Positions 1 to 64,000 of a stretch of DNA of 64,000 bases are shown one piece after another. Both the position numbers and the translations under genes were made by a program. The stretch lies in the IMG/VR virus record IMGVR_UViG_2687453424_000001. One strand, written 5' to 3'. Within the stretch, counting starts at the first letter, position 1, and each line of letters opens with the position of its first letter. A model generated the notes under the pieces. The model was given only the letters and a program-made list of their open reading frames with translations. It had not been told where the DNA came from and made no database searches. This DNA is from a virus (lineage: Duplodnaviria; Heunggongvirae; Uroviricota; Caudoviricetes).

Positions 1-1
1 T

Positions 2-262
2 GCTCTCGGTTCTGGTCAGAAGGCGGATGCGTTACAGAGTTTTAACTCTCTGGCAGACAGCAGTCTGGCAAAAGCTAAATCGGATGCACAGGCGGCGTTT
101 ACGAAACAGCAGGGGCGAGCCTCTCTTGTTGGTGCTGGTCTGGGTGCGGCAGGTGCGTATGCGATGCATAAGGCTGGCGGTAGCGGAGGAAGTGGCGGTG
201 CTAAAACACCTGGCACCGGCGCTAATGCCATTCAGCATCAGGCTCAGAACTGGAGACTGTGA
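2..262 (+). CDS. 3'-terminal fragment of a gene that starts upstream of the window; Gly/Ala-rich hydrophobic C-terminal region; function unknown
   Basis: Frame 2 is open from the first base to TGA at 260-262 (ends ...SLVGAGLGAAGAYAMHKAGGSGGSGGAKTPGTGANAIQHQAQNWRL). Absent from the ORF track only because no start codon lies inside the window. Codon usage matches downstream genes; its stop sits between the GGAG RBS and the start of the next gene. Confidence 0.45.
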   Translation, partial: ALGSGQKADALQSFNSLADSSLAKAKSDAQAAFTKQQGRASLVGAGLGAAGAYAMHKAGGSGGSGGAKTPGTGANAIQHQAQNWRL

Positions 263-264
263 TT

Positions 265-711
265 ATGGAGTACGGTAAATACGAAACACTTGCAAGATAC
301 GGTTATACCGGAGCAGCCCGCCCTCAGGGGGACTGGCAGACATCCGCAGCGCTGACCCGCCAGCAATACGACGACTGGCGCACCAGATATTTACCCCGTG
401 TAGCAAGGCTGGCTGACCTTGGGGAGAACAACAGTCTGATGAATGCACAGCTTGCACGGGTGGGAGGCCTTGCCACTTCCAGTCTCCGTACAGCGCAGAT
501 GGCGCAGGATAACCAGATGGCGAGATACGGGGTAAACCGCCCGGATAATCCCGACAGTAATACGCTGGGGTTACGTAATGCCCTGGCAATTGCTGGCGCG
601 AAAAATGGTATCCGTGAAGCCGAACAGGATCGCCAGATGAATATTCTGACGGGGGCTTCTGCACCGGCAAGACAGAAACTGAGTGTTGGCGGCCAACTGG
701 TGGCAGCGTAA
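265..711 (+). CDS. hypothetical protein, 148 aa (phage/mobile-element-like operon)
   Basis: ATG at 265 preceded by GGAG at 252-255 (9-nt spacer); stop TAA 709-711. The ORF track starts it at GTG 259, but the ATG with proper RBS spacing is preferred. Tightly packed with neighbours on the same strand. Confidence 0.6.
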   Translation: MEYGKYETLARYGYTGAARPQGDWQTSAALTRQQYDDWRTRYLPRVARLADLGENNSLMNAQLARVGGLATSSLRTAQMAQDNQMARYGVNRPDNPDSNTLGLRNALAIAGAKNGIREAEQDRQMNILTGASAPARQKLSVGGQLVAA

Positions 712-720
712 GGGGGCAAT

Positions 721-972
721 ATGGGATACGGTTTACTGGATATTGCAAATCAGTCGCGGCGTGAGGCATTACAGGGAATAAGTGACGCAGACAGACGACG
801 TGAAGAAATTGAGGCTGCGAACAAACAGATGGCGGCGCAACAGAAAGCGCAGAACAAGCAGAATATCGGTACGGGCATTGGTACGGGGGCGGCTATTGGC
901 GCATCCGTTGGTGGTCCTGTTGGTGCTGTTGCTGGAGCAGTAATTGGCGGCATTGCTGGTTCTTTGTTTTAA
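721..972 (+). CDS. small protein (83 aa) with charged N-terminal half and C-terminal glycine-zipper hydrophobic segment; putative membrane protein
   Basis: ATG 721 preceded by AGGGGG; C-terminus GTGIGTGAAIGASVGGPVGAVAGAVIGGIAGSLF is a run of GxxxG/AxxxG repeats typical of glycine-zipper transmembrane helices; stop TAA 970-972 overlaps the RBS of the next gene. Confidence 0.6.
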   Translation: MGYGLLDIANQSRREALQGISDADRRREEIEAANKQMAAQQKAQNKQNIGTGIGTGAAIGASVGGPVGAVAGAVIGGIAGSLF

Positions 973-982
973 GGAGTGGTGA

Positions 983-2248
983 ATGAGCGGATTTGCACAG
1001 GGGTTACTTGCCGGATTCAGCACCGTTGACCAGGCAATGACCCGTCGTAAGGAGCTTGGTCTGCGTGAAGCACAGCTTGCCCGGCAACAGAAAAATAACG
1101 AGCGCGATTTTGAGTTTGCGCAGTCTCAGTTTGAACATAATAAAAACGTTGATCAGCGGAACTTTGATTACAGAGCCAAAGTTGACGACCGTAATTATGC
1201 ACTGAAGGAAAGGGAGTTTAACGCTAACCAGAATTACCGGAATGCGTCACTGGGTATGGAGCAGCAGCGACTCCAGTTGCAGAAATACAACCAGCGACGG
1301 CTTGAGTATAACGATATGATTGCCCATAGCCAGCCACTAATGGAAGCGCTTGGAAAAGCAATTGAGGCTGGCGATCAGGAGGCTGCAACGCGTCTGTTCG
1401 GGCAGCTGCCAAAGGGACATCCATTAATTCTTATGTCAAACGAAGGCTATGCAGCGAAAGCGGGTCAGGCCGTGATCAACCTGCAAAAAATCTTTGGTGA
1501 TAAGCCGGACATGGCGATCGATTCGCTGAATACCCCGGAAAATCTCGATGTGCTTTCCGGCGTGTTTGCCCCGGAACTACAACAGCGTATTGGCATGCCT
1601 GATTCAACCGGGGACAAAACGATAAAAGAGGCCAGGATTGGCAGTATCGTACCAGCGCAGCAGGAAGGGTACGTACTTATTGGCCTTGATCTCACATACA
1701 GCGATGGCTCCACCGCGCATAAACCTGTAACAGAATACGGCAGTGCGCACCCTGATGATCAAACCGTGCTGGCGATACCCGTTGATAAGGCTATCGCTCA
1801 GGTCAGGGATCGCAGCAAATTTGCAGAGATATCGAAAAATTATGGTTATTTTATGCCGAAGCAGCAGGGACTTTCTCTGAAAGAGCTTCAGAAGGGGGCC
1901 AGCAACGTAGCGGCAGACGCGATCAAGAATGGCGGTAATGCTCAGGCTGCGGTGGATGAATATTATGCTGCGACTGGTTCACAACCGCATCAACAGAAAA
2001 TTCAGCAACAAAAACTTCAGCAACAGGTTATCAACTGGGCGGGAGATGATCCTGATAAGCTGTCATTTGCCAGAAATGTAGCGGCCCGTCAGCCTGAAAT
2101 GCTGGAGCCTCAGAATCAGAAATTGCTGGAGAACGGGTATGCGAATTTTCTCCGTATTCAAAAGGCCAGGGGGGAACAGGCCAGAGATGAAAGTGCTTCA
2201 TCTGCATCTCAGTTTATCCGTGGACTGAAACAGAATTACGCCCAGTAA
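983..2248 (+). CDS. hypothetical Q/N/R/E-rich protein (421 aa), predicted largely alpha-helical/coiled-coil
   Basis: ATG 983 with AAGGAG 6 nt upstream; composition rich in Q, N, R, E, K with QQKIQQQKLQQQ-type stretches; stop TAA 2246-2248, followed by an intrinsic terminator. Confidence 0.65.
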   Translation: MSGFAQGLLAGFSTVDQAMTRRKELGLREAQLARQQKNNERDFEFAQSQFEHNKNVDQRNFDYRAKVDDRNYALKEREFNANQNYRNASLGMEQQRLQLQKYNQRRLEYNDMIAHSQPLMEALGKAIEAGDQEAATRLFGQLPKGHPLILMSNEGYAAKAGQAVINLQKIFGDKPDMAIDSLNTPENLDVLSGVFAPELQQRIGMPDSTGDKTIKEARIGSIVPAQQEGYVLIGLDLTYSDGSTAHKPVTEYGSAHPDDQTVLAIPVDKAIAQVRDRSKFAEISKNYGYFMPKQQGLSLKELQKGASNVAADAIKNGGNAQAAVDEYYAATGSQPHQQKIQQQKLQQQVINWAGDDPDKLSFARNVAARQPEMLEPQNQKLLENGYANFLRIQKARGEQARDESASSASQFIRGLKQNYAQ

Positions 2249-2280
2249 TTCACGATATTCCATTAACACCATTTCCTGAT

Positions 2281-2306
2281 GCCCGGCCATTGTGCCGGGT
2301 TTTTTT
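2281..2306 (+). terminator. Rho-independent (intrinsic) terminator between the 421-aa gene and the giant gene
   Basis: Stem CCCGGC (2282-2287) / GCCGGG (2294-2299) with 6-nt loop CATTGT, immediately followed by a run of seven T (2300-2306). Confidence 0.6.
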
Positions 2307-2317
2307 ATGGAGTCTGT

Positions 2318-5300
2318 ATGGCCTATTCAGAGGAACAGCGTCCTGAGGCGCAACTCGGTAACCAGAATCGTAACAGCCTGAACATTCAGCAACCCGGCGA
2401 AACTGACAGCTATGAAGCATTTTTCTCTGATCCGAATCGCTGGAAGGATAACAGTACGTCGTTCAGCCTGGGCGATGTATTGCCAACAATGGGTAAAGGT
2501 TTCGCCCAGTCCGTCCGGGGAACAGGGGAAATGGCCCGTGGACTCGGTGATGCGATGATTCAGAGCCCGGTAAAAACAGGGGTGCGTATTTTAAATGAGT
2601 TCAGCCGTATGGGGCTGCCGGGTGTCGCAACTGTGCAGGATATTTTTGCCGGTGGCAGCAGGGGGGCTGATGAGGTCATCGATACCCTGCCTGATGGCAA
2701 AAACGCGGTTACTGATACTGTCGGTAAAGGTCTGAAGGCAACCGGTAAGGCTGTCAGTGATGGTGCTGAAGCCACTGATGAATGGCTGACCGGTAAGATG
2801 TCGCCGGGTGCTGTTCGTGCGCTGAACACGCCAATGAGTGAAGGCTATGATGATCCCGCAGTCTGGCTGACGAAGGGGATGAATTTTGTCGGTGCCGTTG
2901 CGACAGATGTGTTTGCTGGCGGTGTGGCTAAAAAGGTGGGTGATGTCACACTGCGAAAAATGCTGACCGCCGGGCTGGAGAAAAAATACATCGCGGCAGG
3001 GATGCAGCCGGAAAGAGCCTCGGCACTGGCAGCAGAAGCTGTCGATAAAAAAATGCCGGATTTATTCCAGGCGGGCCTGATCACCCATTCAACAGCCAGT
3101 GCACAGGGGCAGAGTGCAATGGCGGCAGCAGATGCTGTTCTTAATGCGGATTACTCTGAGCTGGCGCAGTCACCGAAATTTCAGCAAATGTTTTTGTCCA
3201 TTGACGCCGACCCGCAGCACGCACAGCTTACTGATCGCCAGAAAATGGACCTGGCAAAAGAGCGTGTGGCTGATGAGGTGCGTGCGCAACTGGCAACCGA
3301 TCCTCAGTTGCTGGCTGTGAATGCCATGGCGGCAAAACTGGGCGATGCTCAGTTGCTTAATCTGGCGATGCGGGGCACAGCGAAGACCGTTAAAAGCGGC
3401 ATTGTCAGAAATGCCACTGCACAGGGGGCGATTAATGCGGCGCAGGGCGGCTATTCACGCTATCAGGAAAACACGGCATTGCGTGAGACCGCCGGAATGG
3501 ATGTATCGCCATGGGAGGGCGTGGCTGACGCAACGATCGAAGGTGCTGCCCTTGGTGCTGCGATGGGGGCTCCATTCGGTGCAGTTGCCGGATATCGTGG
3601 CAGACGTCAGGCCGCAGAAGAAACCGCCATGCGTGATGCTGAAACCGTGCAGCAGGACGACGCAGCCCCGCAACCAGAATCTGTTGATCCGGTGGCGCAG
3701 CATCGTGAATCCATGCAGGGGATGAATCGCGAGCAGCTTCTGGAGCAGTATGCTGATGCGGATATGGCGACAGAGGGTGACGCATCCGCAACTCATCGCC
3801 GGGAAGCCGCCAGCCAGCTGTTGAATGAACTGGACGAACAGGCGAAGCGACAGGCTGTGATGAATGAGCTGAAGGCGAAGCCGCGCCCTGAACTGCTTGA
3901 GGAATACCGAAAACTCAGCCTGAAGGAAGGGCGTACTGATACTGAAGAGCAGCAGTTTCAGGCAATACGTGAAGTCATTCGCCCACAACAGGAAGTGACG
4001 CCTGAAGCACAGTCACAGCCTGAAAATGCGGAGGATGGTAACGGGAGCATTTACCCGACGGTGCGGTTCCGGGACCCGAATGAAGTCCGCATTGAAATTA
4101 ACGGGAATGGTGCGTCCAGACCAGCGGAACGCATTGAAAAGGTGCGCCCGGACAACCGTTATTTCACGGATGAGAAAAGCGCCATGGGGAGTGATGTTTT
4201 CCGTAATGCCGCCGCCACCGGCCTGAAACCGTCCGTAGTGAAGAAAGGCGAGAATCAGTATGCCGTTGAAATGGATAATCCTGCGTTCTCTGAAGATGTG
4301 GCAACGGAAACCATTAACACCCTGGCTGACAGAGAGCGTATTGCTGATGCTGACCCGATGGAGCAGCCCGCGTTCATGCGTGACCCGCGATTCCGTGGTT
4401 TCACGGGGGATGATACGGAGGTACAGGCCCGCCTTGCCCGTGGCAACGCGCCGACGGCGGAGGAGCTTGTACGTTCACAGATGGCTGAAGGTGATGCCGG
4501 TCCGACAGCACAGGAGTTAACTGAGCGTCCGCGTCTGCCCGCCCCCGGCGATATTCATCCCGGACAGGGATATCCGTTACCGGGAGAGGTGGCGCGTACG
4601 CCGGATGAGAATCAGGCCGGACGTGGTGGTCGTTTTACCACAACCGGTGAGGTTAAGGGCCAGAGTTTCCAGAAAGGACGTGCTCCGGCACCGGAAAACG
4701 CCGCTGGTCGCCAGGGGGAAATACTGGAGGGCGAAACAGTTCGTCGTGGTCTGCCGTCACCGGATGCGCAGAACGCGACAGCACCGGTACGTGAAGGGCT
4801 ACCGGCTCCTGACATTGCGCGTAATGTTCGTATGCCTCAGCCTGAATCACTTCCCCGCACTGTACGGGACTCACTGCCTGAGCTTGCACAGCAGGCAGAA
4901 GTACGCCGACAGGCCGGAGGAAATCGTGACATCCCGCAGCCTGAGACAATCGCACCTGAATCTGAAACAACTGTCTCTACTGACAGGGAAGCTACCGTGC
5001 GCGGAGGTGAAGTCAGGGGCAAAAAAATTGAAGACTTTGGCGAGGAAATTAAAGGGGCAGCCAAACACCGTTATGCACAGCTTGCTGAAACACTGGGTAA
5101 AACGCTGGAAGACAGGGATTATGCCACGCAGCCGCTGAGCAAACTGTTCCCGAAACCGGACTACGCAAAACTGGCGAACGAAGGTGCCGATGCTGATACC
5201 CTGGCAATGATAGCGCTGTATCGTAGCGATATTCCGGCGAAGACGAAACACAATACGGCAGGCTGGGGGGAGAGCATAAAAAAAGTACGACACAGTGTAT

Positions 5301-8300
5301 CGGAAATGCTGAACGGAACGGTCAGCGCGAAACGCCTCGCAGAATGGATGGAAGGCAGAATGCCCTCCCGTTACGCGGACACCTGGCAACTGTTACGCAC
5401 TCTGCCACCCTCACAGATGGACAGAGCTTCTGCTTATCGGGTGGTATCGGGTGTGTATCAGGCGGCAGGAGGGAAGCGTTACGATCCGCCACAGAAACTT
5501 TATTCACTGCGCAATAAGGACAATAAGGGGAGTAACCTCTTTTTCTCGGAAAGCAGGGATGAATTACTGGCAAAGGCGAAAGTCTGGTTTGCAGAGCAGG
5601 AGGAAAAATCACAGGCGAAAGGTGATGAAAAAACAGCACCGTCACCGGATGACAAAATCCGCTTTGACGTTTACCGGAATACCCGCAGTGGCGATATTTT
5701 TATCGCTTACGGTAAAAACAAAATGCGGGTGAGAGGTGGCTTTAAGTCAGCCAGTGATGCGCGTAAGTACATTGATTCACATCGTGATGAGCTTGTTCGT
5801 CATGTGAAGGAGATGCGGGAGATTTCGCGTGAGGAGCAGCGCAACGCCACCAACCGCGACCGTACCGGACCAGAACGCCGCAAGGGGAATGTTTCACCGG
5901 AGCAGTTCAGTGATGCGTTTGGTTTCCGTGGTGTGCAGTTTGGTAACTACGTGGAAGGTCCGCGTCGTCAGGCTGATTTGAACCGGGCTTATGACTCGCT
6001 GCATGACCTTGCGGAAGTACTGAATGTACCGACAAAAGCGCTTTCCCTGAACGGTCGTCTTGGCCTGGCATTTGGTGCCCGTGGTAAGGGTAAGGCGGCG
6101 GCACACTATGAGTCAGGTGAGGTGGCAATCAACCTGACAAAAGGTAACGGACCGGGTGCGCTGGCGCACGAATGGTTCCATTCTCTGGATAATTATTTTG
6201 GTCGTTATGACGTTTCCAATGACGGGAAAATTACGTCAGGTGGCGACTTTATGACGGAAGCACAGCGTGTCAGGCGCATATTTAAAGACGGCAGGTATGT
6301 TGATGCTGAATATCCGGTACGTCAGGAGGTTTACGACGCTTTTAAAGGTGTGATTCAGGCCATTAAAAACAGTGACATGCCGCGTCGTTCAGCGCTTCTC
6401 GATGAGGTGCGCTCAAAACCGTACTGGTCAACGGATGTTGAAATGGCGGCACGTGCCTTTGAGCGTTATGTTCAGGATAAGGCGCGTATGGCTGGCGTGG
6501 AGAATGATTATCTGGTCAATATCCGTAAGGCACCTGAGCACAACACAGATAACACCTACGCTTATCCGACGAATGCGGAACTGGATGGCGGTATTCGTGA
6601 GGCATTCGATCACCTGTTCCGCACCCTGAAAACCCGTGAGACGGACAAGGGCGTTGCGTTTTATTCCCGTAAGGGCGTTACCCGCACACCTGAAGGTAAT
6701 CTCATTTCGGATGTTAACCGTAGTGCGGAAGCCAAAGGCAGCCCGGTCCCGCAGGTTGAAGCGGTTGCCCGTGGCGTGATGAGCGGCATTAAGGACAGTG
6801 ACCTGAAGGTCCGTGTGGTGAAGTCACAGAAAGAGGCTGAAGCGCTGGCGGGTGAATTGTTCGATGGTTACGGCAGGGTGCACGCATTCTATCGTCCGGA
6901 TAAACGAGAAATTGTCCTGGTGGCGGATAACATCCCTGACGGGCGGACCGTTCGCGAGAAGCTGCGTCACGAGATCATTCACCATGCCATGGAGCATGTT
7001 GTCACACCAGCGGAATATCAGACGATTATCAAAACCGTGCTGAAAACCCGCGACAGTGATAACGTCACCATCCGTGAAGCCTGGCGTAAGGTTGATGCTT
7101 CCTATGGTAAGGAATCACCGGAAGTACAGGCGGGTGAATTTCTGGCACATATGGCGGAGAAACAGCCGAATAAATTCGTGGCGGCATGGGAGCGTGTTGT
7201 TGCCCTGGTCAAAGGGGTACTGCGTCGTACGGGGTTACTGAAGCCGACGGAACTGAACGATATCAGACTTGTTCGCGAAACTATTCGCACGTTAGGCCTG
7301 CGTGTGCGGGAAGGTTACACGCCGCGTGAGGATGGCGCGGGCGCATCGTCTCAGTACTCCCGTAGTGGTAAACCTGATCCGTTCAAAGTGCCGGAAGGTG
7401 AGGGCGAGCGTTATCGTGATGACCTTGCCAGAATGATGAAGTCGTTACGTTCTGGTGCAATGACTGCAAACATCGGGCGTACGCCGCCGGTATTGCGCCA
7501 CCTTGGCGCACCAGATTTGCCGCTGGTTATCTCCCGCGACACTGTGCGGAAGGCAACCAATGGAGTGAAACATGTGGTGCCAATGGATGTTATCGAGAGA
7601 CTTCCTGAGCTGATGCACGATCCGGATGCAATTTACCGTTCCGCGACAGAAAGAAATGCGGTTGTGATGCTGCTTGATGCCGTGGATAAAAATGGTGATC
7701 CGGTGGTGTCGGCAGTGCACATGAAGGCAACAGATAAACGAATAGAAATTAACAAGGTGGCTTCTGTATATGGAACAAAAGGGGGGATGAACAAAGCTAA
7801 TAGCCTGGATAAAGCAGGTTTGACGCTTTACCGGAAGGAAAAATTAAGCCGCGATAACCCTCAGTACAGTGGGCTTCAATTGCCCAAAGAGGAGCGTTCT
7901 TATCGCGGCTCTGTAGATAAAATACTCTATCCTGAAGATATTCGCAATGGGCCGTATTACTCCCGTACCAGCAGTCTGACACCGGAAGAGACAATTGCAT
8001 CGCGTTTTGTGCGTCAGATGCAGGATAAATTCCAGGTGCTGAAAGCTGTTCAGGAGAACATCCGTAAAACTGGCGGAAAAATAGACGACAGTAACAACGC
8101 TTATATGGCGGAAGAACTCTTCCACGGGAAGGCGGAAAACGACCTGAACGTGATGAAGGAGCGCTACGTTCAGCCACTGGCTAAATTACTGGCGGACTAC
8201 AAAATTGCGCAGGCCGATCTGGATGAGTACCTCTACGCCCGTCACGCGCCGGAACGTAACGCGCATATCGCGAAAATCAACCCGAAAATGCCGGACGGCG

Positions 8301-10702
8301 GTTCGGGGATGACCAACGCGGAAGCGGCGGAAATCATGCAGCGTGTACGTAACAGTGGCAAACAGGCACAGTATGACCGTCTGGCAGGGATTATTGACGA
8401 TATGCTGGCCCGTCGCCGTGAGCTTATCCGTCAGGCCGGACTTGAAGAGAACGGTGTGGTGGATGCCTGGCAGAACGCCTACCGTTACTACGTTCCCCTG
8501 AAAGGTCAGGATGTTGACGGTGTGGTGTCACTGCCCCGTACAGGTAAGGGCTTCACCATCGGCGGACGTGAAAGCAGGCAGGCCATGGGGCGTGCATCCC
8601 GGGCACAGTCTCCGTCCACTCAGGCGATACAGGACCTGAGCGAATCGCTGATCCGCCATCGCAAAAACGAAGTGGGTAACGCCTTCCTGAAACTGGTGCA
8701 GGATAATCCCGACAAGGATTACTGGCAGGTATTCACCGATGACAGACCGGATACCATGCGGACGATTGCAGAGCGCAAGGACCAGGAAACTGGTGAAACC
8801 ATTCGCGAAGCTGTCGAACGCCCTGTACCGATGGCAATGATGGCAGACCGGTACTTCACCACCAAAAAGAACGGCAAAACGTACTACATCAAACTCCATG
8901 ATCCGCGCCTGATGCGTGCGATGAAGAATATGGGACCGGAAACCAGTAACGCCGTAATCCGCACGCTGGGGAAAGTTAACCGCTTCCTGGCAACGGTGAA
9001 CACGTCGTATAACCCGGAATTCCTGGTCAGTAACTTCATCCGTGACGTGCAGACGGCGGTGATGAACCTGAAGGCGGAGCAGGGAAGGAGCGACGGTAAA
9101 CTGAAAGGGCTGGATAACTTATCCGCCCTGGCTGTGGTGAAAGACAGCCGTTCTGCCATGTCAGCCGTATACGCCAGTCTGCGTGGTAAAACCCTCACGG
9201 GAAAAGGTGCACAGTGGCAGAAGGTGTGGAAAGAGTTTGTTGAGGACGGAGGGAAAACCGGCTGGTTTAACATGGGTGACCTTGAAGGCCAGCAGAAGGA
9301 AATGGATCGCCTTGTCTCACTGGCGAAGGGGGGATGGAAAGGCCAGAGTATCGGTGCATGGAATTCGTTCCTTAACCTTGTCGAGGATGCCAACGGTGCG
9401 GTTGAAAACGCTCTGCGTCTTTCTGCCTATAAGCACGCCCGTGATACCGGTTTGTCACGCCAGCAGGCGGCGTCTCTTGCCAAAAACATGACGGTGAACT
9501 TTAACCGTCGTGGTGAGCAGGGGGCGCTGATGAATTCGCTGTACATGTTCGCCAACGCCAGCATTCAGGGAACGGCAAATCTGGTGAGAACGCTCGGACA
9601 TCTTAATGGTGAGGGACCTTTACTGGAGCGCCTTCGCTGGAAGAATCTGAATGTTCCGCAGAAAATCGCGCTTGCCGCTGTGGGAGCAGGTTATCTGCTT
9701 GGCTCGCTTAACCGCAGCGTGGCGGGTGAGGATGATGACGGGGTTAACTGGTATGACAAGGTGCCGTCTCATGTGAAAGAGCGTAACCTCGTCATTATGA
9801 AATCGGTGTTCGGGGGCAAGGCCGGAGAGTACTGGAGTATTCCTCTGCCTTACGGGTACAACGTTTTCTTCCTGCTCGGGCATACTGCTGAAGGTGTGGC
9901 GGCGGGTGACCTGACGGCGTCCCGTGCTGCCGGTAATGTTGTTGGTGGTGTGCTTGGTGCATTCAGCCCGATTGGCAGTGAGACGTCGGAAACACTGTCC
10001 GGGGCATTGCTGAAAAATGCAGCGCCGACCATTCTGCGTCCGTTTGCGAACCTTGCCATGAATGAAAACTTCATGGGGGCGCAGATTTACCAGGAGAACA
10101 TGCCGTTTGGTACACCAAAACCTGACAGCCAGCTGGGAAGACGTTCAACGCCAGAAGCGTACAAGGCGTTTGCATCCTGGCTGAATGCGTTCTCTGGTGG
10201 CAGCCAGTACCGTCCCGGCGCGGTGGATATCACACCGGAATCGCTGAAATACTGGGTGGACTATATCTCCGGAGGGACAGGGCGCTTCATTTCCAAAACC
10301 ACGGATGCGGCGGTGAAATCGCTGAATGGTATTGATATACCGGAGCAGCAGGTGCCCTTCCTGGGGAAAATTTCAGGTGAGGTGATGCCGTATGCTGACC
10401 AGCAGAAGATGTACGACCGGATGACAGAGGTTGCGCAGTATCACGCAGAGCTGAAGAGTCTGACCGGTGCAGAAAGAACGGCGTTCATTGACGAGAACAA
10501 CGGAAAATTGTCGATGAACGGGCTTATGCAGGATACCCGGAAGAGACTGAAGGATTTGCGTAAACAGCGTGATGCCATTTACGCCGACAGTACTCTCAGT
10601 CTGGCGCAACAGTCGGCGATGGTGAAATCGGTTGAGCGGGATATGAAAATTGCCGTGGATCGGTTTAACCGCGAGTACAACAAAAAAGTGGGAGTGGAGT
10701 AA
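2318..10702 (+). CDS. giant multidomain protein (2,794 aa) with two HExxH zincin-type motifs; candidate virion-packaged/injected or polyvalent protein of a phage or conjugative element; family not identified
   Basis: Uninterrupted 8.4 kb reading frame, impossible by chance. ATG 2318 preceded by GGAG 2309-2312 (5-nt spacer) just after the terminator; the ORF-track start at 2279 would place the terminator hairpin inside the CDS. HEWFH at nt 6167-6181 (aa ~1284) and HEIIHHAMEH at nt 6968-6997 (aa ~1551); acidic/Pro-rich low-complexity region ~3650-4950; hydrophobic segments ~9660-9980; stop TAA 10700-10702. Confidence 0.8.
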   Translation: MAYSEEQRPEAQLGNQNRNSLNIQQPGETDSYEAFFSDPNRWKDNSTSFSLGDVLPTMGKGFAQSVRGTGEMARGLGDAMIQSPVKTGVRILNEFSRMGLPGVATVQDIFAGGSRGADEVIDTLPDGKNAVTDTVGKGLKATGKAVSDGAEATDEWLTGKMSPGAVRALNTPMSEGYDDPAVWLTKGMNFVGAVATDVFAGGVAKKVGDVTLRKMLTAGLEKKYIAAGMQPERASALAAEAVDKKMPDLFQAGLITHSTASAQGQSAMAAADAVLNADYSELAQSPKFQQMFLSIDADPQHAQLTDRQKMDLAKERVADEVRAQLATDPQLLAVNAMAAKLGDAQLLNLAMRGTAKTVKSGIVRNATAQGAINAAQGGYSRYQENTALRETAGMDVSPWEGVADATIEGAALGAAMGAPFGAVAGYRGRRQAAEETAMRDAETVQQDDAAPQPESVDPVAQHRESMQGMNREQLLEQYADADMATEGDASATHRREAASQLLNELDEQAKRQAVMNELKAKPRPELLEEYRKLSLKEGRTDTEEQQFQAIREVIRPQQEVTPEAQSQPENAEDGNGSIYPTVRFRDPNEVRIEINGNGASRPAERIEKVRPDNRYFTDEKSAMGSDVFRNAAATGLKPSVVKKGENQYAVEMDNPAFSEDVATETINTLADRERIADADPMEQPAFMRDPRFRGFTGDDTEVQARLARGNAPTAEELVRSQMAEGDAGPTAQELTERPRLPAPGDIHPGQGYPLPGEVARTPDENQAGRGGRFTTTGEVKGQSFQKGRAPAPENAAGRQGEILEGETVRRGLPSPDAQNATAPVREGLPAPDIARNVRMPQPESLPRTVRDSLPELAQQAEVRRQAGGNRDIPQPETIAPESETTVSTDREATVRGGEVRGKKIEDFGEEIKGAAKHRYAQLAETLGKTLEDRDYATQPLSKLFPKPDYAKLANEGADADTLAMIALYRSDIPAKTKHNTAGWGESIKKVRHSVSEMLNGTVSAKRLAEWMEGRMPSRYADTWQLLRTLPPSQMDRASAYRVVSGVYQAAGGKRYDPPQKLYSLRNKDNKGSNLFFSESRDELLAKAKVWFAEQEEKSQAKGDEKTAPSPDDKIRFDVYRNTRSGDIFIAYGKNKMRVRGGFKSASDARKYIDSHRDELVRHVKEMREISREEQRNATNRDRTGPERRKGNVSPEQFSDAFGFRGVQFGNYVEGPRRQADLNRAYDSLHDLAEVLNVPTKALSLNGRLGLAFGARGKGKAAAHYESGEVAINLTKGNGPGALAHEWFHSLDNYFGRYDVSNDGKITSGGDFMTEAQRVRRIFKDGRYVDAEYPVRQEVYDAFKGVIQAIKNSDMPRRSALLDEVRSKPYWSTDVEMAARAFERYVQDKARMAGVENDYLVNIRKAPEHNTDNTYAYPTNAELDGGIREAFDHLFRTLKTRETDKGVAFYSRKGVTRTPEGNLISDVNRSAEAKGSPVPQVEAVARGVMSGIKDSDLKVRVVKSQKEAEALAGELFDGYGRVHAFYRPDKREIVLVADNIPDGRTVREKLRHEIIHHAMEHVVTPAEYQTIIKTVLKTRDSDNVTIREAWRKVDASYGKESPEVQAGEFLAHMAEKQPNKFVAAWERVVALVKGVLRRTGLLKPTELNDIRLVRETIRTLGLRVREGYTPREDGAGASSQYSRSGKPDPFKVPEGEGERYRDDLARMMKSLRSGAMTANIGRTPPVLRHLGAPDLPLVISRDTVRKATNGVKHVVPMDVIERLPELMHDPDAIYRSATERNAVVMLLDAVDKNGDPVVSAVHMKATDKRIEINKVASVYGTKGGMNKANSLDKAGLTLYRKEKLSRDNPQYSGLQLPKEERSYRGSVDKILYPEDIRNGPYYSRTSSLTPEETIASRFVRQMQDKFQVLKAVQENIRKTGGKIDDSNNAYMAEELFHGKAENDLNVMKERYVQPLAKLLADYKIAQADLDEYLYARHAPERNAHIAKINPKMPDGGSGMTNAEAAEIMQRVRNSGKQAQYDRLAGIIDDMLARRRELIRQAGLEENGVVDAWQNAYRYYVPLKGQDVDGVVSLPRTGKGFTIGGRESRQAMGRASRAQSPSTQAIQDLSESLIRHRKNEVGNAFLKLVQDNPDKDYWQVFTDDRPDTMRTIAERKDQETGETIREAVERPVPMAMMADRYFTTKKNGKTYYIKLHDPRLMRAMKNMGPETSNAVIRTLGKVNRFLATVNTSYNPEFLVSNFIRDVQTAVMNLKAEQGRSDGKLKGLDNLSALAVVKDSRSAMSAVYASLRGKTLTGKGAQWQKVWKEFVEDGGKTGWFNMGDLEGQQKEMDRLVSLAKGGWKGQSIGAWNSFLNLVEDANGAVENALRLSAYKHARDTGLSRQQAASLAKNMTVNFNRRGEQGALMNSLYMFANASIQGTANLVRTLGHLNGEGPLLERLRWKNLNVPQKIALAAVGAGYLLGSLNRSVAGEDDDGVNWYDKVPSHVKERNLVIMKSVFGGKAGEYWSIPLPYGYNVFFLLGHTAEGVAAGDLTASRAAGNVVGGVLGAFSPIGSETSETLSGALLKNAAPTILRPFANLAMNENFMGAQIYQENMPFGTPKPDSQLGRRSTPEAYKAFASWLNAFSGGSQYRPGAVDITPESLKYWVDYISGGTGRFISKTTDAAVKSLNGIDIPEQQVPFLGKISGEVMPYADQQKMYDRMTEVAQYHAELKSLTGAERTAFIDENNGKLSMNGLMQDTRKRLKDLRKQRDAIYADSTLSLAQQSAMVKSVERDMKIAVDRFNREYNKKVGVE

Positions 10703-10706
10703 AGAA

Positions 10707-10734
10707 CATGCCCCGTACGGAAGTGCGGGGCATG
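10707..10734 (+). terminator. perfect 9-bp stem / 10-nt loop hairpin directly after the giant gene; possible terminator or RNA processing site (no U-tract)
   Basis: CATGCCCCG (10707-10715), loop TACGGAAGTG, CGGGGCATG (10726-10734), 5 nt after the stop codon; followed by CTTAACGGG rather than a T-run, so not a canonical intrinsic terminator. Confidence 0.3.
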
Positions 10735-11139
10735 CTTAACGGGATGTGTACATAAATGGGTACTAATATGACGATTATTTCGGTGCTTTATGTATTTAAA
10801 TCAATGAGTTAATACTTGTATTCATTATATGTCTCATGTCCCTTTGATGGCTGGAACCCCATGTAGCATGGAGACAAGAAGGATGAGGAGGGTGGATGCC
10901 CCCTGCATGAAGGGGAAACTTGGATTTCTGGAGGTCCTCTGTGTGACAGGGAACAGGTTGGGTTGGCTTTTGTGACTGAGGATCAGAGGAGTGGATAAGA
11001 GGGACATTGTGCTCCCAGTTACAAACTACTTGCTCAGGGAGGGGAAACAGAAAAGGTCTTTTGTCAGCACCTGAGGAAGCCTCCAGGCTAATGAGCTAAT
11101 TACCTTGCAGGTAATTGCCCTGGCAGTCCCTGGCCATGC

Positions 11140-12431
11140 AAAGCAACCATGCCACCCAAGGCTTTGTGCAACCTGGCCTTCAACACTGCCAGGGATGGAG
11201 CATTCACAACCTCCCTGGGCAACCCATTCCAGTGCCTCACCACCCTCTCAGTAAAGAATTTCTTACTTAGATCTAATCTAAATTTCTCTGTTTAAGATTT
11301 AACCCATTGCCCCTTGTCCTATCACTACAGTCTCTAATGAAGAGTCGGTCTCCAGCATCCTTATAGCCCCCCTTCAGATACTGGAAGGCTGCTGTGAGGT
11401 CTCCACGCAGCCTTCTCTTCTCCAGGCTGAGCAGCCCCAACTTTCTCAGCCTGTCTTCATACGGGAGGTGCTCCAGTTCCCTGATCATCCTCGTGGCCCT
11501 CCTCTGGACCTGTTCCAACAGTTCCATGTCCTTTTTATGTTGAGGACACCAGAACTGCACACAATACCCAAGTGAGGTCTCAGGAGAGCAGAGCAGAGGG
11601 GCAGGATCACCTCCTTCGACCTGCTGGTCACGCTCCTTTTGATGCAGCCCAGGATACGGTTGCTTTCTGGGCTGCGAGCACACACGGTAGCCGGCTCATG
11701 TTCATTTTTCATCGACCAACACCCCCAAGTCTTTCTCTGCAGGGCTGCTCTGGATCTCTGCTCTGCCCAATCTGTAGCGGTGCCTGGGAATGCTCCAACT
11801 CAGGTGTAGGACCTTGCACTTGGCATGGTTAAACTTCATAAGGTTGGCATCAGCCCACCTCACAAGCATGTCAAGGTCCCTCTGGATGGCATCCCTTCCC
11901 TCCAGCATATGAACCAAACCACACAGCTTGGTGTCATCGGCAAACTTGCTGAGGGCGCACTCAATCCCACTGTCCATGTCACCAACAAAGATGTTGAACA
12001 AGACCGGTCCCAACACCCATCCCTGAGGGACACCACTCATTACTGGTATCTAGCCGGACACTAAGACATTGACCACAACTCTTTGCATGCGGCCATCCAG
12101 CCAGATCTTTATCCACCGAGTGGTCCACCCATCAAATTGATGTCTCTCCAATTTAGAGACAAGGATGTCGTATGGGACAGTGTCGAACGCTTTGCACAAA
12201 TCCAGGTAGATGACCTCAACTGCTCTACCCCTGTCCATCAGTTCCGTAGCCCCATCATAGAAGGACACCAAACTGGTCAGGTAGGATTTCCCCTTTGTGA
12301 AGCCATGCTGGCTGTCACCAACCACCTCCTTGTTTTTCATGTGCCTTAGCATGCCTTGCAGGAGAATCTGCTCCAAGAGTTTGCCAGGCACAGAGGTGAG
12401 ACTGACTGCTCCGTAATTCCCTGGGTCATCC
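11140..12431 (-). mobile_element. CR1 (chicken repeat 1) LINE fragment, ORF2 reverse-transcriptase and C-terminal region, 3' part
   Basis: Minus-strand translations give hallmark CR1 ORF2 peptides: [95 protein letters not shown], and further upstream [16 protein letters not shown]...[16 protein letters not shown]. Confidence 0.8.
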
Positions 12432-12962
12432 ATTTTTCCCTTTTTTCGTGGTTTAAGCCCCGGCTGTAAATTAGAACCACGCAGTCTACTTCCCCCCCAC
12501 CCCCCCGACGGGATGGGGAGGAGAATCGAAAGAATGTAACTCCCATGGGTTGAGATAAAAACAGTCCAGTAACTAAGGTATAACACAAATCACTACTGCT
12601 GCCACCAATAATAATAATGATAAGAGAAATAACAAGGGAAGAGAATACGATACCGCCCGCCGGAAAAGAGAGCCCGACAGAAAGAGGACGTGCCCTTCCG
12701 GGTAGCTCCCAGTTACATCCCCTGGCATGACCTGCTGTGGTATGGAATACCTCTTTGGCTAGCCTGGGTCAGGTGTCCTGTCCTCGCTTCCTCCCAGCCC
12801 CCCCTCCTCCCTGGCAGAGCATGAGACTCACAAAGTCCTTGGTCAGTCTAAACATCGGTGTTATCAGCTTTGTTCCCAGGCCAAAAGTCAAAAACACAGT
12901 GCTGCAACAGCTACTAAGAAGGAGGAAAAAATGACTGCTACTGCTGAACCCAGGACAGTATA
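12432..12962 (+). repeat. ~0.55 kb interspersed repeat, copy 1, inserted inside the CR1 element; unclassified (solo-LTR-like or non-autonomous element)
   Basis: Begins TGGTTTAAGCCCCGGCTGTAAATTAGAACCACGCAGTCTACTTCC and ends ...AAAATGACTGCTACTGCTGAACCCAGGACA; same unit recurs at 13925-14488, 28205-28750 and inverted at 48690-48962. Confidence 0.6.
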
Positions 12963-13044
12963 TAATGATAAAGGAAATAACAAGGAAGAGAATATAACCG
13001 CTCACCATCCGGTACCTCGCCCCCACCCCGCATTGATCTAGCCC

Positions 13045-13300
13045 TGTTGGCAGATCCTCTGGTGTTTTCCAACCAGTTGGCCTTTGGTAAGTGTGTATCC
13101 CAATGTCTGAAAGTTCCCCCACCCATTGCTCTCAGTGTAGTTTTTAACAGCCCGTTGTACCATCCGATTTTCCCAGAGGCTGGTGCATGGTAGGGGATGT
13201 GATATACCCACTCAATGCCATGCTCTTTGGCCCAAGTGTCTATAAGGTTATTCTGGAAATGAGTCCCATTGTCTGATTCAATTCTTTCTGGGGTGCCATG
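13045..13300 (-). mobile_element. retroviral/LTR-retrotransposon integrase catalytic-core fragment (pseudogene), part of the insertion into CR1
   Basis: Minus-strand translation HGTPERIESDNGTHFQNNLIDTWAKEHGIEWVYHIPYHAPASGKIGWYNGLLKTTL matches the integrase core (SDNG...HIPYHP...SGKIER.N) pattern. Confidence 0.55.
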
Positions 13301-13377
13301 TCACCACAAAATCTGGTTCTCAAGGCCCAGGATAGTGTTCCGGGCAGTGGCGTGGGGCACAGCGTATCAGGAAACCG

Positions 13378-13925
13378 TTCTTGAAAATGGGGGTTATATT
13401 TCCCTTTTTCCAGTCATCGGGAACTTCACCTGACTGCCATGATTTTTCAAATATGATGGCCAGTGGCTTAGCAACTTCATTTGCCAGCTCCTTCAGGACC
13501 CGCGGATTGATTTCATCTGGTCCCATGGACTTGTGCACATTCAGGTTGTTCGGATGGTCTCAATCCAGACCCTCTTCTGCAGTGGGCCCAAGGTTTTAAT
13601 TCTCACAGTTCCTGCATCTGCCTTCCAAGACTTGGGTTATCAGAGCATTTGCACTGAAGACTGAGGCAAAGAAGTCATTAAGAACCTCAGCCTTCTCCAA
13701 ATCCAGGGTAGCCAGTTCTCCTGATAGCCTCTAGAGAGGGCCCAAGTTGTCCGTAGTCTGTCTTTTATTTGCTATGTAGCTATAGAATCCCTTCCTGTTA
13801 TCTTTCACATCCCTAGCCATGTTTAATTCTAACAGGGCCTTAGCTTTCCTAACCTGGTCCATAGCTTCCCGGAAAACATCCCTGTATTCTTCCCAGGCTC
13901 CATGTCCTTGCTTCCCCCTTTTTGT
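13378..13925 (-). mobile_element. CR1 LINE fragment, upstream ORF2 portion of the same element as 11140-12431
   Basis: Minus-strand peptide [49 protein letters not shown] directly precedes, in CR1 ORF2 order, the [22 protein letters not shown] peptide at ~12430; 13600-13925 is near-identical in reverse complement to 21180-21500 of the plus-strand CR1. Confidence 0.75.
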
Positions 13926-14488
13926 CCTGCTTTAAGCCCAGTCGGCAACCCAAAACCACACAGCCGCTCGCTCGCTCCCCCCTTACTGCCCCCACTCCTG
14001 GATGGATGAGGAGGAGAATCGAAAGAATTTAACTCCCACGGGCTGAGATAAGAGCAGTCCAGTAACTAAGGTATAACACAAACCACTGCTGCTAACACCA
14101 ATAATAATAATGATAACGGAAATAACAAGGGGAGAGAATGCAACTGCTCACCACCCTCTGACCCATATCCATCCTTACCTGAGCACTGATCTAGCCCTTC
14201 TGGGTAAGTGCCCCCAGGTTATATACTGTGCATGACGTGCTCTGGTATGGAATACCTCTGGCTAGTTTGGGTCAGGTGTCCTGTCTCTGCTTCCTCCAGG
14301 CTTCCCCTCCTCCCTGCCAGAGCATGAGACTCACAAAGTCCTTGGTCAGGGTAAACATTACTGAGCAAAGACTAAAACCATCGGTGTTATCAGCATAGAT
14401 CCCAGGCTGAAAGTCAAAAACACAGCACTGCACCATCTGCTGAGGAGAAAAATGACTGCTACTGCTGAACCCAGGACACTTTCATAAG
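13925..14488 (+). repeat. ~0.55 kb interspersed repeat, copy 2, abutting the 5' end of the CR1 fragment
   Basis: TTTAAGCCCAGTCGGCAACCCAAAACCACACAGCCGCTCGCT ... AATAATAATAATGATAACGGAAATAACAAGG ... AAAATGACTGCTACTGCTGAACCCAGGACAC; colinear with copies 1 and 3. Confidence 0.6.
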
Positions 14489-15245
14489 TCTCTTTTTTCC
14501 CTCAAAGTTTCCTCAGCAGCTCCTTATCCATCCGAGGTCTCCTGGCCCTCCTGCTGCACTTCCTTCTTGTTGGGATACAACATTCCTGAGCTTCACTGAA
14601 AGAGCATTTATTTACTGGCATAACATTGCTGAGGGCTTTTTAGGGGTTTTCTATGACTGAAAAAGTATTGAAACAGGGAGAAGTTGTCAGCTCTTCGTAG
14701 CTTAGTGCAGAGCCAGGAGAGCTGCAGTGTCCATCAGTCCTTTCCCATTTGCCCTTTGCTTACACTTGCACTCCCTGTAAGATGCCTTCACACACATTGA
14801 ATTTAAGAACCCCCAAACACTTGTCCTGTGCTGAGAGCGGGGCAGCACGGTTTCAAAGGCAGATCATGGAGCTCTCATGAGGAGAAACAAAAGAACTGTG
14901 CCCAGCAGAGCATGGCCAGCAGCCACCTCCAGTGCCAGAAACCAAGAGAGCTGCCTGAATGCACCCTCCCCAGGCCTGGGCTGCAGTGAGGGGTCACTAC
15001 TCCAGGGGAAGCGCAAAGCTTCTATGAGAAACTTGTGAGTGTGGGCAGAGAGTGGGGTGTGCACAGCAGAGAGGGTGCTAGAGGCAGGAAGCTGTCCCAA
15101 ATGAGGTGCCCTGTCCCCACAGCATGGGGTACCTTGCACCCAAGGACACCACCTTTCCTTCCGGCTCTTGCCAGGAAGTTCTCAATCCAGACCATTCCCT
15201 TTTCCCACTGCTCTCCCATGGTGCTTAGTTCTCTATCCTGATGGC

Positions 15246-18063
15246 NNNNNNNNNNNNNNNNNNNNNNNNNNNNNNNNNNNNNNNNNNNNNNNNNNNNNNN
15301 NNNNNNNNNNNNNNNNNNNNNNNNNNNNNNNNNNNNNNNNNNNNNNNNNNNNNNNNNNNNNNNNNNNNNNNNNNNNNNNNNNNNNNNNNNNNNNNNNNNN
15401 NNNNNNNNNNNNNNNNNNNNNNNNNNNNNNNNNNNNNNNNNNNNNNNNNNNNNNNNNNNNNNNNNNNNNNNNNNNNNNNNNNNNNNNNNNNNNNNNNNNN
15501 NNNNNNNNNNNNNNNNNNNNNNNNNNNNNNNNNNNNNNNNNNNNNNNNNNNNNNNNNNNNNNNNNNNNNNNNNNNNNNNNNNNNNNNNNNNNNNNNNNNN
15601 NNNNNNNNNNNNNNNNNNNNNNNNNNNNNNNNNNNNNNNNNNNNNNNNNNNNNNNNNNNNNNNNNNNNNNNNNNNNNNNNNNNNNNNNNNNNNNNNNNNN
15701 NNNNNNNNNNNNNNNNNNNNNNNNNNNNNNNNNNNNNNNNNNNNNNNNNNNNNNNNNNNNNNNNNNNNNNNNNNNNNNNNNNNNNNNNNNNNNNNNNNNN
15801 NNNNNNNNNNNNNNNNNNNNNNNNNNNNNNNNNNNNNNNNNNNNNNNNNNNNNNNNNNNNNNNNNNNNNNNNNNNNNNNNNNNNNNNNNNNNNNNNNNNN
15901 NNNNNNNNNNNNNNNNNNNNNNNNNNNNNNNNNNNNNNNNNNNNNNNNNNNNNNNNNNNNNNNNNNNNNNNNNNNNNNNNNNNNNNNNNNNNNNNNNNNN
16001 NNNNNNNNNNNNNNNNNNNNNNNNNNNNNNNNNNNNNNNNNNNNNNNNNNNNNNNNNNNNNNNNNNNNNNNNNNNNNNNNNNNNNNNNNNNNNNNNNNNN
16101 NNNNNNNNNNNNNNNNNNNNNNNNNNNNNNNNNNNNNNNNNNNNNNNNNNNNNNNNNNNNNNNNNNNNNNNNNNNNNNNNNNNNNNNNNNNNNNNNNNNN
16201 NNNNNNNNNNNNNNNNNNNNNNNNNNNNNNNNNNNNNNNNNNNNNNNNNNNNNNNNNNNNNNNNNNNNNNNNNNNNNNNNNNNNNNNNNNNNNNNNNNNN
16301 NNNNNNNNNNNNNNNNNNNNNNNNNNNNNNNNNNNNNNNNNNNNNNNNNNNNNNNNNNNNNNNNNNNNNNNNNNNNNNNNNNNNNNNNNNNNNNNNNNNN
16401 NNNNNNNNNNNNNNNNNNNNNNNNNNNNNNNNNNNNNNNNNNNNNNNNNNNNNNNNNNNNNNNNNNNNNNNNNNNNNNNNNNNNNNNNNNNNNNNNNNNN
16501 NNNNNNNNNNNNNNNNNNNNNNNNNNNNNNNNNNNNNNNNNNNNNNNNNNNNNNNNNNNNNNNNNNNNNNNNNNNNNNNNNNNNNNNNNNNNNNNNNNNN
16601 NNNNNNNNNNNNNNNNNNNNNNNNNNNNNNNNNNNNNNNNNNNNNNNNNNNNNNNNNNNNNNNNNNNNNNNNNNNNNNNNNNNNNNNNNNNNNNNNNNNN
16701 NNNNNNNNNNNNNNNNNNNNNNNNNNNNNNNNNNNNNNNNNNNNNNNNNNNNNNNNNNNNNNNNNNNNNNNNNNNNNNNNNNNNNNNNNNNNNNNNNNNN
16801 NNNNNNNNNNNNNNNNNNNNNNNNNNNNNNNNNNNNNNNNNNNNNNNNNNNNNNNNNNNNNNNNNNNNNNNNNNNNNNNNNNNNNNNNNNNNNNNNNNNN
16901 NNNNNNNNNNNNNNNNNNNNNNNNNNNNNNNNNNNNNNNNNNNNNNNNNNNNNNNNNNNNNNNNNNNNNNNNNNNNNNNNNNNNNNNNNNNNNNNNNNNN
17001 NNNNNNNNNNNNNNNNNNNNNNNNNNNNNNNNNNNNNNNNNNNNNNNNNNNNNNNNNNNNNNNNNNNNNNNNNNNNNNNNNNNNNNNNNNNNNNNNNNNN
17101 NNNNNNNNNNNNNNNNNNNNNNNNNNNNNNNNNNNNNNNNNNNNNNNNNNNNNNNNNNNNNNNNNNNNNNNNNNNNNNNNNNNNNNNNNNNNNNNNNNNN
17201 NNNNNNNNNNNNNNNNNNNNNNNNNNNNNNNNNNNNNNNNNNNNNNNNNNNNNNNNNNNNNNNNNNNNNNNNNNNNNNNNNNNNNNNNNNNNNNNNNNNN
17301 NNNNNNNNNNNNNNNNNNNNNNNNNNNNNNNNNNNNNNNNNNNNNNNNNNNNNNNNNNNNNNNNNNNNNNNNNNNNNNNNNNNNNNNNNNNNNNNNNNNN
17401 NNNNNNNNNNNNNNNNNNNNNNNNNNNNNNNNNNNNNNNNNNNNNNNNNNNNNNNNNNNNNNNNNNNNNNNNNNNNNNNNNNNNNNNNNNNNNNNNNNNN
17501 NNNNNNNNNNNNNNNNNNNNNNNNNNNNNNNNNNNNNNNNNNNNNNNNNNNNNNNNNNNNNNNNNNNNNNNNNNNNNNNNNNNNNNNNNNNNNNNNNNNN
17601 NNNNNNNNNNNNNNNNNNNNNNNNNNNNNNNNNNNNNNNNNNNNNNNNNNNNNNNNNNNNNNNNNNNNNNNNNNNNNNNNNNNNNNNNNNNNNNNNNNNN
17701 NNNNNNNNNNNNNNNNNNNNNNNNNNNNNNNNNNNNNNNNNNNNNNNNNNNNNNNNNNNNNNNNNNNNNNNNNNNNNNNNNNNNNNNNNNNNNNNNNNNN
17801 NNNNNNNNNNNNNNNNNNNNNNNNNNNNNNNNNNNNNNNNNNNNNNNNNNNNNNNNNNNNNNNNNNNNNNNNNNNNNNNNNNNNNNNNNNNNNNNNNNNN
17901 NNNNNNNNNNNNNNNNNNNNNNNNNNNNNNNNNNNNNNNNNNNNNNNNNNNNNNNNNNNNNNNNNNNNNNNNNNNNNNNNNNNNNNNNNNNNNNNNNNNN
18001 NNNNNNNNNNNNNNNNNNNNNNNNNNNNNNNNNNNNNNNNNNNNNNNNNNNNNNNNNNNNNNN
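15246..18063. other. assembly gap (N run)
   Basis: Uninterrupted N. Confidence 1.
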
Positions 18064-18676
18064 AGGTCACCCAGAGGGAGTCTGGCTCAGCCCATGGCTT
18101 TGTGTTTCAAGGAGCAGACAGCGATGGGTGCAGAGATGTGACTGAAGGTACAGAAATGCCAGGTGAGAGCCAGGTGGGAAAGCAAGATGGGTGTCAAGAG
18201 CCTGAAGGGAAAGAGGTGCAGGCATGGGCCAGTGCAGGACAGCCTGCAGCAGAGATGAGTGAGGATTCTGGCAAGGCTGAAAGGCCCAAAAGAACAAAAG
18301 GTCTCTGTGCCCTGGGCTATAGCAGTTGCCTCTTTCATCAAGGCCTATGAGGAGAACTTTCATTCTCAGGATTTCAGGCTCTCCTTCTCCAAGGGCTGTG
18401 GTCAGGGCTTGGCCTTTCTGCTTCATCAAACAAACCAAGGGTTTTCTCACCACCAGACACCTGCATTTTGCCTTTGTCTCCCAGTAGTCACAGCCTGCAG
18501 TTACTTGCTTTAACGAGTCCCTGGGGAGGCTTTGTCAGTAACAGCCCTCAGTGGGGCCCATTAATGCTGAAGGGACTTGGGGCTTTGTTTCTGACTTGGA
18601 CTTCTTGAGAGGTTTCCTCAGTCTCCTCTCAGCACCTGAGGTTCATGGACTCAGCCCAAATACACCATGGGGCTCA

Positions 18677-20412
18677 NNNNNNNNNNNNNNNNNNNNNNNN
18701 NNNNNNNNNNNNNNNNNNNNNNNNNNNNNNNNNNNNNNNNNNNNNNNNNNNNNNNNNNNNNNNNNNNNNNNNNNNNNNNNNNNNNNNNNNNNNNNNNNNN
18801 NNNNNNNNNNNNNNNNNNNNNNNNNNNNNNNNNNNNNNNNNNNNNNNNNNNNNNNNNNNNNNNNNNNNNNNNNNNNNNNNNNNNNNNNNNNNNNNNNNNN
18901 NNNNNNNNNNNNNNNNNNNNNNNNNNNNNNNNNNNNNNNNNNNNNNNNNNNNNNNNNNNNNNNNNNNNNNNNNNNNNNNNNNNNNNNNNNNNNNNNNNNN
19001 NNNNNNNNNNNNNNNNNNNNNNNNNNNNNNNNNNNNNNNNNNNNNNNNNNNNNNNNNNNNNNNNNNNNNNNNNNNNNNNNNNNNNNNNNNNNNNNNNNNN
19101 NNNNNNNNNNNNNNNNNNNNNNNNNNNNNNNNNNNNNNNNNNNNNNNNNNNNNNNNNNNNNNNNNNNNNNNNNNNNNNNNNNNNNNNNNNNNNNNNNNNN
19201 NNNNNNNNNNNNNNNNNNNNNNNNNNNNNNNNNNNNNNNNNNNNNNNNNNNNNNNNNNNNNNNNNNNNNNNNNNNNNNNNNNNNNNNNNNNNNNNNNNNN
19301 NNNNNNNNNNNNNNNNNNNNNNNNNNNNNNNNNNNNNNNNNNNNNNNNNNNNNNNNNNNNNNNNNNNNNNNNNNNNNNNNNNNNNNNNNNNNNNNNNNNN
19401 NNNNNNNNNNNNNNNNNNNNNNNNNNNNNNNNNNNNNNNNNNNNNNNNNNNNNNNNNNNNNNNNNNNNNNNNNNNNNNNNNNNNNNNNNNNNNNNNNNNN
19501 NNNNNNNNNNNNNNNNNNNNNNNNNNNNNNNNNNNNNNNNNNNNNNNNNNNNNNNNNNNNNNNNNNNNNNNNNNNNNNNNNNNNNNNNNNNNNNNNNNNN
19601 NNNNNNNNNNNNNNNNNNNNNNNNNNNNNNNNNNNNNNNNNNNNNNNNNNNNNNNNNNNNNNNNNNNNNNNNNNNNNNNNNNNNNNNNNNNNNNNNNNNN
19701 NNNNNNNNNNNNNNNNNNNNNNNNNNNNNNNNNNNNNNNNNNNNNNNNNNNNNNNNNNNNNNNNNNNNNNNNNNNNNNNNNNNNNNNNNNNNNNNNNNNN
19801 NNNNNNNNNNNNNNNNNNNNNNNNNNNNNNNNNNNNNNNNNNNNNNNNNNNNNNNNNNNNNNNNNNNNNNNNNNNNNNNNNNNNNNNNNNNNNNNNNNNN
19901 NNNNNNNNNNNNNNNNNNNNNNNNNNNNNNNNNNNNNNNNNNNNNNNNNNNNNNNNNNNNNNNNNNNNNNNNNNNNNNNNNNNNNNNNNNNNNNNNNNNN
20001 NNNNNNNNNNNNNNNNNNNNNNNNNNNNNNNNNNNNNNNNNNNNNNNNNNNNNNNNNNNNNNNNNNNNNNNNNNNNNNNNNNNNNNNNNNNNNNNNNNNN
20101 NNNNNNNNNNNNNNNNNNNNNNNNNNNNNNNNNNNNNNNNNNNNNNNNNNNNNNNNNNNNNNNNNNNNNNNNNNNNNNNNNNNNNNNNNNNNNNNNNNNN
20201 NNNNNNNNNNNNNNNNNNNNNNNNNNNNNNNNNNNNNNNNNNNNNNNNNNNNNNNNNNNNNNNNNNNNNNNNNNNNNNNNNNNNNNNNNNNNNNNNNNNN
20301 NNNNNNNNNNNNNNNNNNNNNNNNNNNNNNNNNNNNNNNNNNNNNNNNNNNNNNNNNNNNNNNNNNNNNNNNNNNNNNNNNNNNNNNNNNNNNNNNNNNN
20401 NNNNNNNNNNNN
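18677..20412. other. assembly gap (N run)
   Basis: Uninterrupted N. Confidence 1.
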
Positions 20413-22653
20413 ACAGTGACCACCACGGCTTTGTGATGGCTGGAGAGCATGGAACTCTGTCTGCGGACAGGTGAGCAGTCAACAGAGAGTTTATGGGTCA
20501 GGGTTAAAGGGAGAACAGCCATGGGAGACATTACTGTGGGCATCTGTTACAGACCGCCTGATCAAGAGGACTCTGTGGATGAAGCACTCTACAGACAGAT
20601 AGGAACAGCCTCACACTCGCAGTCCCTTGTTCTCGTGGGGGACTTCAACCACCCTGATACCTGTTGGACAGATGGTACAGCCCGGCACAAGCAATCCAGG
20701 AGGTTCCTCGATTGTGTGGAAGACAACTTCCTTCTGCAAGTGATAAGAGGAGCCGACAAGGAGGGGTGCCATGCTTGACCTCATGCTCACCAACAGAGAA
20801 GGGATGGTTAGAAATGTGACACTGTAGAGCAGCCTTGGTTGCAGCGATCATGAGATGGTCGAATTTGAGATCCTCAGCACAGTGAGAAGAGCGTGCAGCG
20901 AGCTCACTGCCCTGGACTTCAAGAGAGCAGACTTTGGCCTCTTCAGGAAGCTGCTTAGTAAGGTTCCATGTGATATAGCCGTAGAGGGCAGGGGGCCCAA
21001 ACACTGTTGGTTGATATTCAAGTATCGCTTGCTCCAAGCTCAGGAGTGTTTTATCCCAACAAGAAGAAAGTGCAGCAGGAGAGCCAGGAGACCTCCTTGG
21101 ATGGAAAAGGAGCTGCTGATGAAACTTCGAAGGAAAAAAAGAGGCTTATAAAAGGTGGAAGCAAGGACAGGCAGCGTGGGAAGAATACAGGGATGTTGTC
21201 TGAGAAGCTAGGGACCAGGTGAGGAAGGCTAAGGCCCAGTTAGAATTGAACTTGGCTAGGGATGTGAAAGATAACAGGAAGGGATTCTATAGGTACATAG
21301 CAAATAAAAGACAGACTAGGGACAATGTAGGCCCCCTCTGGAAGCTTTCAGGAGAAGTGGCTACCCAGGATTTGGAGAAGGCTGAGGTTCTGAATGACTT
21401 CTTTGCCTCAGTCTTCACTGCAAATGCTCTGACCACACCACCCAAGTCTTGGAAGGCAGATGCAGGGATTGTGAGAATGAACATCCTAGGCCCATTGCAG
21501 GAGAGGATCTGATTCGAGACCATCTTAAGAACCTGAACGTGCAGAAGTCCGTCGGACCTGATGAAATCCATCTGCGGGTCCTGAAGGAGCTAGCAAATGA
21601 AGTTGCTAAGCCACTGTCCATCGTTGAATGATCACGGAAGTCAGGTGAAGTTCCCAATGACTGGAAAAAGGGAAATATAACCCCCATTTTCAAGAAGGGG
21701 AAAATGGATAATCAGGGGAATTACAGAGCAGTCAGTCTCACCTCTGTGCCTGGCAAAATCTTGGAGCAGATTCTCCTGCAAGGCATGCTAAGGCACATGA
21801 AAAACAAGGAGGTGCTTGATGACAGCCAGCATGGCTTCACAAAGGGGAAATCCTGCCTGACCAATCTGTTGGCCTTCTATGATGGAGCTATGGAACTGAT
21901 GGACAGGGGTAGAGCAGTTGATGTCATCTACCTGGACTTGTGCAAAACGTTCGACACTGTCCCATACGACATCCTTGTCTCTAAATTGGAGAGACATCAA
22001 TTTGATGGGTGGACCACTCAGTAGATAAATAACTGGCTGGACGGCCATACGCAAAGAGTTGTGGTCAATGTCTCAGTGTTTGGCTGGAAACCAGTAACGA
22101 GTGGTGTCCCTCAGGGATCGGTGTTGGGATCGGTCTTGTTCAACATCTTTGTTGGTGACATGGACAGTGGGATTGAGTGCGCCCTCAGCAAGTTTGCCGA
22201 TGACACCAAGCTGTGTGGTTCGGTTGATATGCTGAAGGGAAGGGATGCCATCCAGAGGGACCTTGACACGCTTGTGAGGTGGGCTGATGCCAACCTGATG
22301 AAGTTTAACCATACCAAGTGCAAGGTCCTACACCTGGGTCGGAGCAATCCCAGGCACTGCTACAGGTTGGGCAGAGCAGAGATCCAGAGCAGCCCTGTGG
22401 AGAAAGACTTTGGGGTGTTGGTCAATGAGAAAATGAACATGAGCCGGCTACCGTGTGCGCTCACAGCCCAGAAAGCCAAGCGTATCCTGGGCTGCATCAA
22501 AAGGAGCATGAGCAGCAGGTTGAAGGAGGTGATCCTGCCCCTCTGCTCTGCTCTCCTGAGACCTCACTTGGAGCATTGTGTGCAGTTCTGGTGTCCTCAA
22601 CATAAAAAGGACATGGAACTGTTGGAACAAGTCCAGAGGAGGGCCACAAGGAT
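20413..22653 (+). mobile_element. CR1 LINE, degenerate ORF2 (endonuclease and reverse-transcriptase domains), bounded by gaps on both sides
   Basis: Plus-strand peptides: endonuclease region GDITVGICYRPPDQEDSVDEALYRQIG...LVLVGDFNHPDTCW...HKQSRRFLDCVEDNFLLQV; RT region [84 protein letters not shown]; several in-frame stops/frameshifts, so non-functional. Confidence 0.85.
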
Positions 22654-25600
22654 NNNNNNNNNNNNNNNNNNNNNNNNNNNNNNNNNNNNNNNNNNNNNNN
22701 NNNNNNNNNNNNNNNNNNNNNNNNNNNNNNNNNNNNNNNNNNNNNNNNNNNNNNNNNNNNNNNNNNNNNNNNNNNNNNNNNNNNNNNNNNNNNNNNNNNN
22801 NNNNNNNNNNNNNNNNNNNNNNNNNNNNNNNNNNNNNNNNNNNNNNNNNNNNNNNNNNNNNNNNNNNNNNNNNNNNNNNNNNNNNNNNNNNNNNNNNNNN
22901 NNNNNNNNNNNNNNNNNNNNNNNNNNNNNNNNNNNNNNNNNNNNNNNNNNNNNNNNNNNNNNNNNNNNNNNNNNNNNNNNNNNNNNNNNNNNNNNNNNNN
23001 NNNNNNNNNNNNNNNNNNNNNNNNNNNNNNNNNNNNNNNNNNNNNNNNNNNNNNNNNNNNNNNNNNNNNNNNNNNNNNNNNNNNNNNNNNNNNNNNNNNN
23101 NNNNNNNNNNNNNNNNNNNNNNNNNNNNNNNNNNNNNNNNNNNNNNNNNNNNNNNNNNNNNNNNNNNNNNNNNNNNNNNNNNNNNNNNNNNNNNNNNNNN
23201 NNNNNNNNNNNNNNNNNNNNNNNNNNNNNNNNNNNNNNNNNNNNNNNNNNNNNNNNNNNNNNNNNNNNNNNNNNNNNNNNNNNNNNNNNNNNNNNNNNNN
23301 NNNNNNNNNNNNNNNNNNNNNNNNNNNNNNNNNNNNNNNNNNNNNNNNNNNNNNNNNNNNNNNNNNNNNNNNNNNNNNNNNNNNNNNNNNNNNNNNNNNN
23401 NNNNNNNNNNNNNNNNNNNNNNNNNNNNNNNNNNNNNNNNNNNNNNNNNNNNNNNNNNNNNNNNNNNNNNNNNNNNNNNNNNNNNNNNNNNNNNNNNNNN
23501 NNNNNNNNNNNNNNNNNNNNNNNNNNNNNNNNNNNNNNNNNNNNNNNNNNNNNNNNNNNNNNNNNNNNNNNNNNNNNNNNNNNNNNNNNNNNNNNNNNNN
23601 NNNNNNNNNNNNNNNNNNNNNNNNNNNNNNNNNNNNNNNNNNNNNNNNNNNNNNNNNNNNNNNNNNNNNNNNNNNNNNNNNNNNNNNNNNNNNNNNNNNN
23701 NNNNNNNNNNNNNNNNNNNNNNNNNNNNNNNNNNNNNNNNNNNNNNNNNNNNNNNNNNNNNNNNNNNNNNNNNNNNNNNNNNNNNNNNNNNNNNNNNNNN
23801 NNNNNNNNNNNNNNNNNNNNNNNNNNNNNNNNNNNNNNNNNNNNNNNNNNNNNNNNNNNNNNNNNNNNNNNNNNNNNNNNNNNNNNNNNNNNNNNNNNNN
23901 NNNNNNNNNNNNNNNNNNNNNNNNNNNNNNNNNNNNNNNNNNNNNNNNNNNNNNNNNNNNNNNNNNNNNNNNNNNNNNNNNNNNNNNNNNNNNNNNNNNN
24001 NNNNNNNNNNNNNNNNNNNNNNNNNNNNNNNNNNNNNNNNNNNNNNNNNNNNNNNNNNNNNNNNNNNNNNNNNNNNNNNNNNNNNNNNNNNNNNNNNNNN
24101 NNNNNNNNNNNNNNNNNNNNNNNNNNNNNNNNNNNNNNNNNNNNNNNNNNNNNNNNNNNNNNNNNNNNNNNNNNNNNNNNNNNNNNNNNNNNNNNNNNNN
24201 NNNNNNNNNNNNNNNNNNNNNNNNNNNNNNNNNNNNNNNNNNNNNNNNNNNNNNNNNNNNNNNNNNNNNNNNNNNNNNNNNNNNNNNNNNNNNNNNNNNN
24301 NNNNNNNNNNNNNNNNNNNNNNNNNNNNNNNNNNNNNNNNNNNNNNNNNNNNNNNNNNNNNNNNNNNNNNNNNNNNNNNNNNNNNNNNNNNNNNNNNNNN
24401 NNNNNNNNNNNNNNNNNNNNNNNNNNNNNNNNNNNNNNNNNNNNNNNNNNNNNNNNNNNNNNNNNNNNNNNNNNNNNNNNNNNNNNNNNNNNNNNNNNNN
24501 NNNNNNNNNNNNNNNNNNNNNNNNNNNNNNNNNNNNNNNNNNNNNNNNNNNNNNNNNNNNNNNNNNNNNNNNNNNNNNNNNNNNNNNNNNNNNNNNNNNN
24601 NNNNNNNNNNNNNNNNNNNNNNNNNNNNNNNNNNNNNNNNNNNNNNNNNNNNNNNNNNNNNNNNNNNNNNNNNNNNNNNNNNNNNNNNNNNNNNNNNNNN
24701 NNNNNNNNNNNNNNNNNNNNNNNNNNNNNNNNNNNNNNNNNNNNNNNNNNNNNNNNNNNNNNNNNNNNNNNNNNNNNNNNNNNNNNNNNNNNNNNNNNNN
24801 NNNNNNNNNNNNNNNNNNNNNNNNNNNNNNNNNNNNNNNNNNNNNNNNNNNNNNNNNNNNNNNNNNNNNNNNNNNNNNNNNNNNNNNNNNNNNNNNNNNN
24901 NNNNNNNNNNNNNNNNNNNNNNNNNNNNNNNNNNNNNNNNNNNNNNNNNNNNNNNNNNNNNNNNNNNNNNNNNNNNNNNNNNNNNNNNNNNNNNNNNNNN
25001 NNNNNNNNNNNNNNNNNNNNNNNNNNNNNNNNNNNNNNNNNNNNNNNNNNNNNNNNNNNNNNNNNNNNNNNNNNNNNNNNNNNNNNNNNNNNNNNNNNNN
25101 NNNNNNNNNNNNNNNNNNNNNNNNNNNNNNNNNNNNNNNNNNNNNNNNNNNNNNNNNNNNNNNNNNNNNNNNNNNNNNNNNNNNNNNNNNNNNNNNNNNN
25201 NNNNNNNNNNNNNNNNNNNNNNNNNNNNNNNNNNNNNNNNNNNNNNNNNNNNNNNNNNNNNNNNNNNNNNNNNNNNNNNNNNNNNNNNNNNNNNNNNNNN
25301 NNNNNNNNNNNNNNNNNNNNNNNNNNNNNNNNNNNNNNNNNNNNNNNNNNNNNNNNNNNNNNNNNNNNNNNNNNNNNNNNNNNNNNNNNNNNNNNNNNNN
25401 NNNNNNNNNNNNNNNNNNNNNNNNNNNNNNNNNNNNNNNNNNNNNNNNNNNNNNNNNNNNNNNNNNNNNNNNNNNNNNNNNNNNNNNNNNNNNNNNNNNN
25501 NNNNNNNNNNNNNNNNNNNNNNNNNNNNNNNNNNNNNNNNNNNNNNNNNNNNNNNNNNNNNNNNNNNNNNNNNNNNNNNNNNNNNNNNNNNNNNNNNNNN

Positions 25601-27075
25601 NNNNNNNNNNNNNNNNNNNNNNNNNNNNNNNNNNNNNNNNNNNNNNNNNNNNNNNNNNNNNNNNNNNNNNNNNNNNNNNNNNNNNNNNNNNNNNNNNNNN
25701 NNNNNNNNNNNNNNNNNNNNNNNNNNNNNNNNNNNNNNNNNNNNNNNNNNNNNNNNNNNNNNNNNNNNNNNNNNNNNNNNNNNNNNNNNNNNNNNNNNNN
25801 NNNNNNNNNNNNNNNNNNNNNNNNNNNNNNNNNNNNNNNNNNNNNNNNNNNNNNNNNNNNNNNNNNNNNNNNNNNNNNNNNNNNNNNNNNNNNNNNNNNN
25901 NNNNNNNNNNNNNNNNNNNNNNNNNNNNNNNNNNNNNNNNNNNNNNNNNNNNNNNNNNNNNNNNNNNNNNNNNNNNNNNNNNNNNNNNNNNNNNNNNNNN
26001 NNNNNNNNNNNNNNNNNNNNNNNNNNNNNNNNNNNNNNNNNNNNNNNNNNNNNNNNNNNNNNNNNNNNNNNNNNNNNNNNNNNNNNNNNNNNNNNNNNNN
26101 NNNNNNNNNNNNNNNNNNNNNNNNNNNNNNNNNNNNNNNNNNNNNNNNNNNNNNNNNNNNNNNNNNNNNNNNNNNNNNNNNNNNNNNNNNNNNNNNNNNN
26201 NNNNNNNNNNNNNNNNNNNNNNNNNNNNNNNNNNNNNNNNNNNNNNNNNNNNNNNNNNNNNNNNNNNNNNNNNNNNNNNNNNNNNNNNNNNNNNNNNNNN
26301 NNNNNNNNNNNNNNNNNNNNNNNNNNNNNNNNNNNNNNNNNNNNNNNNNNNNNNNNNNNNNNNNNNNNNNNNNNNNNNNNNNNNNNNNNNNNNNNNNNNN
26401 NNNNNNNNNNNNNNNNNNNNNNNNNNNNNNNNNNNNNNNNNNNNNNNNNNNNNNNNNNNNNNNNNNNNNNNNNNNNNNNNNNNNNNNNNNNNNNNNNNNN
26501 NNNNNNNNNNNNNNNNNNNNNNNNNNNNNNNNNNNNNNNNNNNNNNNNNNNNNNNNNNNNNNNNNNNNNNNNNNNNNNNNNNNNNNNNNNNNNNNNNNNN
26601 NNNNNNNNNNNNNNNNNNNNNNNNNNNNNNNNNNNNNNNNNNNNNNNNNNNNNNNNNNNNNNNNNNNNNNNNNNNNNNNNNNNNNNNNNNNNNNNNNNNN
26701 NNNNNNNNNNNNNNNNNNNNNNNNNNNNNNNNNNNNNNNNNNNNNNNNNNNNNNNNNNNNNNNNNNNNNNNNNNNNNNNNNNNNNNNNNNNNNNNNNNNN
26801 NNNNNNNNNNNNNNNNNNNNNNNNNNNNNNNNNNNNNNNNNNNNNNNNNNNNNNNNNNNNNNNNNNNNNNNNNNNNNNNNNNNNNNNNNNNNNNNNNNNN
26901 NNNNNNNNNNNNNNNNNNNNNNNNNNNNNNNNNNNNNNNNNNNNNNNNNNNNNNNNNNNNNNNNNNNNNNNNNNNNNNNNNNNNNNNNNNNNNNNNNNNN
27001 NNNNNNNNNNNNNNNNNNNNNNNNNNNNNNNNNNNNNNNNNNNNNNNNNNNNNNNNNNNNNNNNNNNNNNNNNNN
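22654..27075. other. assembly gap (N run)
   Basis: Uninterrupted N. Confidence 1.
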
Positions 27076-27125
27076 GATCTTAAGGTCCTTTCTAACCGTA
27101 ACTATTCTATGATTGTATGATTCTA
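27076..27125 (+). mobile_element. CR1 3' terminus (possibly the 3' end of the CR1 at 20413-22653 across the gap)
   Basis: GATCTTAAGGTCCTTTCTAACCGTAACTATTCTATGATTGTATGATTCTATGATT: the characteristic CR1 3' hairpin motif plus (ATTCTRTG)n microsatellite. Confidence 0.7.
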
Positions 27126-27359
27126 TGATTACGGTCATCAGTACAGCAGTTACAAAGAATGTGTTAGTCACACAATGTTAGCTCTAAGTCTTGCTGTTTA
27201 ATTTTATTAAGACACAACTAATGCCTTTCTTAATGAGATTTCCAAGGGAAGCTATTCCTTCAGCCTGCAAGTTCTCTGTGAACATGTGCCAAATATAATG
27301 GAAAAGGTCTGAGTGCCTTTGTTCAACTCAGTTATTTCACGTTTTAGCCCTCAGAATAA

Positions 27360-27455
27360 TCCCCTAACTACCTGCACCCATGGCAGCAGGGGTTGGAACT
27401 AGATGATCGTAAGGTCCTTTCCAACCTTAACTATTCTATGATTCTATGATTCTAT
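27360..27455 (+). mobile_element. second CR1 3' terminus
   Basis: GGCAGCAGGGGTTGGAACTAGATGATCGTAAGGTCCTTTCCAACCTTAACTATTCTATGATTCTATGATTCTATGAATG. Confidence 0.7.
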
Positions 27456-27459
27456 GAAT

Positions 27460-37596: not shown

Positions 37597-40500
37597 NNNN
37601 NNNNNNNNNNNNNNNNNNNNNNNNNNNNNNNNNNNNNNNNNNNNNNNNNNNNNNNNNNNNNNNNNNNNNNNNNNNNNNNNNNNNNNNNNNNNNNNNNNNN
37701 NNNNNNNNNNNNNNNNNNNNNNNNNNNNNNNNNNNNNNNNNNNNNNNNNNNNNNNNNNNNNNNNNNNNNNNNNNNNNNNNNNNNNNNNNNNNNNNNNNNN
37801 NNNNNNNNNNNNNNNNNNNNNNNNNNNNNNNNNNNNNNNNNNNNNNNNNNNNNNNNNNNNNNNNNNNNNNNNNNNNNNNNNNNNNNNNNNNNNNNNNNNN
37901 NNNNNNNNNNNNNNNNNNNNNNNNNNNNNNNNNNNNNNNNNNNNNNNNNNNNNNNNNNNNNNNNNNNNNNNNNNNNNNNNNNNNNNNNNNNNNNNNNNNN
38001 NNNNNNNNNNNNNNNNNNNNNNNNNNNNNNNNNNNNNNNNNNNNNNNNNNNNNNNNNNNNNNNNNNNNNNNNNNNNNNNNNNNNNNNNNNNNNNNNNNNN
38101 NNNNNNNNNNNNNNNNNNNNNNNNNNNNNNNNNNNNNNNNNNNNNNNNNNNNNNNNNNNNNNNNNNNNNNNNNNNNNNNNNNNNNNNNNNNNNNNNNNNN
38201 NNNNNNNNNNNNNNNNNNNNNNNNNNNNNNNNNNNNNNNNNNNNNNNNNNNNNNNNNNNNNNNNNNNNNNNNNNNNNNNNNNNNNNNNNNNNNNNNNNNN
38301 NNNNNNNNNNNNNNNNNNNNNNNNNNNNNNNNNNNNNNNNNNNNNNNNNNNNNNNNNNNNNNNNNNNNNNNNNNNNNNNNNNNNNNNNNNNNNNNNNNNN
38401 NNNNNNNNNNNNNNNNNNNNNNNNNNNNNNNNNNNNNNNNNNNNNNNNNNNNNNNNNNNNNNNNNNNNNNNNNNNNNNNNNNNNNNNNNNNNNNNNNNNN
38501 NNNNNNNNNNNNNNNNNNNNNNNNNNNNNNNNNNNNNNNNNNNNNNNNNNNNNNNNNNNNNNNNNNNNNNNNNNNNNNNNNNNNNNNNNNNNNNNNNNNN
38601 NNNNNNNNNNNNNNNNNNNNNNNNNNNNNNNNNNNNNNNNNNNNNNNNNNNNNNNNNNNNNNNNNNNNNNNNNNNNNNNNNNNNNNNNNNNNNNNNNNNN
38701 NNNNNNNNNNNNNNNNNNNNNNNNNNNNNNNNNNNNNNNNNNNNNNNNNNNNNNNNNNNNNNNNNNNNNNNNNNNNNNNNNNNNNNNNNNNNNNNNNNNN
38801 NNNNNNNNNNNNNNNNNNNNNNNNNNNNNNNNNNNNNNNNNNNNNNNNNNNNNNNNNNNNNNNNNNNNNNNNNNNNNNNNNNNNNNNNNNNNNNNNNNNN
38901 NNNNNNNNNNNNNNNNNNNNNNNNNNNNNNNNNNNNNNNNNNNNNNNNNNNNNNNNNNNNNNNNNNNNNNNNNNNNNNNNNNNNNNNNNNNNNNNNNNNN
39001 NNNNNNNNNNNNNNNNNNNNNNNNNNNNNNNNNNNNNNNNNNNNNNNNNNNNNNNNNNNNNNNNNNNNNNNNNNNNNNNNNNNNNNNNNNNNNNNNNNNN
39101 NNNNNNNNNNNNNNNNNNNNNNNNNNNNNNNNNNNNNNNNNNNNNNNNNNNNNNNNNNNNNNNNNNNNNNNNNNNNNNNNNNNNNNNNNNNNNNNNNNNN
39201 NNNNNNNNNNNNNNNNNNNNNNNNNNNNNNNNNNNNNNNNNNNNNNNNNNNNNNNNNNNNNNNNNNNNNNNNNNNNNNNNNNNNNNNNNNNNNNNNNNNN
39301 NNNNNNNNNNNNNNNNNNNNNNNNNNNNNNNNNNNNNNNNNNNNNNNNNNNNNNNNNNNNNNNNNNNNNNNNNNNNNNNNNNNNNNNNNNNNNNNNNNNN
39401 NNNNNNNNNNNNNNNNNNNNNNNNNNNNNNNNNNNNNNNNNNNNNNNNNNNNNNNNNNNNNNNNNNNNNNNNNNNNNNNNNNNNNNNNNNNNNNNNNNNN
39501 NNNNNNNNNNNNNNNNNNNNNNNNNNNNNNNNNNNNNNNNNNNNNNNNNNNNNNNNNNNNNNNNNNNNNNNNNNNNNNNNNNNNNNNNNNNNNNNNNNNN
39601 NNNNNNNNNNNNNNNNNNNNNNNNNNNNNNNNNNNNNNNNNNNNNNNNNNNNNNNNNNNNNNNNNNNNNNNNNNNNNNNNNNNNNNNNNNNNNNNNNNNN
39701 NNNNNNNNNNNNNNNNNNNNNNNNNNNNNNNNNNNNNNNNNNNNNNNNNNNNNNNNNNNNNNNNNNNNNNNNNNNNNNNNNNNNNNNNNNNNNNNNNNNN
39801 NNNNNNNNNNNNNNNNNNNNNNNNNNNNNNNNNNNNNNNNNNNNNNNNNNNNNNNNNNNNNNNNNNNNNNNNNNNNNNNNNNNNNNNNNNNNNNNNNNNN
39901 NNNNNNNNNNNNNNNNNNNNNNNNNNNNNNNNNNNNNNNNNNNNNNNNNNNNNNNNNNNNNNNNNNNNNNNNNNNNNNNNNNNNNNNNNNNNNNNNNNNN
40001 NNNNNNNNNNNNNNNNNNNNNNNNNNNNNNNNNNNNNNNNNNNNNNNNNNNNNNNNNNNNNNNNNNNNNNNNNNNNNNNNNNNNNNNNNNNNNNNNNNNN
40101 NNNNNNNNNNNNNNNNNNNNNNNNNNNNNNNNNNNNNNNNNNNNNNNNNNNNNNNNNNNNNNNNNNNNNNNNNNNNNNNNNNNNNNNNNNNNNNNNNNNN
40201 NNNNNNNNNNNNNNNNNNNNNNNNNNNNNNNNNNNNNNNNNNNNNNNNNNNNNNNNNNNNNNNNNNNNNNNNNNNNNNNNNNNNNNNNNNNNNNNNNNNN
40301 NNNNNNNNNNNNNNNNNNNNNNNNNNNNNNNNNNNNNNNNNNNNNNNNNNNNNNNNNNNNNNNNNNNNNNNNNNNNNNNNNNNNNNNNNNNNNNNNNNNN
40401 NNNNNNNNNNNNNNNNNNNNNNNNNNNNNNNNNNNNNNNNNNNNNNNNNNNNNNNNNNNNNNNNNNNNNNNNNNNNNNNNNNNNNNNNNNNNNNNNNNNN

Positions 40501-41958
40501 NNNNNNNNNNNNNNNNNNNNNNNNNNNNNNNNNNNNNNNNNNNNNNNNNNNNNNNNNNNNNNNNNNNNNNNNNNNNNNNNNNNNNNNNNNNNNNNNNNNN
40601 NNNNNNNNNNNNNNNNNNNNNNNNNNNNNNNNNNNNNNNNNNNNNNNNNNNNNNNNNNNNNNNNNNNNNNNNNNNNNNNNNNNNNNNNNNNNNNNNNNNN
40701 NNNNNNNNNNNNNNNNNNNNNNNNNNNNNNNNNNNNNNNNNNNNNNNNNNNNNNNNNNNNNNNNNNNNNNNNNNNNNNNNNNNNNNNNNNNNNNNNNNNN
40801 NNNNNNNNNNNNNNNNNNNNNNNNNNNNNNNNNNNNNNNNNNNNNNNNNNNNNNNNNNNNNNNNNNNNNNNNNNNNNNNNNNNNNNNNNNNNNNNNNNNN
40901 NNNNNNNNNNNNNNNNNNNNNNNNNNNNNNNNNNNNNNNNNNNNNNNNNNNNNNNNNNNNNNNNNNNNNNNNNNNNNNNNNNNNNNNNNNNNNNNNNNNN
41001 NNNNNNNNNNNNNNNNNNNNNNNNNNNNNNNNNNNNNNNNNNNNNNNNNNNNNNNNNNNNNNNNNNNNNNNNNNNNNNNNNNNNNNNNNNNNNNNNNNNN
41101 NNNNNNNNNNNNNNNNNNNNNNNNNNNNNNNNNNNNNNNNNNNNNNNNNNNNNNNNNNNNNNNNNNNNNNNNNNNNNNNNNNNNNNNNNNNNNNNNNNNN
41201 NNNNNNNNNNNNNNNNNNNNNNNNNNNNNNNNNNNNNNNNNNNNNNNNNNNNNNNNNNNNNNNNNNNNNNNNNNNNNNNNNNNNNNNNNNNNNNNNNNNN
41301 NNNNNNNNNNNNNNNNNNNNNNNNNNNNNNNNNNNNNNNNNNNNNNNNNNNNNNNNNNNNNNNNNNNNNNNNNNNNNNNNNNNNNNNNNNNNNNNNNNNN
41401 NNNNNNNNNNNNNNNNNNNNNNNNNNNNNNNNNNNNNNNNNNNNNNNNNNNNNNNNNNNNNNNNNNNNNNNNNNNNNNNNNNNNNNNNNNNNNNNNNNNN
41501 NNNNNNNNNNNNNNNNNNNNNNNNNNNNNNNNNNNNNNNNNNNNNNNNNNNNNNNNNNNNNNNNNNNNNNNNNNNNNNNNNNNNNNNNNNNNNNNNNNNN
41601 NNNNNNNNNNNNNNNNNNNNNNNNNNNNNNNNNNNNNNNNNNNNNNNNNNNNNNNNNNNNNNNNNNNNNNNNNNNNNNNNNNNNNNNNNNNNNNNNNNNN
41701 NNNNNNNNNNNNNNNNNNNNNNNNNNNNNNNNNNNNNNNNNNNNNNNNNNNNNNNNNNNNNNNNNNNNNNNNNNNNNNNNNNNNNNNNNNNNNNNNNNNN
41801 NNNNNNNNNNNNNNNNNNNNNNNNNNNNNNNNNNNNNNNNNNNNNNNNNNNNNNNNNNNNNNNNNNNNNNNNNNNNNNNNNNNNNNNNNNNNNNNNNNNN
41901 NNNNNNNNNNNNNNNNNNNNNNNNNNNNNNNNNNNNNNNNNNNNNNNNNNNNNNNNNN
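37597..41958. other. assembly gap (N run)
   Basis: Uninterrupted N. Confidence 1.
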
Positions 41959-42439
41959 GTCTCTCTGCGTCCCAGGAGCCCAGCCCAGCTCAGCAGGAGA
42001 GGCCCAGCCCATGGTGGTTCTGCCTCTGTCCTGCTGGGCTCCCTCCAGGGCTCCCTGGGGCTCCAGGGGAACACCATGGGAAACAGCCTGAAGCAAGCAC
42101 TGATGTTCCTTCCCTCAGCTGGCAGACACACTGCCTGCCTGCAGTGTCATTTCTCTGATGAGAGACAGAGATTGGTCTGAACAACAAGATTTTGTAGGAT
42201 CATGGAACCATTTATTTTGGAAAAGACACTTTAGAACATTGAGTCCACCATTAACCAAACACTGGCAAGTCAACACATGAACCATGTCCATTAGAGCATG
42301 TCTTTTAAATACCTCCAGGGATGGTGACACAACCACTTCTGCAGGCAGCGTTTTTCTTGTCCCATCATCAGACAGGACAGGCAGGCCAGGACAGGCTGGG
42401 ATCTCCTTTACCCCGGCTGAAGGAAGGGATTCAGCCCGG

Positions 42440-42720
42440 TCAGCTGACCCATCTCATCCTGGGATTGCAGCCCTGGGGCTGGAAGGGGATTCAGCTCCGT
42501 CCCATAAACACCAGAAACCCACAGGAGCTCTCACTTCCTCAGAAGGTGAAAATGTACCATTATGTAGATGATGTCTTAATCAGAGATTCCCCCACAAAGG
42601 CAGGGGAAGCAGCAACAGCAGTGTGGGAAGCACTACAGGATGTCAAAGTTCCACCTGAGCAACGTCAGAAGCCAAGTAGAAACCAGCAGATCAATGCTCC
42701 CACCCAACTTGGTGTTGGCC
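42440..42720 (+). mobile_element. retroelement reverse-transcriptase fragment (YVDD motif), degenerate
   Basis: Plus-strand peptide GIQLRPINTRNPQELSLPQKVKMYHYVDDVLIRDSPTKAGEAATAVWEALQ carries the RT catalytic Y-V-D-D motif. Confidence 0.55.
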
Positions 42721-42819
42721 GCAAATTTACACATCCCAGTATGGAGCAGTGTGGACCAGCTTGCACCAGTACAGACCAACATAGGCCACTATGGCCCCAG
42801 ATACTGCTGGGGTTTTAAT

Positions 42820-42990
42820 ATCCCAGTGCTCCCAGTCCCTGCTGCAGGTCTTCCCACTTGCAGCTGTGCTCAACTCCCAATCCCTTCCAGTGCTCCCACT
42901 ACCTGCTGCAGGTGCTCCCAGTCCTTCCCAGTCCCTCCCAGTGCTCCCAGTCCTTGCCACAGGTGCTCCTGCTCATCCCCCACCAGACCT
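42820..42990. repeat. short imperfect tandem repeat (CCCAGTGCTCCCAGTCC-type units)
   Basis: CCCAGTGCTCCCAGTCCCTGCTGCAGGT...CAGTGCTCCCACTACCTGCTGCAGGTGCTCCCAGTCCTTCCCAGTCCCTCCCAGTGCTCCCAGTCCTTGCCACAGGTGCTCC: several degenerate copies. Confidence 0.5.
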
Positions 42991-43061
42991 CCTTGGTCTT
43001 TTTCAGAAGGACACCCCAAATTAGGCAACCCCCACTCTGGGGCTGGCCCTGCCGACTCCCT

Positions 43062-46000
43062 NNNNNNNNNNNNNNNNNNNNNNNNNNNNNNNNNNNNNNN
43101 NNNNNNNNNNNNNNNNNNNNNNNNNNNNNNNNNNNNNNNNNNNNNNNNNNNNNNNNNNNNNNNNNNNNNNNNNNNNNNNNNNNNNNNNNNNNNNNNNNNN
43201 NNNNNNNNNNNNNNNNNNNNNNNNNNNNNNNNNNNNNNNNNNNNNNNNNNNNNNNNNNNNNNNNNNNNNNNNNNNNNNNNNNNNNNNNNNNNNNNNNNNN
43301 NNNNNNNNNNNNNNNNNNNNNNNNNNNNNNNNNNNNNNNNNNNNNNNNNNNNNNNNNNNNNNNNNNNNNNNNNNNNNNNNNNNNNNNNNNNNNNNNNNNN
43401 NNNNNNNNNNNNNNNNNNNNNNNNNNNNNNNNNNNNNNNNNNNNNNNNNNNNNNNNNNNNNNNNNNNNNNNNNNNNNNNNNNNNNNNNNNNNNNNNNNNN
43501 NNNNNNNNNNNNNNNNNNNNNNNNNNNNNNNNNNNNNNNNNNNNNNNNNNNNNNNNNNNNNNNNNNNNNNNNNNNNNNNNNNNNNNNNNNNNNNNNNNNN
43601 NNNNNNNNNNNNNNNNNNNNNNNNNNNNNNNNNNNNNNNNNNNNNNNNNNNNNNNNNNNNNNNNNNNNNNNNNNNNNNNNNNNNNNNNNNNNNNNNNNNN
43701 NNNNNNNNNNNNNNNNNNNNNNNNNNNNNNNNNNNNNNNNNNNNNNNNNNNNNNNNNNNNNNNNNNNNNNNNNNNNNNNNNNNNNNNNNNNNNNNNNNNN
43801 NNNNNNNNNNNNNNNNNNNNNNNNNNNNNNNNNNNNNNNNNNNNNNNNNNNNNNNNNNNNNNNNNNNNNNNNNNNNNNNNNNNNNNNNNNNNNNNNNNNN
43901 NNNNNNNNNNNNNNNNNNNNNNNNNNNNNNNNNNNNNNNNNNNNNNNNNNNNNNNNNNNNNNNNNNNNNNNNNNNNNNNNNNNNNNNNNNNNNNNNNNNN
44001 NNNNNNNNNNNNNNNNNNNNNNNNNNNNNNNNNNNNNNNNNNNNNNNNNNNNNNNNNNNNNNNNNNNNNNNNNNNNNNNNNNNNNNNNNNNNNNNNNNNN
44101 NNNNNNNNNNNNNNNNNNNNNNNNNNNNNNNNNNNNNNNNNNNNNNNNNNNNNNNNNNNNNNNNNNNNNNNNNNNNNNNNNNNNNNNNNNNNNNNNNNNN
44201 NNNNNNNNNNNNNNNNNNNNNNNNNNNNNNNNNNNNNNNNNNNNNNNNNNNNNNNNNNNNNNNNNNNNNNNNNNNNNNNNNNNNNNNNNNNNNNNNNNNN
44301 NNNNNNNNNNNNNNNNNNNNNNNNNNNNNNNNNNNNNNNNNNNNNNNNNNNNNNNNNNNNNNNNNNNNNNNNNNNNNNNNNNNNNNNNNNNNNNNNNNNN
44401 NNNNNNNNNNNNNNNNNNNNNNNNNNNNNNNNNNNNNNNNNNNNNNNNNNNNNNNNNNNNNNNNNNNNNNNNNNNNNNNNNNNNNNNNNNNNNNNNNNNN
44501 NNNNNNNNNNNNNNNNNNNNNNNNNNNNNNNNNNNNNNNNNNNNNNNNNNNNNNNNNNNNNNNNNNNNNNNNNNNNNNNNNNNNNNNNNNNNNNNNNNNN
44601 NNNNNNNNNNNNNNNNNNNNNNNNNNNNNNNNNNNNNNNNNNNNNNNNNNNNNNNNNNNNNNNNNNNNNNNNNNNNNNNNNNNNNNNNNNNNNNNNNNNN
44701 NNNNNNNNNNNNNNNNNNNNNNNNNNNNNNNNNNNNNNNNNNNNNNNNNNNNNNNNNNNNNNNNNNNNNNNNNNNNNNNNNNNNNNNNNNNNNNNNNNNN
44801 NNNNNNNNNNNNNNNNNNNNNNNNNNNNNNNNNNNNNNNNNNNNNNNNNNNNNNNNNNNNNNNNNNNNNNNNNNNNNNNNNNNNNNNNNNNNNNNNNNNN
44901 NNNNNNNNNNNNNNNNNNNNNNNNNNNNNNNNNNNNNNNNNNNNNNNNNNNNNNNNNNNNNNNNNNNNNNNNNNNNNNNNNNNNNNNNNNNNNNNNNNNN
45001 NNNNNNNNNNNNNNNNNNNNNNNNNNNNNNNNNNNNNNNNNNNNNNNNNNNNNNNNNNNNNNNNNNNNNNNNNNNNNNNNNNNNNNNNNNNNNNNNNNNN
45101 NNNNNNNNNNNNNNNNNNNNNNNNNNNNNNNNNNNNNNNNNNNNNNNNNNNNNNNNNNNNNNNNNNNNNNNNNNNNNNNNNNNNNNNNNNNNNNNNNNNN
45201 NNNNNNNNNNNNNNNNNNNNNNNNNNNNNNNNNNNNNNNNNNNNNNNNNNNNNNNNNNNNNNNNNNNNNNNNNNNNNNNNNNNNNNNNNNNNNNNNNNNN
45301 NNNNNNNNNNNNNNNNNNNNNNNNNNNNNNNNNNNNNNNNNNNNNNNNNNNNNNNNNNNNNNNNNNNNNNNNNNNNNNNNNNNNNNNNNNNNNNNNNNNN
45401 NNNNNNNNNNNNNNNNNNNNNNNNNNNNNNNNNNNNNNNNNNNNNNNNNNNNNNNNNNNNNNNNNNNNNNNNNNNNNNNNNNNNNNNNNNNNNNNNNNNN
45501 NNNNNNNNNNNNNNNNNNNNNNNNNNNNNNNNNNNNNNNNNNNNNNNNNNNNNNNNNNNNNNNNNNNNNNNNNNNNNNNNNNNNNNNNNNNNNNNNNNNN
45601 NNNNNNNNNNNNNNNNNNNNNNNNNNNNNNNNNNNNNNNNNNNNNNNNNNNNNNNNNNNNNNNNNNNNNNNNNNNNNNNNNNNNNNNNNNNNNNNNNNNN
45701 NNNNNNNNNNNNNNNNNNNNNNNNNNNNNNNNNNNNNNNNNNNNNNNNNNNNNNNNNNNNNNNNNNNNNNNNNNNNNNNNNNNNNNNNNNNNNNNNNNNN
45801 NNNNNNNNNNNNNNNNNNNNNNNNNNNNNNNNNNNNNNNNNNNNNNNNNNNNNNNNNNNNNNNNNNNNNNNNNNNNNNNNNNNNNNNNNNNNNNNNNNNN
45901 NNNNNNNNNNNNNNNNNNNNNNNNNNNNNNNNNNNNNNNNNNNNNNNNNNNNNNNNNNNNNNNNNNNNNNNNNNNNNNNNNNNNNNNNNNNNNNNNNNNN

Positions 46001-47938
46001 NNNNNNNNNNNNNNNNNNNNNNNNNNNNNNNNNNNNNNNNNNNNNNNNNNNNNNNNNNNNNNNNNNNNNNNNNNNNNNNNNNNNNNNNNNNNNNNNNNNN
46101 NNNNNNNNNNNNNNNNNNNNNNNNNNNNNNNNNNNNNNNNNNNNNNNNNNNNNNNNNNNNNNNNNNNNNNNNNNNNNNNNNNNNNNNNNNNNNNNNNNNN
46201 NNNNNNNNNNNNNNNNNNNNNNNNNNNNNNNNNNNNNNNNNNNNNNNNNNNNNNNNNNNNNNNNNNNNNNNNNNNNNNNNNNNNNNNNNNNNNNNNNNNN
46301 NNNNNNNNNNNNNNNNNNNNNNNNNNNNNNNNNNNNNNNNNNNNNNNNNNNNNNNNNNNNNNNNNNNNNNNNNNNNNNNNNNNNNNNNNNNNNNNNNNNN
46401 NNNNNNNNNNNNNNNNNNNNNNNNNNNNNNNNNNNNNNNNNNNNNNNNNNNNNNNNNNNNNNNNNNNNNNNNNNNNNNNNNNNNNNNNNNNNNNNNNNNN
46501 NNNNNNNNNNNNNNNNNNNNNNNNNNNNNNNNNNNNNNNNNNNNNNNNNNNNNNNNNNNNNNNNNNNNNNNNNNNNNNNNNNNNNNNNNNNNNNNNNNNN
46601 NNNNNNNNNNNNNNNNNNNNNNNNNNNNNNNNNNNNNNNNNNNNNNNNNNNNNNNNNNNNNNNNNNNNNNNNNNNNNNNNNNNNNNNNNNNNNNNNNNNN
46701 NNNNNNNNNNNNNNNNNNNNNNNNNNNNNNNNNNNNNNNNNNNNNNNNNNNNNNNNNNNNNNNNNNNNNNNNNNNNNNNNNNNNNNNNNNNNNNNNNNNN
46801 NNNNNNNNNNNNNNNNNNNNNNNNNNNNNNNNNNNNNNNNNNNNNNNNNNNNNNNNNNNNNNNNNNNNNNNNNNNNNNNNNNNNNNNNNNNNNNNNNNNN
46901 NNNNNNNNNNNNNNNNNNNNNNNNNNNNNNNNNNNNNNNNNNNNNNNNNNNNNNNNNNNNNNNNNNNNNNNNNNNNNNNNNNNNNNNNNNNNNNNNNNNN
47001 NNNNNNNNNNNNNNNNNNNNNNNNNNNNNNNNNNNNNNNNNNNNNNNNNNNNNNNNNNNNNNNNNNNNNNNNNNNNNNNNNNNNNNNNNNNNNNNNNNNN
47101 NNNNNNNNNNNNNNNNNNNNNNNNNNNNNNNNNNNNNNNNNNNNNNNNNNNNNNNNNNNNNNNNNNNNNNNNNNNNNNNNNNNNNNNNNNNNNNNNNNNN
47201 NNNNNNNNNNNNNNNNNNNNNNNNNNNNNNNNNNNNNNNNNNNNNNNNNNNNNNNNNNNNNNNNNNNNNNNNNNNNNNNNNNNNNNNNNNNNNNNNNNNN
47301 NNNNNNNNNNNNNNNNNNNNNNNNNNNNNNNNNNNNNNNNNNNNNNNNNNNNNNNNNNNNNNNNNNNNNNNNNNNNNNNNNNNNNNNNNNNNNNNNNNNN
47401 NNNNNNNNNNNNNNNNNNNNNNNNNNNNNNNNNNNNNNNNNNNNNNNNNNNNNNNNNNNNNNNNNNNNNNNNNNNNNNNNNNNNNNNNNNNNNNNNNNNN
47501 NNNNNNNNNNNNNNNNNNNNNNNNNNNNNNNNNNNNNNNNNNNNNNNNNNNNNNNNNNNNNNNNNNNNNNNNNNNNNNNNNNNNNNNNNNNNNNNNNNNN
47601 NNNNNNNNNNNNNNNNNNNNNNNNNNNNNNNNNNNNNNNNNNNNNNNNNNNNNNNNNNNNNNNNNNNNNNNNNNNNNNNNNNNNNNNNNNNNNNNNNNNN
47701 NNNNNNNNNNNNNNNNNNNNNNNNNNNNNNNNNNNNNNNNNNNNNNNNNNNNNNNNNNNNNNNNNNNNNNNNNNNNNNNNNNNNNNNNNNNNNNNNNNNN
47801 NNNNNNNNNNNNNNNNNNNNNNNNNNNNNNNNNNNNNNNNNNNNNNNNNNNNNNNNNNNNNNNNNNNNNNNNNNNNNNNNNNNNNNNNNNNNNNNNNNNN
47901 NNNNNNNNNNNNNNNNNNNNNNNNNNNNNNNNNNNNNN
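43062..47938. other. assembly gap (N run)
   Basis: Uninterrupted N. Confidence 1.
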
Positions 47939-48389
47939 CTTCCTGAAGGGTTCCGTGGGGTTCCGTGGCCTCACACACCTGAACACGGAGAGTTCCAGAA
48001 TCAGCCACCCCTGTGGTCCCCATGTCCCCAAGGTCATTGTGATGCATGAACCCTGACTGGGTCCATGGGGTGCTCTGGATTTGCTCCAGGCACTCTCTGG
48101 GAATCTCTAGGGGCATCCCTGGGTTGCTCTGGGCATCCTGAGGATGCTCTGGGGGTGCTTTAGGTGTCACCACAGACCAAATCCCTCCCAAATCTGGCAA
48201 ACCTGGGGTTTATTGGTTTTTTTACTCCAACCTTGCCATGAGCAGGGAGCACTTTCTCCATCCTGACCCTTATTCAATAGAATTTCTCTCCCTCTCATCC
48301 AATCTATATTAAATCTGTGGTAAATCCAGGAAAAGCTGCCTCTCTGCTTGCCTTGAACCAGGAAAGACCCGCTGCCAAATGAATGTCAT

Positions 48390-48560
48390 TCTGGGCAGCC
48401 TGTGACAGTGTCCCACCACGCTCACAGGGAAGAACTTCCCCCTAAGGTCCCATCATATTCACCCCCTTCTGTCAACTTAAAGCCGTTCCCACTTGTCTGA
48501 TCACTACACGCCCTTGTAAAGAATGCCCCTCCAGCTTTCTTGTAGGCATCAAACGTGGTC
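48390..48560 (-). mobile_element. CR1-like fragment (same divergent subfamily as 30940-31100)
   Basis: GTGTCCCACCACGCTCACAGGGAAGAACTTCCCCCTAAGGTCCCATC...TTAAAGCCGTTCCCACTTGTCTGATCACTACACGCCCTTGTAAAGAATGCCCCTCCAGCTTTCTTGTAGGC. Confidence 0.5.
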
Positions 48561-48689
48561 ACGTCCCTTGCACTGCCCTTCCCTCCCCTGCCCACATCCC
48601 TCCATCCCGCAGGGGGGCAGAGAGACCCCGCAGCTGCCCCACGGGGAAACTGGGGGGAGTCACCCGGGAGGCCCAGATCCCTCGTCGGG

Positions 48690-48962
48690 GCAGGCTGGGT
48701 ATTGGACGGTGAGTGGTGAGCAATTGTATTCTCTCCCCTTGTTCTTCCCCTCACCATTATTGTTACTGGCGGTAGCAGCAGTGGGTTTCAGTTATCCCTT
48801 AGTTACTGGACTGCTCTTATCTCAACCCATGGCAGTTACATTCTTTCCATTCTCCTCCCCTTCCCTCTGGAGCTCGGGGGGCGGTGGGGATGGAGGTCAG
48901 AGGGAGGTGGGGGGAGAGGAAGGAGAGTGAGCGAGCGGCTGCGTGGTTCTCAGTTACCGGCT
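48690..48962 (-). repeat. ~0.55 kb interspersed repeat, copy 4 (first ~270 bp only, inverted), abutting the minisatellite
   Basis: Reverse complement begins GTCATGGTTTAGCCCAGCCGGTAACTGAGAACCACGCAGCCGCTCGCT and continues through ...GGAGAATGGAAAGAATGTAACTGCCATGGGTTGAGATAAGAGCAGTCCAGTAACTAAGGGATAACTGAAACCCACTGCTGCTACC, colinear with copies 1-3. Confidence 0.55.
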
Positions 48963-49950
48963 GGGCTAAACCATGACACTCCCCAGACCCACAAATACCC
49001 CCCAAGTGACCCCCATCGAGCCACATCTGCCTGCCAAGTGACCCCCCAGAGACCCCCAGACACACAACTGCCCCCCATGTGACCCCAAATTGACTCCGCA
49101 GACCAACCACTGCGACCCAAGTGACCCTGAAGTGACCCCCCAGACCCACAACTATCTCCAAAGTGACCCCCAAGGGACCACCCATACCTACAACTGCCCC
49201 CAAATGACCACCAAGCAACCACCTAGACCCCCAACTGTCCCCAAATTGACCCCCACGTGACCCCCATCGAGCCACAGCTGTCCCCCAAGTGACCCCAAAT
49301 TGACTCCCCAGACCCACAACTGCCTCACAAGTGACCCCAAGTGACCACCCAGTCCCACAACTGTCCCCCAAGTGACCCCAAATTGACTCCCCAGACCCAC
49401 AACTGCCCCACAAGTTACCCCAAGTAAGCACCCAGACCCACAAGTGCCCTGCATGTGACCCTCCAGACCCACAAATGCCCCCCCAAGTGACTCCAAATTG
49501 ACTCCATAGACCAAAAACTGCCTCTCAAGTGACCCCCCAGTGACTTCCAGAACCACAACTGCCCCCAAGTGTCCCTAAAGATATCCCCATAGAGCCAAAA
49601 ACTGCCCCCCAAGTGACCCCAAATTGACTCCCCAGACCCACATCTCCCGCCAAGTGACCACCCAGGCAAACAACTGCCCCCCCAAGTGACTCCCCAGACT
49701 CAAAACTGCCTCCCAAGTGACACCCTAGACCCACAACTGCCTCCTAAGTGACCCCTGAGTAAACCCGCAGATCCACAACTGTCATTCAAGTGGCCCCCAG
49801 GTGTCCACCCAGACGCACAACAAACCCAAGTGACCCCCAAGTGGCACGTCAGACCTACACCTCCACCTCCAGTGACCTCCCAGTCACCCCCAAACCCACT
49901 CCTGCCCCTCAAATGACTCCCCAGACCCACAACTGCCCCCCAGGTTGGGG
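48962..49950. repeat. ~1 kb minisatellite, strongly C-rich on the plus strand; ~20-22 bp sub-repeats often organised as ~41-42 bp higher-order units
   Basis: Recurring CCCAGACCCACAACTGCCCCCCAAGTGACCCCAAATTGACT-type units from ~48962 to ~49950, with substitutions; complementary strand carries regularly spaced G3-G6 runs. Confidence 0.8.
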
Positions 49951-51649
49951 GTCAGAGAATCCTGGCATCCCGGAGGCACGGATGGGTTGGGGGGAGCAAA
50001 CTTTCCCGGTTGGTTCCATTTCAGCCTGAGCAGCGCCAGCAGGAACATCCAAAAAGCTTTTTGCTCCTCTTGTCCTGAGCCCTGCTCTGCGGGGCTGTCA
50101 GAGCCATGGCAGTGCAGCGCTGAGCTTCCTCTGCTGCCCCCTGCCGGCAGGCTGTGCACAAGGGCAGTGCCCATCAGCTCTCGTGGCTCTGCAGCAGCAG
50201 CAGCGGTGCTTTGGCTCTGCGCTCCGGTGAGCACAGGGTTTACACAGCTTGTCTGAACCGGAGCCCGTTGTGAACAGGAAGAGACAATTCGGGAGGAAAA
50301 AGGGGGTTAAACAGTGCCCGCATTGCCTTCTTCTCTGTGAGGCCATGTTCTGCTCCTGCAATCCAGTCAGGCCGTGGATTTGCTGATGACCTTCACCAAG
50401 GCATGGGCTGCCTGATTTTTGTCTGGTGCTCATCCTTTTCCTCTTGCCTTTTAAAATAACAGCAGCAGGGTTTGGTTTTTTCCCAATCTCTTCTGCTTTC
50501 AAGGCAGTTGATTCTTTTAGCGCACCTGAAGGGTTTGGCTCAGAATAAGCAGCCATCCTTGCACACCTCCTGATAGCGTATCAACAAGACTCAGTGAATC
50601 CTGTCAAGCACAGTGAAGTCTGTCACAGCTGCTGTGCTGCCATGTGGGGATTGTGGTTTGGTTGGTAGGAGATGGATTTGAAAGCAGGAAAAGGACAGAA
50701 AGCATTCATGTTGTTTACTGCTGAGCACGTTGCTGCTGTGACTCTCAAACCATCGGTTTCAAATGCTCCCTTGCACAACTGTTGTTGAACTTTCCCTGTG
50801 CTAAGAAAGCAAGTTGTTGGGACTTCTTCCTTTTTAAAAGAAATGAAGAATGGTGCAGAACTTCCACGTGAACTGTTTGACCTGAATATGGATCTGGTTC
50901 CAGTGCTGTTATCCAGGAGATAAGAAACAGCTTCTTTTGTTCGACTGTAATTTTTACAAGAGGTGAACTGGTTCAGAATTGTGTTTCCTTCATAATTTTT
51001 TGGCCAGCAAAAAGTTAGATTTCTGCTTTCCTTTATGGTTGTTTTTGAATGGTATCCCCTAAGGCATAGCAGTGCTCAGTAGCTGTGCAGTAGTGTGCTC
51101 GCCTTCCTATACAGCCAAATCCCTAGGAAAAATCTTCCTCCTCCTGTTGTTTCACTCCAGAATAGGAAGGGTGAGCACCAGGTTCTGTCATCTGGATGAA
51201 TGTGTCTGTGGGCTTACGCTTTTCAGACAGCTGGGTGACAGTAGTGGGTGACAGTGGGACATCAAGTGCCCCACAGTTATCTGACTGCTCTGCTCCTCCA
51301 GGACCATGGGTGCAGATGGGCTGGAGACAGCTCCTCCATCCCAGCCCATCTCTGCCCCCCCATTAGATGAAGCCTGCAAGCGAGGGCTGCAGGTACGTGC
51401 TGAGGCAAAGGGGCAGCACCGTGGGTGAGACCGCAGGGAGCTGAGCCTGACCCTGCTGGATCCCCATCCCCTCCAGGAGGTCTGGCAGCTGGCTGCAGAG
51501 TGGGAGCAAGGGAAGACCCATTGGCAGGAGGGCAGGAGAAAGTGAAGGCAGAATGGGCGGTGTGGGAAGGCTGGGCTGCAGGGGAGGACCAGCATCCTCC
51601 CCAGGGATGGGGATAGGGATTGACCCTCGCCTGCTGCAGGCTCCTTCAC

Positions 51650-51720
51650 AGTATCACAGTATCACAGTATGTTAGAGATTGGAAGGGACCTCAAAAGATC
51701 ATCTAGTCCAATCCCCCTGC
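51650..51720 (-). mobile_element. CR1-family 3' terminus (variant with TCACAGTA microsatellite)
   Basis: CACAGTATCACAGTATCACAGTATGTTAGAGATTGGAAGGGACCTCAAAAGATCATCTAGTCCAATCCCCCTGCCATGAGG: reverse complement of the CR1 3' hairpin/microsatellite end. Confidence 0.55.
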
Positions 51721-52589
51721 CATGAGGTCCTCTGGGATACGGCACCATGAGGCTTGCTGAGATCATCTCCTCCATGCCGAGCTCTTGGGATCGGAGGCCT
51801 TTGGGTTTCCCACCCTCCAACCCAGCCCAGGAGAAAGGAGAGGTGGAGAAAGGCTGAAACCCCTTTGCCAGCAGAGGAGACGGCAGCAGCAGCCCCGCTG
51901 GAGAGAGCCCAGCCTGAGTAAGTGTGGACACTGCCTGTTGGGCAGCCCCATCCCTGCATGCTGGGGCTGCAGAGGAGCAGCCTGGGATGTGCTGGGTCAG
52001 CTCCACAGCCAAAGGATGATGCTTCCCTGTGTTGCAGCTGCCTTTCCTCACGAGCTGCCCAGGTCCTCAGGAGGCTGGAGCTGTTCCAAGCACCGAGGAA
52101 CATCTTCAAGAATGTCACTGAGAACAGCAGGAGGAGGATGGAGCAGCAGAGGCAGCTCCTCCACTAACGGTATCCATAAGGGGATGGGCTTCCCATGGCA
52201 AAGGGGCTGGAGGCTCCTCAGCTGCCAAGGTCCACCCCGAAATCCATAATAAAGAGCTCTGGGGCTGCTTGCAGTGATGGATCCATCAAAGCAGAGTAAA
52301 CGCAGGAAGATGCTCAAGCTCTCCTGCTCACATTCCCACCTCAGGGCACCTGAGCTCCCAAAGCTGCCTTGGTGTGATGTCACCCATCACTTATGATGTC
52401 ACAAAGCTCCGGCACTTATGTAACAAAGCCAGGCATAAAAGCGGAGCCGTTCCTGTGTCTGGGTCATGATGGAAGAGCTGCCTGAGTGGTTGGGTCGCTC
52501 GTGAGGAAGCTGCGTTGGTGGTACCTGCGCCTCAGCAGATGCAGAGAGAAAGCTGCAGAAAGAAAACTTCTGACCAAGTATGTGTGGAA

Positions 52590-53070
52590 AATAATAGAAT
52601 CATAGAATAGTTAGGGTTGGAAAGGACCTTAAGATCATCTAGTTCCACCCCCCCTGCTATGGGCAGGGACACTTCACGCTAAACCATGTCACCCAAGGCT
52701 CTGTCCAGCCTGGCCTTGAACACCGCCAAGGATGGAGCATTCACAACTTTCCTCGGCAACCCGTTCCAGTGCCTCACCACCCTCACAGTAAAGAATTTCT
52801 TCCTTATATCCAATTTACACTTCCCCTGTTTAAGTTTTAACCAGTTACCCGTGGTCCTATCACTACAGTCCCTAATGAATAGTCCATCGACCAAGACCCC
52901 CAAGTCCTTCTCCACAGGGCTGCTCTGAATCTCCTGTCTGCCCAACCTGTAGCTGTGCCTGGGATTTCTTCGAATCAGGTGTAGGACCTTGCACGTGGCA
53001 TGGTTAAACCTCATAAGGTTGGCATCAGCCCACCTCACAAGCGTGTCGAAGTCCCTAACCAAATTTCATT
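52590..53070 (-). mobile_element. CR1 LINE fragment (ORF2 C-terminal region to 3' end), internally deleted
   Basis: Minus-strand peptide [22 protein letters not shown]...[67 protein letters not shown] is the canonical CR1 ORF2 C-terminus; 3' end motif ATAGAATCATAGAATAGTTAGGGTTGGAAAGGACCTTAAGATCATCTAGTTCCA at ~52590-52645. Confidence 0.8.
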
Positions 53071-53199
53071 TCATATTAAGAAAATATTCCTCATGTTGAG
53101 GATACAGAGACAGTGGCAAACTCTTGCCCAGAGAAGCTTTGGCTGCTCCATTGTGGGCAGTGTTCAAGGGCAGGTTGGAAAGGGAAGGTTGGACAGAGC

Positions 53200-53377
53200 A
53201 GCTTGGAGCAAGCTGCTGTAGTGGAAGATGCCCCTGCCAGTGGCACGGGTTGGAGCTGGATGAGCTTTAAGGTCCCTTCCACCTCAACCCAGTCTGGCAT
53301 TCCATGATTCTCTGCTGTGCCAATGTCGGTCACTCTCTACTTGTCGTAGGTGGCCGTGATGCCCTGTTCCGTTGCCC
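53200..53377 (+). repeat. second copy of the CR1-like 3'-end-plus-flank segment seen at 31615-31816; runs into gap
   Basis: GCAGCTTGGAGCAAGCTGCTGTAGTGGAAGATGCCCCTGCCAGTGGCACGGGTTGGAGCTGGATGAGCTTTAAGGTCCCTTCCACCTCAACCCAGTCTGGCATTCCATGATTCTCTGCTGTGCCAATGTCGGTCACTCT... Confidence 0.5.
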
Positions 53378-56300
53378 NNNNNNNNNNNNNNNNNNNNNNN
53401 NNNNNNNNNNNNNNNNNNNNNNNNNNNNNNNNNNNNNNNNNNNNNNNNNNNNNNNNNNNNNNNNNNNNNNNNNNNNNNNNNNNNNNNNNNNNNNNNNNNN
53501 NNNNNNNNNNNNNNNNNNNNNNNNNNNNNNNNNNNNNNNNNNNNNNNNNNNNNNNNNNNNNNNNNNNNNNNNNNNNNNNNNNNNNNNNNNNNNNNNNNNN
53601 NNNNNNNNNNNNNNNNNNNNNNNNNNNNNNNNNNNNNNNNNNNNNNNNNNNNNNNNNNNNNNNNNNNNNNNNNNNNNNNNNNNNNNNNNNNNNNNNNNNN
53701 NNNNNNNNNNNNNNNNNNNNNNNNNNNNNNNNNNNNNNNNNNNNNNNNNNNNNNNNNNNNNNNNNNNNNNNNNNNNNNNNNNNNNNNNNNNNNNNNNNNN
53801 NNNNNNNNNNNNNNNNNNNNNNNNNNNNNNNNNNNNNNNNNNNNNNNNNNNNNNNNNNNNNNNNNNNNNNNNNNNNNNNNNNNNNNNNNNNNNNNNNNNN
53901 NNNNNNNNNNNNNNNNNNNNNNNNNNNNNNNNNNNNNNNNNNNNNNNNNNNNNNNNNNNNNNNNNNNNNNNNNNNNNNNNNNNNNNNNNNNNNNNNNNNN
54001 NNNNNNNNNNNNNNNNNNNNNNNNNNNNNNNNNNNNNNNNNNNNNNNNNNNNNNNNNNNNNNNNNNNNNNNNNNNNNNNNNNNNNNNNNNNNNNNNNNNN
54101 NNNNNNNNNNNNNNNNNNNNNNNNNNNNNNNNNNNNNNNNNNNNNNNNNNNNNNNNNNNNNNNNNNNNNNNNNNNNNNNNNNNNNNNNNNNNNNNNNNNN
54201 NNNNNNNNNNNNNNNNNNNNNNNNNNNNNNNNNNNNNNNNNNNNNNNNNNNNNNNNNNNNNNNNNNNNNNNNNNNNNNNNNNNNNNNNNNNNNNNNNNNN
54301 NNNNNNNNNNNNNNNNNNNNNNNNNNNNNNNNNNNNNNNNNNNNNNNNNNNNNNNNNNNNNNNNNNNNNNNNNNNNNNNNNNNNNNNNNNNNNNNNNNNN
54401 NNNNNNNNNNNNNNNNNNNNNNNNNNNNNNNNNNNNNNNNNNNNNNNNNNNNNNNNNNNNNNNNNNNNNNNNNNNNNNNNNNNNNNNNNNNNNNNNNNNN
54501 NNNNNNNNNNNNNNNNNNNNNNNNNNNNNNNNNNNNNNNNNNNNNNNNNNNNNNNNNNNNNNNNNNNNNNNNNNNNNNNNNNNNNNNNNNNNNNNNNNNN
54601 NNNNNNNNNNNNNNNNNNNNNNNNNNNNNNNNNNNNNNNNNNNNNNNNNNNNNNNNNNNNNNNNNNNNNNNNNNNNNNNNNNNNNNNNNNNNNNNNNNNN
54701 NNNNNNNNNNNNNNNNNNNNNNNNNNNNNNNNNNNNNNNNNNNNNNNNNNNNNNNNNNNNNNNNNNNNNNNNNNNNNNNNNNNNNNNNNNNNNNNNNNNN
54801 NNNNNNNNNNNNNNNNNNNNNNNNNNNNNNNNNNNNNNNNNNNNNNNNNNNNNNNNNNNNNNNNNNNNNNNNNNNNNNNNNNNNNNNNNNNNNNNNNNNN
54901 NNNNNNNNNNNNNNNNNNNNNNNNNNNNNNNNNNNNNNNNNNNNNNNNNNNNNNNNNNNNNNNNNNNNNNNNNNNNNNNNNNNNNNNNNNNNNNNNNNNN
55001 NNNNNNNNNNNNNNNNNNNNNNNNNNNNNNNNNNNNNNNNNNNNNNNNNNNNNNNNNNNNNNNNNNNNNNNNNNNNNNNNNNNNNNNNNNNNNNNNNNNN
55101 NNNNNNNNNNNNNNNNNNNNNNNNNNNNNNNNNNNNNNNNNNNNNNNNNNNNNNNNNNNNNNNNNNNNNNNNNNNNNNNNNNNNNNNNNNNNNNNNNNNN
55201 NNNNNNNNNNNNNNNNNNNNNNNNNNNNNNNNNNNNNNNNNNNNNNNNNNNNNNNNNNNNNNNNNNNNNNNNNNNNNNNNNNNNNNNNNNNNNNNNNNNN
55301 NNNNNNNNNNNNNNNNNNNNNNNNNNNNNNNNNNNNNNNNNNNNNNNNNNNNNNNNNNNNNNNNNNNNNNNNNNNNNNNNNNNNNNNNNNNNNNNNNNNN
55401 NNNNNNNNNNNNNNNNNNNNNNNNNNNNNNNNNNNNNNNNNNNNNNNNNNNNNNNNNNNNNNNNNNNNNNNNNNNNNNNNNNNNNNNNNNNNNNNNNNNN
55501 NNNNNNNNNNNNNNNNNNNNNNNNNNNNNNNNNNNNNNNNNNNNNNNNNNNNNNNNNNNNNNNNNNNNNNNNNNNNNNNNNNNNNNNNNNNNNNNNNNNN
55601 NNNNNNNNNNNNNNNNNNNNNNNNNNNNNNNNNNNNNNNNNNNNNNNNNNNNNNNNNNNNNNNNNNNNNNNNNNNNNNNNNNNNNNNNNNNNNNNNNNNN
55701 NNNNNNNNNNNNNNNNNNNNNNNNNNNNNNNNNNNNNNNNNNNNNNNNNNNNNNNNNNNNNNNNNNNNNNNNNNNNNNNNNNNNNNNNNNNNNNNNNNNN
55801 NNNNNNNNNNNNNNNNNNNNNNNNNNNNNNNNNNNNNNNNNNNNNNNNNNNNNNNNNNNNNNNNNNNNNNNNNNNNNNNNNNNNNNNNNNNNNNNNNNNN
55901 NNNNNNNNNNNNNNNNNNNNNNNNNNNNNNNNNNNNNNNNNNNNNNNNNNNNNNNNNNNNNNNNNNNNNNNNNNNNNNNNNNNNNNNNNNNNNNNNNNNN
56001 NNNNNNNNNNNNNNNNNNNNNNNNNNNNNNNNNNNNNNNNNNNNNNNNNNNNNNNNNNNNNNNNNNNNNNNNNNNNNNNNNNNNNNNNNNNNNNNNNNNN
56101 NNNNNNNNNNNNNNNNNNNNNNNNNNNNNNNNNNNNNNNNNNNNNNNNNNNNNNNNNNNNNNNNNNNNNNNNNNNNNNNNNNNNNNNNNNNNNNNNNNNN
56201 NNNNNNNNNNNNNNNNNNNNNNNNNNNNNNNNNNNNNNNNNNNNNNNNNNNNNNNNNNNNNNNNNNNNNNNNNNNNNNNNNNNNNNNNNNNNNNNNNNNN

Positions 56301-58728
56301 NNNNNNNNNNNNNNNNNNNNNNNNNNNNNNNNNNNNNNNNNNNNNNNNNNNNNNNNNNNNNNNNNNNNNNNNNNNNNNNNNNNNNNNNNNNNNNNNNNNN
56401 NNNNNNNNNNNNNNNNNNNNNNNNNNNNNNNNNNNNNNNNNNNNNNNNNNNNNNNNNNNNNNNNNNNNNNNNNNNNNNNNNNNNNNNNNNNNNNNNNNNN
56501 NNNNNNNNNNNNNNNNNNNNNNNNNNNNNNNNNNNNNNNNNNNNNNNNNNNNNNNNNNNNNNNNNNNNNNNNNNNNNNNNNNNNNNNNNNNNNNNNNNNN
56601 NNNNNNNNNNNNNNNNNNNNNNNNNNNNNNNNNNNNNNNNNNNNNNNNNNNNNNNNNNNNNNNNNNNNNNNNNNNNNNNNNNNNNNNNNNNNNNNNNNNN
56701 NNNNNNNNNNNNNNNNNNNNNNNNNNNNNNNNNNNNNNNNNNNNNNNNNNNNNNNNNNNNNNNNNNNNNNNNNNNNNNNNNNNNNNNNNNNNNNNNNNNN
56801 NNNNNNNNNNNNNNNNNNNNNNNNNNNNNNNNNNNNNNNNNNNNNNNNNNNNNNNNNNNNNNNNNNNNNNNNNNNNNNNNNNNNNNNNNNNNNNNNNNNN
56901 NNNNNNNNNNNNNNNNNNNNNNNNNNNNNNNNNNNNNNNNNNNNNNNNNNNNNNNNNNNNNNNNNNNNNNNNNNNNNNNNNNNNNNNNNNNNNNNNNNNN
57001 NNNNNNNNNNNNNNNNNNNNNNNNNNNNNNNNNNNNNNNNNNNNNNNNNNNNNNNNNNNNNNNNNNNNNNNNNNNNNNNNNNNNNNNNNNNNNNNNNNNN
57101 NNNNNNNNNNNNNNNNNNNNNNNNNNNNNNNNNNNNNNNNNNNNNNNNNNNNNNNNNNNNNNNNNNNNNNNNNNNNNNNNNNNNNNNNNNNNNNNNNNNN
57201 NNNNNNNNNNNNNNNNNNNNNNNNNNNNNNNNNNNNNNNNNNNNNNNNNNNNNNNNNNNNNNNNNNNNNNNNNNNNNNNNNNNNNNNNNNNNNNNNNNNN
57301 NNNNNNNNNNNNNNNNNNNNNNNNNNNNNNNNNNNNNNNNNNNNNNNNNNNNNNNNNNNNNNNNNNNNNNNNNNNNNNNNNNNNNNNNNNNNNNNNNNNN
57401 NNNNNNNNNNNNNNNNNNNNNNNNNNNNNNNNNNNNNNNNNNNNNNNNNNNNNNNNNNNNNNNNNNNNNNNNNNNNNNNNNNNNNNNNNNNNNNNNNNNN
57501 NNNNNNNNNNNNNNNNNNNNNNNNNNNNNNNNNNNNNNNNNNNNNNNNNNNNNNNNNNNNNNNNNNNNNNNNNNNNNNNNNNNNNNNNNNNNNNNNNNNN
57601 NNNNNNNNNNNNNNNNNNNNNNNNNNNNNNNNNNNNNNNNNNNNNNNNNNNNNNNNNNNNNNNNNNNNNNNNNNNNNNNNNNNNNNNNNNNNNNNNNNNN
57701 NNNNNNNNNNNNNNNNNNNNNNNNNNNNNNNNNNNNNNNNNNNNNNNNNNNNNNNNNNNNNNNNNNNNNNNNNNNNNNNNNNNNNNNNNNNNNNNNNNNN
57801 NNNNNNNNNNNNNNNNNNNNNNNNNNNNNNNNNNNNNNNNNNNNNNNNNNNNNNNNNNNNNNNNNNNNNNNNNNNNNNNNNNNNNNNNNNNNNNNNNNNN
57901 NNNNNNNNNNNNNNNNNNNNNNNNNNNNNNNNNNNNNNNNNNNNNNNNNNNNNNNNNNNNNNNNNNNNNNNNNNNNNNNNNNNNNNNNNNNNNNNNNNNN
58001 NNNNNNNNNNNNNNNNNNNNNNNNNNNNNNNNNNNNNNNNNNNNNNNNNNNNNNNNNNNNNNNNNNNNNNNNNNNNNNNNNNNNNNNNNNNNNNNNNNNN
58101 NNNNNNNNNNNNNNNNNNNNNNNNNNNNNNNNNNNNNNNNNNNNNNNNNNNNNNNNNNNNNNNNNNNNNNNNNNNNNNNNNNNNNNNNNNNNNNNNNNNN
58201 NNNNNNNNNNNNNNNNNNNNNNNNNNNNNNNNNNNNNNNNNNNNNNNNNNNNNNNNNNNNNNNNNNNNNNNNNNNNNNNNNNNNNNNNNNNNNNNNNNNN
58301 NNNNNNNNNNNNNNNNNNNNNNNNNNNNNNNNNNNNNNNNNNNNNNNNNNNNNNNNNNNNNNNNNNNNNNNNNNNNNNNNNNNNNNNNNNNNNNNNNNNN
58401 NNNNNNNNNNNNNNNNNNNNNNNNNNNNNNNNNNNNNNNNNNNNNNNNNNNNNNNNNNNNNNNNNNNNNNNNNNNNNNNNNNNNNNNNNNNNNNNNNNNN
58501 NNNNNNNNNNNNNNNNNNNNNNNNNNNNNNNNNNNNNNNNNNNNNNNNNNNNNNNNNNNNNNNNNNNNNNNNNNNNNNNNNNNNNNNNNNNNNNNNNNNN
58601 NNNNNNNNNNNNNNNNNNNNNNNNNNNNNNNNNNNNNNNNNNNNNNNNNNNNNNNNNNNNNNNNNNNNNNNNNNNNNNNNNNNNNNNNNNNNNNNNNNNN
58701 NNNNNNNNNNNNNNNNNNNNNNNNNNNN
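53378..58728. other. assembly gap (N run)
   Basis: Uninterrupted N. Confidence 1.
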
Positions 58729-58904
58729 GGCAGTGCAAGTGTAAGCAGTGGTCAAATGGGAAAGGACTTTTAGTGGCTCTGGACTAAGCTAGAAAGAGCT
58801 GAGAACTTCCAACTGTATAAATACTCTTCCCATTTTCAGTCATCCGTAGAATACTTTATACGCCAAAGGAAAAATGTCAGCAGTGTTCTACTGGTAAATA
58901 AATA

Positions 58905-59490
58905 ACACAGGCAAAATGATTTTTGATGAGAAAATGAACATGAGCCGGCTGTGCAGTCGCTTGGGGTATTGTGTGCAGTTCTGGTGTCCTCAACATAAAA
59001 AGGACATGGAACTGTTGGAGCAAGTCCAGAGGAGGGCCACAAGGATGATCAGGGGACTGGAGCACCTCCCATATGAAGACAGGCTGAGGAAGTTGGGGCT
59101 GTTCAGCCTGGAGAAGAGAAGGCTGCGTGGAGACCTCAGAGCAGCCTTCCAGTATCTGAAGGGGGCCTTAAGTATGCTGGAGAGGGGCTCTTCACTAGGG
59201 ACTGTAGTGATAGGACAAGGGGTAACATGCTCAAACATAAACAGGGGAAGTTTATATTGGATCTAAGGAAGAAGTTCTTGACTGTAAGGGTGGTGAGGCA
59301 CTGGAAGAGGTTGCCCAGGGAAGCTGTGAATGCTCCATTCCTGGCGGTGTTCAAGGCCGTTTTGGATAGAGCCTTGGGTGACATGGTTTAGTGGGAGGTG
59401 TCCCTGCCCATAGCAGGGGGGTTGGAACTAGATGATCTTAAGGTCCTTTCCAACCCTAACTATTCTATGATTCTACAATTCTAAGGCCAT
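58905..59490 (+). mobile_element. CR1 LINE fragment (ORF2 C-terminal region to 3' terminus), internally deleted
   Basis: Plus-strand peptide KMNMSRL...[58 protein letters not shown]; 3' end GGGGGGTTGGAACTAGATGATCTTAAGGTCCTTTCCAACCCTAACTATTCTATGATTCTACAATTCT at ~59420-59490. Confidence 0.8.
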
Positions 59491-59619
59491 GCCGAGCCTC
59501 TCTTGTGCACCTCAGACTCATCTGAGTCATAAGTACAAGTAGTGAACTTTACAATCAAGTTGGATTTTATCTGATATCCCTTGTGATTATCAGAGCTGGA
59601 CAAAGCACTGCTTCAGAGC

Positions 59620-60055
59620 AAACCTGACTCCCATCCAACCTGGCCTTGAACACTGCCAAGGATGGGGCAGCCACAGCTTCTCTGGGCACTCAGTGCCTGC
59701 ACCTCAGCACCCTCACAGGGAAGTACTTTGTCTTAATATCCAAGATAAATCTTCCTTTTTTCAGCTTAAAGCCATTCCCACTTGTCCTCTCAGTGCACAG
59801 CCTTTTAAAATGCCCCTCTCCAGACTTCCTGTAGGCCCTGTCTAGGTATGAGCAGCTTGCTAAGATGTCTCCTTGGAGCCTTCTCTTCTTCAGGCTTAAA
59901 AACTCCAGCTCTCACAGCTGTCATCATTGGAGATGCACTCCATCCCTTAGCGAATCTCTGTGACTCTTCATAAGCCCATCGTTATAGGACCATGAAACAA
60001 CAGAGGTTGGAAGGGAACCCACAAGGTCTCGAGTCCAACCAATTGGGAACAGGAT
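59620..60055 (-). mobile_element. CR1-like fragment (antisense orientation) extending to the junction with bacterial-type sequence
   Basis: CATCCAACCTGGCCTTGAACACTGCCAAGGATGGGGCAGCCACAGCTTCTCTGGGCACTCAGTGCCTGCACCTCAGCACCCTCACAGGGAAGTACTTTGTCTTAATATC and downstream CCTTCTCTTCTTCAGGCTTAAAAACTCCAGCTCTCACAGC match the antisense CR1 ORF2 C-terminal/3' region. Confidence 0.55.
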
Positions 60056-60069
60056 CAGAGCAGAGTGGC

Positions 60070-60294
60070 TCAGGGCTTGAAACAGTCTGAGTTGGAAATC
60101 TGATGAAAGATCGATTGGCAATCCGGGCAATCATCACGGTAAAAAAACAGAACTTTATCAGAATGATTAGCGAGCGTCACGACCGGTCGCTGTTTTTCCA
60201 CGTGATTCACGTATTGATGACTAGCAAAACCACTAACAGCTAAAACCACCACGATTACCGCTAGGACTTTGCTAACCCGTTTAATTAAGGTCAC
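60070..60294 (-). CDS. thioredoxin-like protein with N-terminal membrane anchor and CPDC (CxxC) motif; 3' end truncated at the junction with avian sequence
   Basis: GTG start overlapping the upstream gene's stop; N-terminal hydrophobic segment VSKVLAVIVVVLAVSGFA followed by VLFFYRDDCPDCQSIF, a thioredoxin-fold active-site context; the ORF ends only ~15 codons after the CxxC, too short for a complete thioredoxin domain. Confidence 0.5.
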   Translation of the reverse strand: MTLIKRVSKVLAVIVVVLAVSGFASHQYVNHVEKQRPVVTLANHSDKVLFFYRDDCPDCQSIFHQISNSDCFKP

Positions 60295-60898
60295 TGGCTT
60301 TAAAGCTACTACCTAAATTTTGTACCGCGGTGATTCGATTCGTGGTGGTATCGAAGGTCACCTGGTAAAGCACCGTCGCCTTTTGCCAGTCGTTATCGCC
60401 ACTCTTGCTTTGGTAACTAACAACCGCCAAGCCTTTCATGTTTCGCCCCTGCTTACTTTGTGTATACATATTCAGTTGGTTTAACTTGGCTGAAACACTA
60501 TTGCTATCGCCATAAGTCCCTTTATTGGAAAAGTATTGCTGATATAACTTGTCGGAAATCAAGTTTTTAACGCCATCTTTACGCTGACCGTAGGTCTTGG
60601 GCTTAAAGTTATTCATGACATCAAAGAACTTGGTGACCACCGTATTAAAGCTAAGTTCAGCCGGACTTTTGTCTTTATTATTTTGGTAGGTCTTATAACT
60701 GTCAATTTGGGTGCTCAATAACTGCTTTTGTTGGTTGGTTTTAGTCAATTGCTGACTAACTTGTCGCTTCTGTTGTTGTAAGCGCGTGATCTGCTGATGC
60801 GCCTGTTTAACTTGGCTATGTTGATAGGCATTCGCCCCTAATGACAGAACTAAGATCAAGCTACCAATCACAACACTTAAAACCATGCTACGCTTCAT
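60281..60898 (-). CDS. hypothetical secreted or membrane-anchored protein (205 aa) with N-terminal signal/anchor and Q-rich coiled-coil region
   Basis: ATG at 60898 (minus) with AAGGAGG ~8 nt upstream, overlapping the stop of the upstream gene; N-terminus MKRSMVLSVVIGSLILVLSLGANA is signal-peptide-like; low-GC Gram-positive codon usage. Confidence 0.6.
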   Translation of the reverse strand: MKRSMVLSVVIGSLILVLSLGANAYQHSQVKQAHQQITRLQQQKRQVSQQLTKTNQQKQLLSTQIDSYKTYQNNKDKSPAELSFNTVVTKFFDVMNNFKPKTYGQRKDGVKNLISDKLYQQYFSNKGTYGDSNSVSAKLNQLNMYTQSKQGRNMKGLAVVSYQSKSGDNDWQKATVLYQVTFDTTTNRITAVQNLGSSFKASDLN

Positions 60899-60912
60899 TT
60901 GTTTGTCCCTCC

Positions 60913-61767
60913 TTACTTCTTGATTGGCCGGGCTAACGTCACATCACCACCACTTAGCAAGCTATAAAAAGCGGTGCCAAAGGTGCTTTCGTTAACCTTG
61001 TCGCCTGTCCCACCTTGCTCAATAATCTTGGTGGCTTTGCCTTGCCATTTGCCTAACAGAATGGCCGTATGGCCGTTGTTTCCCGCGCCGGCGCCTTGAT
61101 TGACAATCACAATATCGCCGGCTTTCGCGTCATTTTCACTGATTTGTTTAAGATATTGATGACTGCCTTTGGCGTCACTGGCCATCGTGCCGGTAAACCA
61201 GCCCATGTTGGCGGGTACCTTGTAACCAGCTTTATTCAGGGCTAACCAGACAAAGCCGGAACAATCCGTGCCACCAGTTTTATTAGGATTTTTTAAATCG
61301 CTACCTAGATCAGGACTGGGGTGCGTTTGCACATAGTAGAAGTCCCCCTTCATGCTTTCCGCGTTTTTGACGATACTACCGCCGGAATAACTCGGGTCAC
61401 TATCACAACCTAGCTCGGTCAGATCGCCGGAACTCGCGTTGTCTAAGGTATTGCCCGCTACTGGATCACTGGCACCAAACACGGAATACCAGTGATCGGC
61501 ATAACCGTATCTTTGGCTTAAATACCATTGCTCCGGGTTTTTGCTCATGCCCTCAAAATCCATCAACCAGTCTTTGGTCGCTTTGTGCACGTCCGTGTAT
61601 TTGAATATCTTCTTATTTGACGCATAGTAACTACTGTTCAATTCTTGGTCGAGATAATCTAATTGCACCCCGAGATTTGTGGCTGGTTTGTTTTCTTTGT
61701 GAGCTAAGTCTTCCAGTTTATCTTTTCGGCCACCTAACCACTGGGCTAATCCCGTGGCACCGGAACT
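60913..61767 (-). CDS. NlpC/P60 (C40) or CHAP-type cysteine peptidase-like cell-wall hydrolase; 5' end lies in the gap
   Basis: Reading frame open from the gap edge (61767) to TAA at 60913-60915; the ORF-track GTG start at 61668 is internal and gives no signal peptide. Contains GGTDCSGFVWLALNKAGYKV (catalytic Cys context typical of NlpC/P60 and CHAP hydrolases) and downstream NNGHTAILLG (candidate catalytic His). Confidence 0.55.
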   Translation of the reverse strand, partial: SSGATGLAQWLGGRKDKLEDLAHKENKPATNLGVQLDYLDQELNSSYYASNKKIFKYTDVHKATKDWLMDFEGMSKNPEQWYLSQRYGYADHWYSVFGASDPVAGNTLDNASSGDLTELGCDSDPSYSGGSIVKNAESMKGDFYYVQTHPSPDLGSDLKNPNKTGGTDCSGFVWLALNKAGYKVPANMGWFTGTMASDAKGSHQYLKQISENDAKAGDIVIVNQGAGAGNNGHTAILLGKWQGKATKIIEQGGTGDKVNESTFGTAFYSLLSGGDVTLARPIKK

Positions 61768-64000
61768 NNNNNNNNNNNNNNNNNNNNNNNNNNNNNNNNN
61801 NNNNNNNNNNNNNNNNNNNNNNNNNNNNNNNNNNNNNNNNNNNNNNNNNNNNNNNNNNNNNNNNNNNNNNNNNNNNNNNNNNNNNNNNNNNNNNNNNNNN
61901 NNNNNNNNNNNNNNNNNNNNNNNNNNNNNNNNNNNNNNNNNNNNNNNNNNNNNNNNNNNNNNNNNNNNNNNNNNNNNNNNNNNNNNNNNNNNNNNNNNNN
62001 NNNNNNNNNNNNNNNNNNNNNNNNNNNNNNNNNNNNNNNNNNNNNNNNNNNNNNNNNNNNNNNNNNNNNNNNNNNNNNNNNNNNNNNNNNNNNNNNNNNN
62101 NNNNNNNNNNNNNNNNNNNNNNNNNNNNNNNNNNNNNNNNNNNNNNNNNNNNNNNNNNNNNNNNNNNNNNNNNNNNNNNNNNNNNNNNNNNNNNNNNNNN
62201 NNNNNNNNNNNNNNNNNNNNNNNNNNNNNNNNNNNNNNNNNNNNNNNNNNNNNNNNNNNNNNNNNNNNNNNNNNNNNNNNNNNNNNNNNNNNNNNNNNNN
62301 NNNNNNNNNNNNNNNNNNNNNNNNNNNNNNNNNNNNNNNNNNNNNNNNNNNNNNNNNNNNNNNNNNNNNNNNNNNNNNNNNNNNNNNNNNNNNNNNNNNN
62401 NNNNNNNNNNNNNNNNNNNNNNNNNNNNNNNNNNNNNNNNNNNNNNNNNNNNNNNNNNNNNNNNNNNNNNNNNNNNNNNNNNNNNNNNNNNNNNNNNNNN
62501 NNNNNNNNNNNNNNNNNNNNNNNNNNNNNNNNNNNNNNNNNNNNNNNNNNNNNNNNNNNNNNNNNNNNNNNNNNNNNNNNNNNNNNNNNNNNNNNNNNNN
62601 NNNNNNNNNNNNNNNNNNNNNNNNNNNNNNNNNNNNNNNNNNNNNNNNNNNNNNNNNNNNNNNNNNNNNNNNNNNNNNNNNNNNNNNNNNNNNNNNNNNN
62701 NNNNNNNNNNNNNNNNNNNNNNNNNNNNNNNNNNNNNNNNNNNNNNNNNNNNNNNNNNNNNNNNNNNNNNNNNNNNNNNNNNNNNNNNNNNNNNNNNNNN
62801 NNNNNNNNNNNNNNNNNNNNNNNNNNNNNNNNNNNNNNNNNNNNNNNNNNNNNNNNNNNNNNNNNNNNNNNNNNNNNNNNNNNNNNNNNNNNNNNNNNNN
62901 NNNNNNNNNNNNNNNNNNNNNNNNNNNNNNNNNNNNNNNNNNNNNNNNNNNNNNNNNNNNNNNNNNNNNNNNNNNNNNNNNNNNNNNNNNNNNNNNNNNN
63001 NNNNNNNNNNNNNNNNNNNNNNNNNNNNNNNNNNNNNNNNNNNNNNNNNNNNNNNNNNNNNNNNNNNNNNNNNNNNNNNNNNNNNNNNNNNNNNNNNNNN
63101 NNNNNNNNNNNNNNNNNNNNNNNNNNNNNNNNNNNNNNNNNNNNNNNNNNNNNNNNNNNNNNNNNNNNNNNNNNNNNNNNNNNNNNNNNNNNNNNNNNNN
63201 NNNNNNNNNNNNNNNNNNNNNNNNNNNNNNNNNNNNNNNNNNNNNNNNNNNNNNNNNNNNNNNNNNNNNNNNNNNNNNNNNNNNNNNNNNNNNNNNNNNN
63301 NNNNNNNNNNNNNNNNNNNNNNNNNNNNNNNNNNNNNNNNNNNNNNNNNNNNNNNNNNNNNNNNNNNNNNNNNNNNNNNNNNNNNNNNNNNNNNNNNNNN
63401 NNNNNNNNNNNNNNNNNNNNNNNNNNNNNNNNNNNNNNNNNNNNNNNNNNNNNNNNNNNNNNNNNNNNNNNNNNNNNNNNNNNNNNNNNNNNNNNNNNNN
63501 NNNNNNNNNNNNNNNNNNNNNNNNNNNNNNNNNNNNNNNNNNNNNNNNNNNNNNNNNNNNNNNNNNNNNNNNNNNNNNNNNNNNNNNNNNNNNNNNNNNN
63601 NNNNNNNNNNNNNNNNNNNNNNNNNNNNNNNNNNNNNNNNNNNNNNNNNNNNNNNNNNNNNNNNNNNNNNNNNNNNNNNNNNNNNNNNNNNNNNNNNNNN
63701 NNNNNNNNNNNNNNNNNNNNNNNNNNNNNNNNNNNNNNNNNNNNNNNNNNNNNNNNNNNNNNNNNNNNNNNNNNNNNNNNNNNNNNNNNNNNNNNNNNNN
63801 NNNNNNNNNNNNNNNNNNNNNNNNNNNNNNNNNNNNNNNNNNNNNNNNNNNNNNNNNNNNNNNNNNNNNNNNNNNNNNNNNNNNNNNNNNNNNNNNNNNN
63901 NNNNNNNNNNNNNNNNNNNNNNNNNNNNNNNNNNNNNNNNNNNNNNNNNNNNNNNNNNNNNNNNNNNNNNNNNNNNNNNNNNNNNNNNNNNNNNNNNNNN
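61768..64000. other. assembly gap (N run) to the end of the window
   Basis: Uninterrupted N. Confidence 1.

Follow-up and report, generated by a model that had tools for sequence, protein, structure and literature searches.

Stx2 phage, bird and Lactobacillaceae plasmid DNA side by side in an Escherichia coli genome record: an almost certain artefact of assembly or contamination

The question

The 64,000-nt stretch of DNA analysed here (the window) is filed as a virus, yet a reading of its letters and open reading frames (the sequence-only reading) described it as a mosaic of phage-like, avian and Lactobacillales-type DNA. The three labels hold, the parts being phage Φ24B, a bird and a Lactobacillaceae conjugative plasmid. 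This raises the question of which organism the record belongs to, and whether its parts were joined in a cell or in the course of sequencing and assembly.

Composition of the window

The window consists of three compositionally and taxonomically distinct blocks, followed by the start of a scaffold gap:

1-10830: block A, right arm of phage Φ24B
10831-60095: block B, avian nuclear DNA
60096-61767: block C, piece of a Lactobacillaceae conjugative plasmid
61768-64000: scaffold gap of 5,316 N in full, only its start lying in the window

Alignments set the boundaries to the base at 10830/10831 and 60095/60096, within the ranges of ~10.74-10.87 and ~60.05-60.11 kb where abrupt changes inside contiguous sequence had been noticed; both junctions indeed lie in N-free sequence. 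The CpG observed/expected ratio is 1.06 in block A, 0.24 in block B and 1.00 in block C. It drops from ~1.0 to 0.07 between the 500-nt windows starting at 10501 and 10751, and returns from 0.07 to 0.99 between those starting at 59479 and 59979. The fraction of non-N bases inside stop-free frames of at least 150 codons follows the same division (0.96, 0.26 and 0.89 in A, B and C, respectively). Tetranucleotide profiles, proposed earlier as a check, separate the blocks as well, with correlations of 0.73 (A1-A2) and 0.90 (B1-B2) within blocks and at most 0.29 between them. The sequence-only reading was silent on Ns, which occupy 30,626 of the 64,000 positions in 8 runs; seven of these runs interrupt the avian block and the eighth comes behind the plasmid block, and the phage block is gap-free.

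The phage block

Positions 1-10808 (+) correspond to positions 46870-57677 of HM208303.1, the right arm of the Stx2-converting phage Φ24B (vB_EcoP_24B), with 100.0% identity up to the final base of that record, as found by megablast. Direct comparison revealed 0 mismatches and no indels over the 10,808 nt. The runner-up among 186 phage records is 97.5% identical and the best E. coli genome 98.7%. The next 22 nt, 10809-10830 (+), TTAATACTTGTATTCATTATAT, are positions 1-22 of HM208303.1, which is the circular continuation into the phage P arm. Being identical in sequence to the type record HM208303.1 and collinear with it, the block belongs to Traversvirus tv24B (Φ24B). According to the annotation of HM208303.1, it contains:

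1-262: vb_24B_44, 3' part
265-711: vb_24B_45
721-972: vb_24B_46, 'bacteriocin'
983-2248: vb_24B_47
2279-10702: vb_24B_48, polyvalent protein of 2807 aa

The vb_24B_48 product carries LPD5, LPD1, MuF_C and LPD38 domains (Pfam) and is the Φ24B-specific form of a large polyvalent tail-region protein; the exact 2807-aa protein is on record elsewhere only in HM208303.1.

The bird block

Positions 10831-60095 are avian nuclear DNA, 57.6% of it N; 7 runs of N, each 1.7-5.4 kb long, break the block into 8 contigs (0.6-5.4 kb). It is closest to parrots, with best matches of 81-89% protein identity that all fall in multi-copy families. The contigs and the features recognised in them are as follows:

10831-15245, 18064-18676, 20413-22653, 27076-31816: avian contigs 1-4
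36644-37596, 41959-43061, 47939-53377, 58729-60095: avian contigs 5-8
11273-12589 (-): decayed CR1-type LINE reverse transcriptase in frameshifted RVT_1 pieces (Pfam RVT_1, E=2e-11 and 9e-12)
12941-13300 (-): retroviral integrase remnant of an endogenous retrovirus (Pfam rve, E=1.8e-5, below the gathering score)
20437-22651 (+): CR1-type LINE ORF2 remnant, Exo_endo_phos_2 endonuclease followed by RVT_1 (Pfam), running into an N gap
29874-30218 (+): weak remnant similar to the transmembrane subunit of a retroviral envelope (Pfam GP41, E=6e-4; TLV_coat, E=6e-3; neither reaches the gathering score)
37144-37554 (-): olfactory receptor fragment of OR14 type (Pfam 7tm_4, E=1.6e-11), cut by the N gap at 37597
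48999-49923 (no strand): C-rich minisatellite, ~22 copies of a 42-bp unit (Tandem Repeats Finder)
52682-53065 (-): 3' (C-terminal) end of a CR1-type LINE copy, its translation resembling the other CR1 C-termini of the window; no Pfam family matched
58898-59388 (+): 3' (C-terminal) end of another CR1-type LINE copy, by translation

CpG depletion is of the vertebrate type: the ratio is 0.24 for the block as a whole and its median over windows of 300 nt is 0.25, compared with 1.03 for the bacterial blocks. A 209-aa piece of the remnant at 20437-22651 is 81-87% identical, at 90-100% coverage, to reverse transcriptase proteins of Strigops, Amazona and Melopsittacus; all named matches of the fragment are birds and the top identities are parrots. 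The copies at 58898-59388 and 22025-22651 have one 23-residue motif in common. These elements presumably belong to the CR1 clade, judging by the names of the matches and by the motif. For the olfactory receptor fragment, 120 of the 120 listed matches are bird 'olfactory receptor 14J1/14C36-like' proteins, the best of them 89% identical (Pezoporus flaviventris). GC skew reaches -0.45 at 49001-50000, over the minisatellite.

The plasmid block

Positions 60096-61767 (-) are 97.5% identical over 1,672 nt to the Levilactobacillus brevis plasmid pLBN-3 (NZ_CP050544.1) and ~96% identical to L. plantarum plasmids. There are 172 plasmid records matching the block, 168 of which are typed as conjugative, and the genera listed are Lactobacillaceae. 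Both identity and gene order assign it to the Lactobacillaceae conjugative plasmids (MOBQ/MPF_T). Three genes are recognised by annotation and Pfam:

60096-60294 (-): thioredoxin-family gene, truncated at ~residue 66 of 122
60281-60898 (-): hypothetical gene, 205 aa
60913-61767 (-): NlpC/P60 'phage tail tip lysozyme' gene, C-terminal part only, interrupted by the N gap

Beyond that gap, the source record continues with 3.3 kb of further plasmid DNA, including a VirB4/TraG-like gene of 683 aa, and then another gap.

The junctions

The phage sequence ends with TTATAT at 10825-10830, and these 6 nt open the 24-bp att crossover core TTATATCCATTTAACTAAGAGGAC, over which attP and the K-12 argW site (NC_000913.3 2466309-2466332) are identical in all 24 nt. 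In alignments with an O157 prophage flank and the Φ24B record, the other 18 nt of the core are absent, as is the E. coli yfdC-side flank, the window diverging from the O157 flank at this point. Junction 1 therefore has neither the complete core nor the host B' arm (argW/yfdC side) of a Φ24B attR. No similarity to the core was seen on the bird side of 10830/10831, and none of 5,426 E. coli genomes matches 10831-15245. The repeat and adaptor check found no Ns, linker, adaptor or microhomology here.

Junction 2 falls, by the pLBN-3 alignment and its annotation, mid-frame in the thioredoxin-family gene of the plasmid transfer operon, and Ns and microhomology are again missing. At neither junction do the two 40-nt flanks have a k-mer of at least 6 nt in common. 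Neither junction shows a target-site duplication, terminal or att-like repeats around the insert, a complete att site, an integrase, an adaptor or a 454 linker. The bird block does not have the same host on both sides; it lies between a phage and a Lactobacillaceae plasmid. The lack of these signatures, the plasmid gene cut mid-frame and the contrast between a bird block with 58% gaps and a gap-free phage block bear out the earlier view that this is an artefact and not horizontal transfer. The mosaic does not reflect biology, and gene transfer plays no part in it.

The source record

The window is the reverse complement of LN877770.1:3076241-3140240 (GCA_001405275.1, 5,027,063 bp). Direct base comparison, which covered window positions 50281-64000 against the reverse complement in LN877770.1 3069343-3089960, gave 0 mismatches in 13,720 positions, with N runs matching. 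LN877770.1 is cited as E. coli MC1061 (PMC10203433). An MC1061(Φ24B) lysogen was sequenced with 454 Titanium (BioProject PRJEB9491) from an 8-kb mate-pair library and assembled with Newbler into '5,027,118 bp in 15 scaffolds', the prophage at 3129539-3186979 being replaced with HM208303.1 (Veses-Garcia et al. 2015, PMC4651098). These papers are the source for the strain, for how it was sequenced and assembled, for the number of scaffolds and for the pasting of the phage record. LN877770.1 matches that assembly. Two small discrepancies count on the other side: the record is 55 nt apart from the published total, and the phage end maps to LN877770.1 3129433, offset by 106 nt from the published prophage start. 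With so near an agreement in size, practically all 15 scaffolds must be in the record. The phage block is the prophage of the sequenced strain itself and not a contaminant.

Origin of the mosaic

The three-block structure is almost certainly an artefact of assembly or contamination of some kind in an E. coli record. Contamination or chimeric assembly had been suggested from the outset, and that part stands. The contaminated host was taken to be a bird genome scaffold, with gut bacterial and phage contigs at its ends, and here the direction has to be reversed: the record is bacterial, and the bird and Lactobacillus DNA are the contaminants. The bird scaffold had apparent merits, since the largest block is avian, E. 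coli phages and lactobacilli occur in bird guts, and the N-gapped layout resembles a vertebrate mate-pair scaffold. It is nevertheless highly improbable, given that the window is part of a record cited as E. coli MC1061, that the size and prophage coordinates of this record agree with those of the MC1061(Φ24B) assembly, and that the phage is laboratory Φ24B base for base and not a wild relative. Nor does the DNA need to be 'gut-associated', because Φ24B in MC1061 is a laboratory construct.

It is likely that the window belongs to a contaminated, hand-edited draft, submitted as the MC1061(Φ24B) chromosome, whose scaffolds were concatenated end to end. The 454 8-kb mate-pair library would also have held low-abundance DNA of a parrot-like bird and of a Lactobacillaceae strain with a conjugative plasmid, which presumably came in at the library or sequencing-run stage. 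The contig sizes and gap fraction of the bird block, set against the gap-free phage block, argue by proxy for a much lower read depth. From the contaminants Newbler would have produced short contigs, with mate pairs connecting them, and this would explain the N gaps of 1.7-5.4 kb; all gaps are shorter than the 8-kb insert. Some 15 scaffolds would then have been joined without spacers into one 5.03-Mb pseudo-molecule, bringing together a Lactobacillus-plasmid scaffold, a bird scaffold and a scaffold starting at the prophage right end, and the two junctions would be scaffold ends. The prophage contig may have ended inside the att core because attR reads (integrated) and attP reads (excised) part there, and an assembler tends to break where such reads stop agreeing. 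Two observations count against details of this scheme: the break is 6 nt into the core and not at the core end, where attR and attP reads really diverge, and size-ordered concatenation would not be expected to leave small contaminant scaffolds at 3.08-3.13 Mb of the 5.03-Mb record.

The position of the contaminant scaffolds mid-record and not at its end, together with the N-free junctions, would suit joins made by the assembler or scaffolder at the contig level, through chimeric 454 reads, intermolecular mate-pair circularisation or spurious mate-pair links with gaps of zero length. Mate-pair libraries do contain chimeric pairs. This origin is, however, rather unlikely: the junctions and their surroundings yielded no 454 paired-end linker or loxP remnant, it would be an improbable coincidence for two unrelated chimeric joins to arise within 50 kb, and the record is as long as the 15 scaffolds together, so concatenation must have taken place somewhere. 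Hardly any weight can be given to a genuine recombinant, in which the cells that were sequenced carried bird and/or Lactobacillus DNA physically linked to the end of the Φ24B prophage, either by Int acting at the att core with foreign DNA or through cloned bird DNA, MC1061 being a cloning host. It is true that junction 1 lies inside the 24-bp crossover core and that the Φ24B integrase is described as promiscuous, with secondary sites (PMC7581858). If 10830/10831 were a real integrase-mediated or illegitimate recombination between the prophage end and eukaryotic DNA, in culture or cloned in MC1061, a promiscuous Stx-phage integrase would have captured vertebrate DNA; the chance of this is minimal. 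The bird side is devoid of visible core similarity, and both a second att-like site and a duplication are lacking; at its other end the bird DNA is joined to neither E. coli nor a vector but to a Lactobacillus plasmid gene, mid-frame; a search for vector and adaptor sequence was negative; and the bird block is fragmented, with 58% gaps, unlike the adjoining single-copy E. coli/phage DNA. Beyond database hygiene, the mosaic has little significance.

Comparison with known systems

The right arm in the window is the same as that of the Φ24B prophage at its primary site argW (yfdC/intS) in E. coli, in 10,808 of 10,808 nt and through vb_24B_48, and the P arm likewise agrees as far as nucleotide 6 of the 24-bp core. 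In a true attR, as in O157 lysogens, the full 24-bp core is followed by the yfdC-side flank, whereas in the window the core breaks off after 6 nt and gives way to bird DNA. The plasmid block has the gene order of pLBN-3-like MOBQ/MPF_T plasmids (thioredoxin-family, hypothetical, NlpC/P60 lysozyme, with the VirB4-like gene outside the window), but only as fragments truncated by the junction and N gaps. The bird block resembles avian regions rich in OR14 (gamma-c type) and CR1 in its OR14J1/14C36-like fragment, CR1 copies, endogenous retrovirus remnants, minisatellite and CpG depletion; it does not differ from them biologically and is merely in the wrong record.

The commoner case of contamination is bacterial DNA in a eukaryote assembly. 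Unlike the usual contaminated drafts, the present bacterial record contains vertebrate (bird) DNA together with the plasmid of a second bacterium, and one of its blocks was pasted by hand from another GenBank entry. In having a laboratory strain as its main organism, and in its abrupt change of taxon, gap-rich low-coverage foreign blocks, genes truncated at the joins and lack of an integration signature, it is like other cross-contaminated, concatenated public draft genomes.

Composition and borders of the mosaic

The window comprises three blocks:

1-10830: block A, phage DNA
10831-60095: block B, bird-type DNA
60096-61767: block C, plasmid DNA

The three-block mosaic proposed in the sequence-only reading was borne out by the CpG ratio, the stop-free frames (Table) and the tetranucleotide profiles. 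In strand-symmetrised tetranucleotide profiles, the halves of block A correlated at 0.73 and those of block B at 0.90, and the correlation between blocks was at most 0.29. The CpG ratio, taken over 500-nt windows, falls from ~1.0 to 0.07 at ~10.75 kb and comes back up at ~60.0-60.2 kb. There are no Ns at either switch, as had also been claimed; the window as a whole contains 30,626 Ns in eight runs. A scan of the whole window for Rfam families found none at the gathering threshold.

Table. CpG ratio and stop-free frames in the three blocks
Block; CpG observed/expected; non-N bases within stop-free frames of at least 150 codons
A; 1.06; 96%
B; 0.24; 26%
C; 1.00; 89%

The public record containing the window

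An exact search with the 205-aa protein of the plasmid block returned a single public contig, LN877770.1 (GCA_001405275.1, 5,027,063 bp), which is cited as E. coli MC1061 (PMC10203433). Positions 50281-64000 of the window are the reverse complement of the corresponding locus, N runs included, with no mismatches over 13,720 positions, and the whole window was mapped by extending this register (window position w is record position 3140241 - w). Since the identity includes the N runs, the Ns of the window are gaps of the deposited record; masking added later was rejected as their source, as the same runs are present in the public record.

The MC1061(Φ24B) genome was sequenced by 454 GS-FLX Titanium with an 8-kb mate-pair library, assembled with Newbler, annotated with RAST and described as "5,027,118 bp in 15 scaffolds" (Veses-Garcia et al. 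2015, PMC4651098). The published and the record sizes are 55 nt apart (5,027,118 and 5,027,063 bp), and the end of the phage, mapped to record position 3129433, lies ~0.1 kb (106 nt) from the published prophage start, 3129539. These differences indicate that the deposited sequence is not exactly either version in PMC4651098. One record of 5,027,063 bp cannot be one of 15 scaffolds totalling 5,027,118 bp, so the scaffolds must have been joined into one pseudo-molecule. The contaminant scaffolds are located at 3.08-3.13 Mb of the record, not at its end.

The phage block and the att core

The sole 100.0% match of block A in a megablast search of 50,697 phage records was HM208303.1, the Stx2-converting phage vB_EcoP_24B (Φ24B), the second-best phage record having 97.5% identity and the best of 5,426 complete E. 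coli genomes 98.7%. A direct comparison gave no mismatches over 10,808 nt, corresponding to HM208303.1 46870-57677, up to the final base of that record. The following 22 nt (window 10809-10830) are positions 1-22 of HM208303.1, so the phage runs on over the circular junction of its record. The block contains vb_24B_44 to vb_24B_48. Together with the identity of LN877770.1, this makes the phage block the strain's own prophage. PMC4651098 states that the prophage sequence was taken from GenBank and inserted; this would account for a perfect identity ending exactly on the last base of the record. A simple end-joining of GenBank records, with block A ending at the last base of HM208303.1, was rejected as an origin of the window, because the phage runs 22 nt further and the window equals one public record.

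The attP of the free phage and the bacterial site of E. coli K-12 share a stretch of exactly 24 nt, TTATATCCATTTAACTAAGAGGAC, and a core of this length is supported by PMC7581858 (2020). The core lies at NC_000913.3 (K-12) 2466309-2466332 and HM208303.1 17-40, and its first part at window 10825-10830; it begins at 10825, and junction 1 (10830|10831) thus falls 6 nt into it. In attP and in the attR of an E. coli O157 lysogen, which adjoins yfdC and mlaA, ...CATTATAT is followed by CCATTTAACTAAGAGGAC, and the window diverges there. Junction 1 lacks the other 18 nt of the core and the E. coli flank on the yfdC side (together CCATTTAACTAAGAGGACAATGCGGCATGAG).

The HM208303.1 record is permuted and begins 16 nt ahead of the core, not at it. 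The 24-bp core of Φ24B is also the first 24 nt of K-12 argW, the tRNA-Arg(CCU) gene, which means that Φ24B integrates at the argW 5' end and restores argW.

The bird and plasmid blocks

Block B holds several decayed copies of non-LTR retrotransposons (endonuclease, then RVT_1), a retroviral integrase remnant, a weak remnant resembling the retroviral envelope TM subunit, and an olfactory-receptor fragment (7tm_4). The 120 matches listed for the receptor fragment all come from birds and are named "olfactory receptor 14J1/14C36-like"; those from the parrots Pezoporus (89%) and Strigops (88%) rank highest. The named matches of the reverse transcriptase fragment are likewise all bird proteins, with the top identities, 81-87% at 90-100% coverage, in the parrots Strigops, Amazona collaria and Melopsittacus. 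Nothing in 5,426 complete E. coli genomes matched the first contig of block B. The avian origin of block B is well supported, and a parrot is a reasonable lean, as judged from multi-copy families. The budgerigar, Melopsittacus undulatus, is no more than a lead: 454 sequencing of this parrot with long paired-end libraries was under way around 2010. The block also includes a tandem repeat:

48999-49923: C-rich minisatellite, 42-bp unit, ~22 copies, 66% matches, strong negative GC skew

The reverse strand of this minisatellite contains a long G/W/V-rich stop-free frame (48820-49524), in which an ORF finder calls a 208-aa ORF. Bird-type CR1 reverse transcriptase fragments were also seen on short metagenome contigs (P0124, P0155 and P0164 from ENA; P0152, P0227 and P0240 from JGI). 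Presumably they are host DNA from bird-associated samples, a further way for bird CR1 sequences to enter 'microbial' protein collections.

Block C matches the plasmid pLBN-3 of Levilactobacillus brevis at 97.5% identity and plasmids of Lactiplantibacillus plantarum at ~96%; 168 of the 172 plasmids matching it are typed as conjugative. It consists of transfer-operon genes encoding a thioredoxin-family protein, a 205-aa hypothetical protein and an NlpC/P60 "tail tip lysozyme". The contaminant island extends past the right end of the window, as viewed in LN877770.1 3069343-3079342 (piece L005, 1-10000): after a gap of 5,316 Ns in total come a further 3.3 kb of plasmid DNA, encoding a VirB4/TraG-like protein of 683 aa, and one more N run.

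Origin of the mosaic

Direct repeats and microhomology of at least 6 nt are absent from the flanks of both junctions, and junction 2 (60095|60096) truncates the plasmid's thioredoxin-family gene near residue 66 of 122. The 33-mer across junction 1 had no match in genome, viral and metagenome contig collections, and the chimeric 74-aa ORF across junction 2 has no exact match on record. Untrimmed adaptors or 454 mate-pair linkers were rejected as an explanation of the joins, where a check revealed no Illumina, 454-linker, loxP or vector-primer sequence.

The bird and Lactobacillus DNA are contaminants, probably of the same library or run; their low depth would have given short contigs, which the 8-kb mate pairs linked into gap-rich scaffolds; all gaps measure 1.7-5.4 kb, below the 8-kb insert. 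End-to-end joining of scaffolds would then yield N-free joins of unrelated taxa, as occurs here twice within 50 kb. The prophage contig ends inside the att core, which may reflect an assembly break where reads from attR and from attP of spontaneously excised phage diverge, although the break lies 6 nt into the core and not at its end. A less likely route to the same structure, and an artefact of the same kind as concatenation, is a chimera that the assembler itself produced at contig level.

That the mosaic is an artefact and not horizontal transfer had been proposed from the sequence, and the missing integration signature and the cut plasmid gene uphold this. A genuine recombinant is very unlikely: it would place bird DNA between a phage and a truncated Lactobacillus plasmid gene without any integration signature, and the bird DNA is fragmented, unlike single-copy chromosomal DNA from the same library. 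What LN877770.1 is, a record cited as E. coli MC1061, contradicts the further proposal that gut microbes contaminated a bird scaffold; host and contaminant had been swapped.

The mosaic does not count as a biological feature and is useful only in that it flags a contaminated public record. It has no biological weight, since nothing was transferred. A record cited elsewhere as an E. coli MC1061 genome contains bird and Lactobacillus-plasmid DNA, with 23 kb of sequenced bases and another 31 kb in gaps in the window alone. Automated scans can misread it as phage-to-vertebrate or vertebrate-to-bacterium gene transfer, and through its gene calls a Lactobacillus plasmid protein enters protein collections as part of an E. 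coli assembly. Every other finding from the window needs to be read within its own block, and both junctions disregarded as biology.

The large polyvalent protein of Φ24B

At its right end, the Stx phage carries a gene for a protein with 'large polyvalent protein' domains:

2279-10702, + strand: vb_24B_48, a single 8.4-kb ORF, 2807 aa, with LPD5, LPD1, MuF_C and LPD38

Five ORFs of at least 100 aa lie inside or antisense to this gene (3321-3725, 4605-5138, and on the minus strand 5322-5645, 7797-8177 and 8528-8899). Three such ORFs are the HM208303.1 hypothetical proteins vb_24B_50c, 51c and 52c. They look like over-annotation in a long GC-skewed gene.

The exact 2807-aa sequence is found elsewhere on record only in HM208303.1, and the neighbouring 421-aa protein is widespread among E. 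coli genomes. Compared with the version in O157 prophages (2793 aa), the Φ24B protein is longer by 14 residues.

Follow-up and report, generated by a model that had tools for sequence, protein, structure and literature searches.

The 8.4 kb open reading frame at positions 2318–10702 (+ strand) of the window, a stretch of 64,000 nucleotides of viral DNA, probably encodes an internal virion protein, the giant one already known from short-tailed Stx phages (genus Traversvirus), which would be head-packed and ejected and is made of a conserved chassis and exchangeable cargo, here in its phi24B allele. The DNA is 100% identical to HM208303 positions 49187–57571 (phi24B gene vb_24B_48, whose product is called gp47 in a 2026 preprint) and 97.3% identical to ORF80 (ECs1242) of Sp5/VT2-Sakai; these are the same gene at the same prophage position, with no material difference. 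The gene is the last of the morphogenesis module in phi24B and Sp5, at the right end of the prophage, and is present in 186 Stx phage records and in 426 of 5,426 complete E. coli genomes. RefSeq names its product "LPD38 domain-containing protein", and phrog_10089 also matches it. The original prediction had seen in this frame a possibly novel member of the polyvalent or virion-packaged class of giant proteins. The novelty is refuted, as the gene is already known and adds nothing new in itself. The class assignment was correct, since the matches to LPD5, LPD1, MuF_C and LPD38 each pass the Pfam thresholds and the protein has been found in virions by published proteomics. Short-tailed Stx phages carry Shiga toxin genes between E. 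coli, and this essential gene represents about 15% of their genome; how its product works is among the questions posed by the 2026 phi24B preprint. What is new here is a testable map of conserved chassis and exchangeable cargo, with named putative catalytic residues, together with a five-gene cassette that is conserved and a near-total lack of cysteine throughout the family. Two published annotations are also corrected: nothing in the protein points to an AAA+ ATPase, and the metallopeptidase label does not belong to MuF_C.

A single open frame extends from 2279 to 10702 on the + strand, with 2,794 codons between the ATG at 2318 and the stop codon at 10702. The GGAG ribosome binding site (2308–2311) lies 6 nt 5′ of this ATG. 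Immediately 5′ of it is a putative terminator-like element (2281–2306, + strand), a G+C hairpin of 7 pairs, 6 of them G-C (2281–2300), followed by seven T; the 13 additional codons available 5′ of the ATG fall within this hairpin and T-run. A stop-free run of 2,807 codons has a probability of ~3e-59 in random sequence, which excludes a chance origin of the frame. The ATG, the proper ribosome binding site and virion peptides covering the protein from end to end likewise bear out that this is real coding sequence. As had been predicted, the gene closes a compact same-strand operon, with three tightly packed + strand genes upstream (265–711, 721–972 and 983–2248). The compositional features read from the sequence are also present: a Gly/Ala-rich N-terminal region (G+A 26–32% per 100 residues at ~aa 100–500, and 17% over aa 1–100), an acidic and then Pro-rich stretch (~aa 400–900 by composition) and a pair of HExxH motifs, found at aa 1284 and aa 1551 only. 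The proposed C-terminal hydrophobic segments are moderately hydrophobic, but the best 19-residue Kyte-Doolittle mean is only 1.22; hydropathy predicts no classical transmembrane helix in the protein and does not support transmembrane anchoring through these segments. Its 2,794 residues include no cysteine.

In purified phi24B virions, gp47 accounted for 10,962 spectra, behind the capsid protein alone, and a preprint using label-free mass spectrometry put its abundance at 11 to 35 (roughly 10–35) copies per virion. Virion peptides extend from aa 19–41 to aa 2778–2789 (bioRxiv 10.64898/2026.04.10.717836, supplement), so that the protein is translated essentially end to end. In the gel-slice data, published as peptide totals and as counts for each protein in each slice, gp47 peptides came mostly from the uppermost part of the gel; the protein therefore seems largely intact in the virion. 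gp47 lies outside every density resolved by cryo-EM; its internal location is deduced from this missing density, and the 2026 preprint proposed that it is an internal ejection protein. Deletion of ORF80 in Sp5 abolished both plaques and lysogens, could be complemented, and left DNA packaging at wild-type level (2016; PMC5155283). The Sp5 mutants were made and assayed in one MG1655 background (PMC5155283), donor and recipient being the same K-12 strain, so that no restriction barrier lies behind the essentiality of ORF80. The heads of the deletion mutant were normal and DNA-filled and did not bind tail-fibre antibody. This missing label is atypical for ejection-protein mutants, and points to a further function in completing the head or attaching the tail. 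The LPD38 giant protein of phage PTXU04 is likewise needed for efficient infection.

We then divided the protein into modules, all encoded on the + strand. The N-terminal module (aa 1 to ~450; 2318–3667) is Gly/Ala-rich, ends with a glycine-zipper-like stretch (aa 407–425), and matched neither a Pfam family nor, in a profile search, a PDB structure. It is followed by an acidic and then Pro-rich low-complexity linker (aa ~450–904; 3668–5029), defined by composition and matching no family. The LPD5 unit (aa ~905–1200; 5030–5917) contains Pfam LPD5 at aa 1051–1200 (E 6.5e-45), preceded by a conserved N-terminal extension; this cargo domain was termed possibly enzymatic by Iyer 2017 (PMC5512222). 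The first zincin, a putative CLCA_X-type metallopeptidase domain (aa 1182–1440; 5861–6637), carries the motif HEWFHSLD at aa 1284–1291, an HExxHxxxD motif conserved among homologues, and Pfam LPD1 (aa 1361–1440) corresponds to its C-terminal half. The CLCA_X model NF041907 matches over profile positions 3–245 of 250 with an E-value of 2e-43, at 148.6 bits against a curated cut-off of 260 bits. The second zincin-like domain (aa ~1470–1670; 6725–7327) belongs to no Pfam family; it contains HEIIH (aa 1551–1555) and a conserved Glu 1607, and is part of the chassis. Both HExxH domains are conserved and have zincin fold matches.

The next cargo domain, MuF_C (aa 1690–1850; 7385–7867), is a PBECR domain, that is, RNase-like with a RelE/BECR fold, in which H1752, H1801 and S1816 are conserved, in agreement with a BECR fold bearing a conserved His and a C-terminal Ser/Thr. 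The 2026 preprint labels MuF_C a metallopeptidase; it is RNase-like, and the HExxH motifs sit elsewhere in the protein. This domain is the most variable part of the giant protein among E. coli phages. The C-terminal module (aa 1880–2794, 915 residues; 7955–10699) is mostly helical with many invariant polar residues, and Pfam LPD38 (aa 2477–2682; 9746–10363; E 8.4e-49) spans only ~200 of its ~900 residues. Neither this module nor the N-terminal one has a match among solved structures, known ejection proteins included. More generally, searching PDB sequences with the full-length protein (phmmer) and with profiles from three of our alignments gave nothing usable, and a Foldseek comparison of the predicted central model with the PDB gave no match at E 0.001, its sole coherent matches being faint ones to BECR toxins. 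No tape-measure protein, virion RNA polymerase or toxin family was found in the Pfam, PHROG or NCBIfam searches, and the phiXacm4-11 preprint proved not relevant as a source of a comparable internal protein.

Comparison of homologues separates a conserved chassis (the N-terminal module, the second HExxH zincin and the helical C-terminal module with LPD38) from swappable cargo between its parts (LPD5, the CLCA_X zincin with LPD1, and the MuF_C/PBECR domain). This chassis occurs in dozens of phage proteins of 2,000–5,500 residues that differ in cargo. In an exhaustive HMMER search, the N-terminal module was found at the head of 67 giant proteins, 28 of which finish with the C-terminal module; the latter always forms the extreme C-terminus of homologues and also exists as stand-alone proteins of ~900 aa. 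In other giants with the N-terminal module, the cargo is InPase, methyltransferase, ParB or helicase, accompanied by LPD39; a profile comparison of the LPD38-type C-terminal module with LPD39-type giants gave a borderline hhalign probability of 59% (E 9e-5). What the giant protein of Vibrio phage 1.205.O shares with that of phi24B is limited to the N- and C-terminal modules and the second zincin. Within E. coli, replacement is specific to the cargo: LPD5 alleles are 48–70% identical and flanked by near-identical sequence, and phi24B shows 87% identity to 933W/Sp5 in the PBECR cassette, the C-terminal module being 98.8% identical among Stx phages.

Four genes precede the giant gene on the + strand. 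The first cassette gene, encoding the gp51 homologue (vb_24B_44), is represented by its 3′ end (1–262, mapped from HM208303), being truncated by the start of the window. It is followed by the genes for the gp50 homologue (vb_24B_45, 148 aa; 265–711), a virion protein of phrog_596, of unknown function, for the small gp49 homologue (vb_24B_46, 83 aa; 721–972), with a C-terminal glycine zipper (Pfam Gly-zipper_YMGG, E 9e-6), and, directly 5′ of the giant gene, for the gp48 homologue (vb_24B_47, Sp5 ORF79, 421 aa; 983–2248), an essential virion protein of phrog_601. According to the 2026 phi24B preprint, virions contain ~22 copies of gp51, which has no cryo-EM location, ~36 copies of gp50, which has no assigned location, and ~30 copies of gp48; the weak mass spectrometry signal of gp49 was regarded there as a contaminant. 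The RefSeq label of the gp49 homologue is "bacteriocin". Particles of the Sp5 ORF79 deletion contain packaged DNA and are non-infective (PMC5155283). The five-gene cassette is kept in the same order in Vibrio phage 1.205.O, with a 77-aa counterpart of gp49 at the equivalent position, and in ~100 Vibrio phages the giant gene has a weak gp48 homologue upstream.

All four cassette partners are also devoid of cysteine, and the 67 giant proteins together contain 8 cysteines in 198,835 residues. Among 12 stand-alone LPD5+CLCA_X proteins checked (~480 residues), nine have 3–4 cysteines and three have none. The family-wide absence fits with passage through the tail and periplasm, and would be explained by a largely unfolded exit through the portal-tail channel.

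Most probably, the giant protein is injected into the host along with the phage DNA. In the mechanism that we propose, it would be packed within the T=9 head alongside gp51, gp50, gp49 and gp48 and, once the tail needle is released, would leave through the portal-tail channel in a largely unfolded state. The chassis and gp48 may then help to build or extend a passage across the cell envelope, and an early action in the host would fall to the cargo, with cleavage by the zincins of the polyprotein itself, or of targets in the envelope and the host, and RNA cleavage by PBECR, as in other polyvalent proteins. A Pfam search found no lysozyme or transglycosylase domain in the giant protein.

We consider it unlikely that the protein instead belongs to the internal head core or completes the head without being delivered, plugging or organising the portal vertex and so allowing the tail to join and the DNA to stay, with accessory or vestigial enzyme-like domains. 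A packaged and essential protein that is invisible to cryo-EM, is required for tail-fibre labelling of heads, and has chassis modules as conserved as structural proteins would suit such a role. However, the mutant retains its DNA, catalytic-type residues of both zincins and of PBECR are kept in distant homologues, and cargo cassettes are swapped between otherwise identical alleles, a conflict-type pattern; family-wide cysteine avoidance is also hard to account for in a protein retained in the capsid. A function in tail assembly or tail structure, perhaps as an ATP-driven assembly factor, appears rather improbable. It was suggested by a match to the AAA+ family COG1483 (Mondal et al. 2016), and the location of the gene after the tail genes and the unlabelled but normal heads of the ORF80 mutant agree with it. 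We reject the AAA+ assignment because the whole protein contains no Walker A motif ([AG]xxxxGK[ST]) and matches no ATPase family in Pfam or NCBIfam; moreover, the phi24B tail has been fully modelled (portal, two adaptors, nozzle, fibres and needle) without the abundant gp47, and the domain content is of the polyvalent effector type. Finally, pure anti-defence cargo of the P1 DarB kind, injected to shield DNA or shut down immunity and with no role in a channel, is very unlikely: although relatives in Bcep22, JC1 and Ralstonia phages that share the C-terminal module are annotated "DarB-like antirestriction", and the phrog_10089 match, the polyvalent framework of Iyer 2017 and the variable cargo alleles all agree with it, the protein is essential where there is no restriction barrier, lacks methyltransferase and helicase domains, and is best conserved in its non-enzymatic N- and C-terminal modules.

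Ejection with the DNA thus being the reading that we retain, we tentatively suggest, as a possibility short of an even chance, that giants with the N-terminal module and an LPD38- or LPD39-type C-terminal module form a class of their own, so far undescribed, among podovirus entry proteins. Here a cysteine-free chassis with gp48-like partners would build the envelope route, and the same polypeptide would carry exchangeable effector enzymes.

Several known systems share parts of this organisation. Only the C-terminal PBECR part (PF18819, MuF_C) of MuF/SPP1 gp7 minor head proteins is present here, and the core Phage_Mu_F family gave no Pfam match at E up to 0.1. The first zincin resembles the CLCA_X zincins (Lenart et al. 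2013) in its HExxHxxxD motif and full-length HMM match. It differs from them in scoring below the curated cut-off and in being embedded in a giant protein, in which cleavage is a prediction; the self-cleavage of CLCA proteins, reported in PMC10669480, is compatible with polyprotein processing by this domain. P1 DarB and the DarB-like giants are also giant and virion-packaged (JC1 gp69 is found in the virion). Those of Bcep22, JC1 and Ralstonia phages have a C-terminal module 26–28% identical to that of the Stx giant and the same gene position, and Burkholderia phage JC1 and 933W have portal, capsid and head-closure genes in common. In contrast, the N6-adenine methyltransferase and DExH helicase of P1 DarB are absent here (Pfam, NCBIfam), and anti-restriction does not account for the essentiality of the Stx giant.

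The giant protein probably resembles the T7 gp14/gp15/gp16 and P22 gp7/gp20/gp16 ejection proteins in being internal to a short-tailed virion; in Sp5 it is required for infectivity and not for DNA packaging, and, as with the T7 and P22 proteins, its gene belongs to a cassette located after the tail genes. Copy numbers are also similar, with 12, 12 and 30 for P22 gp7, gp20 and gp16 (PMC8402733). No similarity in sequence or fold to the T7 or P22 proteins was found; the Stx giant is 2 to 10 times larger, carries effector-type enzyme domains and no transglycosylase, and its mutant heads lack fibre labelling. The phage polyvalent proteins (PMC5512222) are likewise single giant polypeptides adjoining virion genes, with LPD5, LPD1, MuF_C/PBECR, LPD38 and metallopeptidases; LPD38 is listed there as limited to phage-type polyvalent proteins. 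As in that class, whose members have 2–15 distinct domains, the giant protein combines several domains including LPD or effector domains, its gene lies among late virion genes (in phi24B and Sp5, the Vibrio phage layout being the same), and its two conserved HExxH domains are candidates, judged from sequence, for the metallopeptidase thought to process the polyprotein. Unlike the early effectors of that framework, the Stx giant is essential without a restriction barrier, and conservation is highest in an N-terminal module not described before and in the ~900-residue C-terminal module. If true, the entry-protein reading would merge the ejection protein and the polyvalent effector in one molecule.

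The giant gene lies in a single uninterrupted frame on the + strand of the window (2279–10702). Its start is ATG 2318, located 6 nt 3′ of a GGAG, which gives 2,794 codons, and the chance probability of an open frame of this length is about 3e-59; the original prediction that it is real coding sequence is thus borne out. An alternative ATG upstream, at 2279, falls within a G+C hairpin followed by seven T's (2281–2306), the top terminator-like site on the + strand in the first 10.9 kb of the window. This hairpin with its T run separates the 421-aa gene from the giant gene and overlaps the spurious ATG; expression of the giant gene might be lower than that of gp48, the 421-aa product, unless antitermination of the late transcript occurs. 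On the minus strand within the giant gene, at 5322–5645, 7797–8177 and 8528–8899, the phi24B GenBank record annotates three further ORFs (vb_24B_50c, vb_24B_51c and vb_24B_52c). They are probably not genes, being antisense to a translated and conserved gene. In the parts of the virion proteome table covered here (bioRxiv 10.64898/2026.04.10.717836), a few other overlapping small ORFs are represented by 1–2 spectra each.

At the DNA level, the giant gene is 100% identical to vb_24B_48 of the Stx2 phage phi24B (HM208303) and 97.3% identical to its counterparts in VT2-Sakai/Sp5 and many other Stx phages. It is found whole in 186 phage records, and of the complete E. coli genomes 426 out of 5,426 have it. 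In phi24B and Sp5 it closes the late (morphogenesis) region, 3′ of the tail genes and lom. RefSeq labels the product "LPD38 domain-containing protein", and some phage records "LPD5 domain-containing protein". In the work of Mondal et al. 2016 (PMC5155283), phage lacking the Sp5 orthologue, ORF80/ECs1242 (2,793 aa), gave neither plaques nor lysogens, a defect that complementation repaired. The mutant packaged DNA at wild-type level into normal-looking heads, which the tail-fibre antibody did not bind; deletion of ORF79, the upstream 421-aa gene, gave the same phenotype (PMC5155283). Bubenchikov et al. 2026 (bioRxiv 10.64898/2026.04.10.717836) detected the phi24B product, gp47, in purified virions with the second-highest spectral count and an estimated 11–35 copies per particle, saw no density for it in cryo-EM maps, and proposed that it is an encapsidated ejection protein. 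Peptides in their table run from residues 19–41 through 2778–2789 (window numbering), showing that the particle contains the entire chain, and the top gel slices yielded most of the spectra, an indication that gp47 is largely intact there. The giant virion-packaged or polyvalent class first proposed for the protein was correct; its possible novelty has to be given up, as the gene was already on record with a name, a knockout phenotype and a product detected in virions.

Beyond about 10830, 22 nt past the end of the phi24B record, the window no longer matches Stx phages or any of the 5,426 E. coli genomes. The minus strand at 11273–13538 carries a frameshifted RVT_1 reverse transcriptase, whose residues we take to resemble a bird or reptile (vertebrate) CR1 LINE, and eight N runs of 1.7–5.4 kb interrupt the remaining sequence. 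The window therefore consists of phi24B-identical prophage DNA joined to eukaryote-like DNA, and contamination or a chimeric scaffold is the simplest explanation of this junction.

The composition of the giant protein is largely as originally described. Gly and Ala together account for 17% of residues 1–100 and then for 26–32% per 100 residues between about 100 and 500. A low-complexity stretch, acidic then proline-rich, follows up to residue ~900, and HExxH occurs exactly twice, at residues 1284 and 1551. Hydrophobicity in the C-terminal segments is present but modest, the highest Kyte-Doolittle mean over 19 residues being 1.22, so that a classical membrane helix is not predicted. Pfam matches LPD5 (residues 1051–1200), LPD1 (1361–1440), MuF_C (1750–1839) and LPD38 (2477–2682). 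Residues 1182–1437 match nearly the full NCBIfam CLCA_X profile (E 2e-43, with a score under the curated cut-off), and the first zincin motif, HEWFHSLD, near-invariant across 36 homologues, fits the published CLCA_X consensus HExxHxxxD (PMC3650047); LPD1 is accordingly the C-terminal half of a zincin-like domain. The second zincin motif, HEIIH (1551–1555), sits in a ~200-residue domain to which no Pfam family corresponds; its H, E and H and a downstream Glu 1607 are at least 90% conserved in 52 diverse sequences. Iyer et al. 2017 equated MuF_C with PBECR, an RNase-like domain of the BECR fold that, when active, carries a His together with a C-terminal Ser/Thr; residues H1752, H1801 and S1816 are retained across 30 diverse homologues. 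The preprint wording "MuF-C metallopeptidase domain" conflates two different things. An AAA+ assignment, proposed in 2016, is unsupported, since neither a Walker A motif nor an ATPase family match was found in the giant protein. The C-terminal region is predicted to be mostly helical with one small beta domain, and its model retrieved only generic helical hairpins as structure matches; PDB sequence and profile searches gave no match to any part of the protein.

The giant protein combines a conserved chassis (N-terminal module, second zincin and C-terminal module with LPD38) with exchangeable cargo (LPD5, CLCA_X/LPD1 and MuF_C/PBECR), and its gene belongs to a conserved cassette. The last 915 residues form one conserved block, in which 47 columns are invariant across 30 sequences at identities down to 32%. 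This module also stands alone in proteins of ~900 residues, and ends proteins with other N-terminal domains (ART-PolyVal, methyltransferases, PBECR1, LPD3). Its carriers among sequenced phages are Stx phages, about 100 Vibrio phages of ~60 kb, Burkholderia Bcep22/JC1 and Ralstonia phages, where it is annotated "DarB-like antirestriction", the Bacillus megaterium phages Pony and Pavlov, and a Bacteroides phage. The first 480 residues have no Pfam match; an exhaustive HMMER search with them found this N-terminal module at the head of 67 proteins of 1,500–5,500 residues. The C-terminal module ends 28 of the 67, and LPD39 is present in 13 of 17 others; cargo of the LPD39-type giants includes InPase, LPD5+LPD1, methyltransferases, ddrB-ParB and an Sbno-type helicase. 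Judged from aligned E. coli alleles, cargo is exchanged while the chassis is constant. Several partial proteins are 94–100% identical to the window protein on both sides of residues 1660–1890 (window 7295–7990) but only 29–43% inside, and the LPD5 region (window 4865–5770, residues ~850–1150) has a second allele, 48–70% identical between flanks at 94–100%. The PBECR cassette and the LPD5 region are thus two hot spots of allele replacement in E. coli prophages. The phi24B and 933W/Sp5 versions share 87% identity across the PBECR cassette, against 98.8% across the C-terminal module.

Vibrio phage 1.205.O (MG592575, 4657–16706) has a five-gene cassette at the end of its morphogenesis module, in the same order as phi24B, with products of 201, 117, 77, 442 and 3,130 aa (218, 148, 83, 421 and 2,794 aa in phi24B). 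The cassette partners gp48, gp50 and gp51 are likewise virion proteins with no assigned location (~30, ~36 and ~22 copies). The 83-aa protein (721–972) has a C-terminal glycine zipper and the RefSeq name "bacteriocin"; weak in phi24B virions, it was dismissed as a contaminant (bioRxiv 10.64898/2026.04.10.717836). Its 77-aa Vibrio counterpart occupies the same position, 5′ of the gp48-like gene, and the 83-aa protein may therefore belong to an internal-protein cassette. The homologue of gp51 (window 1–262; found in phi24B virions) in Sp5 is, to judge from the gene numbers, probably ORF76; phage deleted for ORF76 were much less infective but not wholly non-infective.

The proteins of this part of the window (265–10702) and their relatives avoid cysteine almost completely. 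The giant protein has none in 2,794 residues (probability ~4e-14 at a typical frequency of 1.1%), nor has any of the four upstream cassette proteins or the five of Vibrio 1.205.O, and the 67 N-terminal-module giants hold 8 in 198,835 residues, 61 of them having none. In contrast, 3–4 cysteines occur in 9 of 12 stand-alone LPD5+CLCA_X proteins checked (~480 residues; none in the other three), and 8 are present among the 567 residues of the phi24B nozzle. Avoidance therefore tracks the giant virion context rather than the domain families, and could reflect the need for such proteins to exit the capsid in unfolded form and to pass through the oxidising periplasm.

We propose that the giant protein would lie inside the T=9 head and leave via the tail once the needle is released. 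Chassis and gp48 would help to form a route across the envelope, and the cargo, with zincin-like and RNase-like domains that retain conserved catalytic-type residues, would work in the host; a zincin may cleave the polyprotein, in line with Iyer et al. 2017, who proposed peptidase cutting for such proteins. Against this proposal, no homology to T7/P22 ejection proteins was found in it, nor any membrane helix or cell-wall hydrolase, and the mutant heads devoid of fibre labelling point to a role at the portal vertex too. Three less likely readings were weighed: a tail-assembly factor, a head core that is not ejected, and pure DarB-like anti-restriction cargo. The last is weakened most, since the Sp5 mutants were constructed and assayed in one K-12 MG1655 background (PMC5155283), where the protein is essential without any restriction barrier. 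The map of chassis and cargo, the conserved cassette and the avoidance of cysteine add modestly to what was known and open the proposed mechanism to testing.

The 3,130-residue Vibrio 1.205.O giant is 29% identical to the window protein in the N-terminal module, 31% in the second zincin and 41% over 930 residues of the C-terminal module, whereas its cargo differs, with LPD5, CLCA_X/LPD1 and MuF_C all absent. The giant protein of Burkholderia phage JC1 is associated with the virion; JC1 has its portal, capsid and head-closure genes in common with 933W.

Follow-up and report, generated by a model that had tools for sequence, protein, structure and literature searches.

The window, by which we mean the whole 64,000-nucleotide stretch of DNA that was analysed, carries a short-tailed Stx-converting prophage; no tRNA genes were found in this 64-kb window. 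It contains the largest gene of the short-tailed Stx phages, a giant ORF whose product of 305 kDa corresponds to gp47 of phi24B, orf71 of VT2-Sakai and ORF80 (ECs1242) of Sp5. Between 5800 and 7400 the DNA matches phi24B with 100% identity, and the matching Stx-phage records number 186. The annotated version of the protein comprises 2,793 aa and starts at M14 (nt 2318), and the full-length match of the ORF to phrog_616 also runs from aa 14. In the VT2-Sakai annotation the gene is situated at the end of the late region. The public records examined label it either 'hypothetical' or 'LPD5 domain-containing', and the families matched in a PHROG search are all of 'unknown function'. Studies on Sp5 ORF80 revealed that infectivity needs the protein and DNA packaging does not (PMC5155283), while gp47 is abundant in purified phi24B virions (bioRxiv 10.64898/2026.04.10.717836).

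Domain architecture of the giant protein

Pfam searches with the giant ORF recovered four domains, LPD5, LPD1, MuF_C and LPD38, all above the Pfam cut-offs. These, together with the two predicted peptidase domains and their key elements, are arranged as follows:

2279..10702, + strand: giant ORF of 2,807 aa (ORF list and translation), a phage polyvalent, virion-packaged protein
5468..5917, + strand: LPD5, aa 1064-1213 (Pfam PF18799, E = 6.5e-45)
5861..6640, + strand: predicted peptidase domain 1, CLCA_X-type and gluzincin-like, aa 1195-1454
6104..6106, + strand: H1276 (in AAAHYE) at the end of β-strand 2, present in 53/54 homologues; model strand E81-84
6167..6190, + strand: motif 1, HEWFHSLD, aa 1297-1304; model helix H101-118
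6398-6637, + strand: Pfam LPD1, the C-terminal half of peptidase domain 1, aa 1374-1453
6422..6463, + strand: Y1382 and the helix EMAARAFE (E1388-E1395), inside Pfam LPD1; model helix H192-210
6776..7348, + strand: predicted peptidase domain 2, minimal and gluzincin-like, aa 1500-1690
6968..6982, + strand: motif 2, HEIIH, aa 1564-1568; model helix H56-75
7103..7159, + strand: Y1609 and the helix EFLAHMAE (E1620-E1627); model helix H115-128
7565..7834, + strand: MuF_C, aa 1763-1852 (Pfam PF18819, E = 1.2e-17)
9746..10363, + strand: LPD38, aa 2490-2695 (Pfam PF18857, E = 8.5e-49)

LPD5 always occurs immediately 5' of peptidase domain 1, and the two are found together both in giant homologues and in stand-alone LPD5-MPT1-LPD1 proteins of ~330 aa encoded in phage contigs. 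Of 123 giant homologues, 25 show the order LPD5, peptidase 1, peptidase 2, and peptidase 2 is repeated in tandem in 13/147; a search of the giant protein itself for further degenerate copies of either peptidase found none. The MuF_C domain lies directly 3' of peptidase 2 and is not a metallopeptidase; it has been described as a PBECR domain with a predicted RNase fold (PMC5512222). In these giant proteins LPD38 forms a C-terminal module confined to phages, and it is also C-terminal in the 'DarB-like' virion giants of Bcep22-like phages (PMC9144972).

The two HExxH motifs and the domains around them

Just two HExxH motifs occur in the entire 2,807-residue protein, namely HEWFH (aa 1297-1301, nt 6167-6181), in the context GPGALAHEWFHSLDNYFGRYD, and the HEIIH core (nt 6968-6982) of HEIIHHAMEH (aa 1564-1573, nt 6968-6997). 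Both had been noted in the initial annotation, at positions that agree exactly with the translation of 2279-10702 (+) and with a spacing, put at about 270 residues, that we measured as 267. Because His is scarce in the giant protein (37 of the 2,807 residues), its composition predicts only 0.035 HExxH motifs; the probability of at least one is 0.034 and that of at least two is about 6e-4 analytically, or 5e-4 in 20,000 shuffles. Even a single motif is unexpected on this basis, and the earlier remark that one chance occurrence is not unlikely was therefore too cautious. That two of them are notable is upheld both by these figures and by their retention in distant homologues, which we consider the real test against chance.

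Domain 1 matches the NCBIfam CLCA_X profile (NF041907) with E = 2.1e-43 over positions 3-245 of 250. Its score of 148.6 bits is below the curated cut-off of 260, because NF041907 is tuned to a stand-alone subfamily of ~250 aa, and we regard domain 1 as a CLCA_X homologue lying outside this narrow subfamily. In Pfam, the isolated domain had no peptidase-family match at E <= 10, and neither domain matched Peptidase_MA clan families (e.g. M76, M78) above the gathering threshold. The AF2 model of domain 1 (pLDDT 90.8) predicts a mixed β-sheet and helix core ahead of the HExxH helix, with overall similarity to solved zincins. Motif 1 is strongly conserved (H1297 52/54, E1298 53/54, W1299 53/54, H1301 52/54, D1304 53/54), and is predicted to provide the two His ligands and the catalytic Glu, followed three residues later by an Asp. 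Further downstream, all 54 homologues share Y1382, E1388, R1392 and F1394, and 53/54 have E1395. E1388 is the probable third zinc ligand, accompanied by a Tyr as in the M34-type gluzincins; D1304 is an alternative candidate ligand, as has been suggested for CLCA_X (PMC3650047). Whereas Pfam treats LPD1 as a separate domain, our analysis shows that it is the Glu-helix half of peptidase domain 1 and not an independent module.

Domain 2 has no curated model in Pfam, NCBIfam or the functionally annotated PHROG families. It matches at least 341 cluster representatives, mostly giant proteins, and also constitutes the whole of certain stand-alone proteins of 210-270 aa. Its only resemblance to a Pfam peptidase is a sub-threshold one to Peptidase_M76 (E = 0.05-0.2) in 5/29 members, and a Foldseek search of its model (pLDDT 85.9) against the PDB returned helical-repeat noise only. 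Motif 2, HEIIH (aa 1564-1568), lies on model helix H56-75; it is invariant in the 29-sequence alignment, and across 161 homologues H1564 is conserved in 159, E1565 in 161 and H1568 in 161. The distal residues follow suit, with Y1609 at 93%, E1620 in 161/161, A1623 at 93% and E1627 at 94%, giving a signature R-H-E-x-x-H-(Y/H)-G-L ... Y ... A-E-E-x-x-A-x-x-A-E; domain 2 also has extra C-terminal helices. E1620, situated 52 residues beyond the motif, is the probable third zinc ligand, as judged from this conservation and its place in the model. The initial annotation had pointed instead to the downstream Glu and extra His within HEIIHHAMEH, but these are poorly conserved (E1572 11%, H1573 4%, H1569 34%), and E1572/H1573 were rejected as the third ligand. 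A reading of motif 2 as HExxxH, raised by a Pectobacterium homologue that seems to read HEVIAHH, was also rejected because all 161 homologues keep a His four residues past H1564; the Pectobacterium string simply reflects an insertion or alignment shift.

Together, these observations suggest that each HExxH motif is probably the metal-binding and catalytic signature of its own zincin-like (gluzincin-type) metallopeptidase domain, the two domains being different from each other and adjoining in the middle of the protein. In structure prediction, which had been proposed as a check, the two appear as separate domains, of zincin topology in domain 1 and of possibly zincin-like topology in domain 2: each HExxH is placed on a helix, in a zincin-type order of elements, and a later helix bears an invariant Glu. 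The feared absence of homologues conserving these residues was not encountered, as they are near-invariant in 54 and 161 homologues respectively, and the earlier suggestion of one or two embedded peptidase modules is best read as two. Domain 1 is predicted to belong to the CLCA_X/phage-type polyvalent MPTase clade, with H1276, H1297-E1298-x-x-H1301-x-x-D1304, Y1382 and E1388 as its characteristic residues, and domain 2 to be a smaller domain of gluzincin-like type, marked by H1564-E1565-x-x-H1568, Y1609 and E1620.

Relationships to known metallopeptidases

In an hhalign comparison of the two domains, strands 2 and 3 align along with the HExxH helix (P = 2.6e-4). Sequence searches against PDB chains, with a single sequence and with profiles of both domains, recovered nothing relevant. 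The structural neighbours of the domains include the anthrax lethal factor, the Pro-Pro endopeptidases, IrrE/PprI, CapP and Spartan, and an HExxH-domain oxygenase appears further down the lists of both.

In 2013, CLCA_X was established as a zincin family and described as the prokaryotic and phage sister group of the self-cleaving N-terminal metalloprotease domain of CLCA (Lenart et al., PMC3650047). The Stx-phage protein was part of that study: Fig. S4 and Table S2 list gi 315274348 of phage VT2phi_272, residues 1195-1467 of 2,806. Domain 1 resembles CLCA_X in spanning its whole profile, in its HExxH with a downstream conserved Asp and in being phage/plasmid-borne; it differs in lying within a 2,807-aa protein, with LPD5 in front of it. 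A second point of reference is the work of Iyer, Burroughs, Anand, de Souza and Aravind (2017, PMC5512222), in which zincin MPTases emerged as the commonest hub domain of polyvalent proteins, fell into 12 clades, occurred more than once per protein in 8% of MPTase-bearing polyvalent proteins, and were proposed to act in autoprocessing. The giant protein conforms to this type, in that many unrelated domains are combined in one polypeptide (LPD5, LPD1, MuF-C and LPD38, besides the two peptidases), and in its late-gene location and virion delivery, known from annotation and the literature. The hallmarks of the phage MPTase clade, a His ending strand 2 and an Asp that follows HExxH by three residues (PMC5512222), are present in domain 1 as H1276 and D1304 (the third residue past H1301).

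The relationship to other zincins is more distant. Domain 1 shares 12-15% identity with the M34-type gluzincins (anthrax lethal factor, PPEP-2/-3) and with MtfA (M90); profile searches gave no sequence-level match, and unlike these proteins it has an insert of ~85 residues between the two catalytic helices, and in addition the conserved H1276 and D1304. Domain 2 was compared with several minimal zincins: the 3e11-type 'zincin-like metalloprotease', the minigluzincins (projannalysin, selecase), IrrE/PprI and CapP (M78-like), SprT/Spartan/Wss1 and the C-terminal domain of ArdC. Just 64-83 residues align, with no relation at the sequence level. The C-terminal metallopeptidase of P1 DdrB and the MPTase of the N4 virion RNA polymerase are likewise HExxH domains embedded in virion-packaged proteins, of which DdrB is proteolytically processed and the N4 enzyme is packaged uncut (PMC5512222). 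The motif context of DdrB (VAVNLN...ALWHELGHHLE) resembles domain 1 by eye, and HMMs of domains 1 and 2 did not significantly match the HExxH region of DdrB (aa 872).

Proposed role and significance

In each domain the two His residues and the distal Glu would hold Zn2+, and the motif Glu would activate a water molecule for peptide-bond cleavage. The initial annotation had suggested self-processing, cleavage of host proteins or cleavage of the host cell wall as possible roles. Our preferred guess, tentative and somewhat short of an even chance, is that the 305-kDa protein undergoes limited self-cleavage, in cis or in trans, after leaving the capsid together with the DNA; this would release modules such as the MuF-C/PBECR RNase-like domain and the LPD38-containing C-terminal part. 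In the gel-slice proteomics of phi24B, taken as slice counts per protein and totals per peptide, most gp47 spectra come from the top four slices, above that of the 80-kDa portal, and its peptides were detected from residues 162-177 to 2662-2673 in phi24B numbering (bioRxiv 10.64898/2026.04.10.717836). These data speak against trimming of gp47 before packaging, and it appears to be packaged largely uncut. Counting against self-processing in cis are the stand-alone forms of both domains, which have no polyprotein to cut.

The same stand-alone proteins favour a reading that we hold to be nearly as likely, in which both peptidases would be effectors delivered by injection, cutting proteins of the host or of competitors in trans, with defence proteins, regulators and envelope proteins as candidates. 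It was given as an alternative role in PMC5512222, and is also consistent with the apparently uncut state of packaged gp47 and with the trans-acting nature of the neighbouring proteases named above; the recurrent placement of MPTases between polyvalent modules, however, fits self-processing at least equally. Of the roles put forward, cleavage of the cell wall has the least support. The phi24B cryo-EM preprint proposes that a metallopeptidase degrades peptidoglycan, upon which the ejected giant protein builds a periplasm-spanning channel (bioRxiv 10.64898/2026.04.10.717836), and it is true that a short-tailed phage must cross the envelope, that a lytic transglycosylase domain is present in related Bcep22-like giants (PMC9144972) and that deletion of the gene abolishes infectivity (PMC5155283). 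The preprint, however, assigns the activity to 'MuF-C', which is no peptidase but the domain with the PBECR RNase fold; the structural neighbours listed for the two domains, endopeptidases of proteins or peptides, include no solved cell-wall peptidase, and Pfam finds no lysozyme or transglycosylase domain in the giant protein. Moreover, phage cell-wall peptidases are typically of the M15, M23 or CHAP/NlpC types rather than HExxH gluzincins, and we deem this role improbable.

There is also a slim prospect that domain 2 is a zincin-fold hydrolase of non-peptide bonds, such as a YbeY-like metallo-RNase, or that one or both domains are inactive structural or binding modules. The HExxH-domain oxygenase in both neighbour lists, the adjoining RNase-fold module and the occasional substituted motifs (1-2/54 in domain 1; 2/161, at H1564, in domain 2) could be cited for this, but the classical HExxH and the distal Glu are invariant, and a structural module need not keep a catalytic Glu. 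The YbeY motif, furthermore, is HxxxHxxxxxH. Lastly, HExxH is a short string, and about half of its database occurrences lie outside known zincins (PMC3650047); yet the likelihood that both motifs arose by chance and have no functional meaning is negligible, given the low composition-based probability of two, the predicted zincin-like fold, and the near-invariance of the motifs and the distal Glu and Tyr in homologues down to about 25-40% identity, a conservation that refutes the chance reading.

Returning to self-processing after ejection, a broader and rather doubtful extension of it would make domain 2 a distinct, widespread zincin family that acts with the CLCA_X domain in a virion polyprotein, packaged whole and cut post-ejection to release the RNase-like module and other effectors inside the newly infected cell.

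The finding of two metallopeptidase-like domains is correct but largely known. Multiple zincin domains were described as a hallmark of polyvalent proteins in 2017 (PMC5512222), and because the concept already appeared in print in 2013 and 2017, what is gained is improved annotation and a hypothesis that can be tested, not a discovery. The exact residues of both predicted active sites can now be given (H1276, H1297, E1298, H1301, D1304, Y1382 and E1388; H1564, E1565, H1568, Y1609 and E1620), and the recent attribution of a 'metallopeptidase' to the MuF-C domain is corrected. Short-tailed Stx phages disseminate Shiga toxin genes among E. coli, and if the broader, rather doubtful reading above were true, peptidase activity would be a step of Stx-phage infection and of lysogenic conversion that is both essential and druggable.

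The giant ORF and its two HExxH motifs

Between 5800 and 7400 the sequence equals that of Escherichia phage phi24B (100% identity), and 186 records of Stx-converting short-tailed phages match it at 90-100% identity. This segment lies within a giant ORF corresponding to phi24B gp47, VT2-Sakai orf71 and Sp5 ORF80/ECs1242, which public records label either 'hypothetical protein' or 'LPD5 domain-containing protein'.

Features of the giant ORF and its surroundings (window coordinates; residue numbers refer to the 2,807-aa product)
983-2248: 421-aa ORF directly upstream of the giant ORF, phi24B gp48
2279-10702, + strand: giant ORF, 2,807 aa, with both HExxH motifs inside
aa 1064-1213: LPD5 (Pfam)
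6167-6181, aa 1297-1301: motif 1, HEWFH
6398-6637, aa 1374-1453: LPD1 (Pfam)
6968-6997, aa 1564-1573: motif 2, HEIIHHAMEH
7565-7834, aa 1763-1852: MuF_C (Pfam)
aa 2490-2695: LPD38 (Pfam)
15246-18063, 18677-20412, 22654-27075, 31817-36643, 37597-41958, 43062-47938, 53378-58728, 61768-64000: N runs

The start codon is ambiguous (2279-2320): the longest ATG ORF yields 2,807 aa, both the Sp5/933W annotation (2,793 aa) and the profile of the PHROG family start at M14 (nt 2318), and a 2026 phi24B preprint took a 2,811-aa version. Much of the window from ~15.2 kb on, downstream of the prophage end, is masked by the eight long N runs (1.7-5.4 kb each), which give rise to spurious 'ORFs' of 1,000-1,800 aa in each of the six frames. 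Judged by position and size, the upstream 421-aa ORF is probably Sp5 ORF79 (VT2-Sakai orf70), which is needed for infectivity and dispensable for packaging (PMC5155283); gp48 was found in phi24B virions, with the tentative proteomics label 'Transcription factor?'.

Translation of 2279-10702 confirmed the two HExxH motifs of the initial annotation at exactly the positions reported; they are 267 residues apart, and the giant protein contains no other. Of its 2,807 residues 37 are His and 201 are Glu; for this composition the expected HExxH count is 0.035, with a probability of 0.034 for at least one and of 6e-4 for at least two (5e-4 in 20,000 shuffles). The pair is not a chance feature. In a Pfam search of the giant protein neither motif fell inside a match.

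A gluzincin-like domain and a probable second one

The region around motif 1 (domain 1) was matched by the NCBIfam model CLCA_X (NF041907) over aa 1195-1450 (E = 2.1e-43; profile positions 3-245 of 250), with a score of 148.6 bits, where the cut-off for the subfamily is 260. According to the 2013 paper on CLCA_X, this family is rich in phage and plasmid members and is a sister to the metalloprotease domain of CLCA, which cleaves itself; the paper's supplementary alignment and table already included residues 1195-1467 of the 2,806-residue giant protein from phage VT2phi_272 (PMC3650047). A homologue search recovered 202 proteins, many of them stand-alone LPD5+LPD1 proteins of ~330 aa. In a 54-sequence alignment, H1276 is kept in 53 sequences, H1297 and H1301 in 52 each, E1298 and D1304 in 53 each, and Y1382, E1388, R1392 and F1394 in all 54. 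The hallmarks of the widespread phage-type MPTase (zincin-like metallopeptidase) clade, a His ending strand 2 and an Asp three residues past HExxH (PMC5512222), are those of domain 1. The profile match and the near-invariant H1297, E1298 and H1301 bear out the earlier suggestion of an embedded peptidase module at motif 1, and we assign domain 1 to the gluzincin-like peptidase domains, with predicted catalytic activity. In the predicted model, the stretch from aa ~1195 to the end of LPD1 folds as a single unit. Since the invariant Y1382/E1388 helix lies inside LPD1, the latter is the C-terminal half of this peptidase rather than an independent module; its invariant Y1382/E1388/R1392/F1394 helix completes the gluzincin domain that starts at aa ~1195.

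Two metagenomic phage contigs (L002 and L003, 5569-9008) encode a 335-aa stand-alone protein with LPD5, the CLCA_X peptidase and LPD1, directly after GGACT/AIG2 cyclotransferase, Amidoligase_2 and GATase_6 genes and ~2 kb upstream of the terminase and portal genes. This neighbourhood suggests that the peptidase is connected with a cassette for peptide ligation or modification.

The region around motif 2 (domain 2, aa 1500-1690, window 6776-7348) is described by no Pfam, NCBIfam or PHROG family. A word-indexed search retrieved only close relatives and one Pectobacterium protein; an exhaustive representative search yielded 341 clusters with E <= 1e-3, of which 78 had E <= 1e-10. Almost all are proteins of 1,000-6,000 aa, along with some stand-alone forms of 210-270 aa. 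Among 161 aligned copies, H1564 is kept in 159, E1565, H1568 and E1620 in every one, Y1609 in 93% and E1627 in 94%; H1564, E1565, H1568 and E1620 are all invariant in a separate 29-sequence alignment. The downstream Glu and extra His to which the initial annotation drew attention are not conserved (H1569 34%, E1572 11%, H1573 4%). In an hhalign comparison the two domains align over strands 2 and 3 and the helix with HExxH (P = 2.6e-4; 42% probability). Together with the conserved motif residues, this upholds the possible second module at motif 2: domain 2, the smaller of the two, is very probably gluzincin-like as well and is also predicted to be catalytic, with weaker evidence for the fold than in domain 1.

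Architecture of the giant proteins

LPD5, LPD1, MuF_C and LPD38 are signature modules of the 'polyvalent proteins', giant multi-domain proteins delivered into the cell with DNA by phages and conjugative elements; the MPTase is their commonest hub domain, with one to five copies in ~36% of them and more than one in 8% of those (PMC5512222). Domain 1 also occurs in 25 of 123 giant proteins (>= 1,000 aa) with domain 2, in the order LPD5, peptidase 1, peptidase 2 wherever LPD5 was also detected. Domain 2 is present as two tandem copies in at least 13 of 147 giant proteins (P0141, P0145 and P0153 are among its homologues); these architecture counts, from single-sequence phmmer, are lower bounds. 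The protein studied here has one copy of each domain, and a search for degenerate extras found none. Some giants join domain 2 to helicase/methylase-type modules: P0153 has ResIII/Helicase_C, and Vibrio phage giants named 'N-6 adenine-specific DNA methylase' also carry it.

The Bcep22-like Burkholderia podoviruses, with portal, capsid and head-closure homology to 933W, encode a 4,515-aa 'DarB-like' virion protein in the same late-module position, also ending in LPD38 (PMC9144972). Thus this podovirus lineage has kept the giant-protein slot while swapping its internal modules. Glycine-zipper Pfam families (Gly-zipper_YMGG, Gly-zipper_OmpA, Romo1) gave weak sub-threshold matches on GAALGAAMGAPFGAVAGY (aa 419-446, window 3533-3616); this N-terminal stretch of the proposed ejection protein may insert into a membrane.

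Proposed roles of the peptidases

Loss of ORF80 leaves Sp5 able to package DNA but not to infect, and there is no tail fibre on its heads (PMC5155283). In phi24B, gp47 is abundant in virions, is not visible in the cryo-EM map and was proposed to be an ejection protein (bioRxiv 10.64898/2026.04.10.717836). Its spectra number 2,188, 1,686, 1,187 and 1,260 in successive gel slices from the top, and 663 in the slice holding the peak of the 80-kDa portal; peptides from residues 162-177, 513-528, 1222-1233, 1548-1560, 2056-2073 and 2662-2673 (phi24B numbering) were all detected. This concentration in the top slices, with peptides along the whole length, indicates that gp47 is packaged as very large species with all its regions. 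By these proteomics, the giant protein is not trimmed in the way that P1 DdrB is.

Self-processing, a role proposed in 2017 (PMC5512222) and one that we hold tentatively, fits the way in which the peptidases sit between other modules; any such processing would most likely follow ejection. With nearly the same probability, the peptidases may instead cut host targets in trans, a reading favoured by their trans-acting structural neighbours and by the stand-alone forms of the domains. Peptidoglycan digestion, put forward in the phi24B preprint, is very improbable: the structural neighbours listed are protein endopeptidases, and the proposal rests on naming MuF-C the 'metallopeptidase domain', whereas its defining paper describes MuF-C as a PBECR (barnase/EndoU/RelE-like) RNase-fold domain (PMC5512222). 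That attribution needs correcting, the HExxH domains being upstream, at aa 1195-1690.

Domain 1 has already been published as part of CLCA_X and of the phage-type polyvalent MPTase clade. Domain 2 is of the same general class as the polyvalent-protein MPTases, for which 12 clades have been published, with no detectable relationship to the P1 DdrB peptidase. The HExxH finding is therefore correct but essentially known in kind. What it adds is an annotation down to single residues for a protein essential to Stx phages, the correction of MuF-C and reinterpretation of LPD1, and the observation that no curated family model covers domain 2.
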